From: Candidatus Bathyarchaeia archaeon
GTDB taxonomy: Archaea; Thermoproteota; Bathyarchaeia; 40CM-2-53-6
Assembly: GCA_049513715.1 (NCBI GenBank)
Contig: JBEKVV010000005.1
Coordinates: 64,001 to 128,000 of the forward strand
Direction: 5' to 3'
Length of the DNA stretch: 64,000 bases
Shown here: positions 1 to 64,000 of the stretch, one piece after another
Layout of the letters: each line of letters opens with the position of its first letter
How positions within the stretch are numbered: position 1 is the stretch's first letter
The notes under the pieces: generated by a model
Told to the model about the DNA's origin: nothing
The model's input: the letters and a program-made list of their open reading frames with translations, nothing else
Database searches by the model: none
Position numbers and translations under genes: made by a program

Positions 1-510
1 GTGTACTTGGCTCGTAATCATGCATGCGAGCCGTGAGCTGGAACAAAGTTCACCGAGGTACGCAAGTTGACCACTGAGGTCTCTGTTTAAACTGAAAATA
101 CTGTCAGCCTTGGAAAACGCAGCTCGGTAGAGGGAGGAGATAGAGTCAACTATGACCAAACCGAGCAAAGGGGTGACATAATTTTCGAGCGACTGGATTA
201 TTTTGCGTTGCTCTGCGAAAGTCTCGGGAAGGAAGAGCATTATCAATTCGCTAATTTCCTTTAAGTTGTCTTTCGCTATTTGTTGGTATCTCTGTTGTGT
301 GAAGGAGTGATCGGAGTCAACGTAGAGTACTTTGAAACCCATCTTGGCGGCATTTGTTGCGGCTTGAATTACTGTGGTGGTTTTTCCTGTCGCGGCTTCG
401 CCGTAGATTAATGAGATTTCACCGCGGTGAAATCCTCCGCGCAATAGCCCATCTAATCTTGGGCAACCTATTGGAATGTTCCCCTCCCTCGGTGGCAATT
501 CGATAACCAT
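1..510 (-). CDS. radB: DNA repair/recombination protein RadB (RecA family), runs off window start
   Basis: Manual translation from ATG 510: MVIELPPREGNIPIGCPRLDGLLRGGFHRGEISLIYGEAATGKTT; Walker A with short N-terminus, no RadA HhH domain. Confidence 0.75.
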   Translation of the reverse strand, partial: MVIELPPREGNIPIGCPRLDGLLRGGFHRGEISLIYGEAATGKTTTVIQAATNAAKMGFKVLYVDSDHSFTQQRYQQIAKDNLKEISELIMLFLPETFAEQRKIIQSLENYVTPLLGLVIVDSISSLYRAAFSKADSIFSLNRDLSGQLAYLGELCSSSRLACMITSQVH

Positions 511-596
511 GCTCGGTGTGGAAAGTTACCTAGTACAATGCGACGGTTTCCGGGACATAGGTAATAGCCCTACCCCGACGCTTGAGCGTGGAACCC

Positions 597-1040
597 CTAT
601 TCTTGACTCGACATCAATTCCTTAACGATAGCGCGTGGTCTGGCAGCGTCAAGCAGCCGTGTGAACTGTTTGATCCACAGAGGGTACAAGTACAGCTTTC
701 CGTAGAAGAATTCCTCAAACACCAAGTTATCGAGGAGGCTTATGGCCCTACGGACCGTTGAGTACCCGTAGACAGTGGAAAGACGGTCCACATTATCTAG
801 CGATGGAAGGCTCAAGAACTCCGAGGCGATTGTCGCGTAAAGTTGTCTTTGGTCGCGTACTTCCTGTAGCCTTCTTTGACTCAGTTTTCGCAGAGCCAGT
901 CGCTTAAACACCCGCGACTGCTTCAACCGCTCTTCTAGGGCGAAATTCTTCGGCAAATCCAAGGGGCTCAGTTCCAGTACTTCTGAGCCACGCATTTTTA
1001 AATTCATGCACGTACGATGAAAGAAATGTTCACGAACCAC
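597..1040 (-). CDS. hypothetical protein
   Basis: 147-aa ORF co-oriented between gcvH and radB; no motif recognised. Confidence 0.5.
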   Translation of the reverse strand: MVREHFFHRTCMNLKMRGSEVLELSPLDLPKNFALEERLKQSRVFKRLALRKLSQRRLQEVRDQRQLYATIASEFLSLPSLDNVDRLSTVYGYSTVRRAISLLDNLVFEEFFYGKLYLYPLWIKQFTRLLDAARPRAIVKELMSSQE

Positions 1041-1049
1041 ATGGAGTCT

Positions 1050-1463
1050 TTATTTCTTCTTGCTAACTTCCTCAAGGTACTTACCGTAACTTTCGGAGCT
1101 CAGCAGGGATTTCAAGTCCTCTTGTAGACGCGAAACCTTAACTACCGCAATCCATCCCGCGCCGTAGGGTTCCTGGTTTACAAGTTCAGGTGAATTCACG
1201 AGTTTCTCGTTGCGTTCTATGACTTCACCCGTAACTGGTGAATACAACTCCGACACCGCCTTGACAGATTCAACTGTTCCGAATACTGCGCTCTGAGTCA
1301 ATACTTTTCCGATGTTTGGTAGGTCTACGTAAACGACCTCGTGGAGCGTCTTTTGCGCGTAGTCAGTGATTCCGACCCTGCACTTGTCCCCTTCGACCTT
1401 CAACCACTCGTGTTCTTTGGTGTAGTAGAGTTCGCCCGGCACTTCGCTATCGACTACCTTCAT
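1050..1463 (-). CDS. gcvH: glycine cleavage system H protein (lipoyl carrier)
   Basis: YTKEHEW, VGITDYAQ, ESVKAVSELYSP lipoyl-Lys motif; start placed at ATG 1463. Confidence 0.93.
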   Translation of the reverse strand: MKVVDSEVPGELYYTKEHEWLKVEGDKCRVGITDYAQKTLHEVVYVDLPNIGKVLTQSAVFGTVESVKAVSELYSPVTGEVIERNEKLVNSPELVNQEPYGAGWIAVVKVSRLQEDLKSLLSSESYGKYLEEVSKKK

Positions 1464-1531
1464 GGCAATAGACACCACACGTCCTTTTTGACGAGGAGGC
1501 AGCGTATTTAGCAATATGCTCTGGCTTCTAG

Positions 1532-2665
1532 TTGTGCGAGAGCGAATTCAGAGAACGGATCATGCGAGGTGCACAATCGTTGCGCTACCTAGTTGCGGCC
1601 CATAATACGTTAGTCATCCGCGGTCCAGGGTCATTTCAACTTCTAAGTGGAAACGCCAGTGTTCTTGGCGCGCGCATCGGCACCAACCGCAGAATTGTCA
1701 TCAGACAAGAAAAGCAGCTTCCAATAGAAACTCAATCTGAAACCGACTTAGAGATACTGTTGGGCGGCGAAGGTGGAGTATTCGAAGTCGAGGGAAGTAC
1801 GATTCCGAACTCTTGGGCAACCGCAGCCGAAGCGCTGACACAGCTTAAGCAGGGCAAGATCATTGTGATTGGGCCTTCTGATGTCGGCAAGAGTGCTTTC
1901 TGCACGTACCTCGCTAATTCACTAATGAAAGAAAGACTTAGAGTTCGCATACTCGATGGCGACATCGGTCAGGCAGACATTGGACCGCCGACAGCGATAG
2001 GCAGTGCTATCCCAACCAGCCCCATCTATTCTCTTACCGATCTCAACCCAGAAGCACTCCTCTTCGTCGGAGATACCACGCCGAGCCGCGTAGAGGCGAA
2101 GCTGATTGAAGGAATCCACCGACTGGGTGCCATCAGCCAAGAAGAGCTCACAATCATCAACACTGATGGATGGGTCTTGGATCCACAGGCTGTATTGTAC
2201 AAGATGAAGTTGGTTGAGGCCATTGAGCCTGACCTCGTCATTGGGATATCGGCTTCCGATGATCTTCAACCTATCCTGTCCGGGTCAAGGGCGAAGTGCT
2301 TTCAAGTTCGGCCGCCCGAGCAGGTTTTGCCTCGTACCAGAAGCGATAGACGAGATCTTCGCACGCTGCAATACCGGAAATTTCTGGATGGTGGAACAAT
2401 CAAAACGATGTCCACACGCGACGTGATCCTCAAAGGCCCTCAGGGGCCAATTTCACCCCAAAACTCCAAGTACAAAGAACATGCGGGACTGATTACAGGA
2501 CTCTTGGATCAAAATGGATTCATGCTTCAGATAGGCGTCACAATGAACTTGGAGCGAGAATTCTTGAAGGTCTACACAAGGTCAATAGAGAAGGTAAGTG
2601 AGGTGGAGTTCGGCCAAATTAGGCTCACAATCGAGGGGATGGAGGTAGGGTATCTAGAGTATTGA
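1532..2665 (+). CDS. Clp1/Grc3-family polynucleotide 5'-hydroxyl kinase
   Basis: Walker A GPSDVGKS, DGDIGQADIGPP, INTDGW motifs. Confidence 0.85.
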   Translation: MCESEFRERIMRGAQSLRYLVAAHNTLVIRGPGSFQLLSGNASVLGARIGTNRRIVIRQEKQLPIETQSETDLEILLGGEGGVFEVEGSTIPNSWATAAEALTQLKQGKIIVIGPSDVGKSAFCTYLANSLMKERLRVRILDGDIGQADIGPPTAIGSAIPTSPIYSLTDLNPEALLFVGDTTPSRVEAKLIEGIHRLGAISQEELTIINTDGWVLDPQAVLYKMKLVEAIEPDLVIGISASDDLQPILSGSRAKCFQVRPPEQVLPRTRSDRRDLRTLQYRKFLDGGTIKTMSTRDVILKGPQGPISPQNSKYKEHAGLITGLLDQNGFMLQIGVTMNLEREFLKVYTRSIEKVSEVEFGQIRLTIEGMEVGYLEY

Positions 2666-2751
2666 ACCACGGGCCGAATTTGTGATTAGACTAATCCTTT
2701 AATGAATCAATTGCGAGCTATCAAGCCACTTTTGCCCGGAGGAAAGCAGTC

Positions 2752-4155
2752 TTGAGGGAGCTGGAAGAGTACAGAACGAAGATTCGTGAAACTGACCGAC
2801 AAATGCTCTCCCTAATCCAAGAAAGGTTATCACTAGGCGATAAATTGGCGGCAGTGAAGCACGCGAAAAGCCTGCCAATAATTGATGCAACCGCAGAGCA
2901 AGCAGTTCTTGACAACTTAACAGAAACTGCAAAGACCCTTGGACTAACGACTAGTTTCGCACGGCGATTGGGAGAACTCCTAATTGAGGAATCCGTGAGA
3001 GTCCAGGATGAAGGAAAACCGAAGCAATCGAAAGACCAATTGATGAAGGAAATTTTCGAACTCATACAGAAACTGTTAGCCCAGGGTCAACGTGTCACAC
3101 GCTTTGAGATTGGAGAACCGAACTTTCCTCCGTCAACACAAATTGTACGCGCTCTGACGGATACTTTCCGCAAGAAGAAGATTGTTGGATACGGACCCGC
3201 TGCTGGTCTCCCGGAGCTGCGGAAGGCTCTGGCCGATGAACTAAGCGCCCAGCACAATTTCACAATCGACCCCGACCAGATCGTCGTAACACCGGGTGGG
3301 AGATTTGCCATATTCGCCGCCGTCACAAGTTTCGTCTCTCCCTTAGAACGCGTGGCCATTCCGCAGCCGGCTTGGCCAGCATATGAGGAATGCGTCGACT
3401 TCGCAAGGGGTCGCACAATTCCGATTAACACAACACTCGAAGACAGCTGGGAGGTTGACCTGGGAAGGCTGGAAGACGAGCTGAGGAAAGGCGTCAAATT
3501 ACTCATCCTGAACACGCCCAACAACCCTACAGGCAAGATCATACGTCAGAAAAAATTCAGGGAAATCGTAGACCTAGCAAAGAGGTATGGCACGTTGGTG
3601 CTCTCCGATGAGGTGTATGAGAGGTACGTTCACAAGAAGAGTCCAAGCATCCTAGAGAGCGGATACGAAAACTTCGTGTATATCAACAGCTTCTCCAAGC
3701 AATTCAGTCTAACAGGGTGGAGAATCGCATACCTGGTAACCACGAAACAAGCTGCTCTGAGAGTCCGCCGCGTGATTCAAACAGCAATAACCTGCGTACC
3801 CGAATTCACACAAAGAGCTGCCCTCGTTGCAATAACAAAAGGCCGTAGAGAAGCCCAACGGCAAGTCAACGATATTTTGAAGAAAGTAGACTTCACCTGC
3901 CGGGAACTGAGCAAAATCGACGTTTCCTTCTATAAGCCCGAAGGGGCTTTCTACGTCTTCCCTAAGGTTAACAGATCGAACTTTGATTCAGTCAGATTCG
4001 CAAGGGAACTTCTAGAGAAACATCATGTTAGCATAAGCCCGGGCCAGGCCTTCGGAGACTACCCAGAATTCTTCAGACTTGCGGTCTCCTTGCCCAAAGC
4101 CCAGATCCCCAGTGCCATCAAAGCCATCGGCAGGGCGATAGATGCTTGGTCGTAG
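2752..4155 (+). CDS. chorismate mutase (AroQ) - class I/II PLP aminotransferase fusion
   Basis: N-terminal LEEYRTKIRETDRQMLSLIQER...VK AroQ pattern; C-terminal NTPNNPTG, SDEVY, SFSKQFSLTGWRI. Confidence 0.85.
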   Translation: MRELEEYRTKIRETDRQMLSLIQERLSLGDKLAAVKHAKSLPIIDATAEQAVLDNLTETAKTLGLTTSFARRLGELLIEESVRVQDEGKPKQSKDQLMKEIFELIQKLLAQGQRVTRFEIGEPNFPPSTQIVRALTDTFRKKKIVGYGPAAGLPELRKALADELSAQHNFTIDPDQIVVTPGGRFAIFAAVTSFVSPLERVAIPQPAWPAYEECVDFARGRTIPINTTLEDSWEVDLGRLEDELRKGVKLLILNTPNNPTGKIIRQKKFREIVDLAKRYGTLVLSDEVYERYVHKKSPSILESGYENFVYINSFSKQFSLTGWRIAYLVTTKQAALRVRRVIQTAITCVPEFTQRAALVAITKGRREAQRQVNDILKKVDFTCRELSKIDVSFYKPEGAFYVFPKVNRSNFDSVRFARELLEKHHVSISPGQAFGDYPEFFRLAVSLPKAQIPSAIKAIGRAIDAWS

Positions 4156-5027
4156 CGACCGTCATCGGTGGAGCGGGACGAATGGGCGCATGGTTCGCCA
4201 ACTTCCTAAAGAAAAACGGGTACAGAGTCATCATACAAGACAAGAACTCCACCGCTGCTAGGGCACTCGCCAGAAAGGAAGGCTACCAATTCATCAAATC
4301 ACAGAATCAGGCAATCTCATTGGGCCAAATAATCGTACTAGCCACACCCACGAATGCAACATTGTCCTTGCTAAGTCGTACGAGCCTAATGTTCAGTCGG
4401 GAAAAACTTTATGTCGAAATTTCCTCAGTTAAAGAACCAGTCAGGACAACCATTCAACTATTACGCCGAAGGATTGGCATTCTAAGCGTTCATCCGATGT
4501 TCGGCCCAGGGTCTCAGACACTGTCAGGAAAAGCCATGCTCGTTACATCTGAGCCAGCTAATAGTAAAATGGCCGAAGCGCTGTTGAAACTGTTCCGAAA
4601 GAAAGGCGTAATGCTATTCCGGTTTGACCCGGAACGCCATGACCAACTGATTGCGCTGGTTCTGGCCCTACCTCATTTCGTCAACAACATCTTCATGAAT
4701 ACCCTGAAGACAATTGGAGAGAACCCTAACCGCCTTCGTAAAGTAGCGGGCACGACCTTTAGACTGCAGTTGCTCACTGCAGAAGCAATCAGTCAGGAGG
4801 ATACTGAGAACGAGCTTTCAATATTGATCGACACTAAGGAAACCCTGACGGTACTGAGGCTATTCCTCAAACAATGCACTGCAGCGGCTAAGGCTGTCGA
4901 AAAAGGTCAACGCAAACGTTTGCGCGAGACTCTCGTTAATGGACGAAGCTACGTTCAAAGAGACCGGGTGTTCGCAACTGCATATAGACGATTTAATGCA
5001 GCTGTTGAAGCGTCTAGTTCTGTTTGA
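4146..5027 (+). CDS. tyrA: prephenate dehydrogenase
   Basis: GGAGRMG Rossmann motif, EISSVK, HPMFGP, HD...LALPH. Confidence 0.88.
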   Translation: MVVATVIGGAGRMGAWFANFLKKNGYRVIIQDKNSTAARALARKEGYQFIKSQNQAISLGQIIVLATPTNATLSLLSRTSLMFSREKLYVEISSVKEPVRTTIQLLRRRIGILSVHPMFGPGSQTLSGKAMLVTSEPANSKMAEALLKLFRKKGVMLFRFDPERHDQLIALVLALPHFVNNIFMNTLKTIGENPNRLRKVAGTTFRLQLLTAEAISQEDTENELSILIDTKETLTVLRLFLKQCTAAAKAVEKGQRKRLRETLVNGRSYVQRDRVFATAYRRFNAAVEASSSV

Positions 5028-6141
5028 TGATCCTGGATTGTTTCTTGCCCATTACGCGTGGGAGCACACCTGCACGCAGGCAATGGTCCGCAAGCACTAT
5101 TGCCACAGCAGATTCTACCACTGGGACGGCTTTTGGAACAATGCACGGGTCATGGCGCCCAGAAACCTGGACGATCGTGTCTTTCATTTCCTGAAGGTTG
5201 ACAGTTTGCTGTTGCCTAGGGATTGAGGATGGCGGCTTGAACCCTACGTGAACCACAACAGGCATTCCGTTTGATAGACCACCTAGGATTCCTCCGGAGT
5301 TGTTGGTTAGGGTGACGACCTTGCCTTCGTGAACGGTGTACGGGTCGTTATTCTCTGAACCTTTCACGGCAGAGGCCTGAAAACCTAACCCTACCTCGAA
5401 GCCTTTCACTGCGGGTATGCTGAAGGCGATTTTAGCGAGATCTGCGTCTAAGCTGTCAAAGAATGGTTCCCCGATCCCAGGAGGTACACCATCGGCGACA
5501 CATTCTACAACTCCTCCAACGCTATCGCCAGACCTGCGAGCCTGAAGAATCACTTCTCTCATTTTCTCTGCTGTTTCTGGGTCTGCGCAGCGGACTGAGT
5601 TTGCGAACGCGTTCTTCTTTATAATGTCATGGGGCAGTGTCCGGCCCAACTTTACTGTGTGAACTTGAATTGTGTGCGCAAAAACCTCGACTCCAATGGT
5701 GCTCAGTAGCTTCCTGGCTATGGCCCCAGCCATGACGATGGGGACGGTCATTCTACCGCTGGCTTGTCCGCCTCCCCGAAGGTCACTGAAATCACCGTAT
5801 TTTATTCGCATTGGAAAATCCGCATGCCCCGGTCTGGCTACGGACTTAAGTTTCTCATAGTCTTGGGACCTGACATCTTTGTTCAATGTTAACAGGGCTA
5901 CAGGTGCGCCGGTTGTGTGACCCTCGAAGATGCCCGAGAGAATCTGAACTTCGTCCTTTTCTCGCCTAGCTGATGTCATTGCTGGATCTGGTGGAATTCT
6001 TCTGTCCAGCTCTCGTTGAATGTCTTCTGTGTTCAACGAAAGCCCGGCGGGGCAACCGTCGACCACAGTCGCCACTCCGGGGCCATGGCTTTCACCGAAG
6101 ACTGTGACGCAGAATTCCTTTCCGAATGTGCTGTCACCCAT
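5014..6141 (-). CDS. aroC: chorismate synthase
   Basis: FGESHG, RPGHAD, RGGG.SGR.T, GRHDPC. Confidence 0.96.
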   Translation of the reverse strand: MGDSTFGKEFCVTVFGESHGPGVATVVDGCPAGLSLNTEDIQRELDRRIPPDPAMTSARREKDEVQILSGIFEGHTTGAPVALLTLNKDVRSQDYEKLKSVARPGHADFPMRIKYGDFSDLRGGGQASGRMTVPIVMAGAIARKLLSTIGVEVFAHTIQVHTVKLGRTLPHDIIKKNAFANSVRCADPETAEKMREVILQARRSGDSVGGVVECVADGVPPGIGEPFFDSLDADLAKIAFSIPAVKGFEVGLGFQASAVKGSENNDPYTVHEGKVVTLTNNSGGILGGLSNGMPVVVHVGFKPPSSIPRQQQTVNLQEMKDTIVQVSGRHDPCIVPKAVPVVESAVAIVLADHCLRAGVLPRVMGKKQSRIIKQN

Positions 6142-7402
6142 TCACTTCAACTCCCAATGCACGCATGTCATCGAAGAAGGTTGGGTATGATTTGCTTACG
6201 CATTCAGCGCCTTGAATTTCAACTCTGCCATCTGCGCCCAGGGCAGCAACTGTGAGCGCCATTGCAATTCTGTGGTCACCATGCGACTGAACAACTCCTC
6301 CTCTCAACGAGGCGGGACCATGAATGCGAAATCCATCCTCTGTCTCTGTGACGTTTGCGCCCAATGCCACTAATTCATCGGAAATACTGGTCAATCGATC
6401 AGACTCTTTGAATCGCAACCTTGAGGCCCCGCAGATCGTTGTTTCCCCATCAGCGTAGCATCCAAGAACTGCCGCCACAGGCCCCAAGTCTGGAGAGTCA
6501 TGAATATCAATTCTAGCGGCCTTCAGACCCACGCCTTCGACCAATACCCCATCATCAACGAGCCTGACGGCTGCCCCCATTTGAGACAGAAGCCCAAGAA
6601 CAACGCCGTCCGGTTCATGGCTAGGTGACGCAAGGCCTCGAACTACAACGCGTGAATTCGTTATAGCTGCGGCGGAGAGTGGGAACGCAGCCGAGGAGTA
6701 ATCTCCCGAAATCGAATGCTCAGCCGAAACGTACCTCTCATTCGGAGTAACTTCAAAAAATGACATCTCACCATCGGTTCTAGCGTGAACCCCATGTTTT
6801 TTCATGGCATCCATTGTGAGCGAGACATATCCTCTTGATTCCAAACGCGTTGTCAAATCCAATCGTAAACCCTTCTTCATGAGAGGCCCGGCGAGGATTA
6901 GGCCTGAGATGAACTGGGAACTGACATCCCCCCGAACAGAAACAGAACCCCCCTCTGGCACTTCACCATCCAATACAACCGAATCATCGTTTACGGTGAG
7001 CTTCACTCCGACTTGTTCCATTGCTGACGCCAAGGGTTGCAAAGGCCTTTTCAGGAGATTACATTTCGCTCTCAACGCCACCCTTCTGCCCGTAAGGGAT
7101 ACTATTGGAATTAGGAAACGCAGGGTAACACCTGATTCACCGCATTGAATTTCCTCTTGCGGTGGATTCGGGAAACCTTTGCCTTCCACGTTCCAAATCC
7201 TCCCTTGTCGAATTATCTTTGCTCCTAAAGCGGAGATGCATTTAGCGGTCGCTTCTGTGTCATCACAAGAGAGTGGATTGTCGATCCTTGTAGTGCCTTT
7301 CGAAAGGAGACCAGTGAAAAGTGCGCGGTGAGTTTGCGCTTTTGATGGAGGAGCGGTTATCGTACCCGAGAGTTGGCGCTTTGGAGTTATTGTGACGTTC
7401 AA
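6134..7402 (-). CDS. aroA: 3-phosphoshikimate 1-carboxyvinyltransferase (EPSP synthase)
   Basis: PPSKAQTHR, CGESGVTLR, SSQFISG, LRFKESDR, DHRIAMA. Confidence 0.95.
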   Translation of the reverse strand: MNVTITPKRQLSGTITAPPSKAQTHRALFTGLLSKGTTRIDNPLSCDDTEATAKCISALGAKIIRQGRIWNVEGKGFPNPPQEEIQCGESGVTLRFLIPIVSLTGRRVALRAKCNLLKRPLQPLASAMEQVGVKLTVNDDSVVLDGEVPEGGSVSVRGDVSSQFISGLILAGPLMKKGLRLDLTTRLESRGYVSLTMDAMKKHGVHARTDGEMSFFEVTPNERYVSAEHSISGDYSSAAFPLSAAAITNSRVVVRGLASPSHEPDGVVLGLLSQMGAAVRLVDDGVLVEGVGLKAARIDIHDSPDLGPVAAVLGCYADGETTICGASRLRFKESDRLTSISDELVALGANVTETEDGFRIHGPASLRGGVVQSHGDHRIAMALTVAALGADGRVEIQGAECVSKSYPTFFDDMRALGVEVNG

Positions 7403-8280
7403 TTCATCACCCTCAGCACATGAGCTTTCTCGAAGTTTGGACGAGCGTCAATAGTATATCCCGGAATTAGGTTCCACGAGCGAAGAACGGCCTCAACTTT
7501 CGAGCTTGGAGCAATAGCTACGACTGCGGGCCCTTTCCCGGACAAACCTGCCGCTATGGCCCCTGCCCGAAGTGCCTCTGTGATGGGGCGAGCGCTATAG
7601 CCCAAAGCTTCACAGTATAGCAGTCCGTTCAATGTCAGCGAAAACCAATGGTTGCCTTTCAAGGCTTCTCGGTGGGCCGTTTGGACGAATCGCCTTATCC
7701 TCCTGAACTCGGTCGGGTCAATGTCCCTTGTGTACTTCTTAGAATTTGGGATCTGCACTAGTGCGTGCAATCGACGGTTGGGATTGAACCGTTTCAGTAC
7801 TCGCCGCCGTTTATTGTCCGTTATTACCCCGCCGCCAAAGTAGCAGGCGCACGCATCATCGAACGCTCCAGTAAGAGTAACCCCTGCTTGAAGGCTGGCG
7901 TCGACCGCAAGCCTCACCGTATCTAGGTCACCAGTTTTCTTATTCAGAGCTCTGATTGTGGCCAAAGCCACGGCGTTGCTTGCAGCACTACTGCTCTTCA
8001 AACCGACAGCAACAGGTATGTTCGATCGGGTTTCCACGAATGCTCCAAATTGATGATGGACTCTGAACTTTCGGAAGACACGACGAACGGTGGTTTCAAT
8101 TAGGGTTGTGTCCTCATCAGGATGAGTCAAGCTGCGTCCTTTTATTACCCCTACTTCGCTGCTCAGTTCAACACGAGCCTTTGTCCAGAGAGCTATGCCT
8201 AGGGCTGCGCCTCTTCCTGTTGCCATGGCATTGACTATGGTGACAGCCCCATGGCTCACGGCCTCAGCTACTCTTAGCAT
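7399..8280 (-). CDS. aroK: archaeal (GHMP-type) shikimate kinase
   Basis: GAVTIVNAMATG, PVAVGLKSSSA, TGAFDD, GLSGKGP. Confidence 0.92.
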   Translation of the reverse strand: MLRVAEAVSHGAVTIVNAMATGRGAALGIALWTKARVELSSEVGVIKGRSLTHPDEDTTLIETTVRRVFRKFRVHHQFGAFVETRSNIPVAVGLKSSSAASNAVALATIRALNKKTGDLDTVRLAVDASLQAGVTLTGAFDDACACYFGGGVITDNKRRRVLKRFNPNRRLHALVQIPNSKKYTRDIDPTEFRRIRRFVQTAHREALKGNHWFSLTLNGLLYCEALGYSARPITEALRAGAIAAGLSGKGPAVVAIAPSSKVEAVLRSWNLIPGYTIDARPNFEKAHVLRVMN

Positions 8281-9169
8281 CTGTCACCGCCATCACATTT
8301 TGAGCAATTGCGCCTCGCATTTCCGACATTGGTGCCTTCCTTCCCGTCCACAACTCAAAAGAAGCTGCACCTTGACTCACTAGCATGTCAAGACCGTTGA
8401 TCGTTTGTGCGCCCGCCGATTCAGCAGTTCTGAGGAGCTTGGTTTGAATTGGCTTGTAGACAATGTCCAGGACCCATTGCCCGGCACTAATTGAGCCTTC
8501 ATGGACGGGCGGATTGTTTCTTCCATCCATACCCATGGAAGAAGCGTTTATGATTACATCGGATCCTTTCACCAAGAGCTGTAGTTTAGGATTCGAAATT
8601 GCAGTATGGGAGATGTTGACCGGGAATTTCTTGTGTAATTGATTCTGCAGACGCGTGGCCTTTGTGAGGGTTCTATTTGCGAGCAAGATCGTTCTGACAC
8701 GTGACGCCATCGCGAAAGCGATAGCCTTACCAGCGCCCCCAGCGCCGAACAAGAGAACCGACTTTCCCTCGAGTATTGCACCAGCCCCCCTGAATGCGTT
8801 TACCGCACCGATTCCATCCGTATTGTAGCCAAGCAACGAACCATTTCGGTTTACGACCGTGTTTACTGAACCGATCTCAGCCGCCGTGCGGTCTAACTTG
8901 TCTAGATATCTCACCACCCTGAGCTTGTAAGGTGACGTAACGTTGAACCCCTTCACACCCACATCGCGAAGACCCTCGACCGCAGATCCGAGGGTGGATT
9001 GTTTCACTCGAAATGGCACGTAAACAGCATTCATGCCGATCGACCGGAACGCGGCGTTTTGAACCAGAGGGCTCAGCGAATGATCCACAGGATCTCCGAT
9101 AATGGCGTAGACCGCGGTCTTCCCGGAAATCGTTAGGTTACTGTACTCCAAGGCTCTGCCACGCGTCAC
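8264..9169 (-). CDS. aroE: shikimate dehydrogenase
   Basis: HSLSP, GFNVTSPYK, GYNTDG, GAGGA; true start may be slightly downstream. Confidence 0.94.
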   Translation of the reverse strand: MTRGRALEYSNLTISGKTAVYAIIGDPVDHSLSPLVQNAAFRSIGMNAVYVPFRVKQSTLGSAVEGLRDVGVKGFNVTSPYKLRVVRYLDKLDRTAAEIGSVNTVVNRNGSLLGYNTDGIGAVNAFRGAGAILEGKSVLLFGAGGAGKAIAFAMASRVRTILLANRTLTKATRLQNQLHKKFPVNISHTAISNPKLQLLVKGSDVIINASSMGMDGRNNPPVHEGSISAGQWVLDIVYKPIQTKLLRTAESAGAQTINGLDMLVSQGAASFELWTGRKAPMSEMRGAIAQNVMAVTDAKSS

Positions 9170-9800
9170 GAAGCCTGTCTATGCTCAGTTGTCCATCCGC
9201 CGTTGCGGAATCATCGGTGAGGGCAGCGAAGGTAAATTCTGCGCCGAAGAGTGGGGACAGAACCCTGGACGGCACACCGATAGAGCCCATGGCGAAGGAA
9301 ACGAGTTTCGTGTTTGCTGATTTGCTTTCAAGAAATCCAAGGACAGTTAGGTTGTCACGAGGGTGTCGTGCGGTCGTTACAATTTTGAAAAGATCACCAC
9401 GGCTCTTCCGCTCAGACATCAATATTCCCTGCAAATCGCTCAGCGTTGGCGTGCCAAAATAGTCGTGAAAAGAGATGATTACTTTCGACCCGCAGTCATG
9501 AGCCTGCGGGACTAAGGTGCTAGTTGAAGGATATGCCGCATCAATGTCGACGTACTCGAAGCCACTCGCAGCGGCGGTGAGAAGCACTTTCTCCTTTTCT
9601 ATGCTCTCTCTGTTTGACTTGTCGGTAGCAATTGCCGGAAACGGTTTCACCTTTCCAATTCTCTCAACGACATCAGCATCCCGTACTGAATCTAAGCGGA
9701 ACTCAACCAAGTCTGGGTTCTTTTCAGAGATTCGTTCTATTAGTTGCTCGACATTGTCCGCGTCATCTAAAACGACGGACAGACAGACTCGGCATTTCAA
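9138..9800 (-). CDS. aroD: type I 3-dehydroquinate dehydratase
   Basis: VEFRLD, IISFHDYFGTP, FAMG...SR. Confidence 0.9.
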   Translation of the reverse strand: MKCRVCLSVVLDDADNVEQLIERISEKNPDLVEFRLDSVRDADVVERIGKVKPFPAIATDKSNRESIEKEKVLLTAAASGFEYVDIDAAYPSTSTLVPQAHDCGSKVIISFHDYFGTPTLSDLQGILMSERKSRGDLFKIVTTARHPRDNLTVLGFLESKSANTKLVSFAMGSIGVPSRVLSPLFGAEFTFAALTDDSATADGQLSIDRLRDAWQSLGVQ

Positions 9801-10855
9801 CGTTCAATCACCATTTCATCTGCCACTAATGTGCCGAAATGACGGCCACCACTTTCTATCCGGACCAGAACCTCGTCGTCCGGTTTCAGTTCCGATACGG
9901 ATTTCGAGCTTCCATCAGACATCAACCGAACGGTCTCAGCGTTCTGAACAATCAGAGAGAAGCTGTGCCCACTTGATTCCGTCTGTATGACCATCATAGG
10001 CCTTCTTTCGATTTTGACCCTTCCAACGTGGCCCGTTCTTACTACGCCATTTCTGTTTGCAATTAGGACTTCATCGCCCGCCTTCAACTCGGACAGGTAT
10101 CGCGTTCTGTGGCCTGGTGTAAGTACGTACGAGGAGACTGGCCCCGCGTTCACTCTAAACGGCCTGGGGTCGACATGTGGGTTTCTGTGAACCTCCGCCT
10201 CGACTAGGAAAAGACCGGCGGATTGAGAACCTACAAGCATCCCTTCGCCGGGGTCCATCAGTTCGCATGTGTCGACGCAGACCCTTGTGCCCAGCCCGAT
10301 TGGCTTGACAGAGACCACTTTGACCTTGTTTAGCACAACCGGTTCTTCGATTTGCTTTACGAGGCGTTCCATTTCTTCTATTTCAGTTGACGTTTGTGGC
10401 GCGATGACTACGCCGTCCACGCCAAGCTCCAGTGTTTGCAGTGCAATCTTCGCTTCACTTTGGTCAGATGTGTCTGCGATTACCTCAGCTTTACCTCGCG
10501 TTTGGGCAATGAGATTCTCTAGTGGAATGATTTTCCAATCAGGACACCGAACTATTAGGTAGCGGACGCCTTTGCCAGCAAGCTGCAAGGCTATTTTCTC
10601 CGCCGCACTGTCTTTGACGGTGATTTCCACGGCCGCTTCTTTTGGAACCTGTTTGTCGAGCAGTTCATCACTTGAGAATAGTTTGATTTCTGAATCACCA
10701 TCTCTTGCGGCGGTTCTTAGTTTGAGGTTTGATACGAGCGGAAGATCTTGCTGGTCGAGCATGGCAACCGTGCAACGGCCCTGAGCAGCTTTGAGAAGCT
10801 CGTGTTTCTGTTCAATCGGAATGCTGGGGTCGAGCCTTAGCCAGAGCTGCTTCAT
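9797..10855 (-). CDS. 3-dehydroquinate synthase II (AroB')
   Basis: WKIIPLENLIA, RVCVDT, RPFRVNAG, QNAETVRL, GRHFG. Confidence 0.93.
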   Translation of the reverse strand: MKQLWLRLDPSIPIEQKHELLKAAQGRCTVAMLDQQDLPLVSNLKLRTAARDGDSEIKLFSSDELLDKQVPKEAAVEITVKDSAAEKIALQLAGKGVRYLIVRCPDWKIIPLENLIAQTRGKAEVIADTSDQSEAKIALQTLELGVDGVVIAPQTSTEIEEMERLVKQIEEPVVLNKVKVVSVKPIGLGTRVCVDTCELMDPGEGMLVGSQSAGLFLVEAEVHRNPHVDPRPFRVNAGPVSSYVLTPGHRTRYLSELKAGDEVLIANRNGVVRTGHVGRVKIERRPMMVIQTESSGHSFSLIVQNAETVRLMSDGSSKSVSELKPDDEVLVRIESGGRHFGTLVADEMVIER

Positions 10856-11643
10856 AGCGCGGACTCCAACATTTTCATCGCTTCTTTAGCGTTCGCACCA
10901 TCATGCACTATTGCCGCGAGAGCTTTGCTCATTGCTTCGGGGTTCTTATGTTGGAAGACGTTCCGCCCGAACGACAGCCCAGCAGAGCCCGCCTTTATAG
11001 AACCCTCCGCGAGCTCGAATACCTCAGAGTCGTTCTTCATGCGTGCCCCACCCGCGACAACTATCGGAACGGGGCACCCTCGAAGTACCTTGCGAAAACT
11101 CTCCACATCACCCGTGTAGACTGTCTTCACTATGTCTGCTCCTAATTCGGCGCCTATCCTTGCGGCGTGCGCAACCTCTTCGACCCCATTCTCGTCTTTT
11201 ATGTTTGGGCCTCTGGGATACATCATGGCAAGTAGAGGAATACCGTAGGAATCACATTCCTCCGACAGGCCGCCAAGGAATTCGAGCATTTTGTCTTCCT
11301 CCTCGGCCCCAATATTGAGGTGAGCAGAAACAGCATCCGCACCCAACCTGATGGCCTCCTCAACGGTGCAAACTCCAACCTTCAGGTTGGGTTTTGATCC
11401 GAGTTTCGTCGAAGCGGAAACGTGCACGATTAGCCCGGCATTGTGAGTGTCGACTCTCTTAGCGATGCCCTTGTGTACAAGCACGGCGTCCGCACCGCCC
11501 TTCACGACGAGTTTTACGGTTTCTTGCATGTTCTCTAGCCCCTGAACTGGACCGACCGTTATGCCATGGTCCATCGCAATGATGAAGGTCCTAGAGTCGC
11601 TTCTGACGAATTTTCGTAGCCGCCTAGTTTTTCCAGATTCCAT
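10852..11643 (-). CDS. 2-amino-3,7-dideoxy-D-threo-hept-6-ulosonate synthase (AroA', DhnA-type aldolase)
   Basis: [28 protein letters not shown]; adjacent to DHQ synthase II. Confidence 0.9.
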
Positions 11644-11659
11644 TTTTCCACTTCACCCT

Positions 11660-12691
11660 TCACAAGTAACCTTGAGATTTCATCGATTCAGCGATTAGAA
11701 TCGCGCAGCCAGCAGCACCGCGAATCGTGTTATGGCCGAGCGCCACGTACTTGACGCCATCAAACACGGTGTCCTTCCGTATCCTACCAACAACAACTGC
11801 CATGCCTCGTCCTTCAGCCCTGTCGAACCGCGGTTGTGGGCGATCCGGCTCCTGCCTGACTACGACCGGTTTCTCAGGAGCTGAGGGCAACCTGAGTTTC
11901 TGGGGCTCTGCCGCAAAATTCCCCATTGACTCAGCTATTTCTTCAGGGCTGGCCTGTTTCTCAGTCTCGACAAATACTGCCTCTGTATGACCGTCAATAA
12001 CCGGAACACGATGACAACTTGCCGAAACCTTGAAGCCAGCGGATTTGCCCGCCTCCCCGAGGATCTTCTTAGTTTCACGCTCAACCTTCCCCTCCTCGTC
12101 CTTGATGAAGGGGACGATGTTGTCGATTATGTCAAGAGACGCGACGCCTGGGTATCCCGCCCCGGACACTGCTTGCATGGATGACATGACGACGTTTCGG
12201 ATCCCGTAGCAGACATGAATTGGTTTCAGCGAGAGTGTGAGGACGGCAGTGGTGCAGTTCGGATTTGTGATTATCGCGCCGTCCCATTTCCGTTCCCGTC
12301 TTTGTTGGTCAATCAGTGAAAGATGATCAAAGTTGGCTTCTGGGTTCATGAGCGGAACGTCAATATCCATTCTGTGTGCGGCGGCATTGCTTACGACCGC
12401 GTAACCTGCTCGCGCAAAACTTTCTTCTACTTTCAGGGCTTCGTCAGACGGTAGGGCCGAGAACACCACGTCGGCATCAACCTCTTTAGGATCTGTCGGC
12501 TGGACTGTTAGCTCGCCAATTTTCTGTTTCAGCTGGGTTTCCATTCGCCAGTTGACGGCATCTTTGTAGACCGTGCCGGCAGATCTATCGGACCCGGTCA
12601 GTGAGGCGATTTCGAACCATGAATGGTCGTTCAGTAATTGGACAAATCGTTGCCCAACTAGCCCAGTTGCGCCCAGTATTGCTGCTTTCAC
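11660..12691 (-). CDS. asd: aspartate-semialdehyde dehydrogenase
   Basis: LGATGLVGQ, NPNC, QAVSGAG, HNTIRGAAG. Confidence 0.95.
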   Translation of the reverse strand: MKAAILGATGLVGQRFVQLLNDHSWFEIASLTGSDRSAGTVYKDAVNWRMETQLKQKIGELTVQPTDPKEVDADVVFSALPSDEALKVEESFARAGYAVVSNAAAHRMDIDVPLMNPEANFDHLSLIDQQRRERKWDGAIITNPNCTTAVLTLSLKPIHVCYGIRNVVMSSMQAVSGAGYPGVASLDIIDNIVPFIKDEEGKVERETKKILGEAGKSAGFKVSASCHRVPVIDGHTEAVFVETEKQASPEEIAESMGNFAAEPQKLRLPSAPEKPVVVRQEPDRPQPRFDRAEGRGMAVVVGRIRKDTVFDGVKYVALGHNTIRGAAGCAILIAESMKSQGYL

Positions 12692-12692
12692 C

Positions 12693-14033
12693 TTAAAGTT
12701 CCCCTTTCACAACTTGTTTAATCAAAGTCATTGCTTGCTCTTTCTCGTCCCACGAAACAAAGACTAAGATGCTTGAGGCCAAGGTCAGTAATCCGAAGAT
12801 GTTGATTCCGTTTTCTTGGAGGCGTTGAGACATCTTCCCAATTATTCCAGGCGTATCTTCCAGCCCGACGCCTTTCACCTTCAAGAACGCCAAATCGAGT
12901 TGAACGGCCATGGCGAGGCTTTCGCCGTGGCCTGTTACGACATCGTGGATATAGGTGAGCAATGAGTTGGATGGGCTTTGAGGTACGTAAAAGATTACGG
13001 AATCGAAATTCGCGGATAAACCGTTGAGTGTCGAATGGTTTCGGATTTCTTTCACAAGGTTGGCTAGTATGGATGGGTTTTCCGAGATGCCTTTGCCAGC
13101 AATTGTCACTGCCATAGATTGTGTGTTGCTTGCGAAGATTACCTCAATCTCGCTTGAGATTCCGCCAGTAATGATCGTTCCGTCGCCTTCTAAGTCGTCT
13201 TTCCTATGATTAATCACTCTGACCGGGATGTTCGGGTCCTTGTATCTCAATGCTTTTCTATGGATGAATTTCGTTCCCGAGTCAGCTAGCCCAATCAGGG
13301 TTCTAACATCAATTCTGTCAAGTTTCTTTGCGTTTGGGATGAGCTTAGGGTCGGCTGACAGTATGCCGTCCGCGTCCGTCACCAGGACGACTTCATCTGC
13401 CCCGATAGCCTTGGCTATTATGAAGGCGGTCGTGTCGCTTCCCCCGCGGCCGATTGTACTTACCTTGCCAGCGGTCGAACGTCCAATGAAACCCGCAATC
13501 ACGGGAACGGTTCCCCAATCCAGAAGTGGGATAACATGCTCGCGAACCTTCTGCAAGCATAGTTCGAGGATTGGGTTCGCGTCTGAGAACTGGTCGTCGG
13601 TTAAGATTGGCCAATCTGGGTCGGATGGATCGAAGTACCTTGTGTCAAGGCCTTCGGCTTTCAAGGCTGTTGTGAAAACCCTGACGCTTGTCCGTTCACC
13701 CATCGCAATGACATCGTCAAGGTCTGTCTTGTCCGGCTCCTTTCCCGCGTCATGATTGATCAATCCGATTAACTGGTCAGTCATCTTGCCCATGGCTGAG
13801 ACTACGACCACAAGCCTCGTGCCTTTCCTGCATTCCTTTGCAATCAGTTGAGCTGCTTTCGTGATTTTGTCCTTATTTGCTAAGCTTGAGCCGCCGAACT
13901 TGACAACCAGTCGCCTATTCTTTTGGATTTCAACGGCTACTGGTTTCTGCTCACTAAGTGTCTGAAGCGTAGTGTTTGCAGAAAGGTTAGTTTGTGGAGA
14001 GCGGGGCGCATGAGAGCCAGTAGTGATCACCAT
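12693..14033 (-). CDS. lysC: aspartate kinase with C-terminal ACT domains (start uncertain: 14060/14033 or reached by frameshift)
   Basis: VVKFGGSS, VVSAMG, GRGGSD, TDADG...DP; the only canonical in-frame starts lie inside the leader ORF. Confidence 0.9.
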   Translation of the reverse strand: MVITTGSHAPRSPQTNLSANTTLQTLSEQKPVAVEIQKNRRLVVKFGGSSLANKDKITKAAQLIAKECRKGTRLVVVVSAMGKMTDQLIGLINHDAGKEPDKTDLDDVIAMGERTSVRVFTTALKAEGLDTRYFDPSDPDWPILTDDQFSDANPILELCLQKVREHVIPLLDWGTVPVIAGFIGRSTAGKVSTIGRGGSDTTAFIIAKAIGADEVVLVTDADGILSADPKLIPNAKKLDRIDVRTLIGLADSGTKFIHRKALRYKDPNIPVRVINHRKDDLEGDGTIITGGISSEIEVIFASNTQSMAVTIAGKGISENPSILANLVKEIRNHSTLNGLSANFDSVIFYVPQSPSNSLLTYIHDVVTGHGESLAMAVQLDLAFLKVKGVGLEDTPGIIGKMSQRLQENGINIFGLLTLASSILVFVSWDEKEQAMTLIKQVVKGEL

Positions 14034-14073
14034 AAATGTGACCACCGAAAATGTAACCACTCATTTGTTCCAT
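13987..14073 (-). CDS. putative 28-aa aromatic-rich leader peptide MEQMSGYIFGGHIYGDHYWLSCAPLSTN
   Basis: ATG 14073 to TAA 13987, preceded by SD-like GGGGTG and a TTTTAAG box; 3 Tyr, 1 Phe, 1 Trp clustered; heads the aro operon. Confidence 0.65.
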   Translation of the reverse strand: MEQMSGYIFGGHIYGDHYWLSCAPLSTN

Positions 14074-14113
14074 TCTTACACCCCACGGTGTTCCCCGCAT
14101 CCCGCAAGGGCGG

Positions 14114-14121
14114 CTTAAAAG
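14114..14121 (-). promoter_or_regulatory. putative TATA box of the lysC-asd-aro operon
   Basis: CTTTTAAG on minus strand about 40 nt upstream of the leader ATG. Confidence 0.5.
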
Positions 14122-14290
14122 AGTTCCTCAAGCAGTCAACATAGCTGTACATCGAAAACGGTTACGCATAACTATGTTCATCTCAAGTCTGGATCTATGA
14201 GTGTGTACAAATCGTTAATTTTGTTCATGATATTTCGAGGCTTCGCAGTTTCGTTCAAACGGAGACAAACCGCTGGTAGTTGATTATGGT

Positions 14291-14989
14291 CTACATCCCA
14301 TCGTATAATCGCTCTGCCAAGAACGGTGGCAAGCATGCTTGGGTGATCTTACTGGTCACTGAATCTACATCATACTTCACTCGAATGATGTCGAATGAAA
14401 AATGGCCATCAAGAATATTGAGCATTCCAAAGCTTGCGCGTGGATCACTATCTCTAGGCTGGCCTACACTTCCAGGGTTCGCCAACATCTGACCTTCAAA
14501 TGTGTAAACCATGGGCATATGGGTGTGTCCGAGTAAGACTAGATTTGCGCCTCCCTCCAGAATCAATTCACGCGCTTGCGAGCTGGATATGCCAGGAAAA
14601 ATGTACTCCGTAAGAGGGTCTCTGGGGCTGCCGTGAAACAACGCCATCTTAGTGCCCTCCATCTCCAGCTTCGCGGAGGGAAGCAATCCTCTCAGGTAGT
14701 CTAGGTTTTCTTGACTGATCTGACTCCGTGTCCAAATAATCGCATCAGCTGCATGGTGCGTAAACCCGTCCACATCACCTGTGACAGTGGCATAATCATG
14801 GTTTCCCGTGAGAACGACAGAAGGATTTTGACCCTGAAGGTAGCTGATGACTTCGTTCGGTTGAGGACCGTATCCGACAATGTCACCCAAGCAGAGAAGG
14901 GCATCGTGCTTGGGGAGTTGTGACGTGACTGCCTGCAAGGCGTCAAGGTTTGAGTGAATGTCTGATATGACCGCAATTCTCAAGCCCAA
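14291..14989 (-). CDS. calcineurin-like metallophosphoesterase (YfcE/MJ0912-like)
   Basis: SDIHSN, LGDIVGYG, GNHD, HGSP, GHTH, NPGSVGQPRD. Confidence 0.9.
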   Translation of the reverse strand: MGLRIAVISDIHSNLDALQAVTSQLPKHDALLCLGDIVGYGPQPNEVISYLQGQNPSVVLTGNHDYATVTGDVDGFTHHAADAIIWTRSQISQENLDYLRGLLPSAKLEMEGTKMALFHGSPRDPLTEYIFPGISSSQARELILEGGANLVLLGHTHMPMVYTFEGQMLANPGSVGQPRDSDPRASFGMLNILDGHFSFDIIRVKYDVDSVTSKITQACLPPFLAERLYDGM

Positions 14990-15037
14990 ACCTCACTACA
15001 CCTCCTAGCAGAACTGAGAAATGATTGGCGGTTGAGG

Positions 15038-15625
15038 CTACAGTTCCAGGTCGATCTCTTCTAAGTAGGATAGGTCTTCCCCACAGTACGGACATAATTT
15101 GAACGTTTTATCCACCGATTTGCCGCATTCAGGGCATTCGATTTTGAGAGCGTACCTGCAGAACGGGCAGATAGTGAAGTCAGCTGAAACTTTATGCCCG
15201 CACTTCTTGCACAAGAGGGCAACATCTTCCTCGCCTCTGTCAACCGACCTCTCGGAGCTCTGGACAAAAACTGGGAAAGGCTGAGGCCCTTCCGAGCCCG
15301 ACGCATGGATTATGTTTTCGCGGAGAATGCGGTGCAGCTGGAAAGCATCAGCTTTGCTCAGACCCGCAATTTTGATGCTTTGGACCCCCGCTCGCATGAG
15401 GATTTCAACACTCGCCCGCCGAATTCCTCGATCTAGTTTTATGTTGACCATGTTTGAGTACGGATAGTCTACAAAGGTTTTCTTGAGGCCGAGTCCCCCG
15501 GTCTTTCGCATTATGATGCGTTGGTCGCTCACGACGACTGTTTCGCTTCCGCGTACTACCCAGATGACTTTCTCATCATAGTTGATGAGATGCTTCATGT
15601 CCTCTGGGATAGGTAACATTGCCAA
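15038..15625 (-). CDS. PH-like domain plus double zinc-ribbon protein
   Basis: VVVSDQRII (PH-like) and four CxxC pairs at the C-terminus. Confidence 0.7.
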   Translation of the reverse strand: MAMLPIPEDMKHLINYDEKVIWVVRGSETVVVSDQRIIMRKTGGLGLKKTFVDYPYSNMVNIKLDRGIRRASVEILMRAGVQSIKIAGLSKADAFQLHRILRENIIHASGSEGPQPFPVFVQSSERSVDRGEEDVALLCKKCGHKVSADFTICPFCRYALKIECPECGKSVDKTFKLCPYCGEDLSYLEEIDLEL

Positions 15626-15809
15626 CCGTTAGAGCCTCGTGAATTGCCGAAAACATCCACCTCAACCCATTTGTGATAAGATGTATTGCGTTACATCATC
15701 AAAAAAGACGCCCAAACGGGCCTGTAAACCGACCCAGACAACGCAATTTCACGCGTCCATGGAGGGGTGGGTTAACTAGGCCCATTTGAGAAGGCGACAA
15801 TGGATCTAC

Positions 15810-16193
15810 ATGGAAGTTAACGAGGAAAAACTCGAAGTTAACTCCCGAGTCTTCAGGGTCAACTATTTCCAGTTAGAAAACGCGGTGGTAGCCCTCTTCT
15901 TTGAGGATAAAGAGCGCATAGGAACCGTTGCAATTGCAATGCCTGGGACTGGGGAGGTTGCTGTTGGGCGATCATCGGTGTTGGTCGGTGGAAAATACCT
16001 GATGACGACGCGTGCATTAGCAGAAAGAATGGCAGCGAAGGCGGGGAAGCTTGCGTTCGTTTCCTTGTTTACCGAACTTGGCGAAGCAGAAGCCTTACGC
16101 ATATACGTGAAACTCCTTGACAAAGTAGCTCTCGGGTCAGATATGAGAAGAAACGGCCTTCGAAACGATATCGAGTCAGCTGAAATCGTCTAG
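15810..16193 (+). CDS. hypothetical protein, possibly proteasome assembly chaperone (PAC4)-like
   Basis: GTVAIAMP...SSVLVG...RALAERMA...FVSL pattern; family call tentative. Confidence 0.4.
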   Translation: MEVNEEKLEVNSRVFRVNYFQLENAVVALFFEDKERIGTVAIAMPGTGEVAVGRSSVLVGGKYLMTTRALAERMAAKAGKLAFVSLFTELGEAEALRIYVKLLDKVALGSDMRRNGLRNDIESAEIV

Positions 16194-16277
16194 GAACGCC
16201 CCACGGTCAGGAAGGCTGTGATTCCGTGGCCGTTTTCAGAAATCGCGGCCACAAAAATGCCGTGTTACGACCAATGT

Positions 16278-17591
16278 TCAGTACGATAGGATGTTTGATA
16301 GAGGTGATTCACCCAGAACCTGCGCTGCTGCTTCCGCCACTTGCTCCCTGTACTCTTGCTGGGTGTAAACACGGATGATGTTCATGAATACCTGTAATAC
16401 ATCGACAATTTTGGAGAGTTCGTTAATCTTCTGGGGGACCTTTTCACCTGAACGTGATTTCGAGAAGATTGGGATATCTATTGGACCAATGTCCATTGCG
16501 TAGTGGTATGGCACAGATGGGAGTGATGGCACGTCAATCGTTACTTCCGTAGCAGGAACCTTGGCTTTCGCAGCGATTTCTTCCTCTAACTTCACTCGCA
16601 CGTTCTCATTGGTGAATACGCTTGAGACCAGCTCATCCTTAGCGTAGAAGGTTCTTTCATAGGCACACTTCAGAAGCTTCCGTTCAGAAATAGCCTGTAC
16701 AATTTTGCTTGAGCGAGGGTTTGCTTGCAGTTTTGACCAGACCGTGTAATCATCGAATTCAAGGTATTCGTCAGCCGTTTTCACTTTCAGAATGTCAAGA
16801 TCTTCTTTCGCGGCGTCCAGCGCTTTTAGGAGCATCATTTGGACCGCCCTGCACGCACGGTGAAAGTATATCGCTCTGAAAGATTCGAGCCGAGCTAGGA
16901 TTAAGCTCTCGAGCGTGGGCAGGGCGGTAATGTCAACCGCTAGGTTGCCGTTCAAAATGTCCATCGTGTAAATGAGGCGGAACACGTCCACGGACCCATA
17001 TCCCGCTCCAGTATGGTAAGAGTCCCTGACAACAAAGTCCATTTTGTCAACATCAAACGAGCTACTTATAATCTGACCCAAGAACGGCTTGTCGGTTCCT
17101 GATGGCTTGCCAACAGCAAAGCCACTTAGATTCCTGGGATCAAAGCCTTGTTCACGAATCACGTCGCTAAGAGCGGATTCTGCGATAATCCACGTCGACA
17201 TGTCCTCATGGTTCCGATTCATGTATTTGAGAAGCAGTGGCTCGAAGAGATGAGAAAATGGAGCATGGCCTACATCATGCAATAGAGCCGCCAAACGGAC
17301 CTCCTGCTTCTCCTCAGAGGAGAGCTGAATCGGCAGATTATCCGCAACGACCCCTGCTAGGTACATTGCGCCTAACACATGTTCGAAACGCGTATGATTT
17401 GCGGCCGGATACACATATTCTGCCCCGGCAAGTTGCCTTATTCGGCGCAGTCTCTGTAACGCGAGAGTGTCGATGATGTTCCTCTCAGCGTCTGTCAAGC
17501 GGATATATCCATAAATGGGGTCTTTGATGAAGCCCCAATAGGCACGTTGCTGACCGTTGTTACCCCTCCAACCCGAAGGCCCGCTCATCAT
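16278..17591 (-). CDS. HD-domain phosphohydrolase (SAMHD1/dNTPase-like)
   Basis: IKDPIYG, QRLRRIRQL, HTRFEH, LLHDVGHAPFSH, DVDKMD. Confidence 0.88.
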   Translation of the reverse strand: MMSGPSGWRGNNGQQRAYWGFIKDPIYGYIRLTDAERNIIDTLALQRLRRIRQLAGAEYVYPAANHTRFEHVLGAMYLAGVVADNLPIQLSSEEKQEVRLAALLHDVGHAPFSHLFEPLLLKYMNRNHEDMSTWIIAESALSDVIREQGFDPRNLSGFAVGKPSGTDKPFLGQIISSSFDVDKMDFVVRDSYHTGAGYGSVDVFRLIYTMDILNGNLAVDITALPTLESLILARLESFRAIYFHRACRAVQMMLLKALDAAKEDLDILKVKTADEYLEFDDYTVWSKLQANPRSSKIVQAISERKLLKCAYERTFYAKDELVSSVFTNENVRVKLEEEIAAKAKVPATEVTIDVPSLPSVPYHYAMDIGPIDIPIFSKSRSGEKVPQKINELSKIVDVLQVFMNIIRVYTQQEYREQVAEAAAQVLGESPLSNILSY

Positions 17592-17765
17592 TCCATCCAG
17601 CTGGGAGTACGCCGCTGCCCAGTATGTCACGCTCATTAGTTAATCCATCTTCTTCATTGTGCTCGACTGCAGAACGATGCCACATCGGCGCATCTCTGAA
17701 TGCTGAAAATAATCCGAGTAGTCAATAAATAGAAGCCGCGCCACCTCGCCTTTGTAGGTTGGAAT

Positions 17766-18707
17766 ATGATATTCGGCATGCAGCACCCAAACTTCTCGTA
17801 CGACGGTCAAGGCCCGCAGCTAGTTGAATCCCTCAAGAAACTCGCAACCGAGGCTGAAAGTCTCAGATTCGACTCTTTCTGGGTTATGGACCACTTCCAC
17901 CAGATCCAATACGTTGGGCAACCCAATGAACCGATGTTGGAATCTTGGACCACTCTTGCCGCTCTGGCAGGAATGACCTCCAAAATCAAACTCGGCCCGC
18001 TTGTCACCGGGAATGTTTACAGGCACCCAGCGGTGCTCGCCAAAATTGGCGCAACTCTCGATGTACTGAGTAAAGGACGAGTGAACATGGGAATCGGCGC
18101 CGCATGGAATGAAGAGGAATCGAGGGCATATGGAATCCCGTTCCCTTCTACAAAGGAACGCTTCCGGCGCCTTGAGGAAGCAGTGCAGATTATCCGCAAG
18201 ATGTGGACCGAAGAGAGTGCTAACTTTGACGGCCAGTTCTACAAGATTAAGGGAGCGTACTGTAACCCAAAACCAATCCAAAAACCCTATCCTCCAATCA
18301 TGATTGGTGGAGGCGGAGAGCGCGAAACGCTCAAGCTTGTTGCGAAATATGCCGACGCCTGCAACGTCTTCGGTTCCCCGGACACGTTCCGCAAGAAAAT
18401 GAACGTCCTCCGCGAACACTGCATATCAGCTGGGAGAGACTACGACTCCATTCTCAAAACGAAACTTGGCATCGTGATGATAGATAGCGACCAAGCCGCT
18501 CTAGAGAAGCGAATTGCCGCAAGATACAAGAACGTCCCGGAACAAATGCGGCGAGAAATGGCGATCTACGGGCGGCCTGAACATGTTCGACAACAGTTAG
18601 AATCCTTCCGAGATGCTGGTGTTCAAACCTTCATAATGAGCTTCGAGCCCGACAGACAGCTCGAGGAACTGAAGCTCTTCGGGAGAGAAGTTGCAAAACA
18701 CTTCTGA
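17766..18707 (+). CDS. LLM-class (probably F420-dependent) oxidoreductase
   Basis: WVMDHF, YRHPAVLAK, GIGAAW, PIMIGGGGE. Confidence 0.88.
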   Translation: MIFGMQHPNFSYDGQGPQLVESLKKLATEAESLRFDSFWVMDHFHQIQYVGQPNEPMLESWTTLAALAGMTSKIKLGPLVTGNVYRHPAVLAKIGATLDVLSKGRVNMGIGAAWNEEESRAYGIPFPSTKERFRRLEEAVQIIRKMWTEESANFDGQFYKIKGAYCNPKPIQKPYPPIMIGGGGERETLKLVAKYADACNVFGSPDTFRKKMNVLREHCISAGRDYDSILKTKLGIVMIDSDQAALEKRIAARYKNVPEQMRREMAIYGRPEHVRQQLESFRDAGVQTFIMSFEPDRQLEELKLFGREVAKHF

Positions 18708-18756
18708 TCTTCCCTAGGGAGGGCGCAGGCGCCGTCTCGAGAACCTAAGACGTAAA

Positions 18757-19680
18757 TTGAACCACTCCAACGACCTTTGGAGACAAATTTTCTTGCACAG
18801 CATGTCTTTACTCGGTGTGCCCCTCTACACTCTCGCAAGATACCACGGAATGGGCGCTGCCGTCAAAGTGCTGCGGAGCCTTGGCATCGCAGAAACCCTG
18901 AAGCAAGGTTCAGTTTCCTTCACGGACCTGAGTGACGTCCCGCTCCTCGAATTCAGTACTGACTCGGGACCTTCCAATATGAGGAACTTCTCATATTTCC
19001 TAGATAGCTCGGCAGCAATCATGGATAGGGCGAGCAAAGTGCCTAGAGGAGATTTCGTTTTCTGCTTAGGAGGGGAGTGTGGCTTGGCTTTGGGGACGTT
19101 AGCTGCGTTGAGATCGCGTTTCAGGGGTATGCCTGGGCTTTTGTGGTTGGATGCGCATGGCGACTTCAATACACCCGAAACTACGCGGTCCGGGTTCGTT
19201 GGAGGCATGCCGTTGGCTTTCGTGTGTGGGCGGGGGCCGAAGTTTCCACCGAGCATTGAGAACTTACGGCCTCTCGTTAAGGAAGAGAATGTAGTTCACT
19301 TTGGGAGCAGAGACCTAGACCCGCTCGAGGCTAAAGCCGTAGAATCCTCTTCAATCAAGCTGCATTCCGCTGTCTCACTGCACAAAGAAGGATTGGAAAG
19401 AACATTAGAGCGAGAGGCCGCGTACCTTGAAGACAGCGCTGATTGGATCATTTGTCACTTAGATGTTGATGTTATCGACCCGTCAATCATTCCAGCGGTC
19501 AGTTTTCCTACGAATGGCGGCCTGAGCCTGAATGAGGTAAACACCATTGTCAAGACTCTACTCAAAACGGGTAAGTTGAAAGTCTTCAACCTTGCAGCGT
19601 ACGAGCCTACTCGAGACATTTCCTACTCCGCGGGCAGAACGATCGTTGGCTTAGTTTCAGAGATCTTCAAAGCGAAATGA
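18757..19680 (+). CDS. arginase/agmatinase family protein
   Basis: GGEC, WLDAHGDFNTP, HLDVDVIDP. Confidence 0.85.
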   Translation: MNHSNDLWRQIFLHSMSLLGVPLYTLARYHGMGAAVKVLRSLGIAETLKQGSVSFTDLSDVPLLEFSTDSGPSNMRNFSYFLDSSAAIMDRASKVPRGDFVFCLGGECGLALGTLAALRSRFRGMPGLLWLDAHGDFNTPETTRSGFVGGMPLAFVCGRGPKFPPSIENLRPLVKEENVVHFGSRDLDPLEAKAVESSSIKLHSAVSLHKEGLERTLEREAAYLEDSADWIICHLDVDVIDPSIIPAVSFPTNGGLSLNEVNTIVKTLLKTGKLKVFNLAAYEPTRDISYSAGRTIVGLVSEIFKAK

Positions 19681-19736
19681 GCCAATGCAGGCTGAGAAAT
19701 ATCATGCCGGCCAAGTCGTACGCTACGATTCGCAGC

Positions 19737-20354
19737 TCAACTCTCCAAACCTTCTTCACGCATGGCTAGAAGCAGCGCTAGAGAAGCGGACACTGCAAGA
19801 AAGTAGAGTGAAATGTCCGTTAGGAGAGGTGAGATTGAGGCCACGATACCTCCAACATATACAGCCACGATTGTTGCGGCATAGCAACTCGCAAAGACGA
19901 CGCCTTTCCGACCCACTTGTCTGAGGGTTCGATTCATAGATTTCTCTAGGGCAACAACCGAAATTTCGTTCGAATACTTCAAAGTCCGTTTTGACGAGAG
20001 TGCCCCCTGCTCACAGACTAGTGTGAGATTCTCGACAGAATACAGGAGGATCACGAACGCGAACAAAAGCAAGAACAAGTACTGAGTTATGCTCTTCGAG
20101 AGTGCGTGAAGCAACAGAACCGACAGGAACATGAAGACGGTTGTCAGCGAGCTCAATCTCGCCCATCGCAAATCATTCGTGAGAACCGCACCCATCCCAA
20201 GAGCCAGTCCGGCAACCGCACCGACGGCCACGAAGGATATGGCCCACGAAGGAGACAATAGAACGACTGCTCCAGAAGCTGATATGAGCAACACTGAGGA
20301 AAAAACGCGGAAGGAGTTCCACCTGATCAGGTATGAGTTCAATTCGTTCTCCAA
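19737..20354 (-). CDS. multi-pass membrane protein of the moxR/DUF58 locus
   Basis: About six hydrophobic segments; overlaps the DUF58 stop. Confidence 0.65.
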   Translation of the reverse strand: MENELNSYLIRWNSFRVFSSVLLISASGAVVLLSPSWAISFVAVGAVAGLALGMGAVLTNDLRWARLSSLTTVFMFLSVLLLHALSKSITQYLFLLLFAFVILLYSVENLTLVCEQGALSSKRTLKYSNEISVVALEKSMNRTLRQVGRKGVVFASCYAATIVAVYVGGIVASISPLLTDISLYFLAVSASLALLLAMREEGLES

Positions 20355-21610
20355 GTTTCCTTCCTCCGGAGGGCGGATTTGATCGAGATCTCGGGTGAGA
20401 GCTCAATCACTTTTGCGTATCTTGCGATATCGAGCAGTCTCAACCTACGCTCGATGGAGAGAACTCTCCGTGCGATCATCTCGACTTCAGGCATACCCCC
20501 GTAATCCCCACCCAATGCCGGCGCAAGGCACAGCAGGCTGTAACCCCTGGCCGCAACGTTCGCGATGATGTCAATGACTTCCTCTCCTATGAGAGGCGAA
20601 ATGAAGACGATGATGGACCTCGAGGGGGCTACCGCAACGATGACCGACTGAACAGCGTACTCCATTGGAACAGTGGGACGCCCTGCTTTCGCGATCGCAA
20701 GGTTGTCGAGCAAACGGAGGAGCTGGCGTTTCCCAAACGCAGGGTCGACCCAAGTCCTTACGGCACCATAGACGGACAGCCCTACCCGGTTCCCTTGAAG
20801 AATCAGCTGCGAGCAAAGCGATGCCGCGAGGCTTACCTCAAATTCAACAGCATCATACTCGAAAAGCTTTGACAAAGCTCCCTCTGAACAGTCCAAGACA
20901 ACCAGGACATCAGTGACCTGCTCGCCTTCAAATTCGCTCGTCACAAGTCGCGCCAATTTCGCGGAAGCTTTCCAGTTGATCCGCCGGAGTTCATCTCCTG
21001 GTGAGTAGAGCCTCAGTCCGAAGAACTCACTCCCTAACCCTATGTTTCTTGATGGAACCATTCCTGGCCATGGGCCAACTCTCTTAGCTCTTAATTCAAT
21101 TGAACCTAGCTTCTCGAGGTTAGGGTAGATTCTCAGTTCACTTAATTCTGACAATTGGCCCCTGTACTCATGAAACCCCATAGCGTCGGACAATCGGAAT
21201 GATAGCGGACCTAGAACATAGCTTCCCCTCAATGGAGCGCATATCCGGTAGCAGTATTCTACCGTCTCTCCTGGTTTCAGAGATACTGCAATTTGCTTTG
21301 TTCCCGCTTCCAAAACGAGTGGCGGCGGGACCGAGTCTTCTAAGTAGACCGTATCGTATTTCTTGTTCGATTTGTTCTTCACCTGTACTGTGACGTCAAT
21401 GCTCTCCCCTCCAAAGGAGCGCGATGGATGCAGCTTTCTTGCAACACTCAATGGATCACGTTGGATTGTGCCTAAACCCGATGATACAAGAATGACGAAT
21501 GCTAACGGGATCACGAAGATCGTGATTATGGGTTCTCTAAGTACTAGGGCCAGGCCTATGAACCCGTATGCCAAAAGCAGGTGTGCTAAGCCCTTCCCAG
21601 TGAGTGGCAT
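20339..21610 (-). CDS. DUF58 / vWA-like MoxR partner
   Basis: EFFGLRLYSPGDELRRINWKASA, VLDCS; ATG lies within the island's left direct repeat. Confidence 0.88.
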   Translation of the reverse strand: MPLTGKGLAHLLLAYGFIGLALVLREPIITIFVIPLAFVILVSSGLGTIQRDPLSVARKLHPSRSFGGESIDVTVQVKNKSNKKYDTVYLEDSVPPPLVLEAGTKQIAVSLKPGETVEYCYRICAPLRGSYVLGPLSFRLSDAMGFHEYRGQLSELSELRIYPNLEKLGSIELRAKRVGPWPGMVPSRNIGLGSEFFGLRLYSPGDELRRINWKASAKLARLVTSEFEGEQVTDVLVVLDCSEGALSKLFEYDAVEFEVSLAASLCSQLILQGNRVGLSVYGAVRTWVDPAFGKRQLLRLLDNLAIAKAGRPTVPMEYAVQSVIVAVAPSRSIIVFISPLIGEEVIDIIANVAARGYSLLCLAPALGGDYGGMPEVEMIARRVLSIERRLRLLDIARYAKVIELSPEISIKSALRRKETWRTN

Positions 21611-21641
21611 TTTACCTTACCTTTATAGGTATTGTAGTTAT
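21603..21641. repeat. left attachment site (core AGTGGCAT + arm TTTACCTTACCTTTATAGGTATTGTAGTTAT)
   Basis: Arm matches the reverse complement of 37626-37656 at 25/31 positions. Confidence 0.8.
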
Positions 21642-21672
21642 ATCAGGTCTTAGGGCTTCCGGGGCTAATTGA

Positions 21673-22902
21673 ATGATCGATGAGATGTATGAGCTTTGGC
21701 TCAAGACTCTGAGACCGTCAACTAGAAAGTCGTATGGGGCTATACTTAGGCGATTATTCAAGCTAACCAACCTAACCCCACAGCAGGCTCTCAGTAGAGT
21801 GAAGGCTGAGGGCAGGAAGAACAGCGCTACTACGTATGTTCTGCTGCAAAACCAAGCCAGAGCCAACCTAACCGAACGAACCGCATACATCGGCATATTC
21901 GCCCTACGCCGATTCCTTTTCGACAACGGAGTAATGCTTCTACCGCCTACTAGATTGTCTACGCCTAGAAGAGTCAAGCCCAGTACGAATATGACCTGGG
22001 AGCAAGCCAACAGAATCTGTGACGCAGCCAGCAAACCCTACAACCTGATCCTAAAGCTAATGTTGCATTGCGGCTGGGGAATCGGAGAATTCCTCAAATT
22101 CAACTCGGAGGATACATGGAACACAATAAGGTCCTATGTTGCAAGGAATCCTCAAGCCGAATACTTCCGATTCAACTACTCAGGCCGCAAAACAAGCCAA
22201 CAAGAATTCTACGCACTCGTGCCAATGTTCATGATTCAGGAAATCATGAGCACCATACCAGTGCCTATCAGAGCCACGCATGGATTCTCAGGCAACAAGA
22301 AAGGAAAGCTGACTAAAGCTGAGGGCATAATCATCGACACCTCACACTACGCCTCATCAACCAAGTACATCGAGCAAGCCTTCAAAACAGCTCTAAAACG
22401 TGCACCCATAGTCGTTCAGGGTACACCGTCAGTACACGAACTTAGGGACACGTTCAGAACTAGAGCAACATTCGTAGAATGCGCTGCGGAAGCAGTGGAA
22501 TTCGCGATGGGTCACACAATAGACCCCCTTGGATACAACAAGGCATACTATGACGAAAAATGGGCATGGACAAACCTCAACAAAATCTACGGACCATCAT
22601 CAGTCAACGAACAACAACTCAAATCAGTACAATTAGAAGCCGAACGAGTCAAACAAGAAAATGAACTACTCAAAACCACAATAATCGAAGCTTTGAGCGC
22701 TCAAAGAGAACAAACAGAAAAACGATACAATGAACTACTCAAGGTCAAAGTAAAACAACTCGGCGTAAGCGTTGAGGGCGATTTGCCCAACCGTCTAATG
22801 ACCCCCGCCATGAAAGAACTACAAACCGAATACGACCGCCTAACCAAACAGCTCACTAACTTGGGTGCAATCAAGAAAGTTGACCGGGTTGCAACAACAT
22901 AA
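21673..22902 (+). CDS. tyrosine recombinase/integrase, atypical box I, coiled-coil C-terminal tail
   Basis: LMLHCGWGIGE (GxRxxE position), HELR, MGH, GYNK catalytic Tyr. Confidence 0.82.
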   Translation: MIDEMYELWLKTLRPSTRKSYGAILRRLFKLTNLTPQQALSRVKAEGRKNSATTYVLLQNQARANLTERTAYIGIFALRRFLFDNGVMLLPPTRLSTPRRVKPSTNMTWEQANRICDAASKPYNLILKLMLHCGWGIGEFLKFNSEDTWNTIRSYVARNPQAEYFRFNYSGRKTSQQEFYALVPMFMIQEIMSTIPVPIRATHGFSGNKKGKLTKAEGIIIDTSHYASSTKYIEQAFKTALKRAPIVVQGTPSVHELRDTFRTRATFVECAAEAVEFAMGHTIDPLGYNKAYYDEKWAWTNLNKIYGPSSVNEQQLKSVQLEAERVKQENELLKTTIIEALSAQREQTEKRYNELLKVKVKQLGVSVEGDLPNRLMTPAMKELQTEYDRLTKQLTNLGAIKKVDRVATT

Positions 22903-23251
22903 CCAATGGAGGATTAGTATTGACCGAGTTCACTTCGAGGGCTTTTGAGCTCCATAACTACCACCCCTCTCTGAGACAACCAGCAAAGCAGAAAACTGAT
23001 TATTCCCAATCAACCTTACCCATCTATCTGAGATGAAAGAAGATTTGTCAGCCATTCACCCAAATGAGCCGAGAGCATTCCTTGAACAAGAAATGGCCAA
23101 ATTACAGGCAGAACTACTCAATCAGAAAACCGAAAGACACACGACAGGTAACATAAGCAGTCGAACTGGCTTCGATCATGCAGACATTTTCTCTGGTAAC
23201 TTAACGTCTTCGACTGCTGTGGATTGTTGTAACAAATCCTCTTTTCCACAA

Positions 23252-23389
23252 CTACATACGCCCACACATGGCACTGAAAGGTAAAACACTTGCCGAAACT
23301 GGTCGAATGATTTTCAGATCGGCTCCACAAGTTGGGCAATACGAAAGGCCGGAGTCAACTTGAGCCCCACAGTTGTAGCAGAATCCCAA
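23252..23389 (-). CDS. small zinc-ribbon protein or fragment (45 aa)
   Basis: Manual translation MGFCYNCGAQVDSGLSYCPTCGADLK...; below the ORF-track cutoff. Confidence 0.5.
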   Translation of the reverse strand: MGFCYNCGAQVDSGLSYCPTCGADLKIIRPVSASVLPFSAMCGRM

Positions 23390-23451
23390 CTGGTTACCTT
23401 CTCTTGACCTCGTCCTTTCTTAGAACCTTGCAATAGAAATGCATAGTGAGC

Positions 23452-23919
23452 CTATGCAGAAGGTGCATACGTTTTGCAGTTCTCACAATACCATCTCTGA
23501 TACTGTGAGACCCATGACATCGGCCTGCCACAGTTTGTGCAATAGTAAGGGGATGCAGGTGTTGGAGGTGGAGGCAGCTTCTTCTCTTTTCTCACAAGAG
23601 CGATTATTCCGGCAACCAGAAGCAGTAGAGCCCCAACCCAAAGCCCCAATGCAACGAAGAGGCCCAGCAAACCACTGCCAACCATCATTATGCCTGCAGC
23701 CTTCGGGTGGCTTTTGACGAAAGCAACTCCCACTAGTCCGATAATCGACAGCACGGCTCCTGCGACTGCCCCTTCTGCCACAGCCATACCGGCTCGAAGA
23801 CCGAATGCTCCAATCAAACCTCCAAGGAAAAAGAGACCTGGAGCAACGACAATTCCTAGAATCCCACCGATGAGGCCTATGATAAATTCGGCAGTTCTTT
23901 CAGCCAATCCCAAGGTCAC
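23452..23919 (-). CDS. membrane protein (DUF4064-like) with C-terminal zinc ribbon
   Basis: Four Gly-rich TM segments, poly-Pro linker, CTNC...WYCENC. Confidence 0.7.
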   Translation of the reverse strand: MTLGLAERTAEFIIGLIGGILGIVVAPGLFFLGGLIGAFGLRAGMAVAEGAVAGAVLSIIGLVGVAFVKSHPKAAGIMMVGSGLLGLFVALGLWVGALLLLVAGIIALVRKEKKLPPPPTPASPYYCTNCGRPMSWVSQYQRWYCENCKTYAPSA

Positions 23920-23972
23920 CTGCTAGGGTCTTGCAATACGAACATGAATTCATCTCTGTCCTGCAATCTCGA

Positions 23973-24935
23973 TTAGGCGCAAGAGTAAGCTCTGGGAAGT
24001 ATGTCAAATGTGAAAGAATTACCAGCCACTGTCATAATTTCGACTCCATAACCAGTACCTTGCTTGAGGTTGACTGGAACCAAGACTTCTGTCCAGTGTC
24101 CTGCTACGAGAATCGTTTTCTCATTTGAGACAACTGTGCCGTTCAAGAGAATTTTATCGATAGTCACGTTATACGCTCCCTCATTCTTGATTTCCAAGCG
24201 TGCTTTCTCATCGACCATTTGACAGGACTCAAGGCTGAGTTTCTCGTACACCTGAACACTTTGGTCGATTCCTTTCACGTCGAGGAGAAAAGTTACGTCA
24301 CAGTTTGCTGTGGAGCCCATACAAGTCGAATAGTATCTCACTTCAGTTGGGCTGGTGGTGGTCAGAATCATGAAAGTCAGTTCGCTGTCTATTTCTTCCT
24401 CAGGTTTGATGGAGTTCACGAGCGAGAAGGGGGTGTCTTTCGCTTCGTAAACGTAGCCTTTGTCCACAGTGACTTCCCATTTCGAGAAGATAGAGAATAG
24501 ACTGGTCTCTCTATTTCCCATATTCCTGGCATGAATCGACAGCAAAAGGAATTTGTATCCCTGGTCTGCCCAAGTGTAATCGTATCCCAAAGTGAGTCTT
24601 GCTGAAGTGAAGGTAAACTGTACAGGCACTTCATCGCTCCCCATTTTCATATTGAATGGTTCACCTATTCGGATTAAACTGCCACTTTGAAGTTCTGTCG
24701 TTGTTTCAGCGGTCGTAGACGTACCAATATTCCGTGGCGTGCTAGATGCAGCCATTATGACCCCGATGAACAACACTACTATGACGATAACCAGAATGTT
24801 CCTCTTAGTATGGGAAGCCTTTCGAGCTGCACTCATGACAGGTGGTGGTACAGCTGCAGCGAGTGCTGTCCCACAGTACGTGCAGAACTTGGTTTCTGGG
24901 GGAAGTTCTTTCCCGCATTTCCAGCAGTGAGGCAA
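23973..24935 (-). CDS. zinc-ribbon/TM/DUF4352-like extracellular protein
   Basis: CWKC..CTYC, one TM, Thr-rich linker, Ig-like beta domains. Confidence 0.7.
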   Translation of the reverse strand: MPHCWKCGKELPPETKFCTYCGTALAAAVPPPVMSAARKASHTKRNILVIVIVVLFIGVIMAASSTPRNIGTSTTAETTTELQSGSLIRIGEPFNMKMGSDEVPVQFTFTSARLTLGYDYTWADQGYKFLLLSIHARNMGNRETSLFSIFSKWEVTVDKGYVYEAKDTPFSLVNSIKPEEEIDSELTFMILTTTSPTEVRYYSTCMGSTANCDVTFLLDVKGIDQSVQVYEKLSLESCQMVDEKARLEIKNEGAYNVTIDKILLNGTVVSNEKTILVAGHWTEVLVPVNLKQGTGYGVEIMTVAGNSFTFDILPRAYSCA

Positions 24936-25086
24936 GTCCCACTACACCATCTGAACCTACCTTGTCACGGTCTTAAGATTTTGCTTTTGCCTGATGGCAA
25001 AGAGATAAGTCTGCAGAAGCCTCAATGAACCTATGCCATATTGTCCAAACTGTGGCAAACTCTCGCCGAATTCAAAACGTATCCAC

Positions 25087-25617
25087 TCAAATGCTCTTGA
25101 GAAACGGGTTTTCAGGAAAGTACTCAGCAAAGGCATTGGTCTTCTCATCAAATTGTGCTAGGCTGAAGGTTCTGTATTCTCCTATATGGAGCAACGAGAA
25201 GATCACTTTTGACAGTCTCTTCAATTCCTCGGGAATCTCTTCCGTTGTAACAAGAAGAGCATACTTGGCATCGAAGAGCTCAGCGTACTTCTTGGTTTGA
25301 TAGATATCATCGAGTTTCAATTTCTCCGCCTTGACTTCAACAACGACGAATCCCACTTCATATTGTTCCTTAATGAAGCCAGTAATGTCAGGTGCCGCAT
25401 CTTTCAGAAAGAGGAAGATTATATCTCTATTAGAATTGACCTGAGACTTCAGTTTGTTGCTGAATGTTTTGTCAGCAGTAATTTCTAGATGTAACTCTTC
25501 AAACTTGGTCTTCAGTGTTTCAAAGAGCAAGGCCTTAACGGGCTCGTAGAGCCTGCGTTCTTTCTTGGTATCGTCTGTTCCCTTGGGCATACCACAACAG
25601 GTTACACGAGGGGCCAT
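25087..25617 (-). CDS. PD-(D/E)xK restriction-endonuclease-like protein
   Basis: E...PDITG...VEVK...Q..KY motif order; start may be 25590. Confidence 0.7.
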   Translation of the reverse strand: MAPRVTCCGMPKGTDDTKKERRLYEPVKALLFETLKTKFEELHLEITADKTFSNKLKSQVNSNRDIIFLFLKDAAPDITGFIKEQYEVGFVVVEVKAEKLKLDDIYQTKKYAELFDAKYALLVTTEEIPEELKRLSKVIFSLLHIGEYRTFSLAQFDEKTNAFAEYFPENPFLKSI

Positions 25618-25704
25618 CTAACTCTTATGAGTTGAGAGGACATAGTGTTCTGAGGAAACATCAACGCTACTGTTGCTAACGTAGCCTTCTTCCTCCGTGG
25701 TTAT

Positions 25705-25788
25705 CTTAAGATTCTCTTGGAATTTGTGCAACGGGACGAAGGGTTACAAGCGGGAAATTGCTTGTGTGAGGGAGATTGGAGCGAACAC
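25705..25788 (+). repeat. dispersed repeat family R1, copy 1 (CTTAAG-N31-GGTTAC-N31-GAGCGAACAC)
   Basis: 66/84 identical to 26733-26816 without gaps; last 22 nt identical. Confidence 0.85.
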
Positions 25789-25818
25789 CGATTCGGTCTC
25801 AGCACCTAATGTTCCTGT

Positions 25819-26673
25819 TCAGCTTAAGACAGCCGCAACATTCTTGAAATGTGTTTTTGCGACGTTAGCAAGTATTTCTTTGGAAACAGTTTCGGGCTTA
25901 GCTCCTCTCAATTGCACACCGTATTTTCGCTCTAGGTCAGCAACTCGATGTTCGAATTCTTCCTTAGCAAGTATGCTCGCTACTGAGACTGGAATTTCTG
26001 TATCACCAGACGGAGTTTGGAAAACCTCTAAGTTGGAACTCTTATCGGATACATGAGCCGTGGTAAGGAGTCTCAGTTCGGTCTTCTCAACATCAAACTT
26101 GTCTATGAGTATCTTTATTCGACGTTCACCCAACTCAGCAAGGACTCCACGAATCGCAGAAGCGTGGGCCCATGCCAAGAGGTCGTTAAGCGATTTTCCT
26201 TCCATTTTGAACTCTTTGCATAATTGATTATATTTCTCCGGCATGAGGGTTAGCACATTCTTCGTAAATGATTCACGGGCTATTTCCTGTGCTAGCTTCA
26301 TCAAGCGACTTCGTTCAATCTCCTTGCTGTCTCGAACTCCGAGTTCTCTCATGCGGGTGATTTGATTTGGCGTCATTGCGATGCAGGCAACAACTAAGGG
26401 TCCATACCATTCTCCCTTGCCAACCTCATCTGAACCAACCAGATAGTCGTAGGAAGCTTCCGCAGTCAGGATTTCTTTGAGAAGCTTGCGAGTATCACGA
26501 GCATTATTGTGAACAATTTTCCCGGATTTATACACAATAAGTTGGATGTCGCCATCAGAGACCCTCAGAGCTTCATGTTGACTCTTTGGCTCGACTTTCT
26601 TCAAATTGGAACGTAGGATTTGTTTCTTGAGTTTGTCGAGTTCTACATTTGAGAGCGCAATGGAAACCGGCAC
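25819..26673 (-). CDS. rnhC: ribonuclease HIII-like protein (N-terminal TBP-like domain + RNase H fold)
   Basis: LIVYKSGKIV N-domain, GSDEVGKG..YGPLVVA, GVRDSK, IDKF, VSVASILAK, AKTHFKN. Confidence 0.75.
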   Translation of the reverse strand: MPVSIALSNVELDKLKKQILRSNLKKVEPKSQHEALRVSDGDIQLIVYKSGKIVHNNARDTRKLLKEILTAEASYDYLVGSDEVGKGEWYGPLVVACIAMTPNQITRMRELGVRDSKEIERSRLMKLAQEIARESFTKNVLTLMPEKYNQLCKEFKMEGKSLNDLLAWAHASAIRGVLAELGERRIKILIDKFDVEKTELRLLTTAHVSDKSSNLEVFQTPSGDTEIPVSVASILAKEEFEHRVADLERKYGVQLRGAKPETVSKEILANVAKTHFKNVAAVLS

Positions 26674-26732
26674 ATCAAGTCCCTTGATATAGCATGTCCA
26701 TAGAACGAACTCATTATTTTTCCATTGGATAC

Positions 26733-26816
26733 CTTAAGAATCTCCTGAAAATTGCGTAGCTGAGTGAAGGGTTACACTCGGATAATCGCTTGGTTGAGGG
26801 AGATTGGAGCGAACAC
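26733..26816 (+). repeat. repeat family R1, copy 2
   Basis: Direct copy 1028 bp from copy 1, bracketing the RNase HIII gene. Confidence 0.85.
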
Positions 26817-26836
26817 TCTAGTGCATTTGCTCAAGG

Positions 26837-27181
26837 CTAGCGTGTTAGGAGGCTTCTGAAGTAGGGGTGCATGTGTTTGTTCTTGTGTGTGCTGAAGTTA
26901 GCGAGGTTGAGGTGGGCTTGGGGGAATTGTTCGGTTAGGTCGGAGTAGGTCCACCCTGAAATTAGCATGGTATCGATTTTCTCGCATGTTTCCGGTTCGA
27001 GTTTGCCTATCTTGCATTTTCGTGGGCATCGACTGTAGGCTCTTCCTGATTTTATGTTTTCATTTTCGGGCTTGGTCCACGTGTACTTTCCACACTCAAG
27101 ACAGATAAGAAGCCGGTTGTGTTGAAACGAAGAAAGATAGTTCTCTATGTGATTGCAGTGTGCGCATGCAATAGTTACCAT
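26837..27181 (-). CDS. Cys/His-rich putative Zn-binding DNA-binding protein
   Basis: CAHC, CLEC, CPRKC, helical segment, HKNKH. Confidence 0.55.
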   Translation of the reverse strand: MVTIACAHCNHIENYLSSFQHNRLLICLECGKYTWTKPENENIKSGRAYSRCPRKCKIGKLEPETCEKIDTMLISGWTYSDLTEQFPQAHLNLANFSTHKNKHMHPYFRSLLTR

Positions 27182-27235
27182 TGTGGATTCGCCCTTCGAC
27201 GGTGATTTCGGGAATTGTTGTTGAATCTTGATTTC

Positions 27236-27336
27236 GTTCAGTTTTCTCTCTCCTGCATTAGTATATCACATCCACAATAGAATATGATGAAAAGTACGCT
27301 CTTATCGATTTCAGAGGGTTTGTGAGAACTGGAAAA
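27236..27336. repeat. duplicated promoter/5' region (family R3); other copies 30734-30790 and ~31026-31125
   Basis: GTTCAGTTTTCTCTCTCCT..GCATT.GTATATCACATCC.CAATAG shared with 30734; CTTATCGATTTCAGA.GGTTTG.GAGAACTG 29/31 identical to 31091-31121. Confidence 0.8.
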
Positions 27337-27473
27337 CCATCAGCGGATTCGAGGTTACTTCCGGAAAAGAAGATAGTGCGGTTGAACCCTTCCTTCGTAC
27401 TGGAAACGGGTTTTCAGAAAGTAAGATAAGTGAATCTTGGTGACAATGTTATGGAGTTAGGCGGTACAGAATA

Positions 27474-27716
27474 ATGCCGAAAATAACGCCGGAAAAGGAT
27501 AACGAAGCTCTGTACAAAAGGCTTGTAATCATCTCCAAACTTCTGGCTATGAGTTTGGTAAAAGATATCAAATCTCAACAAGAAAGAGTGAAGCTTCTCG
27601 ATGAGGCAGGACTGAGCCCGTATGAGATAGGAGATCTGCTCGAGATTAAACCCGTGACGGTTAGTGTGACTCTGTTCAACATTAGAAAGAAAGCGAAGAT
27701 GAAAAAAGGTAAATAA
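27474..27716 (+). CDS. small HTH protein (paralog 1)
   Basis: KRLVIISKLL...GLSPYEIGDLLEIKPVTVSVTL. Confidence 0.7.
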   Translation: MPKITPEKDNEALYKRLVIISKLLAMSLVKDIKSQQERVKLLDEAGLSPYEIGDLLEIKPVTVSVTLFNIRKKAKMKKGK

Positions 27717-27740
27717 GCTGCCCTTTGAGGCTTTTCTTGA

Positions 27741-28259
27741 TTGCCTCGGCCACAACCGACTCCTGTTGACAATCCGATAGTTGTTTTTGTAAGTTCGAGT
27801 CAAAGAGAATTCCAGCAACTTCGAGATTATCTTAAGCTAATTCTTGAAGAAGACGACTTTCTGCGTAGGGGAATGGTCAAGGTCGAACTTGCTGAAAGGC
27901 GGAGTGGTGAGCGCATCCGAGGAGATATTTCTCAGGCCCTAAGCAACTCATCTATTTACGTTGGGATTTTTGGAAACAGATACTCTCCAATTACGATTGC
28001 GGAATATTTCGAAGCACGGCGCTGCGGATTGCCTCTAGTAATTTTCGATATGGTCAAGACAGGAAGTCGAGACAGGCGTGTTAGGGTATTTCTCTCCGAT
28101 CAAGTTAAGGAGAAGGATGATTGCCGCTTGACTGAAATACGTTTCAGACCATCTAAGAGCGAGTCGGTAGCGTGGTTGATTTGTCAGAGAGTGGCTAATA
28201 CGATTGCTAATCTTGTCCGGGAGGATGTTGAGGTGAGGAAGAAAGTCCACCCACAGTAG
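27741..28259 (+). CDS. DUF4062 (TIR-like) domain protein
   Basis: VFVSS....LR, SSIYVGIFGNRY, TIAEYFEA...LP. Confidence 0.75.
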   Translation: MPRPQPTPVDNPIVVFVSSSQREFQQLRDYLKLILEEDDFLRRGMVKVELAERRSGERIRGDISQALSNSSIYVGIFGNRYSPITIAEYFEARRCGLPLVIFDMVKTGSRDRRVRVFLSDQVKEKDDCRLTEIRFRPSKSESVAWLICQRVANTIANLVREDVEVRKKVHPQ

Positions 28260-28349
28260 AATAAGGGATTTCGGGGATGTGATGAGAAATATGTCGGGAC
28301 TTAGAAAGTGAGATAAGAGACGACCTAGGTTCGGTACTCTGAGTGTGTC

Positions 28350-28574
28350 TTGCCAAAGACTGCTGAAAAGGAACGAGATGCGATAACAAAACGACTTGAT
28401 GCAATCATAAGGCTTCTGATGGAAGACCAGATTAGCCTTGGCAAAGCGACAAAAGGAAAGTTGTTGTTGCTATTGAAGTCCAGTGGGCTCTCCACGGGAG
28501 ATATCGCATTGATTGAAGGAAGAGCTTCTAAGGACGTAGCTAGTACGATGCGCAAGGCCAGGAGTGGAAGATAG
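28350..28574 (+). CDS. small HTH protein (paralog 2)
   Basis: KRLDAIIRLL...GLSTGDIALIEGRASKDVASTM. Confidence 0.7.
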   Translation: MPKTAEKERDAITKRLDAIIRLLMEDQISLGKATKGKLLLLLKSSGLSTGDIALIEGRASKDVASTMRKARSGR

Positions 28575-28578
28575 ACCG

Positions 28579-28746
28579 ATGAGTGAAAAAGAATTGAGAG
28601 AATTGATGGATATCAAGAAGCTCCTTATACTGAATCTTCTCCGGCTTGACGTACCTGCGGAATCGATAGCCGAACTACTAGGCATGGATAAGGGAAACTT
28701 CAGTCGGGAATTCCCTGTGAGAAAACTCCTGAAACCAAAGAAATGA
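28579..28746 (+). CDS. small HTH protein (paralog 3)
   Basis: RELMDIKKLLIL...VPAESIAELLGMDKGNFSR. Confidence 0.65.
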   Translation: MSEKELRELMDIKKLLILNLLRLDVPAESIAELLGMDKGNFSREFPVRKLLKPKK

Positions 28747-28760
28747 GCTTTCGACTGTAA

Positions 28761-29021
28761 GAAAAGGCTGGGAATCTAGCAACGGGACTCGATGCGGATA
28801 CTTGGGCACGAAGAAAGGTCGAGGAAAGTATCAAGGAATACGCATTAGGCGTATGGGAAAGGGCTAATCTGGAATGGGTAATTGGTGAAGTACATTTCGC
28901 TATCGATAAGATGCACGTTCCTGCGAATGAGATTCTAGTTATGCTTTCTAAGATTGAGAGTTCTGCAAGTGATGAGGGAAGGACACGGCTTAGCGAGCTG
29001 CGTTCCCGTTTGAAGCTCTAG
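28761..29021 (+). other. 86-codon open frame lacking an early canonical start (possible small gene or pseudogene)
   Basis: Manual translation ..LATGLDADTWARRKVEESIKEYALGVWERANLEWVIGEVHFAIDK...RLSELRSRLKL*; helical-looking, co-oriented with the HTH cluster. Confidence 0.35.
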
Positions 29022-29143
29022 GCCTCTAGGTGTTACTCAGGTAACTAGGTATTATCTGAAGAGGGTGGATTCTGATTATTTTGCTGAAGTATGAATAGCC
29101 GAGTCGATATCGCTATCGTCGATTTTGCAACTAACACGATGTT

Positions 29144-29554
29144 CTAGAAGAATATGGGAGGCATGCGAGGCTTACTGTTCCTCAGCCGTAGGACCATGGA
29201 TATCGACAGCAATTGAATCAATAACTGCGTAGCGTGGATTGCGTCAAGAGTTAGAGATATCGTGGCTAGCTCTTCCGCACGTGCGGCGTTCGCTGCATTA
29301 TAGTATAGCGGTGGGCTCAATGAGTCTGCTATGACGTAGTTGTCCGAGACTGATATATTTGTGGAGTTAAGGCCGTTTGGGAGGGTGATGACCGTCTCGG
29401 TCGACGGTGGAGTTGGACTTGGGACAATCAGCGGTGTTGGAGCGGTCGCAAGGAAGCGGTAACTCATATTTTGATAGTATAGTTCTCCCGCTTTTAGGCC
29501 AACAGTAGTAGTAGCGAGTAGAAGTAGGAACACAATTTCCCTTTTCCGCCTCAA
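29144..29554 (-). CDS. hypothetical membrane/secreted protein
   Basis: N-terminal signal-like segment, Pro/Thr linker, C-terminal hydrophobic helix. Confidence 0.45.
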   Translation of the reverse strand: MRRKREIVFLLLLATTTVGLKAGELYYQNMSYRFLATAPTPLIVPSPTPPSTETVITLPNGLNSTNISVSDNYVIADSLSPPLYYNAANAARAEELATISLTLDAIHATQLLIQLLSISMVLRLRNSKPRMPPIFF

Positions 29555-29729
29555 GAGAGAACGCCTTTAGGAATCCGATGATGTCAGTCGTATTTATGGT
29601 GTACCCTTAATGGAACAATACTGTTCAGGATATCTTTTAGTTGTAAGGTGTCAGGATTTCGAGTGTTCTGGAATGGCACTCAGGAGTCTTGTTTTGGGAT
29701 TCGTCCGGAGCCTATGTTCGTCATCTGAG

Positions 29730-29814
29730 CTTAAGGAATGTTGAAATTCCTGCCAATGTCCGAAGCGGGTTACTTGACTCTAGCCCTCTCTGTGCAGGAG
29801 ATTCGAGCGAACAC
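29730..29814 (+). repeat. repeat family R1, copy 3
   Basis: CTTAAG-N32-GGTTAC-N31-GAGCGAACAC with GGAGATT. Confidence 0.75.
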
Positions 29815-29904
29815 GTAAGTATTGAAACTTGGGGAGATGACTCTCTTAAGATCAATAGACCGATATTCCTCATCGCATACTGGAATACCTACACATTTAG
29901 AACC

Positions 29905-30537
29905 ATGCACATAGAGACCGTGAAGACCTTGATGACAAAGCTTCAAGGGAGGAAGCATAATCGGCAGAAGCAATTAGCCCTTGAGATCCCAACATGGTAC
30001 GCATTGCTATGGCTTATCGCCCCTTATTTTGTGGAGAAGGATGGTCTAATTCGATTCGATACTTCCCGCCAGAGAACTATTGCGTGCTGGCAATGGGGAG
30101 TAACGTTAACATGGTTTAGAAAAAATAATGAAAAGGTAAACTACGGAACTCATACTCCGGATTTCGTCATCAAACAGGTTGACAAGCCTCTATTGGCTAT
30201 TGAATGTAAGAATGTCAACCATAGATTCAAAATTTACCCTGACTGGCTCACGAACGAAGTAGTATCCAGGTTCGAAAACTATCACCAGTGTAGGAAATTG
30301 GCAATCTTCAGCTTCTTTGTTCCAGCTTACAATTATGAAACCACAATTCACAGAGCATTGATGCAAAAACGGATTCAGATAATCGAACTTGATGAACAGC
30401 CATTAAGTCACAAGATAGCTGATATCGGCTTTGCAACGATCCCTCTTAGAACCTATCTCTCTCCACACGTGACGAAAGTAATGGAGAAGCTCAAGCCTAC
30501 TCCCATGGCGCCACTGGAATCGTTTTCCCTCAAGTAG
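29905..30537 (+). CDS. PD-(D/E)xK nuclease-like protein
   Basis: TPDFVI...IECKN; start moved to ATG 29905 because the longer frame runs through repeat R1. Confidence 0.6.
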   Translation: MHIETVKTLMTKLQGRKHNRQKQLALEIPTWYALLWLIAPYFVEKDGLIRFDTSRQRTIACWQWGVTLTWFRKNNEKVNYGTHTPDFVIKQVDKPLLAIECKNVNHRFKIYPDWLTNEVVSRFENYHQCRKLAIFSFFVPAYNYETTIHRALMQKRIQIIELDEQPLSHKIADIGFATIPLRTYLSPHVTKVMEKLKPTPMAPLESFSLK

Positions 30538-30671
30538 GCCCCCTCAGCCTTGAATGTTGGTTGGGCACTCTCTAATTATTACTCTGGCTGGGTTTAGTGT
30601 TCGCTTCCCTATCTATTTTTTCCGATTCGCGTGATTAAAATGAGATCAATCAGAGGTGTCCGTAATTGTCA

Positions 30672-30721
30672 GCTATTTTAATAGTACTTTAGCGAGCTTT
30701 AGGCTATTTTAATAGTACTTG
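30672..30721. repeat. 19-bp direct repeat x2 (GCTATTTTAATAGTACTTT)
   Basis: Exact copies at 30672-30690 and 30703-30721, period 31 bp. Confidence 0.85.
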
Positions 30722-30814
30722 GGAATCGATTTAGTTCAGTTTTCTCTCTCCTCTGCATTGGTATATCACATCCTCAATAGTATATGGAAAAACAGGTTTA
30801 GAGAATTAGCCGTT

Positions 30815-31048
30815 CTAGGGGGTTCTGGCTTGAATGTTAGGAACATTGGAAATGGCCTTCTGCGTATGCTGTTCTACCATGGTAATCGCTAGCCAGTAGA
30901 GCTTGCCGTCTATTGAAAGGTTACGTCGCTTTGTATAGAAGCCAGTGCTACCCGTCTTAAATTGGGTTGGTCGTAGTGGTATTGGAATTCCTTCTATGGC
31001 GATTTCGGGGACTTTGATTATTTTCATTTTTCTTATCCCTCCTCTCAT
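30815..31048 (-). CDS. small beta-rich basic protein
   Basis: 77-aa ORF with FKTGSTGFY...IDGKLY; GAGGAGG before the second ATG. Confidence 0.55.
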   Translation of the reverse strand: MRGGIRKMKIIKVPEIAIEGIPIPLRPTQFKTGSTGFYTKRRNLSIDGKLYWLAITMVEQHTQKAISNVPNIQARTP

Positions 31049-31252
31049 TTGTGTATCGTGTCCTCAATAACATATATTGAAAAGTGGTGTCTTATCGATT
31101 TCAGAAGGTTTGCGAGAACTGAAAATTTCGCAGTGGAACGCCACATAATGAAGCGGTGTACCTTGTTGCTACGTTCTTAGCCCGAACATCCACTTTTTGC
31201 TTTACTCTTTCGAATCTATAGAACAATGGGAATTCACTGCACTGTCGGTAGA

Positions 31253-31298
31253 GGCTTACACGGTGTTCAACTCGTGTCGGAGTAGTTTGGAGCGAACA
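31253..31298 (+). repeat. repeat family R1, degenerate copy 4
   Basis: GCTTAC-N30-GAGCGAACA. Confidence 0.5.
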
Positions 31299-31409
31299 GT
31301 GCAGTAGTTAGCGTTGAGGAAGTCTTTCCCCATAACCTTTAGACAATCTTAAGAAAAGCAGGGAAGACGTGAAAGCGTCGGTATGGTATCGTTTTTCCCG
31401 AGTAACCAA

Positions 31410-31600
31410 CCCATAGCTATAACAGCTATACTTGGCTAATTCACGCTTGCAACCAAGCTTTATCCTTTAGCATCTTTGACTTCTAAAGGATGAGTTAAAG
31501 AATGATTTTACCCGTGCAAGCGTGACTTAGGTTGAAAATTACCCGTGACGCCATCCTATAGCTATAATTGAGTTATAGGATGCAGCTATAGGTCAAGCTA
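31410..31600. other. structured non-coding segment (candidate ncRNA or origin)
   Basis: Nested stems 31441-31451/31515-31525 and 31462-31470/31483-31491, hairpin 31552-31582, four AGCTATA motifs. Confidence 0.5.
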
Positions 31601-31724
31601 CACGAAACGAATCCTCAGAGTCGGGTTCGACAGATACATGCTTGCGTAAGTTTTCCTCACCTCTCAGAGTCGAATGTGTTCTTCTGTCATAGCTTATTGT
31701 CGAACAGTAGTCTTGCAGAAGACT

Positions 31725-31916
31725 ATGCGATGTTTGAAGTGTGGTCGTGAAGCATTCCTGCTGAGTACCGCTCAGCAATGGCGAAGAGAGAATTGGATCG
31801 TCACAGAGAAGTACTATTGTTCGTCATGTGGAACAACGTACATCTCAGAGAACGATAAGATCTGGCAGATTGCCTTGCCAAGTTATTCGGTATTGGATAA
31901 GGAAACAGACTCGTAA
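31725..31916 (+). CDS. small zinc-ribbon protein
   Basis: MRCLKCG...YYCSSCG. Confidence 0.5.
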   Translation: MRCLKCGREAFLLSTAQQWRRENWIVTEKYYCSSCGTTYISENDKIWQIALPSYSVLDKETDS

Positions 31917-31985
31917 CAATACCATCTCTTCTCATTTTTGCGGAAACACCCAGGAATTGCATTGGCTTACCGCAAACTCTACACA

Positions 31986-32023
31986 TGTGTGGGTAGGCTG
32001 GTGCGCACACACACACGAAAAAC
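31986..32023 (+). repeat. repeat family R2, copy A (TGTGTGG-N6-TGGTGCGCACACACACACGAAAA)
   Basis: 23 nt identical to 33483-33505. Confidence 0.8.
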
Positions 32024-32173
32024 GACGCCGGTTGGAAGGGAAAGTTGACTGTTAGATATTTTTCGGATTCCTGGTTCTCCTTTTGATTAGCCCGTAAGCG
32101 AATATCATGAAAATGGCGAGTAGCAGCAGGCCTAATGGATATTCAGGAAGGAAAATTGGTTGGGTTTATGTGT

Positions 32174-33316
32174 TTAGTTCTTTGAGTCCCAAAGCGTTGC
32201 TCTTGGGCAGTCGCGGTAGCCGCCTGGAACTCGGACCGAATGAACGATCACTGTCGTGAGGGCTGGCCCACCGGGGTCAGTAACCGTGCCGCTGGCTGAT
32301 GCGGTGAAGGTTAACGTGATAATGGTTCGAGTGGAATCAAGCGATGCTGATGGATACTGAGTCCACACACCAGACTGAAACTTCCAATACGAGAAAGACC
32401 CCGCGGGAAGCGCGCTGGGCAACGTTATCGTTACCGTAACAGTTCCCCCAGCTCGGAGGCCTGAGATTGTGAAGGAGAATAAACCATCAGGAAACGTTAA
32501 CCCCGCAGGAGGAGCAGGCGAAACACTCGACACAGCTGTTGACGTCAAGCTTGTGAACGCACCAAGATCGCTGCTGAATGAGGCGGTACCTGAGACGCTG
32601 CTACCAGAAGCAGTCGGCACCTGAGTCGGACACGGAGACTCAGTCACAACCGTCCCAGGAACCAAAGCGATACCCCCAACAACCACCGCCCCACACTTCT
32701 CAACGAAGACGCCACTATTTGTAAGTTCGACCCCTGTGAAGTCGAGGGAGTTGACGTTCACGAAAGTCCCCCCAGCATCAATGTGAATTGAAGTGGGGCT
32801 TGCGTCTACGAGAGATGCGTTGTTTACGACGTTGCCCGCGATGTTGAGCACACCATAAATGTCAGCTCTCGGAAGAACAGCTGCTGGTGTGAAGCCTGCC
32901 ACCCCTATTAGCCCACCTCCAATGATACCGGGTAAGGTCGGTGCTGGCGTGTGAGATTTGATTGTCAAGGTACATGTTGAGCTGCATGTAAGAGCCGTGC
33001 TAGGGCCGACGAGAATGCTGTGTACTGTCTGAACGCTGCTTATCGTAACTGTGTAACCGGCTAAATTAGGATAAATTAGGTACACATCGTCCGAAGCGGT
33101 AGGTAGCCGTCCTGCTGGAGGGAATCCAATTTCGGGGAGAATCCAATTCGCGACTGTTTCCCAACTGCCGCCTGAAGGATTGCCCCAGCAAATCGTTGCA
33201 GGTGCCTGACAGGGATTGGGTGGCACTGCCTGCACCTTGGGTGCTATGGCTAGAGGAACTAGTAACATGCTGAGAACCATCAGAGCCGCCAGGAAATATT
33301 GACGGCTCATAGCCAT
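32174..33316 (-). CDS. secreted surface protein with C-terminal choice-of-anchor U-like domain
   Basis: Signal peptide; PDGLFSFTISGL..G.TVTVTITLP...YWK...DPGGPA. Confidence 0.65.
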   Translation of the reverse strand: MAMSRQYFLAALMVLSMLLVPLAIAPKVQAVPPNPCQAPATICWGNPSGGSWETVANWILPEIGFPPAGRLPTASDDVYLIYPNLAGYTVTISSVQTVHSILVGPSTALTCSSTCTLTIKSHTPAPTLPGIIGGGLIGVAGFTPAAVLPRADIYGVLNIAGNVVNNASLVDASPTSIHIDAGGTFVNVNSLDFTGVELTNSGVFVEKCGAVVVGGIALVPGTVVTESPCPTQVPTASGSSVSGTASFSSDLGAFTSLTSTAVSSVSPAPPAGLTFPDGLFSFTISGLRAGGTVTVTITLPSALPAGSFSYWKFQSGVWTQYPSASLDSTRTIITLTFTASASGTVTDPGGPALTTVIVHSVRVPGGYRDCPRATLWDSKN

Positions 33317-33463
33317 GAACTCAATCAGCCAATCGGCTTCAGCAATTAATAACACTACCTCGCCCAGCTAATCCAGTTAGGACTAGGCTGGATCAGGTGC
33401 ATTTGCAGTCTGTGCGGAGCCTGATACTGCGCCTCCTGCTCTCATTGTTTCGTTATCTTTCGC

Positions 33464-33506
33464 TTCGTCTGTGTGGTACATATGGTGCGCACACACACAC
33501 GAAAAC
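33464..33506 (+). repeat. repeat family R2, copy B (imperfect palindrome)
   Basis: TTCGTCTGTGTG...CACACACACGAA arms, 11/12 complementary. Confidence 0.8.
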
Positions 33507-33602
33507 GGAACCGTTGTTCACGAAAGTAGCACGATGCATGGTGATGGCAAGATATCGATTATAAGGGCAGTCAGCACAGTGGACATTCAATAGCTGATTA
33601 CT

Positions 33603-33839
33603 GTGACTGAAGGGTTGTCTTTGAGTAGAATGCCCAAGTATGCTTTTCTTGATTTTGTGAGAGGAATTCAACCAGTCAGGGAACACAAGGGGTGGGGCAT
33701 CTTTCGATTCAAGCGGGCCTATCATGCAGCTGAAGGATGGATCGACTTGTATGTTGGTTACAAACCCGAACGCGTGTTGATTGAGGGACTCGGTCTTCAG
33801 TCCGTGCTTTCAGATATTGACGAAGCTGAACAAGCATAG
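33603..33839 (+). CDS. small hypothetical protein
   Basis: 78-aa ORF lying between R2 copies B and C. Confidence 0.4.
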   Translation: MTEGLSLSRMPKYAFLDFVRGIQPVREHKGWGIFRFKRAYHAAEGWIDLYVGYKPERVLIEGLGLQSVLSDIDEAEQA

Positions 33840-33875
33840 CGGTTGGTCTCGGCTCTTAGCGAGCATTGCATTAGC

Positions 33876-33919
33876 TTTCGTGTGTGTGGTCTACTGGTGC
33901 GCACCCCCTCCCACAAAAC
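33876..33919 (+). repeat. repeat family R2, copy C
   Basis: TTTCGTGTGTGTGG-TCTAC-TGGTGCGCAC...ACAAAAC. Confidence 0.7.
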
Positions 33920-34040
33920 TGCAAAGTAAAAGTAATCGATATTCCGTATGTAATATCACGGCGAGATACTGCAAGTTCCCGGACCAAGACAGAGCGACTA
34001 TTGAGTACAGCTCTAGGGAATGGGCCGTTCTAGGGTTCTG

Positions 34041-34097
34041 AAAAATAACTCAGATAGCTATAAAGGTAAAGTAAAATTGTCATTTTACCTTACCTTT
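34041..34097. repeat. internal right-end/core/left-end junction (lox-like 14-8-14 site)
   Basis: 34041-34075 is 31/35 identical to 37622-37656; core ATTGTCAT; 34084-34097 identical to 21611-21624. Confidence 0.85.
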
Positions 34098-34149
34098 CTG
34101 CATGGCCTCGCAAGTAGTAGCAACTCGTCTCGGAACATTGTCGTTGGAG

Positions 34150-34635
34150 TCATTCTTTCTTTCTCGTCTGTGGGGTGTCGAGTTCCTCTGCCTGCAATTC
34201 TTTGAAGCGTGTTTCCACGAATTGACCTACCTTTTGCTGGCCATATTCCTTCATTTCGCTTTGTTTTTTCAGGTGCTGTTCGACTGTTCGAAGCAGTTCG
34301 TCCATGTTGATTGGTTTGACCAGATAGCCGTGGGCGCCCTTGTTTACTGCGTCTATGGCATTCTGTAATGCGGGGTATCCTGTGAGGATTATCTTGATCA
34401 TCTCTGGGGTTGTTTCCTTCATGGCGGTGAGAAGTTTTGTGCCTTCCATGTCTGGTAGGCGAATGTCTACGAGCGCGAGGTTGTAGAAGTTGTTTTGGGA
34501 TTTCTCAATGGCTTCCTTGCCATTGCTCGCCGTGTCCACTAAGTAGTCTTCACTCTTTAACGCTTCAGCGATGACTTTGCGTGTTCCTTCATCGTCGTCT
34601 ATGACGAGTATTCTGCCTTTTTCGGCTTCACTCAT
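34150..34635 (-). CDS. response regulator (receiver domain)
   Basis: ILVIDDD, LVDIRLPDMEG, ILTG, KP. Confidence 0.92.
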   Translation of the reverse strand: MSEAEKGRILVIDDDEGTRKVIAEALKSEDYLVDTASNGKEAIEKSQNNFYNLALVDIRLPDMEGTKLLTAMKETTPEMIKIILTGYPALQNAIDAVNKGAHGYLVKPINMDELLRTVEQHLKKQSEMKEYGQQKVGQFVETRFKELQAEELDTPQTRKKE

Positions 34636-36587
34636 AATGGTTCACCTCCCGTCTGGACGTGTTGGATTGGGAGTTTCAGTGTGAAGGTTGTTCCCTTTCC
34701 AACGGTGCTCTCAACGGATATAGTGCCACCATGGGCTTCTATAATGCGTCTGCAGATTGGCAGTCCCAGCCCTATTCCCTTTGCCTTGGTCGTGTGTAGT
34801 GGTGTCCAAATTTTCTCCAGCATGTCTTGGGGAATTCCAAAGCCTGTGTCGCGGACGGATATCGACGCCTCTTGTTGTGTATTCATGCTGGAGATCGACA
34901 ATTTTCCGCCTTCCGGCATTGCGTCGATAGCGTTCTGAATAAGGTTTGTAAGTACACGTTTGATCTTGGGTTCATCTGCGAGAATCTCTGGTGCATCAGC
35001 TGTCGTGTCCTCTATTGTGATGTTGTTTGGAATCTTAATATCGGTAAGCGTCTGTCTTACGAGCGATTTTGGTGTGGTTGGCAGTGGTTGGAGTTGCATT
35101 TCTCTTGAGAACTCCAACAGGTCGTTGATGATTCCATTTGCGTATTGAACTCCGTTGTCTATGACTGCCAGCATCTCTTTCGTGGAGGGGTCGGGTGCGT
35201 TTCGGAGATGTCTTCTTATGTTGTAGGCGGCTCCGGCTATTCCTTGCAGCGGGTTGCGAAGGTCGTGTCCAACCATCGCAGCAGTCTCACCGATACTTGC
35301 CAGTCGTTGAGATTCAGCGAGCTGCGCCTCCAGTTTCTTACGTTCGGTGATGTCAATGAAGCTTTCAAGTAGATGCTCCTGCCCACCCAGAACGATGCGA
35401 CGAACGCTTTTCATAACGGGGGTCGTCTTCCCGTTAACCCGGAGGAACACTCTTTCCGCATGGTCGATAGTTTGTCCGAGGTCTGTAATCGGGCAGCGTC
35501 CTTCCTCAGCCGGACACACGTACTTATAACATCTTGAGCCGACAATTTGCTCTATCGGAGCGCCAGCCATCTCAATGGCGGTAGTATTGGCGTCAACGAT
35601 CACATGTGTTTTCGGATCTATTATCATGATGCCGGTCCTCACTGAATCGAACATGGTCCTTAGCCTCTTTTCGCTCTCCCCCAACTTCTCCTCGCTTTCC
35701 CGCAGTTTCTTGGTTCTCTCATCCACCAACTCCTCCAAGTGCAGCGAGTACTGCTTCAGTTCCTCTTCCAACCGTTTACGTTCAGTGACGTCGCGGAGTA
35801 TTCCTTCATGGTAAATGACGTTTCCCTGTTCGTCGTGAACGTAACGACCATGGTCTTCGACCCAGACCTCGGATCCATCCTTTCGACGCATCCGGTATAC
35901 TTCCACTTCTTCCTGACCTGTATCCAGAACATGGCTTCCACGTTCTTCGAGTGAGAAATACAGTTCCTTCTTGATGTCCGTAATGTCCAACATTTCCTGC
36001 TTGCTCGAATACCCGAACATCTTCACAAAAGCAGGACTAACGTCGACAAATCGACCCTCGTGCGTGCTACGGTACATTCCATCCAGCATCCGATCGAAGA
36101 GAGACTGGTAGCGTTCTACCGATCGACGAAGTTTCTCTTCCGCCCTCTTGCGTTCGGTGATGTCGACTCCCATGACAAGAAAACTCCGTTGCCCTTCTTC
36201 TTCGAGTACAAGTTGTTTTGGTGGAAACAATAGGGTGCGGGTCGAGCCGTCCTTGCTTCGGAACACCACCTCAAACTCTGAGGCTGCTCCGTCAATCAAT
36301 GCGGCCCGTATTTGTGCAGCTGCTTTTTTCCTCTGGTCTGGGACAACGAAGTCCAACACATTCTTGCCGACGATCTCATCCCTTAAGGCGCCCGACATTT
36401 CGAGAAGCGCGTTGTTGGCATCTATTACTTTTCCGTCTGCGCCGAGCATCAACATGGCCGCTGAGCCGTCTTCACAAAGATACTTGTATTTCCGCTCAGG
36501 ATTCAACAGCAGCGGTCGCGACTTAATCGACCTGCCCTTGGTTAGATTTCTTTTCGTCATTTTTCTCGTCTTTTTCGCAATCAACAC
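34632..36587 (-). CDS. cytoplasmic multi-PAS sensor histidine kinase
   Basis: Three PAS domains ending DITERK; GHDLRNPL H-box; NLIQNAIDA, DTG, GIGLGL. Confidence 0.93.
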   Translation of the reverse strand: MLIAKKTRKMTKRNLTKGRSIKSRPLLLNPERKYKYLCEDGSAAMLMLGADGKVIDANNALLEMSGALRDEIVGKNVLDFVVPDQRKKAAAQIRAALIDGAASEFEVVFRSKDGSTRTLLFPPKQLVLEEEGQRSFLVMGVDITERKRAEEKLRRSVERYQSLFDRMLDGMYRSTHEGRFVDVSPAFVKMFGYSSKQEMLDITDIKKELYFSLEERGSHVLDTGQEEVEVYRMRRKDGSEVWVEDHGRYVHDEQGNVIYHEGILRDVTERKRLEEELKQYSLHLEELVDERTKKLRESEEKLGESEKRLRTMFDSVRTGIMIIDPKTHVIVDANTTAIEMAGAPIEQIVGSRCYKYVCPAEEGRCPITDLGQTIDHAERVFLRVNGKTTPVMKSVRRIVLGGQEHLLESFIDITERKKLEAQLAESQRLASIGETAAMVGHDLRNPLQGIAGAAYNIRRHLRNAPDPSTKEMLAVIDNGVQYANGIINDLLEFSREMQLQPLPTTPKSLVRQTLTDIKIPNNITIEDTTADAPEILADEPKIKRVLTNLIQNAIDAMPEGGKLSISSMNTQQEASISVRDTGFGIPQDMLEKIWTPLHTTKAKGIGLGLPICRRIIEAHGGTISVESTVGKGTTFTLKLPIQHVQTGGEPL

Positions 36588-36597
36588 ATGTACCCGG

Positions 36598-36969
36598 CTA
36601 CTTGGATGATGAGTTCTGCAGCTTCATCTTCGCCTCGTCAACATATTCGAGCAAAGTGCGACTCGGATTGCCTGTGAACTCGAGCCCCAATTTGAGGTAA
36701 AATTCTCTGGCGACAGCCTTGGTTATGGTCTGAGCACTGGTGCCAAAAATCTTCTCTAGAGCAGTGAATAGGGTGTCAAGTCTGTAAGGGACCTCATCCC
36801 TCGAAATGGAGTAAATTGTTTGTAGATGGGCATATAGCGCATCAACCACCGCTCGACTAAGTAGATCAGTCATGGTCTCGTCTATGGATTCGACCAAGAC
36901 ATCGTTGAACTCTCTGCCGAGTTGTGATTGTCGCAATTCAATCAGCGGATCTTGAAGGCCTCTATGCAT
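36598..36969 (-). CDS. small archaeal signalling-associated helical protein (DUF3227-like)
   Basis: ESIDE...LL...ALY.HL...F..ALEKIFG; upstream of the kinase. Confidence 0.55.
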   Translation of the reverse strand: MHRGLQDPLIELRQSQLGREFNDVLVESIDETMTDLLSRAVVDALYAHLQTIYSISRDEVPYRLDTLFTALEKIFGTSAQTITKAVAREFYLKLGLEFTGNPSRTLLEYVDEAKMKLQNSSSK

Positions 36970-36984
36970 CAGCGCCTGAGAGGT

Positions 36985-37146
36985 TTATTCCTCGATCTTC
37001 ACCGTGCCTCGCTTTACCAGAATCCTATCGTGGTCTTTGATGAACACTATTAGGTCGCCGTTGTTGGCCCTGAGGAATTCTCTTACAAATTTCGGCAGCG
37101 TCAATTGATATTTTCCTGTAATAGTAGACTTGCCCACAACTTCCAT
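36985..37146 (-). CDS. AbrB/MazE/SpoVT-family DNA-binding protein
   Basis: STITGKYQLTLPKFVREFL...GD.IVF. Confidence 0.8.
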   Translation of the reverse strand: MEVVGKSTITGKYQLTLPKFVREFLRANNGDLIVFIKDHDRILVKRGTVKIEE

Positions 37147-37258
37147 GGAATCACGCCTACATGGAAACATGGAATACGTGGTCTTAGGCAGTCTGTTACT
37201 GGCAACAGGGCCGTTTGGTAACAACCCAAGCAAACGTGGAAAAGCCTTCGAAAACGGC

Positions 37259-37450
37259 TCAAAATGAGCTTAGTAACCCTTGCTTCATGACTTCGTAGAG
37301 TGCTTCATCAATCAATTTCGACAGGTCGAACTTCCAGAGTTCTTTCTCAGTGAAGCCTGTTACGGCCATGAGCTCTCTCTTGAAGGCCTCATGCATCTTC
37401 TCTTCCCTTACCTCTGACTTGATGGTTAGCAGGCAATCTTGAGAAACTGT
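37259..37450 (-). pseudogene. gene fragment resembling the C-terminal tail of archaeal integrases
   Basis: SQDCLLTIKSEVREEKMHEAFKRELMAVTGFTEKELWKFDLSKLIDEALYEVMKQGLL*; abuts R1 copy 5; family assignment from recall only. Confidence 0.35.
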
Positions 37451-37520
37451 CTAGAAATCAGCAGTTTTCCGAAGCAGGTTACAGTGTCGTTGTGGTAGTG
37501 TGCTGGAGATTCGAGCGAAC
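37438..37520 (+). repeat. repeat family R1, copy 5
   Basis: CTTGAG-N33-GGTTAC-N30-GAGCGAAC; GGAGATTCGAGCGAAC identical to copy 3. Confidence 0.7.
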
Positions 37521-37621
37521 TTATTCAAAAAAAGTTAGGGAGAAGTAGCGTTCACTTCTCTTTCCGGGAACCGAGACCCGTTTAATCTTCAAACCTTGGT
37601 CCAAGTTGCTCAGAAATGCTC

Positions 37622-37664
37622 AAAAATAACTTAGATACCTATAAAGTTATAGTAAAAGTGGCAT
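37622..37664. repeat. right attachment site (arm + core AGTGGCAT)
   Basis: Inverted match to the left arm, direct match to 34041-34075; core overlaps the moxR stop codon. Confidence 0.82.
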
Positions 37665-38614
37665 CAGTCCACCCTAGGAACTGGGGTCCTTCTCAAAATC
37701 TCGGTTACAATTGCGTTTGCATCGAACCCTCGAACCCATGAAGCCGCCTTAGGGATAATTCGGTGAGCTAACGCCTCAACAGATATTGATTTCACATCAT
37801 CGGGAAGAACATAGTCTCGTCCGTAAAACGCGGCATTTGCCCTCGCCAGCTTGAGCAGAGCAAGGGATCCCCTCGGACTGGCGCCCACCTCAACTTGAGA
37901 GTGGGTTCTTGTCTCACGTACAATCTCCGTGATATAGGAAAGCACATCATCTTCAACATGAATCTCTTCCACCGCGTGTTGCATTTCGACAACAGTTGCT
38001 GGATTTACGACGACGCCAACATTGAAGTCGTCCCGCTTGCGTTCGATGCGTCTTTTGAGTATTTCAAGCTCGTCTCGGCTCTCCGGATACCCGACTCCGA
38101 GCTTCATTATGAACCGGTCAAGTTGAGCTTCGGGCAGCTGGTAAACGCCCTCAAACTCAATCGGGTTCTGCGTGGCTAGAACGATGAATGGGTCTTCGAG
38201 TCTATGCGTTTTACCGTCAAGGGTGGTTTGACGTTCCTCCATTGCTTCAAGCAGTGCGGCCTGCGTCTTGGGAGGACTTCTGTTTATCTCATCAGCCAGC
38301 AGGATGTTTGTGAAAATCGGCCCCTTTCTGAGTTCAAAGTCACCCGTCTTCTGGTTATAGATGTAGATGCCAGTAATGTCGGCTGGGAGTAAGTCCGGTG
38401 TGAATTGGACCCTAAGAAACTTGCACCCAGTTGCGGCGGCGAGACTCCTAGCGATCATAGTCTTCGCCAGGCCCGGATAGTCCTCGATGAGTAAATGTGA
38501 GTTCGCAAGAACGCCGAGCAGGATTTTCCTAAGAACCTCTTCTTTCCCTACAATGACCTTGCCCAGTTCACTTTGAATTTGCTTACACTTTTGGGAAACA
38601 GCTTCGGTGTTCAC
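37664..38614 (-). CDS. moxR: MoxR-family AAA+ ATPase
   Basis: EDYPGLAKT, QFTPDLLPAD, LADEINR, ATQNPIE, GASPRG. Confidence 0.93.
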   Translation of the reverse strand: MNTEAVSQKCKQIQSELGKVIVGKEEVLRKILLGVLANSHLLIEDYPGLAKTMIARSLAAATGCKFLRVQFTPDLLPADITGIYIYNQKTGDFELRKGPIFTNILLADEINRSPPKTQAALLEAMEERQTTLDGKTHRLEDPFIVLATQNPIEFEGVYQLPEAQLDRFIMKLGVGYPESRDELEILKRRIERKRDDFNVGVVVNPATVVEMQHAVEEIHVEDDVLSYITEIVRETRTHSQVEVGASPRGSLALLKLARANAAFYGRDYVLPDDVKSISVEALAHRIIPKAASWVRGFDANAIVTEILRRTPVPRVD

Positions 38615-39117
38615 ACTAGCGACCTCTCAATTTTGGTGAGCGTGATGTCCAGTTCGCTCGTCGACGCATTTCTCAGAACGGGTTCGGTACCGCGAATCAT
38701 CCCAATCACATCACTCCTGACAAGTTGCGCGAGGGTGTTGGGCTGCTCGTTTGCCATACGGATCAAGTCATCTTCGGGGAGGTTTGTCTTGATGGCTGCG
38801 AAGCGTATTGCCATTGACCTTAACCTTTCTTCTAAGACCTGAACCGTTCGTGATTCATGTGAGAGCACACCGTATACTACTCTTTCTAAGTTTAGAAGCT
38901 CGTCATCACGCCGTGTTGAGAGTGTGGTTTTTCCAGGGCTTTTTCTACTGATGAGCTTTGCCAAATCGCTAAGAATGAACGTTGAAAGGAGAAGGAAAGC
39001 GGCGCCAAGGGCTACACGGAAGAGAAGCTCGATTTGGCCCAGAAAAGCATCCACGAACACGACCACGATCGAAAAGAAAATCGAAACCACAAGAATACTC
39101 TTTGTTGACTCCTTCAC
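38611..39117 (-). CDS. membrane-anchored hypothetical protein of the moxR operon
   Basis: Two N-terminal TM segments; overlaps both neighbours. Confidence 0.65.
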   Translation of the reverse strand: MKESTKSILVVSIFFSIVVVFVDAFLGQIELLFRVALGAAFLLLSTFILSDLAKLISRKSPGKTTLSTRRDDELLNLERVVYGVLSHESRTVQVLEERLRSMAIRFAAIKTNLPEDDLIRMANEQPNTLAQLVRSDVIGMIRGTEPVLRNASTSELDITLTKIERSLV

Positions 39118-40007
39118 GGCATTTCAACATCCATAACAAGGGCTCGACTGAGAGAACTCAATTCAGTAACCGCCAAAGTCCGTTTATCATCGTCTATGGT
39201 ATGATCACTGTATCGTGCTTCTTCAAAAAGCAATGTTAGCCCGTCCACTGACTCCTCGCCAAGTCTAAGTTTCCCGGATATGCTAGCTGAAAATTCACGT
39301 GCTGTTTGCGCAGAACCGATTTTGAAGCCATTATCTGAGAGCATCTTGCACATCTGTTTGTAGCATTTGACAATTACCTCGTGGTACTTCTCGTTGGAAT
39401 CCATTTCGGTCATCGCTTCCTGGATAAACCCAAGAACTTCTTTGCGGAGTTCCACTGGATTTTCAATCGGTCCTTTCTCGTGAGATTCTCTGTATGCGCT
39501 TCGAAAACCAAGAAAGAGTAGCACAAAGGAAGCTATGGAAATGGCACCGAACATTAAGATCGTATAGTAGTATGCAATGATCGTTGTTGGTGAGGCAATT
39601 GGCACGGATTGCGTTTGATTTGTTTTTGGTTTCCAGTTGGTGATTTGAGTGAGGAAAGCACTACTCTGCTGGAGCGCGTCGGTGATATTCTTGATAAGTC
39701 CCGAGCGAATGAGCGCATATGCGATCACGAGTACGACCGCCCAGCCAATAACTACGGCATGAAGGCTGATCTGAGTTCCTTCTTTCTTCGGGCGTGTCAA
39801 GAAAAATGCGGCAAGGATATCGATTATGGCCCTGCTGTTGATCAAGACAATAATCAGGTACCATGTTAAGAGAGTTGGAATTATGATCGGAGCCATAGCC
39901 CCTAGTAAGGGTGGACCTGGCGTGGCCCATGACACAGACCCTGTCAGAACGAGGACCAGAGCGAACAGAACGAGAACAGAAACATTCGGTTTGAGGCGCA
40001 TGATCAT
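39114..40007 (-). CDS. DUF4129 membrane protein
   Basis: CY..M...TAREF...LTLLFEEARYS. Confidence 0.8.
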   Translation of the reverse strand: MIMRLKPNVSVLVLFALVLVLTGSVSWATPGPPLLGAMAPIIIPTLLTWYLIIVLINSRAIIDILAAFFLTRPKKEGTQISLHAVVIGWAVVLVIAYALIRSGLIKNITDALQQSSAFLTQITNWKPKTNQTQSVPIASPTTIIAYYYTILMFGAISIASFVLLFLGFRSAYRESHEKGPIENPVELRKEVLGFIQEAMTEMDSNEKYHEVIVKCYKQMCKMLSDNGFKIGSAQTAREFSASISGKLRLGEESVDGLTLLFEEARYSDHTIDDDKRTLAVTELSSLSRALVMDVEMP

Positions 40008-40639
40008 CCCCCTCTTGTCTTACGCGGTGAAATCTTGGATACCTGTTTCCATATGTCAGCATTGACTGCCATTGAATCCTTTTCACCTTGCAAGACGTTC
40101 CAACCATACTTCCCGGCTAGGAGCAGATAGGCTCGCCGCACGGATGTAAGATACTTCAGATTTTCCTCATGAACATCGCGACAACGTTCCTTCCTGCTGA
40201 ACGAAATCCCCGGCGACACATCGAGAAGAAATACTGAGTCCGGTTTGGGCAAGCCCTTCTCTAACGAAATGAGCCATTCCAACGGGAGCCCGTGCGCCAT
40301 TCCGTATGCTAGGTTCGAAGCAGTGTACCGATTGATGATGACGTAGCGTCCTCGCTGAATCCCGGCTCTGATATTGGAGGCTCTTTCATACTTGTTTGCG
40401 GCATACAGCAGGTGAACTGCATGATAATCAAGCCGCTTGCTCCCCGCCAAATATGCTTTCAGTAACCGACCCACGGGGGTTGTGTAGTCAGGAAAACTCA
40501 TGATGGTTGCTGAGTAGCCCTCGAGCCGAAGCCGTTTCGCGAGAAGTCGTGTCTGAGTCTTTTTGCCGGACTGATCAATCCCTTCGATTGAGATGAGCGT
40601 GCCCCGGGTGCCTGCCAATTTTCCTGCGTCCGCAGTCAC
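40004..40639 (-). CDS. tmk: thymidylate kinase
   Basis: IEGIDQSGKKTQ, FP.Y.T, NRY..S.LAY, LPKPD. Confidence 0.9.
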   Translation of the reverse strand: MTADAGKLAGTRGTLISIEGIDQSGKKTQTRLLAKRLRLEGYSATIMSFPDYTTPVGRLLKAYLAGSKRLDYHAVHLLYAANKYERASNIRAGIQRGRYVIINRYTASNLAYGMAHGLPLEWLISLEKGLPKPDSVFLLDVSPGISFSRKERCRDVHEENLKYLTSVRRAYLLLAGKYGWNVLQGEKDSMAVNADIWKQVSKISPRKTRGG

Positions 40640-40738
40640 ACTAAGTAAAGCTGAACATTAAAACTGAGGGTTCCGACTCGGATCAAGCCAGTTCAAGTAC
40701 TATATACGAGAATCAAGCCTACAACTCCTTGAGGGATT

Positions 40739-41125
40739 TTGGTCAAGGCCAAGTTTGATTACACAGGTATTGGCGTGAGAAACCTTGATGCCTCCATCAA
40801 CTTCTACATAGAGAAGCTAGGCATGCAACTCATGAACAGATGCGATATCAAAGAGACAAAAGGTGAAATTGCCGAGCTGAAGACGCCAGAGGGAAACCAG
40901 AAGCTCGAACTAAACTGGTACGCAGATCGGAAAGACTACAAGAATGGCGATGAGGTTGACCATCTGGCGTTTACAGTAGAGGACGTTGATGCTGCCCTAG
41001 CCGAGCTAAAGAGCCAAGGTGTTGAGGTAGCCATGGAACCGTTCAATGAGGGCTCCGGCCGCTTAGCGTTCATCAAAGACCCAGACGGCATTTGGATTGA
41101 GTTAGAGGGACCCAAGAAACCATAA
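40739..41125 (+). CDS. VOC/glyoxalase family protein
   Basis: GVRNLDASINFY, LEL, DHLAF, FIKDPDGIWIEL. Confidence 0.88.
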   Translation: MVKAKFDYTGIGVRNLDASINFYIEKLGMQLMNRCDIKETKGEIAELKTPEGNQKLELNWYADRKDYKNGDEVDHLAFTVEDVDAALAELKSQGVEVAMEPFNEGSGRLAFIKDPDGIWIELEGPKKP

Positions 41126-41135
41126 CCTGTTCCAC

Positions 41136-42125
41136 TTAGAACGTTCTTGAAACTAGAAACTCAGCTATCGTACCAAGTTCGCTTCTTGCATCGGATTGTG
41201 GCAGCGTCTTCAAAGCATTCATGGCGTTGGCCAAATACGAACCGGCTTGGGTTTTGGCGTAGGTGATAGACCCGTATTTTCCGTACAACCCTACCGCTTT
41301 CTTTGTTTCTGCTCTGGTAATCTTCTTCTTTCCGAGCAGCCGCCTGAAGATCTTCTGATCTGACAAACTCGCAGTCTGAAGGAGGTGCGCTGCCATTATG
41401 GTTTTCTTTCCTTCCCTGATGTCTCCTCCAATCTCCTTCCCGTAATCCTTCACATCCCCTGCGACGTTTAGAATATCGTCGACAACTTGGAAGGCAATAC
41501 CTACGGTTTCTCCAAAATCCGCCAACGCATTCACTTGCTCTTGGGGTGCTCCACCAGCAATAGCTCCTGCCTCTGTTGACAATCGAGTTAACGCTCCAGT
41601 TTTGCACTTTAGGAGGCGAATCACCTCGTCCTCAGTGAACTCCTTCCTCTTCCACATATTGAACTCGAAAGCTTGTCCCCAAGTGATTTCGTACGCGCGC
41701 TCTGCGACGTGCTGAACAAGTTGGTGGCAGCGGTCTTGCGGAATCTTACTTGAGTTGGCGATCTCGAATACTTTTATGAGCATCGCGTCACCTGCATTAA
41801 TCGCCGCGGGTATCCCGTAGATTCTGTGTATGCAGGGCTTTCCGCGGCGTAGCTGGCTTCGGTCCTCTATGTCATCATGAACGAGTGTCATGTTGTGAAG
41901 CAGCTCAACAGATGCCGCAGCTCCCAACGCATCCTCTTTGCGGCCACCGACGGACTCACACGCCAGAAATGTGAGCGCAGGTCGGATGCGTTTTCCACCT
42001 CGGTCCAAGAGATCCCAAACGGATGCGTAGAATTCCTTGGGCTCACCTGTGCGGGGTAGATGTCTTTCCAGTTCGGCTTCGACTTCGCCTTTGTACTTCT
42101 CGAGGATTTCCAGCGCAGATTTCAT
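41136..42125 (-). CDS. polyprenyl (geranylgeranyl) diphosphate synthase
   Basis: GGKRIRP, HDDIED...RRG, GQ, KT, FQVVDDIL; start ATG 42125. Confidence 0.9.
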   Translation of the reverse strand: MKSALEILEKYKGEVEAELERHLPRTGEPKEFYASVWDLLDRGGKRIRPALTFLACESVGGRKEDALGAAASVELLHNMTLVHDDIEDRSQLRRGKPCIHRIYGIPAAINAGDAMLIKVFEIANSSKIPQDRCHQLVQHVAERAYEITWGQAFEFNMWKRKEFTEDEVIRLLKCKTGALTRLSTEAGAIAGGAPQEQVNALADFGETVGIAFQVVDDILNVAGDVKDYGKEIGGDIREGKKTIMAAHLLQTASLSDQKIFRRLLGKKKITRAETKKAVGLYGKYGSITYAKTQAGSYLANAMNALKTLPQSDARSELGTIAEFLVSRTF

Positions 42126-42341
42126 GTTTCTCCAGAATGTCGGTTGTGCTTCTTCAAGTCTGCTGAAGATGGGTAAACCTGTTTGGGAAAATCGTGATAT
42201 GCTTTGGCTTATCCTGGTTCCGATTTGGAGAGGCAGTAAGATTCTCAGTCTGGAGCGTGGTGATGAATTGCTATATATGACGTACGGAATGTTTTGCGAC
42301 GCCAAACCCAACCGCGCCCAACAAGACGGAAAGTGCAACGG

Positions 42342-43195
42342 ATGCCCATTGCGAGTTTCATCATAACATTCAGGGAGGCGCTAGAAGCAGCTCTCATCTT
42401 AGGTATCGTGGCCGCCTACCTTAAGAAAACAGGACGTACCGACGCGAACCGATACTTATACCTCGGAACAGCATCCGCAATCGGAGCTGCGTCGCGTTCG
42501 CTCTCGCGCTTCAAGCAATCTACGGTGGGCTAATTGGAGTCTATGAGAGCCTCTTCGGAGGATTGACAGCCCTTGCCGTCGTAGGTTTCCTCACCTACAT
42601 GATATTCTGGATGTCCAAAAATGCCAAGAACATGAAAGGCGACCTTGAACGCAAGATTTGATTGGCTTTAACAAACGGCCAACTCCTCGGCGTTGCAGCC
42701 ATAGCCTTCATCGCCGTCTTCCGAGAGGGAATAGAAACAGTCCTTCTCCTAACGGCTGTATTCTTCGTCTACCGTCCGGGCACGACCATCGGCATCTTGG
42801 TCGGGCTGATCGCAGTAGCCGCGGTCTTTGGAGTTGTAATGAAGAGTTCGTATAGGTTGAACCTTCACAGCTTCCTCAAGTACACAAGCATGATCCTGCT
42901 CGTGTTCGCGGCAGGCCTAGTCAGCTTCGCTGCTCATGAACTAGCCGAAACCTCAGAAGCTCTGGGAGTTAACATGGGGATTCTGGGCCAACAGGCTTTC
43001 AACTTTCAGGTGGCAACATCAAGCATGTTCAACGAAGAAGGCTCATTGGGTTCAGTGCTCTCTACTCTCTTCGGGTACACACTAAGCCCTGAATGGATCA
43101 GGTTAGCTGTCTTCCTAGGTTACTGGCTGGTTATCGGTGGATACCTAGCGTTCACGTACCGAGACTTTGCCCATCACGCCATAACGGCCACCTAA
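42342..43195 (+). pseudogene. FTR1-family iron permease, disrupted
   Basis: REALE and REGIE motifs in different frames; frameshift near 42490 and in-frame TGA at 42659-42661. Confidence 0.8.
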
Positions 43196-45453
43196 ACAGT
43201 TGGCAAGGGCTCATATTTCTCAGTCAAAACCCTTCGAATCTCCTCCGAGATCTTTTCCCCTATACCTGAAACTGACATTAGCTCCTGCTTCGACGTCGCA
43301 AAGACATGTTCAACGGTGTGAAAGGCTGCAAGGAGCTTGCGGGCGCGAGTCCTGTCGATGTTAGGTAGGCTTGAAACGATGAATTCCTGCTGGTCTTTAA
43401 GTGCCATAGGTTTGATCTGCGTCATGATTCGCGGCGTACGTTTGTCTTGGATCTGTTCGCGGCGGGCTATCGCGAACATTAGTTGGGCAGTCTCGGAAGG
43501 CTTCTGAGTCCAGACCAGTGGAATCCCGTAATCGATTAAGACGCTGGCATACGCGCCCATCATAGCCTCTGGCCGAACCCGGCCTGAACCGGTAATGCTT
43601 TCACCTTCTACGAGCACAATCGGTTTAGCGTAGGATTCCTTCAACTTAGCAGCTTGCTGAAAGAGTCGTCCGTCGATTATTGATGAAGCGAAATCATCCA
43701 CGCCCTTTCGCTCCACTACAACCCTGTCTGAGAGGACGAAGTCCCCTACGCTGAGGGTTTCAGATTTCACCAGTGCGCCAAGTTTCGCCAGCTCCCTCGT
43801 TACTAATGCGCCGAGTTCTCTCGAATCGGCCACCACAACTACTTGTTCAACCATTTTTCTTTCCTTCATATCAGATGAGATGAATTTCTCCATACGAACC
43901 TGGTCTGGGGATTGGGTACTCTGGGCCTTCACGAATTGCCGAATGGCGCTCGCCATTTCTCGTTCCTTCCGTTGCGATATCCAGTAGTACGCCTCGTCGC
44001 GTGTGCCCTTCGCGATCAGAATAATCGCCTCCCCTGGACCCTTTCGACCTGTTCTTCCTCGGCGTTGAATGTACCTGATTGCGCTGGGAACTGTGTCGTA
44101 GAAGATGACTTCGTCGCACTCGACAATATCCAGGCCTTCTTCGCCGATTTGTGTTGCGACGAGAACATTGTAGGCACCAGACCTGAAATCGTCAAGAATC
44201 ATTGTTTGCTTCTTCTGAGTAAGCCCCCGGTCTCTTTCCCTGGAAGCCTGCCCCACCAGTCGCACCGCTGTAACTCCCTCAACTTTGTTGAGAACTTCCA
44301 CAAGCCTCGCTGCTGTGATCCTGTAGTTAGTGAAGACCATGACGCGGCGGGCACCCTTTGCAAGCGCAGCCCGAATTGACCTTATCAGCTCCGTGACCTT
44401 GGGATGGTCCGCCTCCTTCGCAACGAGTTCGTTAACAATGGACCCCACTCTTTTGATCCTCGCGTCATCCAGAATCATCTTAAGGCCCGGCGACGACCGT
44501 TTCTCACCTTTCTCTTGGAGACTGTCCAAATGCTCCTTCAAGGCCGGGATCCCTTGAGTCTCTAGAAACTCAATCGCCCTGATTGCGTGCACTGCCGCGT
44601 ACACGTAGGCCAAGAACGCCTTAGCATCCCTGTTGCCTTGCGCCGCGTCGGTTAGAATTCGCTGCCTGGCTTCAAGAACATCCCTCAGCCTCACCCGGTC
44701 CATAGCAGCGGTTTCAAGGTACCCGTGGTCTCGAACCGTCCTCAGCTTTTCCCTCAGAAAGGCCTCCAGATCACGTTTCACGTCGTAGAATATCGGCGGC
44801 AGACTGACGGTAATCCATTTGACCTCAATTCCTCCCACGTACCGTCGCACGTCGTCGCTCTGGGTCGTGCGTGACTCAACCCATACTAAGTGAAGGTTTG
44901 AGCAGATTTCACGAACGTCTGCCTCACTTGAGCCCGGCGAAGCGGTTAAGCCAAGAATTAGACCATCATTAATGGTTGCGTAGCGGTCGGCGATGAATAC
45001 GTACGGGTAATCTCCCACACCCCTGTGGGCCTCATCAAAAACCAACAAAGAGAATCTGCCTAACTGAACTTTTCCCGTGAGTAGATCATTCATGAAGACT
45101 TGAGGGGTCGAGAAGATTACAGACTTGGTCCAACCTTCAACACGTTCCTCCGGCGTTACCTCCCCCGTAAGCCAAACAAAGGAACCGGTGGGGACATTCA
45201 AGGTTTTCTGGAAACTCTTGAAGTGCTGAAGTACGAGTGGCTTGGTCGGGGCCAAAACGACAACGCCCCTCTCAGGAAATTGCCGGAGTCGCTCAGCGGC
45301 GACATACGCCGCTATGACTGACTTCCCCAATCCTGTAGGTAAGCATACGAGGGTATTCCTGCGTAGAGCGCCCTTGGCGATGGCTTCCTGGTAGGACCGC
45401 CGCTCGACAGAATCCAACCTCAACAGAGGGTTTGATTCAATGTCGAATGGCAT
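43192..45453 (-). CDS. hef: Hef helicase/ERCC4 (XPF) nuclease
   Basis: LPTGLGKS, DEAH, TASPG, QRRGRTGR; C-terminal ERK...DGRL nuclease and HhH. Confidence 0.93.
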   Translation of the reverse strand: MPFDIESNPLLRLDSVERRSYQEAIAKGALRRNTLVCLPTGLGKSVIAAYVAAERLRQFPERGVVVLAPTKPLVLQHFKSFQKTLNVPTGSFVWLTGEVTPEERVEGWTKSVIFSTPQVFMNDLLTGKVQLGRFSLLVFDEAHRGVGDYPYVFIADRYATINDGLILGLTASPGSSEADVREICSNLHLVWVESRTTQSDDVRRYVGGIEVKWITVSLPPIFYDVKRDLEAFLREKLRTVRDHGYLETAAMDRVRLRDVLEARQRILTDAAQGNRDAKAFLAYVYAAVHAIRAIEFLETQGIPALKEHLDSLQEKGEKRSSPGLKMILDDARIKRVGSIVNELVAKEADHPKVTELIRSIRAALAKGARRVMVFTNYRITAARLVEVLNKVEGVTAVRLVGQASRERDRGLTQKKQTMILDDFRSGAYNVLVATQIGEEGLDIVECDEVIFYDTVPSAIRYIQRRGRTGRKGPGEAIILIAKGTRDEAYYWISQRKEREMASAIRQFVKAQSTQSPDQVRMEKFISSDMKERKMVEQVVVVADSRELGALVTRELAKLGALVKSETLSVGDFVLSDRVVVERKGVDDFASSIIDGRLFQQAAKLKESYAKPIVLVEGESITGSGRVRPEAMMGAYASVLIDYGIPLVWTQKPSETAQLMFAIARREQIQDKRTPRIMTQIKPMALKDQQEFIVSSLPNIDRTRARKLLAAFHTVEHVFATSKQELMSVSGIGEKISEEIRRVLTEKYEPLPTV

Positions 45454-45582
45454 GTCGTCAACCCCCTACGCGGATGCGGTATGGAATCGAGTAACACGTG
45501 TATAAGTCACGGGGTCTCGACGACCCTGCCCCAAAGCGCTCGAGACAAAAAAAGGATAGATAAAAGAAAAACTGGACGAGTT

Positions 45583-46491
45583 CTACGCTTGCTTGGCGCC
45601 ACAGTTTCCACAGAATCTTGCGCCTGCGGCAAGCTTGCCCCCGCAGCTTACGCAGAACTTGCTTCCCTCCATTGTTGCTGGAGGGGGTGGGGGTGGTGTC
45701 GGGGGAGCTGGCGCAGCAGCGCCGCAACTTGGGCAGAACTTGTGGAAAGGCTGCAGAGCGGCCCCGCAGGACGCGCAGACCAAACCACCAGCCGTTGTTG
45801 GCATTGCTTGGGCCTTCAGTTCTGCGGGTGCGCCTTCGTTGTAGAGAAGGCCAAGCGACCTAAACAGGAATACTGAGAACGGTGGGCCAACAATCGCCGA
45901 AATTATCCATCCGACGAAGGGGATTACTCCCGAAATGACGCCGAGTACCAAGGCGAGTACGACCGTTGCGATTATCCAACCGAGGTATCTTCCCCAGCCG
46001 ATTCCTCGAATGATGGACAGGATTTCACCGAATGCAAACGCCTTACCAAACTTCCCAGTCTTAATCATATGAGCCAAGCCCACGCCCAGCAAAAGCAGCA
46101 ATACGATGGCCAGAACCACTCCTACTAGAATCAGAATCAGGCCAGTTCCGCCAAGCACTACGGCACCCATATCCGAAAAGTTCCCGGCCATGAAGACACC
46201 AGCGAAGATGGAACCTGCACCTGCAAAAATCAACGCCAGAGGAACGATCATGTAGATGAGAGAGGCGAAGAATACCTTCGCACCGTCCACGAAGAGTTCC
46301 CCATATTTCTCCAGCTTGGGTGGAGCCTCGCTGCCCGGGCTCTCTCTTAGCACTCTTGCTGCATAACCTATCACAATCCAGTCCACGAGAGGAATTATAT
46401 CTAGAATGATCAGAATTACCAATCGTCCAATATCGCTGAAAAGCTTCTTCGCATAGTCGAAGCTGTTGCCGAAATTCTCGCTAAGGTTCAC
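45583..46491 (-). CDS. DUF4013 membrane protein with double zinc ribbon
   Basis: IIP...GY..RVL...P; multiple TM segments; four CxxC; poly-Pro linker. Confidence 0.8.
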   Translation of the reverse strand: MNLSENFGNSFDYAKKLFSDIGRLVILIILDIIPLVDWIVIGYAARVLRESPGSEAPPKLEKYGELFVDGAKVFFASLIYMIVPLALIFAGAGSIFAGVFMAGNFSDMGAVVLGGTGLILILVGVVLAIVLLLLLGVGLAHMIKTGKFGKAFAFGEILSIIRGIGWGRYLGWIIATVVLALVLGVISGVIPFVGWIISAIVGPPFSVFLFRSLGLLYNEGAPAELKAQAMPTTAGGLVCASCGAALQPFHKFCPSCGAAAPAPPTPPPPPPATMEGSKFCVSCGGKLAAGARFCGNCGAKQA

Positions 46492-46655
46492 TACAATATG
46501 CCTCAAATCGAGCAGAATATCTCCAACGCATATAAAACTGTGCAGAGCTGAAGGATTCGCATGGACGCATGGCATGATTGGCTCCGAGGAAACTCGACAA
46601 GGAACAGATGCATCTCTGAGCCACTAGGGGAGAAGAGCGGACCTGAAGTAGACAG

Positions 46656-47006
46656 CTACTCGGGTCGCTCTCTTAACCTTCGGAGTTTCTCGATAGCGTC
46701 CAGCCAACTCGTCAACGCGGTCCCATATGCAGCTAGTTTTTCGGGATCTGTCTCGCTTCGTAAATAAGAGTTCATTTCCTGGATTTTCTCTAAGAGTGTC
46801 TTCTCAGAGTTCTCGAGGACTTTGTCGGACATTAGGCGTGATTCGTCTTCGGCGGTCTTGATTATGGCGACGGGTTGATTGCATTTGGGGCAGAAGGTTT
46901 CCTTCCCTTTCCTGAAGAGAGGGGTTCCACACACTGGGCAGGTTTCCTGAAGCATGGTTGCCCCTGATTTCAGAAGGTCGGCCATCTTCTTGACTTCGAT
47001 TCCCAC
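46656..47006 (-). CDS. UPF0148 / autoantigen-p27-like Zn-finger protein
   Basis: MADLLKSGATMLQETCPVCGTPLF...FCPKC. Confidence 0.85.
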   Translation of the reverse strand: MGIEVKKMADLLKSGATMLQETCPVCGTPLFRKGKETFCPKCNQPVAIIKTAEDESRLMSDKVLENSEKTLLEKIQEMNSYLRSETDPEKLAAYGTALTSWLDAIEKLRRLRERPE

Positions 47007-47162
47007 GAACGTTTACCGTATAGGACTATGGCGGATGGCTTTTACGCTTGTTGGCTGGGCGGAGAATGGATGTTTCATCCTTGTAGTTGTTAAGAAAGAC
47101 TTTAGATATTGCAGGTGAGTTCTTCTCATTGAAAGGTCTCCTAGTATGCGGGGATGTGTGCT

Positions 47163-47444
47163 ATGTCAACCAAAGCCAAAAGGAAAGAGGAATACGAGGG
47201 ACGAATCAAACAGGCTTTGGCCATACTAAATGATGTTTCTAACGACAACACAACCCCTCGGAACATCCGTAGAGCGGCGAAGAGCGCTTTGGATACTCTA
47301 CAGGCCGCTGACCTTAGTTTGGGCGTTAGGGCCGCCAATGCGATCTCAATTCTCGATGACATAAGCCAAGACCCAAACATGCCACCCTATACTCGCGTGA
47401 AGATTTGGAACGCCGTGAGTTTGATAGAGGCTATTAAGGACTAA
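47163..47444 (+). CDS. UPF0147 family protein
   Basis: DNTTPRNIRRAA...AIS.LDDISQDPNMP.YTR. Confidence 0.88.
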   Translation: MSTKAKRKEEYEGRIKQALAILNDVSNDNTTPRNIRRAAKSALDTLQAADLSLGVRAANAISILDDISQDPNMPPYTRVKIWNAVSLIEAIKD

Positions 47445-47504
47445 AAGTGGCTCTACTGTCGCCTCGTTTCGAATTGAGGAACATCTCAGTAGGATTGTTA
47501 TGCC

Positions 47505-48500
47505 ATGGGCACGGCAGTGAAGACTTTCGGCATTACGAAACGATTCGGCAGTTTGACCGCTGTTGATCATATTGACCTTGAAATCTCATCTGAGGAGGTC
47601 TTCGGCCTACTCGGCCCCAATGGCGCGGGAAAGACAACTCTCACACGTATGTTGACAACGGTGATGTCTCCTACATCGGGAACCGCGACGGTCGCGGGAG
47701 TCGACATTCGCCGGAACCCAGCAGGAGTCCGCGACCGAATAGGTGTAGTGTCACAAGCAATGACATTGGACGTTGAGCTAACAGCAATGGAGAACATGGT
47801 ACTCTACGCCAAGTACTATGATGTACCTCACAACGTGAGACAGAAGAGAATCAAGGAACTCCTCGAAGTCGTCGGATTGGCTGACCGAGCCGACTACACC
47901 GTAGGAAGCTACTCAGGCGGTATGAAGAGGCGCCTTGAAATCGTCAGGTCGCTCGTACACCAGCCGGAGATTCTATTCCTAGACGAACCCACAACCGGAT
48001 TAGACCCGCAAGCACGAAACGCGGTCTGGGAGCACCTCCAAAGAATACACAAAGAGGAAGGAATCACGCTTGTGATTACGACCCACTACCTAGATGAAGC
48101 TGAAGGCTTGTGCGACAGGGTTGCGATTGTGGATTTCGGAAAGCTTGTCGCCTTGGGGACTCCTTCCGATTTGAAGAGAGAAGTGTCAGGTGGCGATGTG
48201 GTCGAAGCTGAATTTGCCAAATTGCCGGATACTGCATTGCAGGCTCTGAAATCGTCCGATTTTGTTCTAGATGTTTCAACGAAAGAGAATTCCCTCAGGG
48301 TCGTTGTAAAGAGCGGCGCGGAAGCGGTTCCCAGAATTGTTGAGCTGATAAATGCCAAAGGCGGCAAGATCCGGTCTCTTACGCTTCGTGAGCCAACATT
48401 AGATGATGTGTTCCTGCACTTCACTGGACGAAGCATCAGAGAGGACACGGATATCACTAAGAAGAGATTCGTAAGCAGCTGGGCGGCGATGCGAAGATGA
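47505..48500 (+). CDS. ABC-2 (DrrA-like) exporter ATP-binding subunit
   Basis: GPNGAGKTT, YSGGMKRR, LFLDEPT. Confidence 0.92.
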   Translation: MGTAVKTFGITKRFGSLTAVDHIDLEISSEEVFGLLGPNGAGKTTLTRMLTTVMSPTSGTATVAGVDIRRNPAGVRDRIGVVSQAMTLDVELTAMENMVLYAKYYDVPHNVRQKRIKELLEVVGLADRADYTVGSYSGGMKRRLEIVRSLVHQPEILFLDEPTTGLDPQARNAVWEHLQRIHKEEGITLVITTHYLDEAEGLCDRVAIVDFGKLVALGTPSDLKREVSGGDVVEAEFAKLPDTALQALKSSDFVLDVSTKENSLRVVVKSGAEAVPRIVELINAKGGKIRSLTLREPTLDDVFLHFTGRSIREDTDITKKRFVSSWAAMRR

Positions 48501-49633
48501 AAGGCGCCATTTGGGTTTGCGAACGAGACATTCGCAAGTTTGCTAGGCAGCCCGCCGTAATGTTGTCAGCGATTGTCGGCCCTTTCCTAACATTGATACT
48601 CCTGGGTTATGCTTTCGGTGGCGCCATAACCAACATTCCGGTCGCCGTTGTTCGTGACAGCGATGGCCCCTTCTCATCCAATTACCTTGACATCATAAGA
48701 GCAGAACAGACCTGCGCTTATGGAGGCGTGAATTGTGGTAATTCTTTCCTTCTGAAAGACGTGGGAGACTTGGACAATGCTGAGGTCATGCTTCGCGCAG
48801 GCACGGTCAGAGCTGTGATTTACATTCCGACGGATTTCGACAAATCCCTTGGCACCTCAAACAACGTCGTCTTGACAGTCTATTTGGATAATACGGATCC
48901 GCTCAGTTCAGCTGCGGTAGCGGGTCAACTGGCCAAGGCAGATCAACAGCTGCAAGGTCAGATACAGGTAGTCACATCCCAGGGCGCGGCCATCACTCTC
49001 GACCAAGCCAACTTGTACCGTAACGTACTCTACATCGAGTTCATGGCACCTGGCTCATTAATTCAATCAATCATGTTTGCTTCCATAATCGGCGGCGGGA
49101 TATCCATCTTGTTCGACAAACAGCGAGGAATCATCGAAGGCTACCTTGTTACACCGCTCAAGCAGTACGAAATCGTCGTCGGAGTGCTCCTTGCAGGGGT
49201 CATAAAGGCCATGTTCTCAGCAAGCACTATGCTTGTGCTCGCAATCGTTTTCGCGGGGGTACGTCCTATGGCCGGAGTTCTCGACATCTTCCTGATGTTC
49301 TTCACGATTTTTCTTACTGCTTTAGGGCTAATCTCGATGATGACTGCTTACGCTGTCAGAGCTCCAGCTCCTGAGGTCTACCAATTCACAGCATTTCCGA
49401 TCAACCTAATCCTGTACTTTACGAGTGGAGCGGTCTACCCCGTCGAGGGATTTCCTGCTTGGATGAGATCTGTGTCTGCTTTCAACCCAGAGGCTTATGC
49501 GATTCACGCGCTTCGTCTAATCATGTACAAGGGTGCTACAATTTCGGCAGTTGCAGGTGATTTCGTGTTCCTTGCAATTTTCACGTTGGCAATGGTGGCT
49601 CTTGCGACGGCAGCCTTCAAGCGAGCTCTTTGA
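48497..49633 (+). CDS. ABC-2 permease
   Basis: One TM + large loop + five TM; FTSGAVYP. Confidence 0.88.
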   Translation: MKGAIWVCERDIRKFARQPAVMLSAIVGPFLTLILLGYAFGGAITNIPVAVVRDSDGPFSSNYLDIIRAEQTCAYGGVNCGNSFLLKDVGDLDNAEVMLRAGTVRAVIYIPTDFDKSLGTSNNVVLTVYLDNTDPLSSAAVAGQLAKADQQLQGQIQVVTSQGAAITLDQANLYRNVLYIEFMAPGSLIQSIMFASIIGGGISILFDKQRGIIEGYLVTPLKQYEIVVGVLLAGVIKAMFSASTMLVLAIVFAGVRPMAGVLDIFLMFFTIFLTALGLISMMTAYAVRAPAPEVYQFTAFPINLILYFTSGAVYPVEGFPAWMRSVSAFNPEAYAIHALRLIMYKGATISAVAGDFVFLAIFTLAMVALATAAFKRAL

Positions 49634-49709
49634 GAAAGAGGGCCGCGTGATTCCTAAAGAGCAACCTTAAATCAGGTTTAGCCGAAAGTTAGCCGCCTTT
49701 GATTGGAAC

Positions 49710-50981
49710 GTGTTTGCCTTGAAGCATAAAATCCTGATAATCACTCTGCTGATTCTCGCGCTCGCTGTAAGTGGCACTGGAAGATATGTTGTGCCGCCTG
49801 CTCACGCAATTGGCGTGGCAAACGTTGTTGTCACGAACGTATACTGGGGCTCAAACCCAATGAACCCGACAACGGCTCGCCCCGGGGATGTTAACGATCA
49901 AATGTCCGTTGTGCTCTCGAACGTAGGTGATGATGTTGCTAGGGGAGTAAATGCAACGCTCATTCTGGGCCCGCCTCTTACGTACACTTACTCCGTTGAC
50001 GGTGTCGCGTACACCTCGACAACAGTCTGGAAGATCGCGGGCGATATCTCGGCGGGCCAGAGTTTCACACTAACCTACACGGTCAACGTGGACCCGAACG
50101 CGACGGAAGGCATCTACCGCTACAATCTCCAAGTAGCATACAGGTCTGCAAGAGAACTTCAACAAGTCAACACCAGCTTACCGATCGATGTTCCACTCTG
50201 GAATGGAGAGTTACATGTTCAGACCGTCGTGACGGTTCCGACCAAAATCTACCCCGATACCAAACAAGTGGCCCTCAAAGTATTCCTAGCCAACTCAGGC
50301 AAAGGTGCAGCCGAAGACGTTCAACTTCAGCTGGTTCTAACGCGGCCATTCACTGCATCCTCGAGCGGATCCGATAGAATCTACGTTGGAAACATCCCGG
50401 CAGGACAGGTTTCAGAGGCTGACTTCGTGGTTGACGTAGCTACCGATGCACAATTCGGACAATATTCAGTAATCTTAGGCGAGCAATTGGGAAACGGGTT
50501 AATCCCGATCGGGCAGGTACCAATTTACGTCAACGAGAAAGTCACGTTCAAAATTCTGAGTGTTACGCCAAACGTTGTGCATGCAGGTGATTCCGGCATG
50601 GTCATACGAGTTGAGATCTTGAATCAAGGTACAGTCAAAGCGGATTCAGTTAGAGTTCAATTGAGAGTGGGCAACTTCTTTACCGGTACGCTGACCGATT
50701 TTCTCGGAACAATGCTAGCCAACGAAACGAAAGTGGCATCCTTCACAGTCGATGTTGACACCAAGACTCAGCCGGGACAGTACAACCTGGACCTCCAGTT
50801 CGATTGGACACAGGATAACAATGCGCTAGATGACACGATGCCATTGATTTTGACAGTTCAGCCTGCAGGAGTGCCATTCACGCTGGTAATTGTCCTGGTT
50901 GTGCTAGTAATTGCCATTTGTGGCTACATGTTCATGAGACGCCGCAAGGCGAAAGCAGCCCAAGCATCTCCTACCAAATGA
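49710..50981 (+). CDS. COG1361-like S-layer/CARDB Ig-repeat membrane-anchored protein
   Basis: Signal peptide, three N.G...A..V Ig-like repeats, C-terminal TM + RRRK. Confidence 0.78.
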   Translation: MFALKHKILIITLLILALAVSGTGRYVVPPAHAIGVANVVVTNVYWGSNPMNPTTARPGDVNDQMSVVLSNVGDDVARGVNATLILGPPLTYTYSVDGVAYTSTTVWKIAGDISAGQSFTLTYTVNVDPNATEGIYRYNLQVAYRSARELQQVNTSLPIDVPLWNGELHVQTVVTVPTKIYPDTKQVALKVFLANSGKGAAEDVQLQLVLTRPFTASSSGSDRIYVGNIPAGQVSEADFVVDVATDAQFGQYSVILGEQLGNGLIPIGQVPIYVNEKVTFKILSVTPNVVHAGDSGMVIRVEILNQGTVKADSVRVQLRVGNFFTGTLTDFLGTMLANETKVASFTVDVDTKTQPGQYNLDLQFDWTQDNNALDDTMPLILTVQPAGVPFTLVIVLVVLVIAICGYMFMRRRKAKAAQASPTK

Positions 50982-53900
50982 AATTCGGTCCGACCACGGA
51001 TCGATATGATTCGGAGCATGGACGTTTGGCTCAACGCTGGGCCATCATAGCATTTCTCCTAGCCTTAGCGCTGAGCCTTTCCATTCCGGTATATGCACAC
51101 ACGACCTTAGGGAACCTGACAGGCACTTCCCCGTTCTATCGAACCAACGACCATGAATTGAATCCGACCAACACATTCGGAGCCGCCCACGCACCCGGCC
51201 CTTTGGGCTATGTTTGGCCGGGAAGCGGCTTGGATTCCTATTCCGGAATCTACTCCAATCCACCCGGTTACCAGTCACCATTCACAACATTCGAACAACC
51301 TCTGCAAGAAGCCACGAATTCGTACTCCCCGGAGGGAGCAATTCTAACCTCTACTCCTGACCACGAGAGTGTTGGCGACCTAATCTTTGCTGTGAATTTC
51401 TCCCAACCCCAATCCTTCACGGCACACAACCCCACGGCAAATTTCACATACAGCACTATCGCCATCTACATTCCAGCCCCTGTCTTCGACAAAACTGGCA
51501 CGTTGATCCAAGATGGGTTTGAACCAGCGGGCGGAATAAGCTGGGATGGCAACGAGAACACAAACATAGTCTCCACAATCACCGACAGTTACGCGAACAT
51601 CTTCATCACAAGAGCGGATAGAAACGATCCCTTCAGCCCTGGCTCTTGGCTTCTGTACATAACTGCCCCGAACAACATTACCTTCACAAAAGCGAAGGGA
51701 TATTCAGAGTGGTATTACATCCGCGTAAACCAAATGAAAGCACCTGAAGTCGCGGGCCGATATTTCTTCAAAATGTTTCTCGACAATCACTATCCGGTGC
51801 GCAGGCAGGGAGCAATTCCCACCCTTATCAACAGTACAATGCCGATGGAGAATTGGCCGGTCCTTCTAGTGAAAGGAGAGGCGGACCCATCCATAGTGTA
51901 TGGAACAGTCAGATATGGTGATACAGCAAACAGCACCCTCTATGGTTTGCCACTGAATTTGCCTGGTCGAGTGAGAGCAGTCGGTGTGGCAATAGACCCG
52001 GTAACGGGAGAAAAAACTGGAAGAGGTGTGGAGGCAGATGGGTACTTCAATGCAACCTCACAAGGGCACTTCGAAGTTGAGGGAGTGGCACCAGGCATCT
52101 ATGACATTTACGCGTCAGCTGCAGGTTACCCCGAAAGGAAAGTTGGGGAGGGAATCAAGCTACTTCGAGGTCAGTCGTTCAAGTTAGACGCATACTTGAT
52201 GGTCGGACCGCAGATTAGGGGAGACGTGTTCTCCAAAGAACTATTTGGGTTAACGTCATGGCCAGGGCAGCTACCAATCAGCGTGGTCATTTACGACAGC
52301 AACACCTACGATACCGATAGCATCGTCACCTACTCCCCCACCAACTTGACACAAGCCCCTTACACATCCTATGTTGTAGGCAACACCGCATTTGCAGGAG
52401 ACCAGTTAGCGCCACCAAACGAACCCAGATTAGTGGCCTTTCCGTGGGAAGGACAATTGGGGTATTACTCATTCACGCCACCTCCAACCTTCAAAGACAT
52501 CTTTGGGCTTTTCAACGGCGTTGGACCAGCGCAGTCATGGTGGGTTGACCCACAAAGCTCGTTGGCCCCGCCGATGTTCCTGGGATCCACGGCAAACGAA
52601 TTCGTCTTCCAATTCGGCCAAAAGAGCATCTACGGAGCCCCCACAAAATTCTCCGGAATGGTGCCGCAAGTATTCGCGACTTGGACGGACAGTATGACCC
52701 CAGGCGTCTACTATCTTCGCGTCTTTCTGAATGGTTACGTGCAGACCAACAATGACGGAACGCGCTTCGTCGACTATTCATTCCAGATTACCGGATCAGG
52801 CTACGCCCAGAACGTGTACATACCAATTGATCTGTGGCATTCATGCGGCATTAACGTGACCGTTCACTTTCAAGATCTACCAGGAACGTTGCAGGAGGCT
52901 CCAATCCAGGGTCCCGACCCGCGAAGATTCTTGATCGCGGAAGCCTTTGGAAGCGATGGAAACTTGGCAGCGTTCAACTTCACTCAGGTTTCTTCTTCAA
53001 GCAGCGAAGCCTCCATCCGACTGAACGGTTTCGGTATGGCGGGACCGACCTTGCCGCCAGACCCACGCGCGTCCATCAAATATTCTCTTGCCAGATATCG
53101 AGGCATCTTCGATTATGGTTTACCCACAGACACATACGCGATCCATCTCTTCATGCGCGGTTACATCCAAGCTCTACCCCCCGCCACGGCGCTCAATGAA
53201 TTGGATCAGCCCTTAATTGCCACAATCTCAATCGGTTCCTGCGTGGCCCTGTTGAGCACTCACATGTACAGAGGGGGGAGCATCAATACAACGGTGTATT
53301 CAATTGATTGGGAACGACCCCCCACGCCCAAGAATTGGGTGTGGCACAACGCCCCAGTCAGCGTTCTCGTGTACGATATTTCCTCGAAAGCGTTCGTGGA
53401 CGTTGTCTACTTTTGGAATGCGAACATAAACCAGTGGACGATTCCTAATCAGAATTCCAACTTCCAGTCCTTGCCGTGGCCGACATGGCATACAGAGTTT
53501 GGTGCTGGGGCTAGTCTAATCACCACTAATGGTTCAACTACCGCCGACAGATTCGGCCCTGACCTCCCGAACTTCCCTTCATTGGATATATCACAGGACG
53601 TGGCTACGCCCGTGTTTTTGCAGGAGAACTTTCAATCCGGATTCCTTTGGAGCTCCAGCACGTATAGGACATCTACGTTTCGTTCGAATCTTGCAATTTA
53701 CCCCGGAGTGTACGCACTTAACGTCTGGACGTATGGTTACGTTCAGGATGATGTGGCCGCCCTCGGCGATTTAGGAGACGTGGATGTTTCAATAGCCTCG
53801 TTGGGCTCGCAAGCAGACTCCAATCTTCGAGCAATGGTCGGCGTGAATTTCACAATTCGGATGGTGTTCAAGACGGAACATATCTTCGCTGGAATTCCTT

Positions 53901-54793
53901 ACAACTCCTCAATCAGAATCCGAGTATACGATAACGGCGACACTCTGATAGCGGCAGCTTCTATTTTCTCTGATGCTGGAACCCTGGTTTCTTCCTCCCA
54001 AGCGGGATTCTTTGCTGACGGGACGAAACTATTCAATCACCCGATCCCAGCTGGAACCCAGACCCTAGAGTACCGTGACCTGGCAGGGTTATTTGACTAT
54101 GTCGAGGCGGGTGGGCAAAATGTCCGCGCCGCTTCCCTGTTTTCTCCTGACCATGGTGTTTGGGGCAGGTCACAACACCCAGGTGCGTATTCAGGCGACT
54201 GGTCGGTGATGGTTGATTTGGTGAACTGGTACCCTTCGACCACAACCTACTACCCCCCCGTACCCGCCCTCTTGCAAGGTGAATCACCGTACTTCTACCC
54301 ATACAACCACCTAGGACCTTACCGACAGAATTCTTACACTAGGATACCGAATGTTGCCCAAGGTGGTGAGGGGTCTGTTGAATTTGAGCTTGACCGGAGA
54401 GGGTACATTCAAGGCACCGTTCTAGGAATGAATTGGGTCAACGATGTCAGAACGATGAGTTGGACTACAATTCAGTTGACTTCTGGCTCCACTCAGTATT
54501 ATTGGTACACGTGGGACGGATGGTTTGATGGCTATCTTGACCCCGGCCAATACCATGCAACCGTCGTTGAATGGACGAACCGCGCCGAGGCGCATAAGAC
54601 GGCTGGCTACGAGCTGGCCGTAACCGAAGGACAAGCTAACACTGCCATGTCGTTCACACTTGAGGAGACGGAAATCCCGATTCCGGAACTGTCAGCGACC
54701 CTGCCCATCATATTGCTAGCACTGACTGCCTCCCTTGCAGTTCTTAGCTCACAACGTTTCAAAAGGAACGCGCAATCGGAATCGGGCGGCTGA
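50978..54793 (+). CDS. large (~1270 aa) cell-surface protein with carboxypeptidase-regulatory-like Ig domains and PEF-CTERM-like tail
   Basis: Signal peptide, PGIYDIYASAAGY-type repeats, many NxS/T sequons, IPIPEL-TM-basic tail; ATGA overlap with the upstream gene. Confidence 0.7.
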   Translation: MKFGPTTDRYDSEHGRLAQRWAIIAFLLALALSLSIPVYAHTTLGNLTGTSPFYRTNDHELNPTNTFGAAHAPGPLGYVWPGSGLDSYSGIYSNPPGYQSPFTTFEQPLQEATNSYSPEGAILTSTPDHESVGDLIFAVNFSQPQSFTAHNPTANFTYSTIAIYIPAPVFDKTGTLIQDGFEPAGGISWDGNENTNIVSTITDSYANIFITRADRNDPFSPGSWLLYITAPNNITFTKAKGYSEWYYIRVNQMKAPEVAGRYFFKMFLDNHYPVRRQGAIPTLINSTMPMENWPVLLVKGEADPSIVYGTVRYGDTANSTLYGLPLNLPGRVRAVGVAIDPVTGEKTGRGVEADGYFNATSQGHFEVEGVAPGIYDIYASAAGYPERKVGEGIKLLRGQSFKLDAYLMVGPQIRGDVFSKELFGLTSWPGQLPISVVIYDSNTYDTDSIVTYSPTNLTQAPYTSYVVGNTAFAGDQLAPPNEPRLVAFPWEGQLGYYSFTPPPTFKDIFGLFNGVGPAQSWWVDPQSSLAPPMFLGSTANEFVFQFGQKSIYGAPTKFSGMVPQVFATWTDSMTPGVYYLRVFLNGYVQTNNDGTRFVDYSFQITGSGYAQNVYIPIDLWHSCGINVTVHFQDLPGTLQEAPIQGPDPRRFLIAEAFGSDGNLAAFNFTQVSSSSSEASIRLNGFGMAGPTLPPDPRASIKYSLARYRGIFDYGLPTDTYAIHLFMRGYIQALPPATALNELDQPLIATISIGSCVALLSTHMYRGGSINTTVYSIDWERPPTPKNWVWHNAPVSVLVYDISSKAFVDVVYFWNANINQWTIPNQNSNFQSLPWPTWHTEFGAGASLITTNGSTTADRFGPDLPNFPSLDISQDVATPVFLQENFQSGFLWSSSTYRTSTFRSNLAIYPGVYALNVWTYGYVQDDVAALGDLGDVDVSIASLGSQADSNLRAMVGVNFTIRMVFKTEHIFAGIPYNSSIRIRVYDNGDTLIAAASIFSDAGTLVSSSQAGFFADGTKLFNHPIPAGTQTLEYRDLAGLFDYVEAGGQNVRAASLFSPDHGVWGRSQHPGAYSGDWSVMVDLVNWYPSTTTYYPPVPALLQGESPYFYPYNHLGPYRQNSYTRIPNVAQGGEGSVEFELDRRGYIQGTVLGMNWVNDVRTMSWTTIQLTSGSTQYYWYTWDGWFDGYLDPGQYHATVVEWTNRAEAHKTAGYELAVTEGQANTAMSFTLEETEIPIPELSATLPIILLALTASLAVLSSQRFKRNAQSESGG

Positions 54794-54796
54794 TTC

Positions 54797-55936
54797 TTAC
54801 ATTGTCCTCTTCGAAAGCATGATTGCGATGGGTAGCAGTATCATACTGCTCATGAACAGTATGAGGAGATCGCCGGCTATCGCGTTCAAACCCAACCCCA
54901 AGTAAATCACTCTTCTCAACGCTTCATTGCCATAAGTCCAAGGTAAGCTGTACGCTATTGCTCTGCCCCCTGACGCGAGCAATAGTGGCGAGTTTGTTGT
55001 TCCAGCGAGACTAAAGAGTGGGAAAGTCATAGCTATCTCTAGGATTGTGAGCGTGGATGAACCTCGAATCCGCGCTGACATCACCAACCCGAGTGACAGT
55101 GTGAAGACTGCGATAAGCGAAGTCGTCAGATAGACGAGCAAAATGTTGCCACGAACTGCGAGCCCCATCAATGCGAAGATGATTAGCATAAGCGAGGTAC
55201 GAAGCGCAGTCAATAGCACTGTGGCGAACATTTTACCAGAATAGACGGAGAGGATGTTCACTGGGCTGAGCAGCAGCCGAGGAAAAGTACCCCGTTCCCT
55301 CTCACGAGTGATAGCATTCACAATATCGTCAAACGCTCCAAGAATAGTAATCATCCCCAAGAAACCCGGCAAGATTGAGTCCCCGCTAGGCGGCCGGCCC
55401 GAGATTGGTCGAACTATTACGTTGACAGTTGCTTGCTTGACGCCGAACTGCGCACCAGCCGAAGACAGCAAATCCTGTGCGTCGCGGTTCACCGCAGCCT
55501 GAATCAGTGTGGGTGCAGTAATCTTCGAATTATCAGTTTGGATAATGACGAAAGCTTTGCCTGTAGCGAGCGCGCTACCAAATCCCTTCGGAATCACCAC
55601 AGCTCCCAATACATCTCCCGCTTCAACGCGAGAAAAGGCCTGCTCTTCCGTAGGCACAAATTCGGTGACACGAATAATCGATGATGTGGCCATCTTGTCA
55701 ACGAGAATCTTCGATGCTGATGAACCGTCCAAGTCCGCGACTACGACAGGTATGTTGAAACTGGGCGCGCTAAATGCGGCCACAATGACTATGAAAATCC
55801 CGATCAAAAGAATCGGAAACATGAACGTGAGGATCAACGAGACCGGGTCGCGGCCAAGCTGCTTCAACTCCTTTACTGTAATCGCAAATGAGTCGCCGAC
55901 CAATCGCTTCAAAATGCTAGCCTCTCCCGCGACCAA
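54797..55936 (-). CDS. ABC-2 permease
   Basis: KELKQLGRD, ERERGT..RL, multiple TM segments. Confidence 0.88.
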   Translation of the reverse strand: MVAGEASILKRLVGDSFAITVKELKQLGRDPVSLILTFMFPILLIGIFIVIVAAFSAPSFNIPVVVADLDGSSASKILVDKMATSSIIRVTEFVPTEEQAFSRVEAGDVLGAVVIPKGFGSALATGKAFVIIQTDNSKITAPTLIQAAVNRDAQDLLSSAGAQFGVKQATVNVIVRPISGRPPSGDSILPGFLGMITILGAFDDIVNAITRERERGTFPRLLLSPVNILSVYSGKMFATVLLTALRTSLMLIIFALMGLAVRGNILLVYLTTSLIAVFTLSLGLVMSARIRGSSTLTILEIAMTFPLFSLAGTTNSPLLLASGGRAIAYSLPWTYGNEALRRVIYLGLGLNAIAGDLLILFMSSMILLPIAIMLSKRTM

Positions 55937-57063
55937 ACGAAAAGGCCATACGCAAGCGCGTAGAAACCAAACGTCGCGCCTATCAAATAGGTCAAGTCGA
56001 ACGTCAGGCTTAGCAAAGGTCTACCGATGAGAACTGTACGCCGAAGCGTTTCGAACCCGTAAGCCCACGGTAGAAGGGTGGCGATAGTCTGCGAAACCCC
56101 TCTCAAGAGTTCCTTGTCAATGATGAGGCCGCTGAAAGCGAACAGAAAGAGAACCAGGAAAAACTCCACAATAACAACAGCCCTCGTACCCACCCTCAAA
56201 GCTGAAACCAAGAAACCGAAACCCATAGTCAAGAAAGCTATCAGAAGCGAAACCACGAGAAGCGTGCCGAAATCTGTTCTCGGGTTCGCCCCGTACAAAT
56301 ATACGGATATCCCCAGAACTATGAACGTACGAACCGTACCCAAGACTGCATCGAACAAAGACTTCCCAAACACAATCGAGGTAATGCCCGCTGGGCTGAC
56401 CAGCAAACGAGCGAATGTTCCTTCCTCCCGTTCCCTAGACATCCCACCGGCAATTTCATAGAACGTTGCGAAGATTTGTACGACGCCGAGAACTACTACC
56501 AGCCCGATGTTGAATCCTGAGAATATCGCTCCTTTCTGTATGATTTCCACAGAAGCGAGCGCTGTGTTTTGCGCCGAGTTTACCTCGATATTAGGGTTGA
56601 AGTTTTGCACATCACCCTTGAGCGTTGTGGCCACTTGGTCTGAAATGCCTGGTTCTCCATCGTCTGTGTAGAGCACTAGCTGCGCGGTTTGACTACCTGA
56701 CAGATCATTCTGGAAGCCCTTCGGAACGACTATAACAGCGTAGATTCGCCCCGTCCCCAATTGGGATACTGCATTGTCTTCTTGGTAACCAAGGAGAAGT
56801 TGGTTGAAGTCCCCTGAGCTCACGAGACTCTGGAGCAGTTGGCTTGAATCTATTGTAAGGTCGTTGTCAACGAAAGCCATTGGGACGTTGGCGGTGGGTG
56901 AGAAATGTGTGCCTGCCCCTCCTTGCCCAGCGCCGAGGCTCACAGTGAAGAACAATGGCAGAACGACAAGTGATATGAGAATCGCGGTGCGATTTCGCCG
57001 AAACTGCCGAAACTCATTCCCCGCGACTGCGATTACGTCATTGAGGAACTTCAGTTTCGACAT
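55909..57063 (-). CDS. ABC-2 permease
   Basis: NEFRQFRR, EREEGT..RL, FSG, multiple TM segments. Confidence 0.88.
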   Translation of the reverse strand: MSKLKFLNDVIAVAGNEFRQFRRNRTAILISLVVLPLFFTVSLGAGQGGAGTHFSPTANVPMAFVDNDLTIDSSQLLQSLVSSGDFNQLLLGYQEDNAVSQLGTGRIYAVIVVPKGFQNDLSGSQTAQLVLYTDDGEPGISDQVATTLKGDVQNFNPNIEVNSAQNTALASVEIIQKGAIFSGFNIGLVVVLGVVQIFATFYEIAGGMSREREEGTFARLLVSPAGITSIVFGKSLFDAVLGTVRTFIVLGISVYLYGANPRTDFGTLLVVSLLIAFLTMGFGFLVSALRVGTRAVVIVEFFLVLFLFAFSGLIIDKELLRGVSQTIATLLPWAYGFETLRRTVLIGRPLLSLTFDLTYLIGATFGFYALAYGLFVWSRERLAF

Positions 57064-57112
57064 TACTGACCACTATTCAGTTGGAGTCGTTTCATCTATT
57101 GGTGGCGCAAGT

Positions 57113-58087
57113 TCATTTTTTCTTGGTTGCGGATTCAAGGAATCGGTCAATCTCCTCCTCGCCACCTGTTAAGGAGATGAAAGCTTCCTCGAGAGTTGGC
57201 TCTCGAGTGTTAACACTCTTGATCTTCGCGCCAGAATCGAACAATGCCTTCAGGACTTTCTCGGCTAGTTCCTCTTGGTGTTCGCATGTCACGCGAAGGA
57301 TGGGGTTGTCATAAGTCACCCTGCATACGTTACCGATGTTGTGAATCTTCTGGACTTGAGAACTCGAGAGGTCGGGCGTTTCCACCTCTACCGTGTTAAG
57401 TTCATTGACGCTGTGCTTCAATTCAGCAGGCGTGCCTACTTTAACAACTCTACCGGCGAACACAACTCCGACGCGGTCACATATCTTGTCAGGTTCCCCC
57501 ATATAGTGTGTCGTCCAGACAACGGTCACGCCTTGATCACAGAGTTTCCGGGTGAAATCTTGAAGGGCTATTGCAGATTGGGGATCGAGCCCTGACGTGA
57601 CTTCGTCGAGAAACAGGACCTTGGGGCTGTGGAGGAGCGCAGCGCAGATCTGGGCCTTCTTGGCCCAGCCAGATGACAAGGCTCCTACTTGGCGGGAGGC
57701 CTTTTCGCGAAAGCCGAACATGTCCATAAGCTCCCGTATCCGACTTTCCGCGGCTCTCTTTGGAATATCATATAGGGTGCTGAAGAGTTTCAGGTTCTCT
57801 TCAATCGTCAAATCCTTGTACAGCGAAACACCTTCGGAAACAACCCCAATTTGACGCCTGACCTCCGAGGCCTGTTCTCGGATATCAAATCCGGCGACGC
57901 TTGCTGTCCCATAGGTCGGTTCTATTAGAGTGCAAAGCAAGCGCACTGTAGTTGTCTTACCGGCTCCGTTGGGGCCTAGGAGGCCGAAGAGTTCCCCCGC
58001 TTTTATGTTGAGGTTGAGTCCATCAACGGCAGTGAAATGTCCGAAAACCTTGGTCAGGGCTTTAGTCTCTATTGCATCTTCAGCCAT
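57113..58087 (-). CDS. ABC-2 exporter ATP-binding subunit
   Basis: GPNGAGKTT, variant signature LSSGW, LFLDEVT. Confidence 0.9.
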   Translation of the reverse strand: MAEDAIETKALTKVFGHFTAVDGLNLNIKAGELFGLLGPNGAGKTTTVRLLCTLIEPTYGTASVAGFDIREQASEVRRQIGVVSEGVSLYKDLTIEENLKLFSTLYDIPKRAAESRIRELMDMFGFREKASRQVGALSSGWAKKAQICAALLHSPKVLFLDEVTSGLDPQSAIALQDFTRKLCDQGVTVVWTTHYMGEPDKICDRVGVVFAGRVVKVGTPAELKHSVNELNTVEVETPDLSSSQVQKIHNIGNVCRVTYDNPILRVTCEHQEELAEKVLKALFDSGAKIKSVNTREPTLEEAFISLTGGEEEIDRFLESATKKK

Positions 58088-58162
58088 TTTGCGCTCACAC
58101 AATCACTGTTCGCGAATTCGGTCTGGCAACTAAAGAGGGTTTTGCGCTGGTCGCATGGCCTG

Positions 58163-58708
58163 TCATGTAGGATGCCACGGCATCTCTGCTTTTCCTTCGC
58201 GGTGGTTGGCGGTCCTTGCGAGGACGAATAGCAGGTCTGACAACCGATTGATGTAGGGAACCATGAAGTCGTTAACTTTTTCAACTTTTCCTAGTGTTAT
58301 GATTCGCCTTTCAGCTCGCCTTGCCACTGTCCGTGAGAAATGAAGAATTGCCCCTGCTTGGCCGCCCCCTGGGTGTATGAAGGCCTTGAGCGGAGGCAGC
58401 TCTTCCTGCAACTTGTCGATGGTTCTTTCCATTTCATCGATTTCGTGTTGGGTGATTCTTGGAACCTCTCTCTGGCCTTCTCGGCTTGAGGCGAGGTCTG
58501 CGCCAGCCACGAAGAGACCCTTCTGTAGGCTTTCCAACAGTGAGTCCAGTTCCTTGTCCTTCAGAAAAGCTCTGGCCATCCCTAGGATGGAGTTCAATTC
58601 GTCCACATCACCGTATGCTTCAACACGGAGGGAATCCTTTGCTACGCGAACACCGCCCAGCAGGCCAGTCTCCCCTTTGTCCCCTGTTCGGGTGTATATT
58701 CTCGCCAA
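58163..58708 (-). CDS. pduO: PduO-type ATP:cob(I)alamin adenosyltransferase
   Basis: IYTRTGDKGET, EAYGDVDELNS, RTVARRAER, NRLSDLLF; start TTG 58708. Confidence 0.92.
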   Translation of the reverse strand: MARIYTRTGDKGETGLLGGVRVAKDSLRVEAYGDVDELNSILGMARAFLKDKELDSLLESLQKGLFVAGADLASSREGQREVPRITQHEIDEMERTIDKLQEELPPLKAFIHPGGGQAGAILHFSRTVARRAERRIITLGKVEKVNDFMVPYINRLSDLLFVLARTANHREGKAEMPWHPT

Positions 58709-58777
58709 ATCGGGATACACAGGACCAAAGGTGCAGGACAGAAATTTAGATGCGTTGGTATGTACTAAGAAGGATAG

Positions 58778-59665
58778 ATGTTCTTGAAGATCGGAGTTCT
58801 CTTGGACGAGCCGAAAATCATACCTGGGTTCGACTACATCTTCTATGAGGCCAAACCTTCGAGCGGGCGACTTCTCCCACCCCTCCCAAAAGCATGGAAC
58901 GTCATCAATTGCTTCGCGGACAACACCATCTCGCAAACTAGACCGGAGCTGATTGCTACCTCCAAAGGGGAAAGAGCTGTCAGAGGTACGCCGCGACGTT
59001 TTCTGTGGGATTGGATTTGCCCCAGCAGAATCGAATACCGAGATTATTGTCGGAGAACAATCCAGGAAATTGCACAGCACGACGTCGCCGGCGTAAGGCT
59101 GGATAGCGTTTGCTTCCCGCGCGAGGGCTACTGCGACTGCCGAATCTGTGGAGATTCAATGAAAGAGAGCGGAAAGGATCCTGTGGAGTGGAGGGTTAAC
59201 CAGATTGAGTCTTTCGTGCACGATGTTCGACGGTCAATCAACTGCCCCTTGGGCCTAACCATAGAACCAGATCCATGTTGCGGAAAGGAAAGATTCGGAC
59301 TGAACCTAGAAACGGTTTCCCGATACGTGGATTACATTTCAACGCCACTCTACATGGACTATTCGATTGTCTACTGGCTTGACATCATAGCCAATTGTTT
59401 CAGGCATAGGCTGAGCAAGCTGAGCAAACCATACTTCATCGAGTTATACGCTGGGCATCCCAGGGCTCCGACGAAGTACTTGGTTTCCGCATTGGCCATT
59501 GCTTCTGGGTACGCGGATTGTGTGATTCTCTCAACCTACGAATCTAGCATTGCTGAGGAGTTGAAACAGGAAATGGTCCAGAACGACGAAACCTGGAAGT
59601 TCTTTGAAGAGCGGAAATGCACAAACATGCTTGACATTCTGAAGCGTTGGCAAAAAGAATGGTGA
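58778..59665 (+). CDS. putative glycoside-hydrolase-like TIM-barrel protein, Cys-rich
   Basis: WICPS...GVRLD.V.FP..YCDC..C...WR...VDYI..PLY pattern of GHL/DUF187-like proteins. Confidence 0.55.
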   Translation: MFLKIGVLLDEPKIIPGFDYIFYEAKPSSGRLLPPLPKAWNVINCFADNTISQTRPELIATSKGERAVRGTPRRFLWDWICPSRIEYRDYCRRTIQEIAQHDVAGVRLDSVCFPREGYCDCRICGDSMKESGKDPVEWRVNQIESFVHDVRRSINCPLGLTIEPDPCCGKERFGLNLETVSRYVDYISTPLYMDYSIVYWLDIIANCFRHRLSKLSKPYFIELYAGHPRAPTKYLVSALAIASGYADCVILSTYESSIAEELKQEMVQNDETWKFFEERKCTNMLDILKRWQKEW

Positions 59666-60033
59666 ATAGGTAACGTCAAGTTCTCGTCTGCTGCGATGAT
59701 TTTGTGTTGGTGTCAAAATCCGTCTGCTGCTCGTGTTATGTTTGGTCGGTGGAAATGTTGCCAATTCTTGGATATCATGGATATGCCGCTACCTCAAACG
59801 GAAGTGCCTATAGAGCGGGTTCTGAGTACCAGTAGATCGTGGTGATACTGTATGAAATGTCGGGTTACGTGGTCAGAAGGAGAAGGAGTCAATGCGATAG
59901 AGTACACGCAAGGATACGAAAGTCGAACTGCAACGACCGTTCAGCAAATACCTTCACAGTTCCTACGAGACTTAGCGTCAACCAACAAGCCTAGAGTGTT
60001 ACGAGTAGAGTTATTGGAATACTGACTGTCAAC

Positions 60034-60473
60034 CTACTGTTTCTCTTTCTTGCTGGCATTTTGAATCAGCGTCAGCCACTTGTTTTCGCCTTTGACTTCT
60101 ATGCCTGCCGCTTCTGCTGGTGTCTTGCCATCAAGCGCCATGTGTGGACGGATGTAATTGTGGAACAGTTGGTAGCCCGTCAAGATCGGCGTGTCCTTCT
60201 TCTCTAAGCCTCTCATCACTTTCTCCCTGTCTCTGATTTCCCCGTTCATCCGTTCCATGCGGTTATTATTGAAATCTCCTGCGAGTCTGATGTGGCGTAT
60301 GTGCTCGGTTCGAGTTTCGACCTTCAAAGCGCGGAACTCTTTGTTGTAGGCTTCATGAAAGTTCGCCGCCCCATCAGAAACAAGTGTTTTGGGTTGTTTG
60401 CCAGCGATCTGCTTGGCTAGTTGGAATAGTGGTCTAACATCAGCCGTGTATTTCGTATCCGCTACCTCTTGGC
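60034..60473 (-). mobile_element. 5'-truncated IS6-like DDE transposase (remnant)
   Basis: LVSDG, NNNRMERMNGEIRDR, HNYIRPH...KTPAEAAG; similarity ends upstream of QEVADTK. Confidence 0.8.
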
Positions 60474-60663
60474 GAGAAGGTTGCTGTCGATGTCGCGGGG
60501 GAAATGGAATATCACTACGACCCGCCAGATGTCTAAGAATGGGCTTGCGCACACGAACTAACATCAACGGCGAACCGGCGTGGGCTCCTAACCTCGTTCA
60601 TTAGGCGGCTGGCTTAATATTCGGTGAACCGTAGATTCTGGCGTCTAGTAGAGGTCGGTTCAG

Positions 60664-61830
60664 TTGACGAAGAGATTCAAGCACATAGACACCAAACTCA
60701 TTCACGCAGGCGAACCAGAACCGCGCATCATGGGGGCTGTGAGTATGCCTATTTTCCAATCGGCCATGTTCGAGTATGCCGGCGAAACCAACTACCACGA
60801 CCTCAAGTACATTCGCTTGAGCAACACGCCGAATCATACTGCCCTTCATGAGAAATTGGCAGCCCTTGAGAATGCTGAAGCGGCGTTGGTCATGGCAAGC
60901 GGTATGGCAGCCATCTCAACGACCTTATTGTCGATTCTTTCTTCAGGCGACCATTTGCTCGTACAAGACTGCCTGTATGGAGGAACGCATGATTTCGTCA
61001 CGAAGGATTTTCGTACATTCGGCATCTCTTACGATTTCATTGACGCAAACAAACCGGAGTCTTGGAAGAAGAAGTTACAGCCAAACACGAAGGCGATTTA
61101 CGTCGAAACGATAACGAATCCTATGATGCAGGTCGCGGACCACAAAGCTGTTGTCGAATTCGCAAAAGCCCACGGGCTGGTAACACTCATCGACAACACT
61201 TTCGCAAGCCCAATCAACTTTCGGCCCCCAGGACATGGCTTCGACCTATCACTCCACAGTTGCACGAAATATCTCAACGGCCATTCCGATATTGTTGCTG
61301 GGGCAGCAATAGGCCGCACGGAATTGATTGATAGAGTGAAGCATAAGCTCGATCACTTGGGTGGCTCACTCGATCCCCATGCCTGTTTTCTCCTGCACCG
61401 AGGGATGAAGACGTTAGCGGTCCGGGTTAGGTATCAGAACGAGAGCGCACTCAAGATCGCAAGATTCCTCGAGGATCATCTGGTGGTTCAACATGTGAAC
61501 TATCCAGGTCTCGAAACCCATCCACAGCACAAGAGGGCTCGCGAGTTGTTTGATGGCTTCGGTGGCATGTTAAGCTTCGAGCTCAAAGGCGGAGCCACAG
61601 CAGCGCACAAGTTCATCAAGAATACAAAGCTGCCAATAATAGCTCCCAGTCTCGGAGGCATAGAAACACTGCTCACCTTGCCGGCTACAACCTCGCACTC
61701 GGGCATGTCGCCAGCAGACCGAAAGGCACTCGGGATCACTGACGGGCTCATCCGCTTGTCGGTTGGGATAGAAGCATCTGATGAGATAATCGAGGATTTC
61801 CAACAGGCCCTAGACGCAGTAGGCCACTGA
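60664..61830 (+). CDS. cystathionine gamma-synthase/lyase family PLP enzyme
   Basis: Y.R..NTP, SGMAAI, DNTFASP, HSCTKYLNGHSD, SLGG.E, RLSVGIE. Confidence 0.92.
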   Translation: MTKRFKHIDTKLIHAGEPEPRIMGAVSMPIFQSAMFEYAGETNYHDLKYIRLSNTPNHTALHEKLAALENAEAALVMASGMAAISTTLLSILSSGDHLLVQDCLYGGTHDFVTKDFRTFGISYDFIDANKPESWKKKLQPNTKAIYVETITNPMMQVADHKAVVEFAKAHGLVTLIDNTFASPINFRPPGHGFDLSLHSCTKYLNGHSDIVAGAAIGRTELIDRVKHKLDHLGGSLDPHACFLLHRGMKTLAVRVRYQNESALKIARFLEDHLVVQHVNYPGLETHPQHKRARELFDGFGGMLSFELKGGATAAHKFIKNTKLPIIAPSLGGIETLLTLPATTSHSGMSPADRKALGITDGLIRLSVGIEASDEIIEDFQQALDAVGH

Positions 61831-61953
61831 TTGGGACTCATTAATGCAGGGAATCCGACCAAGACTTTCGAGAAAAGGCGCATTTATGGAACGTGTCTAC
61901 CTGAAGTGCTCACAACGTTGAGCTCCTTTAGAGACGGCGTATGCGCTGGAGAA

Positions 61954-62157
61954 CTAACTTGTCAGCTTGCGGCCGCACGAACCGCAGTGCTTTGCGTAAT
62001 GCGGGTTTAGTGTGCTGCAGTATGAACACGTGATCGAAAACAGGGAACCGCCGCAGCCATAGCAGAACTTATTGTCCTTTGGGTTCGCATATCCGCACTT
62101 GGGACAATAAACTACTTCAGGTTTCCGGGGGATACGCTCCATTATCGACACGATCAA
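61954..62157 (-). CDS. double zinc-ribbon protein
   Basis: Four CxxC motifs in 67 aa. Confidence 0.75.
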   Translation of the reverse strand: MIVSIMERIPRKPEVVYCPKCGYANPKDNKFCYGCGGSLFSITCSYCSTLNPHYAKHCGSCGRKLTS

Positions 62158-62175
62158 ATTGGGAGTGGTGTTGGC

Positions 62176-62895
62176 TTATAGAACATTCGATGATTCCGGG
62201 TCGAGAAACGCCTCAACGTCCCTAAAGACCCTGTCAAACATTTTAACAGTCAGTCTGCCAGTTTGTGTGTTTTGGCGGCTGGGGTGGTATGACGCGGAAA
62301 GGACCGGATAGGGCTCCGGCAACCTGTAAAATGCGGCATGGCGAAACTTCAGATCTCTCGTCTCCAACCCCCTTCCCTTAAGAAATCTGACGTAAGTTTC
62401 AAAGGCCACACGTCCCAGCGCCAAGACTACACGCACATGTGAGAGCAACTTCATCTCCTCCGTCCAGTAGCGTTGGCAGGTATCGATTTCTTTTGGCTTC
62501 GGTTTGTTCTTAGGTGGGGCACAGCGCACAATGGCGGTCATGTACGCGTCGCGAAGTTGAAGCCCATCGCTCACACTATGCGATTCAGGTTTGTTCGCGA
62601 AGCCGAACTTGTGCAAAGTCGCCATCAGAAACTGCGCAGACCCATCACCCGTAAACATGCGGCCAGTACGGTTACCTCCATGCGCTGCTGGCGCAAGGCC
62701 CAGAATCACTAACTGCGCTTCGGGGTCACCGAACCCAGGAAGCGGTTTACCCCAATACTCCCAACCCATGAACTGCCTTCGCTTCTTCTCAGCAACTATT
62801 CTGCAGTGGCGCCTAAGGCGCGGACAAAGCTCACATGCTACAGCTCTCTGGTTCAACTCCGTTAGTGTACTGAACGTGGGAAAGTTTCGCGACAA
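62176..62895 (-). CDS. uracil-DNA glycosylase, family 5 (UdgB-like, Fe-S)
   Basis: CELCPRL, GLAPAAHGGNRTGRMFTGD, RCAPP.NKP, YHPSRQNT. Confidence 0.9.
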   Translation of the reverse strand: MSRNFPTFSTLTELNQRAVACELCPRLRRHCRIVAEKKRRQFMGWEYWGKPLPGFGDPEAQLVILGLAPAAHGGNRTGRMFTGDGSAQFLMATLHKFGFANKPESHSVSDGLQLRDAYMTAIVRCAPPKNKPKPKEIDTCQRYWTEEMKLLSHVRVVLALGRVAFETYVRFLKGRGLETRDLKFRHAAFYRLPEPYPVLSASYHPSRQNTQTGRLTVKMFDRVFRDVEAFLDPESSNVL

Positions 62896-62992
62896 GAGTT
62901 CTCATTCGTTACAATGTCCCAGATTGCTCGCTGCAAAGAAGCTAGAGCCAAGGGGATGATAATGAAGGGGTTCAGAAAACCCTCTGAGCCAC

Positions 62993-63469
62993 CTAGCTTT
63001 CTCCGGCGACGCTGAACACTTGAGTTAGGCCCTGGTGTTGATTGTCGCCGAGATAGGTCAGCGTTATGGGAAGCCATCCGGTCCAGTTCATTGGAAAGCG
63101 GGCCTCAAAATGGCCCGTTTGGTCAGTGACTGCTGCTTGCGTTCGATAAGCTCCTTGAAGATAATACAACATGTAAACAGTTGCCCCCGCGATCGGGCTT
63201 CCCGAAGCGTCTTGCAGAGATCCCTGCACACCCACTGCCACTCCTTTTTGCACAATTGGAGAAACAGAGGCGAACATTGTTTTCACACCGCTCTTTGACA
63301 ACGGCGTCGTGGGCATTGTGACGAAGTCTGCGGACGGAATCTGGCTGGTCGTGCTTACCGTGGCAAGGGCCCATGCCGAAGCCACAACGACCAACACAAC
63401 CACTAGCAATGGAATTATGGTTTGAAGTCTAAGCTTTCTAGTTGGTTCCGCTTCATTTGAAGTAGCCAT
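62993..63469 (-). CDS. membrane-anchored Ig-like protein
   Basis: One TM; G.L.DASG.PI.GA.V...TD..G.F...Y.G. Confidence 0.65.
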   Translation of the reverse strand: MATSNEAEPTRKLRLQTIIPLLVVVLVVVASAWALATVSTTSQIPSADFVTMPTTPLSKSGVKTMFASVSPIVQKGVAVGVQGSLQDASGSPIAGATVYMLYYLQGAYRTQAAVTDQTGHFEARFPMNWTGWLPITLTYLGDNQHQGLTQVFSVAGES

Positions 63470-63698
63470 CTTGTTATGCCTCGGCGGGTTCGAAATTCGA
63501 TTGCAGAACGACGGCAGTGGCAATTAAAGTCTTTCCGGAAGCCCACAAAACCGCAATTCATACGTATAATTCGCTCAATCGCATCTTCCCTCTGCATCGA
63601 CAATTCTCTTTCGCGTGCGTTTGTAGATCGCATTCGCCGAGTTGTAGAACACAAACTTATCTATGACTTGCCGCATGCTCACGACGGAGTTCAAGAGT

Positions 63699-64000
63699 TT
63701 GTCTGAAGCTAACATTCCCGTCCTAATCTTAAGAGAAGGCGCGACTAGGACGCGTGGGAAGGACGCGCAACGGAATAACATTCTAGCCGCCAAGATAATC
63801 ACTGAGACCATCAGAACCACTCTCGGCCCGCGAGGGATGGATAAGATGCTCGTCTCTGGGATGGGTGATGTTGTCATTACGAACGACGGGGCGACTATCA
63901 TGAAGGAGCTTGATGTTCAGCACCCAGCTGCCAAGATGCTGGTTGAGGTCGCTAAAAGCCAAGATGCTGAAGTCGGTGACGGAACAACAACCGCCGTCGT
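63699..64000 (+). CDS. thermosome (group II chaperonin) subunit, runs off window end
   Basis: Manual translation [14 protein letters not shown]...[11 protein letters not shown]...TNDGATI...GDGTTT. Confidence 0.93.

Follow-up and report, generated by a model that had tools for sequence, protein, structure and literature searches.

Several described systems come close to the arrangement reported here. In prfB, the gene for RF2, a short zero-frame ORF is fused to a functional +1 frame under negative feedback, an internal Shine-Dalgarno (SD) sequence lies 3 nt 5′ of the shift, and, during the wait at the A site, the P-site tRNA moves from NUU to UUU. Where an SD stimulates a +1 shift, it lies 3 nt from the shift site, and in RF2 the slip is from CUU to UUU (PMC5009743). 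The pheL/trpL/hisL attenuators sense the end product through the codons of a short leader placed before a biosynthetic operon; at pheL, a +1 shift at CCC_UGA has been judged incidental (PMC3082878). A slow A site favours the +1 slip in hungry-codon shifting, at the CUU_AGG sites of Ty1, ABP140 and EST3 and in antizyme, so that the frameshift can be sensor and effector together (PMC5009743). The ketolide-induced ermCL provides a case in which the shifted ribosome crosses a spacer and switches on the downstream gene (PMC5009743). For starvation-driven shifting to a functional product, the available part of a 2016 review states that ‘no examples are known’ (PMC5009743). As for archaea, fucA1 was the only cellular recoding case in a 2021 list (PMC8211752), and control of aromatic operons is represented by TrpY and Tar (TK0271), which are DNA-binding regulators (PMC6737238).

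We analysed a window of 64,000 nucleotides from a Candidatus Bathyarchaeia archaeon (the source genome), in which a short leader overlaps the aspartokinase gene lysC in another frame. The leader carries a motif, called cassette below, that would work like prfB without belonging to the prfB type. Its A-site codon is a sense codon of the end product and not UGA, the gene encodes aspartokinase and not RF2, the signal would be aminoacyl-tRNA supply, the P codon is any NUU, and one to two sites stand in tandem; moreover, the system is archaeal, controls a biosynthetic operon and has a coupling version at three loci. It also appears to fall outside the attenuators, with one or two sensing codons instead of a run, apparently no terminator, an enzyme gene without a conserved start of its own and a fixed phase. 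Ty1-type sites differ in depending on a permanently rare tRNA, and antizyme in sensing polyamines at a stop codon. The coupling-type loci resemble ermCL, which however has an antibiotic trigger, is bacterial and makes no enzyme fusion, while fucA1 shares with lysC only archaeal frameshifting, its shift being −1 at a heptamer. SD-stimulated slipping, hungry codons and leader sensing are thus each known; their combination was not found in print within the literature searched. In the open-access literature, which leaves subscription papers largely outside coverage, we found no paper on such a frameshift system, and the available part of PMC3711429 mentions neither trpE nor aspartokinase.

The leader and the aspartokinase frame in the source genome

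The original prediction described, on the minus strand, a TTTTAAG box, an SD-like GGGGTG and a 28-codon ORF built around three 15-nt repeats. All of these are present in the sequence, the ORF with the peptide given (Table 1). The box occupies positions 14120-14114, a comparable promoter element stands at the equivalent position in the upstream DNA of close relatives (group g1, see below), and transcription would start at about 14090.

Table 1. Features of the lysC leader and operon (window positions)
Feature	Position	Strand	Basis or remark
BRE/TATA-like promoter GAGGAACTC-TTTTAAG	14114..14129	-	sequence
Leader SD GGGGTG	14079..14084	-	pairs with source-genome 16S 3′ end GATCACCTCCT; −8.7 kcal/mol
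Leader ORF, 28 codons	13987..14073	-	sequence
Putative shift cassette 1 (Phe): weak SD-like AGTGGT, 3-nt spacer, ATT (P site), TTC (A site)	14047..14061	-	
Putative shift cassette 2 (Tyr): internal SD GGTGGT, 3-nt spacer, ATT (P site), TAT (A site)	14032..14046	-	
Third repeat GGTGAT CAC TAC TGG, no slippery codon	14017..14031	-	
ATG and GTG in aspartokinase frame, 13 and 16 nt after internal SD	14028..14033	-	rival internal-initiation site
Linker, S/T/R/Q-rich, stop-free, poorly conserved, about 40 codons, aspartokinase frame	13914..14033	-	sequence composition
Aspartokinase (lysC), stop-to-stop frame	12693..14060	-	NCBIfam TIGR00657 above cut-off
asd	11660..12691	-	begins 1 nt past lysC stop
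ADH synthase, DHQ synthase II, aroD, aroE, archaeal aroK, aroA, aroC	5014..11643	-	abutting/overlapping; route to chorismate

The slippery NTT codon occurs only in units 1 and 2, the two repeats in which a slip-prone ATT had been noticed. Unit 1, with its AGTGGT, lies outside the strict motif and was excluded from the scored units discussed below; its counterpart in the related family f2 reads GGTGRY-NNN-NTT-TTC. Unit 2 is the most conserved, with an equivalent in all 46 cassette loci, and its anti-SD duplex reaches −10.2 kcal/mol. A second leader ATG, at 14064, stands four codons 5′ of the first slippery codon, a spacing also seen in g2, f2 and trpE leaders.

As originally described, the aspartokinase frame is +1 relative to the leader and open through the repeats: it runs for 455 codons from 14060 to the stop at 12693, and just 5′ of this stretch it is closed by a TGA that overlaps the second ATG of the leader. 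It holds no ATG, GTG or TTG between the leader stop and the conserved VVKFGG, where the near-cognates ATC 13928 and CTG 13910 are the only candidates. This too agrees with the prediction, which had overlooked the starts of that frame inside the leader (GTG 14060, GTG 14045, ATG 14033 and GTG 14030).

The leader does head an aromatic operon, with lysC and asd followed by the genes leading to chorismate. Aspartate semialdehyde enters the archaeal ADH route to dehydroquinate, which accounts for lysC and asd at the head of an aro operon. The DHQ synthase II and aroD matches were below curated cut-offs. The operon holds the sole aspartokinase found in the source genome (one strong match), and prephenate dehydratase is encoded elsewhere. 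Anthranilate synthase (trpE), homoserine dehydrogenase, HisG and an HMGL-like enzyme were not found in this 99.4%-complete genome.

Across 11500-15000, DNA contigs of two runs (X1 and X17), both of them possibly the source of this DNA, showed 0 differences and 0 gaps. An RNA run, present as contigs, contributed three short pieces within lysC and none across the leader, and is uninformative on start or level. The strict motif has 38 occurrences on both strands of the source genome, or 0.002 per 330 nt. Two scans of this genome for further cassettes gave 22 and 5 candidate sites; the full design was found at the lysC locus only, the remaining sites being judged by eye to be due to chance. A tRNA scan of the genome was unreliable because of introns.

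The original prediction had also proposed folding the RNA for alternative hairpins. Both the MFE and the centroid structures pair 14046-14038 with 14030-14022, a 9-bp hairpin between units 2 and 3; that the third repeat serves as its 3′ arm is suggestive only. Across the 18 g1 loci, 94% of cells are paired, with covariation not above shuffles; the f2 leader alignment gave 5 weak pairs, likewise with covariation not above shuffles. The leader as a whole folds no better than shuffled sequences (z −0.94), and long-range pairing between the leader SD and the leader tail, though good by eye, reached p < 0.05 in only 3 of the 46 loci. Rfam models returned one chance match over 13800-14400 (E 3.7; 11 bits, threshold 45) and no riboswitch, T-box or leader RNA.

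Conservation of the cassette, its phase and the linker

Orthologues of lysC were searched in 401 genomes of the class and a strong match was found in 223. Upstream DNA was read for all matches of family f1 (18 loci of group g1, including the source genome, and 15 of g2), all 13 of family f2 and 52 of the 177 others. The motif GGTGRN-NNN-NTT-TWY, where TWY is a Phe or Tyr codon and GGTGRN lies 3 nt 5′ of NTT, occurs at 46/46 lysC loci of f1 and f2 and at 0/52 of the other loci, and every one of the 46 leaders has an upstream start codon in the motif frame. The comparison of relatives advised in the original prediction therefore recovers both the short aromatic-codon ORF and the +1 phase, and by this pattern of conservation the leader ORF is under selection.

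Three layouts were distinguished. In type B (43 loci) there is no conserved lysC start, and in 42 of these loci lysC lies in the +1 frame, the distance from cassette to core ranging over 115-175 nt in steps of three. The lone out-of-phase locus, L012, is one base apart from its near-twin L013, a difference that may reflect error or decay. In type C (L023, L103 and L104, all f2) the cassette is kept although the +1 frame does not lead into lysC; that frame extends for 57, 41 and 59 codons and ends 2 nt before, or just inside, an SD-led start belonging to lysC. These three loci, which keep the cassette without the lysC fusion, were counted for the frameshift reading. Type A comprises 49 of the 52 other loci. 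The leader holds at least 5 Phe/Tyr/Trp codons among its last 12, against a background of 0.6%, and a hairpin is usually present; lysC has a start of its own, relative to which the leader is randomly phased (17/16/16). These leaders look attenuator-like and Phe/Tyr-rich, much closer to the pheL/trpL/hisL family.

To describe the slippery position without presupposing NTT, we counted the codon three places after GGTGR that precedes Phe/Tyr. It was CTT in 23 units, GTT in 21, ATT in 15 and TTT in 2, hence NTT in 61/61. These codons specify four amino acids, and each time re-pairing on TTT is possible; T-ending codons make up 17-33% of their families in the source genome. The following A-site codon was TAC (34), TTC (15) or TAT (12) in the same 61 units. 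Since TAC and TTC are common codons in the source genome (71-74%), they would be slow only under amino-acid shortage. The spacer codon, in the E site, varies over 16 forms, and on this ground a −2 slip was rejected. GGTGAT and GGTGGT both match the anti-SD of the source 16S end GATCACCTCCT, perfectly or with one wobble (−7.4 to −10.8 kcal/mol). The cassette GGTG stands 9 nt before the P codon; at initiation sites of the source genome, GGTG peaks 10-13 nt before ATG.

The stretch between cassette and core was examined at the 42 in-phase loci, L012 and type C being omitted. The lysC frame is free of stops in 42/42, where shuffling of the part after the leader stop would leave 14.3 such loci; of the remaining two frames, one is open over that stretch in 23/42 loci and one in 10/42. 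Amino-acid identity in the linker is 0.25, 0.48 and 0.21 for g1, g2 and f2, as against 0.72, 0.82 and 0.78 in the core. By these measures, the reading frame of the linker is kept and its peptide is not.

The original prediction had the leader sensing Phe, Tyr and Trp. Conservation of the Phe/Tyr codons agrees with the first two, g2 leaders having a single such sensing codon. Trp is probably not sensed at the source lysC locus, because the third unit is not slippery, no trpE was found in the genome and the Trp codon is missing from all 13 f2 leaders. A Trp codon does follow the cassette in 15/18 g1 and 15/15 g2 leaders. Relatives carry a separate Trp cassette on trpE.

A quick tree (INDEPENDENCE) was made from 66 lysC rows, omitting 7 cassette loci and 25 others. 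A branch with support 87 separates all its cassette loci, together with one cassette-less f3 row, from the rest. The lysC cassettes, in this unrooted tree, are thus probably of single origin, so that the 46 loci stand for about four deep lineages and not for 46 independent cases. The case rests mainly on conservation across deep branches and on the recurrence of the design, with a different amino acid, at trpE.

The same design at trpE

The f1 and f2 genomes yielded 30 trpE loci, 28 of them with the 5′ end in view. All 28 show a start codon followed by RGG-NNN-NNN-NTT-TGG, with trpE in the +1 frame. Forty more loci from across the class, drawn from 58 matches, comprised 36 with the cassette and 4 with a start of their own, giving an NTT-TGG cassette in 64/68 Bathyarchaeia trpE loci. 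Counted again without presupposing NTT, the codon before Trp was CTT (32), GTT (19), ATT (7) or TTT (5), that is NTT in 63/63; one further locus, L329, was not parsed in this count, although its cassette is visible on reading. The trpE frame has no ATG, GTG or TTG before the conserved LES motif in 27/63 loci and is closed by a stop within four codons upstream in 24/63. In 12/63 the trpE frame has a canonical start together with an SD-like site, which counts against frameshifting there. Most trpE cassettes have a weaker internal SD (−4.7 to −9.9 kcal/mol), placed one base nearer. A palindrome, possibly a repressor-binding site, is also found in the trpE promoters.

Outside the class, 20 of 56 trpE loci were read. 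Among these other Thermoproteota, NTT-TGG occurs in matching phase in 12/20, and 8/20 are without the design; 7 of the 12 fit the fixed pattern, and 5, in which the leader is longer, were recognised by eye. Four of the 12, from family f38, bear amoA and have GGTGGN as in the lysC cassette. This ammonia-oxidising group has cultured members, and the trpE version is therefore testable now.

The cassette is not general to amino-acid operons. None was seen in relatives at hisG (2/12 unparsed), argG (8/23 unparsed), hom, thrB or ilvD, a result short of absence for the his, arg and ilv/leu operons, whose first genes were not always in view. In five genomes from outside Bathyarchaeia, the Phe/Tyr pattern gave 11 matches, close to the 7 of a reversed control, and none at an aromatic gene. 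A threonine version of the cassette was looked for at thrB and lysC of these five genomes and was not found.

A putative frameshift sensor and its alternatives

The original prediction held that attenuation, re-initiation or +1 frameshifting might control the operon and that sequence could not resolve the mechanism. Comparison of sequences resolves it to a large extent: the motif, its spacing, the phase, the open linker, the lack of a conserved start and the exchange of the A-site codon for Trp on trpE are all found there. Of the three mechanisms, these features strongly favour +1 frameshifting at a hungry codon; attenuation and re-initiation are unsupported at the source locus. The lysC leader system is real and conserved and is most likely an amino-acid sensor based on frameshifting, and we consider it very probable that a regulatory +1 programmed frameshift, sensing charged tRNA-Phe and tRNA-Tyr, controls lysC.

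What we infer beyond these features, namely the slip itself, its rise under starvation, the role of the SD and the downstream effect, would proceed as follows. Ribosomes would initiate on the leader ORF and, once NUU occupies the P site and the A site presents a Phe or Tyr codon, GGUGRU 3 nt upstream would be paired with the anti-SD of the 16S rRNA. Should aromatic aminoacyl-tRNA arrive quickly, reading would stay in frame and stop at 13987, with no aspartokinase made. Should it be scarce, the P-site tRNA would re-pair on the overlapping UUU and the ribosome would continue in the +1 frame across the linker and on into aspartokinase; by arithmetic, the fusion would have about 459 residues from either shift site. 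The aspartokinase gene thus seems to lack a start of its own and to be made only upon a slip. The switch could gate the whole operon by translational coupling or polarity, because asd and the aro genes abut each other. The sign of such control fits, a shortage of end product raising enzyme synthesis. For Ile and Val tRNAs, re-pairing on UUU involves a first-position mismatch, which counts against the mechanism.

The alternative closest to hand is internal initiation, where GGUG would be a plain SD, or the source of a GTG, aspartokinase would begin at an ATG or GTG inside the leader, and leader translation would only modulate access. We regard this as unlikely, though it has points in its favour. 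Each GGTG holds a lysC-frame GTG and, in g1 including the source genome, the internal SD lies 13-16 nt before a lysC-frame ATG or GTG, 13 nt being within the initiation range; at the source locus the duplex before ATG 14033 reaches −11.9 kcal/mol, and the GTG at 16 nt is kept in 17/17 in-phase g1 loci. The ATG, however, is kept in only 8/17 and replaced by ACG or another codon in 9/17, g2 has no canonical start with a strong SD after the cassette (a weak ATA/ATG, −5.4 kcal/mol), nor do the 10 f2 loci, and an ATG, GTG or TTG past the last cassette, present in 33/43 loci, is absent altogether in 10/43. Nor would internal initiation explain NTT in 61/61 and 63/63 units or the trpE loci that are startless and closed by a stop. 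A ribosome stalled on the aromatic codon would be expected to cover the start, giving the wrong sign, and the hairpin predicted in g1 hides the starts. At RF2, internal initiation is presented as an incidental by-product (PMC3082878). A basal leak by this route is nevertheless likely in g1.

The frameshift could also be real and yet deaf to amino-acid supply, damping expression at a set ratio. A strong internal SD can drive shifting alone and the trpE palindrome could supply regulation through a repressor, but we find such a fixed ratio very unlikely: at both genes the A-site codon is that of a pathway product, at lysC it is for the most part a codon slow only when its amino acid is short, and sister lineages have Phe/Tyr-rich leaders at the equivalent place. 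Highly improbable, in our view, is a non-canonical start or re-initiation near VVKFGG (CTG 13910 or ATC 13928), with the leader serving attenuation or coupling and the phase incidental. Most other Bathyarchaeia do use a leader with a separate lysC start, and some f2 genomes appear, by eye, to start ilvD at CTG. Near the core, however, there is no conserved near-cognate start with an SD, a fixed phase and an open linker of 40-60 codons would be needless, and phase is random where lysC has its own start. That transcriptional slippage, editing or an assembly error restores the frame is scarcely credible, with T runs of just 3-5 nt, two DNA assemblies identical base for base and the phase preserved in 42/43 genomes.

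Regulatory frameshifting at lysC may be one instance of a wider system. It is probable, with rather less assurance than for lysC itself, that +1-frameshift amino-acid sensing is a lineage-wide archaeal trait, built on a modular cassette (SD, 3 nt, NUU and the codon of the product) at trpE and the aro operon. In much of Thermoproteota, including ammonia oxidisers, the cassette would control trpE by way of Trp, and in one branch of Bathyarchaeia a Phe/Tyr cassette would have been placed before the aro operon, replacing an attenuator-like leader; its action would be by fusion or by coupling.

If true, this would give cells a new means of detecting a shortage of amino acids, a control other than attenuation, T-box, riboswitch or transcription factor. 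It would provide the first natural productive use of hungry-codon frameshifting, answering the question left open by the main recoding review, and would add +1 regulatory frameshifting to the cellular genes of archaea. Archaeal ribosomes would then use their anti-SD during elongation, and standard gene finding would miscall the starts of lysC and trpE in these genomes.

The trpE cassette and upstream palindromes

The 5′ ends of trpE were examined at loci L158–L186, L305–L344 and L348–L364. The cassette, consisting of an internal Shine-Dalgarno (SD) sequence, 3 nt, an NTT codon in the P site and the product codon in the A site, with the downstream gene in the +1 frame, was found there with a Trp codon in 64/68 Bathyarchaeia loci. 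This Trp version also occurs in 12 of the 20 loci from other Thermoproteota, four of these genomes being amoA-bearing.

Most trpE promoters (L159–L186, L305–L344) carry a GTAC-n-GTAC palindrome directly 5′, upstream of the TATA box, which we take to resemble the TrpY TRP box. The window has a single copy of TGTACA 5′ of its lysC promoter, where the motif is not conserved.

Coordinates of individual features in the window and in its genome, G000
Feature	Position	Strand	Remark
Aminotransferase with N-terminal extension and prephenate dehydrogenase-like gene	window 2752-5027	+	convergent with aroC
Trp codon of lysC leader	window 14017-14019		after Tyr unit
TGTACA	window 14146-14151		single copy
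Candidate tRNA-Pyl (CTA)	G000:C2:419817-419913		ARAGORN prediction

Gene content of G000 and neighbouring observations

TrpE, HisG, an HMGL-like enzyme, homoserine dehydrogenase and ArgG were all searched for in the G000 genome and not found, although TrpE is present in 18/22 congeners. G000 is apparently a multiple auxotroph that retains the Phe/Tyr route. A candidate tRNA-Pyl was also predicted, by a tRNA scan that is unreliable for this genome. In the window, the aminotransferase and prephenate dehydrogenase-like gene overlap the end of aroC, and the N-terminal extension of the former presumably resembles chorismate mutase.

In family f2, ilvD was seen by eye to lack an ATG and to carry a CTG 9 nt after GAGG (L247, L260, L263–L265, L267). 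This CTG looks like a candidate non-canonical start.

Leaders of lysC

After the Tyr unit (the second shift cassette), a Trp codon preceded by no slippery codon is present in lysC leaders of both f1 genera, g1, that of the window (15/18), and g2 (15/15). Several g2 genomes carry trpE on the same strand, ~10 kb downstream of lysC.

At L023, L103 and L104, the shifted frame stops at the own start of lysC and is not fused to it; judging from sequence, these loci may represent a coupling version of the lysC cassette.

Among the 52 Bathyarchaeia loci outside f1 and f2, all devoid of the cassette, the DNA upstream of lysC encodes in 49 a leader rich in Phe/Tyr codons, usually with a hairpin after it that adjoins the SD of lysC (loci listed: L021, L022, L024, L026–L028, L080–L082, L084, L105–L144). 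Leader and hairpin together constitute an attenuator-like, class-wide archaeal system.

Follow-up and report, generated by a model that had tools for sequence, protein, structure and literature searches.

A 16-kb insert in the genome of a peat archaeon (Bathyarchaeia) lies exactly within the stop-start overlap of moxR and DUF58, with both reading frames left whole. It consists of two stacked units and was probably placed there by its own integrase through conservative site-specific recombination at this overlap. The insert is best read as a cryptic, site-selective integrative element with occasional retargeting, and not as a Tn916-like transposon. More generally, the integrase family is likely to insert by site-specific recombination at sites of 6-8 bases, often at gene starts and not in tRNA genes.

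Architecture of the insert and its host site

The features of the insert are collected in Table 1; the window is the whole stretch of 64,000 nucleotides that was analysed. An earlier note, made from the sequence alone, had described a direct repeat of AGTGGCAT at the island ends, imperfect inverted arms, chromosome-side flanks without similarity to them, a deletion that would spare both genes, and a target other than a tRNA gene. All of this is borne out. Identity between the outer cores stops at 8 bp on either side, and the arms at 21611-21641 and 37626-37656 agree at 25/31 positions, the top arm score among the window's 38,340 identical 8-mer pairs with a spacing above 100 bp (the runner-up scores 19). 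Host flanks match the arms at only 5-7/31, the joined flanks read ...GTG GAC TGA TG CCA CTC... on the minus strand, and the window holds zero tRNA genes. Genome-wide, a match above 22/31 to any of the three arms occurs at three sites only. In addition, AAGGTAAGGT is found on the minus strand of the left arm, 3-12 nt before the DUF58 ATG, which suggests a ribosome-binding role for this gene.

Table 1. Features of the insert and the flanking host genes
Feature	Position	Strand	Remarks
Host DUF58 gene	20339..21610	-	PF01882, E 1.5e-15; ORF starts at 21610; start codon and first codons inside left core
Left core AGTGGCAT (attL)	21603..21610	+	8-bp direct repeat, second copy at attR
Left arm of unit A	21611..21641	+	11-bp inner part, then family motif TTTATA-N9-GTTAT
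Tyrosine integrase, 409 aa	21673..22902	+	Core-binding and catalytic domains, long C-terminal helices
Unit A cargo	23452..33839		Genes listed in the text
Internal repeat (~90-115 bp), copy 1	25682..25796
RNase HIII-like gene	25819-26673		Unit A cargo
Internal repeat, copy 2	26710..26825		Period of 1028 bp to copy 1; RNase HIII-like gene between the two
Internal repeat, copy 3	29707..29824
Internal repeat, copy 4	31192..31310
Right arm of unit A	34045..34075	-	26/31 to left arm, 27/31 to outer right arm
Internal core ATTGTCAT	34076..34083	+	6/8 identical to outer cores
Left end of unit B	34084..34097	+	14-bp exact copy of left-arm start
Unit B cargo	34150..37233	-	Response regulator, PAS histidine kinase, 123-aa ORF, AbrB/MazE-like ORF
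Internal repeat, copy 5	37416..37530		In unit B
Outer right arm (right arm of unit B)	37626..37656	-
Right core AGTGGCAT (attR)	37657..37664	+	Final base is the last base of the moxR stop codon
Host moxR AAA+ ATPase gene	37664..38614	-	AAA_3 and AAA_lid_2; ORF ends at 37664

The same note took the insert for a single island, which does not hold, since a third arm and an internal junction divide it into two stacked units. This junction (34045-34097), which had been overlooked, is composed of a right arm, ATTGTCAT and 14 bp of left arm. Unit A (12.5 kb) carries the integrase, while unit B (3.6 kb) carries a two-component cargo and no integrase. A pattern search for further circle-type junctions returned 2 unconvincing matches; the shortened junction of the window escaped the same search.

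Among the cargo of unit A are DUF4064 and zinc-ribbon/DUF4352 membrane proteins, a 176-aa nuclease-like ORF with a weak HSDR_N_2 match, small HTH proteins, a DUF4062 protein, a 282-aa orphan and a choice-of-anchor U protein. A paralogous module, 89-93% identical to that of unit B, is present at another place in the genome. No hallmark gene of virions, conjugation or casposons was found in 17-21 element ORFs with Pfam, NCBIfam and PHROGs, some ORFs remaining orphans. Likewise, the scanned element ORFs include no excisionase gene, Cas1 or DDE transposase, the scanned cargo ORFs of unit A gave no match to replication genes, and PADLOC assigned 0/17 ORFs to defence systems. For the internal repeats, no consensus structure was obtained and no Rfam match exceeded the gathering score; 0/58 genomes of the integrase family carry them. 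One viral match to a repeat was judged to be due to chance.

As the earlier note had anticipated, moxR and DUF58 are adjacent in 28/29 relatives; the empty site used for comparison comes from other species of the genus. Neither the circle junction nor the empty site is present in the Logan contigs of the 4/4 runs checked (24 are listed), a count to be read with the fact that rare forms drop out of contigs and that the runs may be the assembly's own source. Contigs of all four span the three junctions at flat depth, and the element appears to be fixed in the sampled populations.

The integrase family and its targets

The integrase ORF is intact, begins 62 bp inside attL and shows the core-binding and catalytic domain fold of the tyrosine recombinase superfamily. 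Its G136 aligns to the position of the box-I catalytic Arg, whose absence the earlier note had missed; across 214 aligned rows this position is G in 184, D in 28, N in 1, S in 1 and R in 0. Downstream of box I, Arg172 is invariant (212/212 rows), and K173, H255, R258, H281 and Y288 are conserved in 45/45 sequences and in 208-212 of 210-212 rows. Judging from this conservation, Arg172 probably stands in for the missing box-I Arg. An N-terminal arm-binding domain is absent, as residues 1-3 align with lambda Int 75-77 and Tn1549 Int 85. The best structural matches are XerA- and SSV-type integrases, and XerA, SSV1 and lambda Int outscore the Tn916/Tn1549 integrases. The family scores below the Pfam integrase cut-off. 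A possible second integrase gene at 30815-31087 (E 0.02, two stops) was not accepted.

Six homologous elements, out of 30 loci having sufficient downstream DNA, could be resolved at both ends. They lie within, or next to, other protein genes (proS, GNAT, JAB, malic enzyme and a glyoxalase-like gene) and share the core-plus-arm register seen here, with core identities of 8, 8, 8, 8, 7 and 7 of 8; the two 7/8 cores belong to the elements at the glyoxalase-like target, and identity blocks range from 6 to 13 bp. The expectation that homologues would end in the same way stands for the register; long inverted arms reach significance in just 3/6. An ungapped inverted-repeat search recovered this element alone, and register-based and direct-repeat searches performed better. 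No two-ended structure was found within 27-44 kb around the genome's own integrase paralogues (contigs C1 and C2), nor at G013, G004 and G026:C7, and a 9-bp repeat in L090 was rejected as an element end because it lies inside an ORF. A single-protein scan of genome_contigs and an alignment scan of viral_contigs gave no matches.

Across the family, at least 13 different genes neighbour the integrase, and several clades, as defined by a quick tree only, each keep one target. Nevertheless, sister integrases at 82% and 76-77% identity adjoin different genes. At least three lineages use proS as their target, and their cores vary with the host codon. Some arms contain synonymous copies of the target N-terminus, which points to long use of one site.

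Proposed mechanism and competing explanations

In the mechanism that we propose, a circular form would recombine with the moxR/DUF58 overlap by means of its own tyrosine integrase. The enzyme would bind the inner arms and exchange strands across the central 6 bp (A-N6-T) of a core that is identical over 8 bp here, probably using Arg172 instead of the missing box-I Arg. Site choice would rest on homology to the core together with a few bases beside it, such a site being near-unique in the 2.8-Mb genome and easily switched. With a left arm able to provide either a ribosome-binding site or a new N-terminus, insertions at gene starts may be maintained. The junction made by the first unit would then have served as target for a second, related one, and unit B would since have lost its integrase or never had one. 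The differing ATTGTCAT may stem from a previously used target or from drift. No transfer or replication genes are present among the scanned ORFs of the element.

Cores of 8/8 here and 7-8/8 in the six homologues, together with the one-target clades, fit conservative site-specific recombination. These cores, the register of the homologues and the empty relatives also support the earlier view of a tyrosine-recombinase element at a non-tRNA site with short identity. Its description as transposon-like is not supported, given the matching cores and the one-target clades, and the 8-bp match cannot be the sole requirement, as the genome contains 83 copies of this 8-mer. Several observations count against the preferred reading. 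The internal core differs at 2/8 positions, a mismatch unexpected under strict homology except through drift; circle and empty site are missing from the run contigs and few homologue loci are two-ended; targets switch between sister integrases, and proS lineages have unlike cores; arms are not significant in 3/6 homologues; and host flanks are hardly arm-like, so that attB binding is not accounted for.

Part of this evidence would suit heterology-tolerant, low-specificity transposition of the Tn916/CTnDOT kind, with a loose flank motif, survival of gene-sparing insertions only, and matching cores produced by later rounds of excision and re-insertion. The mismatched internal core (6/8), the 7/8 cores at the glyoxalase-like target, the diversity of neighbour genes (at least 13), the target switches at 76-82% integrase identity and the GT(A/G)A...T motif common around cores in several lineages all agree with it, as does the loss of the box-I Arg, shared with IntDOT, which is tolerant of mismatched overlaps (PMC8138268, PMC2817482). 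We nevertheless consider it unlikely, given that cores are 8/8 both here and in four homologues, that entire clades occupy a single site, and that the synonymous N-terminus copies imply long single-site use. Moreover, no arm-binding domain, excisionase or conjugation genes were found, and a one-base shift of a 6-bp overlap would account for the 7/8 cases.

Much less probable is a dead accretion region with ends that have ceased to recombine, in which the arms would serve chiefly as promoters or replication-type sites. A TATA-like hexamer does lie within the left arm, 46 bp before the integrase ATG, the element is fixed in 4/4 runs, and several homologous integrases are frameshifted. However, the integrase here is intact, and at both ends a fixed spacing separates the arm motif from the core. 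Besides, the tight motif has 11 genome matches, 3 of which are the arms, and is not commoner than control patterns (6-21), for which reason a role of the arm as a general host promoter was rejected; a sigma-70 scan used a model not suited to archaea. A short direct repeat with inverted termini is the usual signature of DDE/casposon-type transposons, and the 8-bp repeat could accordingly be a target-site duplication, the arms terminal inverted repeats mobilised in trans, and the recombinase mere cargo. This is the least credible alternative, for transposase and Cas1 are absent from the scanned ORFs, the genome has only three full arms, all within this island, members of the family have the arm motif 30-100 bp before the integrase, and identity blocks of 6 to 13 bp between homologues are unlike a fixed duplication.

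Relation to known systems and significance

Among the closest systems are the cryptic integrated elements (CIE) of Thaumarchaeota, for which the consulted part of Krupovic et al. 2019 (PMC6563490) gives the integrase as sole hallmark, a median size of 17 kb, att sites down to 8 bp, 14/68 insertions in protein-coding genes, whose reading frame the element sequence restores, and tandem re-use of one site. The island likewise has an integrase and att direct repeats, checked against the empty site of other species in the genus, and lacks virion, conjugation and casposon hallmark genes in the ORFs scanned. CIE target gene 3′ ends, whereas here gene starts predominate and the integrase is divergent from the cut gene; the host is a bathyarchaeon, and that part of the description mentions neither inverted arms nor a missing box-I Arg. 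Hence, the earlier suggestion of an undescribed archaeal family stands insofar as no description was found, but att sites of 8 bp and targets in protein genes are on record for Thaumarchaeota (PMC6563490). Separate precedents exist for short att sites, for tandem arrays and for relocation of the Arg.

Among bacterial systems, IntCTnDOT (Smyshlyaev et al. 2021, PMC8138268; Laprise et al., PMC2817482) also replaces the box-I Arg by a downstream Arg and uses several related targets. Its subgroup has an arm-binding domain and Bacteroidetes hosts, unlike the integrase here, and with no sequence kinship shown the shared trait would be convergent. Tn916/Tn1549 integrases, which insert in AT-rich DNA without strict specificity (PMC8138268), have an arm-binding domain that is missing here, and the conjugation module of such transposons is absent from the scanned island ORFs. 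As to the unlike coupling sequences and low specificity of such transposons, the picture is mixed: cores are 8/8 at the outer ends, 7-8/8 in homologues and 6/8 internally, and the family combines target-faithful clades with target switches. The dusA-associated integrases (Farrugia et al. 2015, PMC4482086) likewise enter a protein gene at its 5′ end, the island giving a new one, but they are bacterial, with 19-28-bp att sites and almost one target, against 6-13-bp identity and many targets here. Yucahu-i of Atabeyarchaeia (PMC11529989) resembles the island in its wetland archaeal host, a tyrosine integrase as first gene and an 11-bp non-tRNA att, and differs in its replication genes and coexisting circles; integrases of Atabeyarchaeia elements are reportedly closest to those of Bathyarchaeia. 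Finally, archaeal XerA/SSV-type integrases (Badel et al. 2021, PMC8371274) have the same two-domain CB+CAT fold and keep the box-I Arg that is missing here; the SSV type is split on integration in tRNA genes, whereas the present gene is intact outside the site.

A more far-reaching reading is possible but tentative: the family may be the first archaeal counterpart of the CTnDOT type, independently evolved, in which the relocated Arg (RK loop) permits recombination of mismatched cores with neither helpers nor an arm-binding domain, hopping between gene starts with target cores carried off, and replacement of the ribosome-binding site or N-terminus by the left arm, ATTGTCAT being the fossil core of a former target.

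Bathyarchaeia are abundant, and their described mobilome is almost nil beyond a few viruses. Standard island finders would miss this family because of its sub-cut-off Pfam score and scars of only 6-13 bp in protein genes. The attL and attR sites, the natural mismatched junction and six homologous site pairs form a defined set of substrates. These bear on how integrases recognise non-tRNA sites lacking dyad symmetry, a question named as open in PMC8371274, and on target switching, also named as open in the archaeal literature. An integrase that is compact, works without helpers and has a short, changeable core could, in turn, serve as a genetic tool.

Boundaries and internal structure of the element

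The identity of the 8-bp core at the ends of the element extends no further than the core itself. The inner arms match at 25 of 31 positions and the host flanks reach only 5-7/31 against them, which reproduces the ends described in the earlier note. The window contains 38,340 pairings of identical 8-mers, and of these the outer core pair is the only one with more than 19/31 in the arms. When the flanks are joined without the element, moxR is restored to its ...PRVD* end, overlapping the DUF58 ATG, so both genes are indeed intact once one copy and the interior are removed. In the occupied state, the left arm places an AAGGT run before this ATG. The GC content is 46.0% in unit A, the integrase-bearing part, and 48.5% in unit B, the second part, against 50.7-50.9% in the flanks.

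An empty moxR-DUF58 junction is present in relatives: no more than 100 bp separates the two genes at 28 of the 29 loci (from 30 of 39 matches, the window's own excluded), none of the 29 holds the integrase, and a one-base overlap of stop and start is seen in 10 of 13 same-genus loci. As these relatives are other species, the exact pre-insertion sequence is a reconstruction. One relative has a spacer at the same junction (Table), with no arm visible by eye.

The insert had been considered a single island. Instead, a third arm and an internal core split it into two units, in the order host, core, left arm with integrase to right arm, internal core, 14-bp left arm to right arm, core and host. These three are the only arms scoring above 22/31 in the 2.79-Mb genome, where the core alone occurs 83 times and GT(A/G) plus core four times. 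The right ends of both units have 46 bp in common at only 85%; thus, unit B is no fresh dimer but stems from a related element. Depth over its module is doubled because of paralogues, 89-93% identical, at C5:206620 and C1:892213. The same sequence, resembling a tRNA tail, stands before each paralogue; ARAGORN calls it tRNA-Phe at the C5 copy. Without its intron option, ARAGORN finds only nine tRNA-like genes in this genome, so most of its tRNA genes probably carry introns.

All five copies of a degenerate repeat lie within the element, with both units represented; each copy precedes a block of minus-strand genes, and two of them exactly box the RNase HIII-like gene. The repeat is absent from the 58 family genomes searched and has no Rfam match or consensus fold. 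Possibly, these repeats are cassette joints with a promoter.

Features of the element and related loci (G, genome, G000 being that of the window, which spans G000:C5:64001-128000; C, contig; L, locus from other DNA; bare numbers, window positions)
Feature	Position	Size	Remarks
Outer cores	21603-21610, 37657-37664	8 bp	AGTGGCAT
Third arm	34045-34075		26/31 and 27/31 to other two arms; then ATTGTCAT, then exact 14-bp left-arm copy
Unit A		12,465 bp	carries integrase
Unit B		3,573 bp	response regulator, PAS histidine kinase, AbrB-like ORF
Unit B module paralogues	G000:C5:206520-210728, C1:888639-892313
Degenerate repeat, five co-oriented copies	25682-25796, 26710-26825, 29707-29824, 31192-31310, 37416-37530	~90-115 bp	CTTAAG ... 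GTTAC-N22-23-GGAGATT(G/C)GAGCGAAC
RNase HIII-like cargo gene	25819-26673		TIGR00716 E 5e-41, under cut-off; archaeal element
Second small repeat family, unit A	27213-27335, 30711-31125
Third small repeat family, unit A	31986-32023, 33470-33507, 33894-33919		further copies on G000 C7, C10
ORF	33570-33839	78 aa	84% identical copy at G000:C3:525922-526190
Further Arg-less integrases	G000 C2:26936-27775, C1:383708-384625, C1:409663-410544, C1:95242-95922
Junction spacer	L023:2390-2633 (G005:C77)	241 bp
Homologue, GNAT	G017:C5	13.2 kb	first codons of gene; core 8/8, identity block 13 bp
Homologue, proS	G003:C17	8.5 kb	codon 4-5; core 8/8, block 11 bp
Homologue, malic enzyme	G003:C2	7.7 kb	upstream of gene; site empty in G000; core 8/8, block 11 bp
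Homologues, glyoxalase-like	G026:C17, L099	8.8-9.0 kb	inside presumed glyoxalase-like gene (fragment without Pfam match); cores 7/8, blocks 6 bp each
Homologue, JAB	L106	8.1 kb	5′ end of gene; site empty in G000; core 8/8, block 11 bp

An integrase family without the box-I arginine

The integrase (409 aa) scores under the Pfam cut-off, and its AlphaFold model (pLDDT 92) best matches XerA, SSV1 Int and lambda Int. Alignment to their core-binding domain starts at residues 1-3, and hence an N-terminal arm-binding domain is lacking; long C-terminal helices follow the aligned part of the model. Profile alignment against 13 canonical proteins of the genus, XerA-like ones and integrases, places G136 at the position of the box-I Arg. 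Across 236 aligned rows from 221 proteins, this column holds Arg in 0 of 214 rows, and R172 (212/212), K173 (209/212), H255 (212/212), R258 (210/211), H281 (208/210) and Y288 (210/210) are conserved. By analogy with IntDOT (PMC8138268), R172 may stand in for the missing arginine. The profile gathers 168 clusters at 50% identity (E <1e-30). It also picks up 34 out of 401 genomes from this class. Two of the four further members in the window's genome lie immediately next to a methyltransferase gene and metK, at their 5′ ends; no second end was resolved for any of the four.

Targets and activity of homologous elements

The homologue set, in which the members named by their sources are Candidatus Bathyarchaeia, comprised 14 regions from genomes plus the metagenome loci L065-L114; L058-L064 (duplicates of included regions) and L115-L141 (distant or partial) were left out. 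In 22 of the 24 left ends searched by a loose pattern, the integrase is closely preceded by a T-rich hexamer and, 5-11 nt after it, GTTA(C/T). A 17-bp unit is repeated four times in tandem ~70-140 bp ahead of the integrase in L082 / G005:C58. Six of the 30 non-redundant loci having at least 2.5 kb downstream yielded both ends; no second end was found in the other 24, among them the paralogues in the window's own genome, which have 27-44 kb of sequence downstream.

The homologues share only part of the architecture seen in the window: short matching cores at protein genes recur, but long arms are significant in just three of six. Against 2000 shuffles, arm symmetry is better than chance in G017 (0/2000), G026:C17 (19) and L099 (31), and no better in G003:C17 (908), G003:C2 (1413) and L106 (195). 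Long arms are strongest in the window element and are no family constant. Every core begins with A and all except one end in T, edges that suggest a central 6-bp exchange region like that of Xer sites.

The circular junction proposed as a check in the earlier note did not appear: no excision joint (circle or empty site) was found in contigs of four runs, from which rare circles would be dropped. Contigs of these runs, possibly the source of the window DNA, cross each of the three junctions without a change in depth, and the element looks fixed in them. The listed sequencing runs are peat and wetland metagenomes. The start of many metagenome contigs falls 120-310 bp ahead of a homologous integrase, a pattern that would be expected from a mixture of occupied and empty sites.

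A quick tree was built from 39 integrases, with SH-aLRT support only and target labels that mostly rest on the left neighbour. In it, elements at cmk (6/6), TFX (4/4), glyoxalase-like (2/2) and JAB (2/2) genes form single groups, while at least three origins are required for proS and two for alaS. The integrases of G017 (GNAT) and L067 (proS) are 82% identical, and that of L079 is 72-77% identical to those of proS elements. The cores of proS elements vary with host codons. At proS and JAB, the left arms encode the host N-terminus anew in synonymous codons; at GNAT, they supply an in-frame GTG. The family is read as performing site-selective recombination with frequent retargeting. The main rival, considered unlikely, is a tolerance of heterology like that of CTnDOT. 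The sole sign of heterology is the internal core, which matches the outer ones at 6 of 8 positions; these two changes may have arisen by drift, the arms being ~13% diverged. Most likely, the window element is a cryptic integrative element that selects its site.

Att sites of 8 bp, protein genes as targets, tandem arrays, 5′-end replacement and a relocated Arg each have a precedent of their own in PMC8371274, PMC6563490, PMC8138268, PMC2817482, PMC4482086, PMC11529989 and PMC10541130. None of the papers listed by literature searches pointed to a description of the Arg-less family or such ends in Bathyarchaeia, in agreement with the earlier suggestion of an undescribed archaeal family; members may appear in the supplementary integrase tables of PMC8371274, PMC6563490 and PMC11529989. 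The insert is a real, precisely bounded tandem element, and its archaeal integrase family is apparently undescribed.
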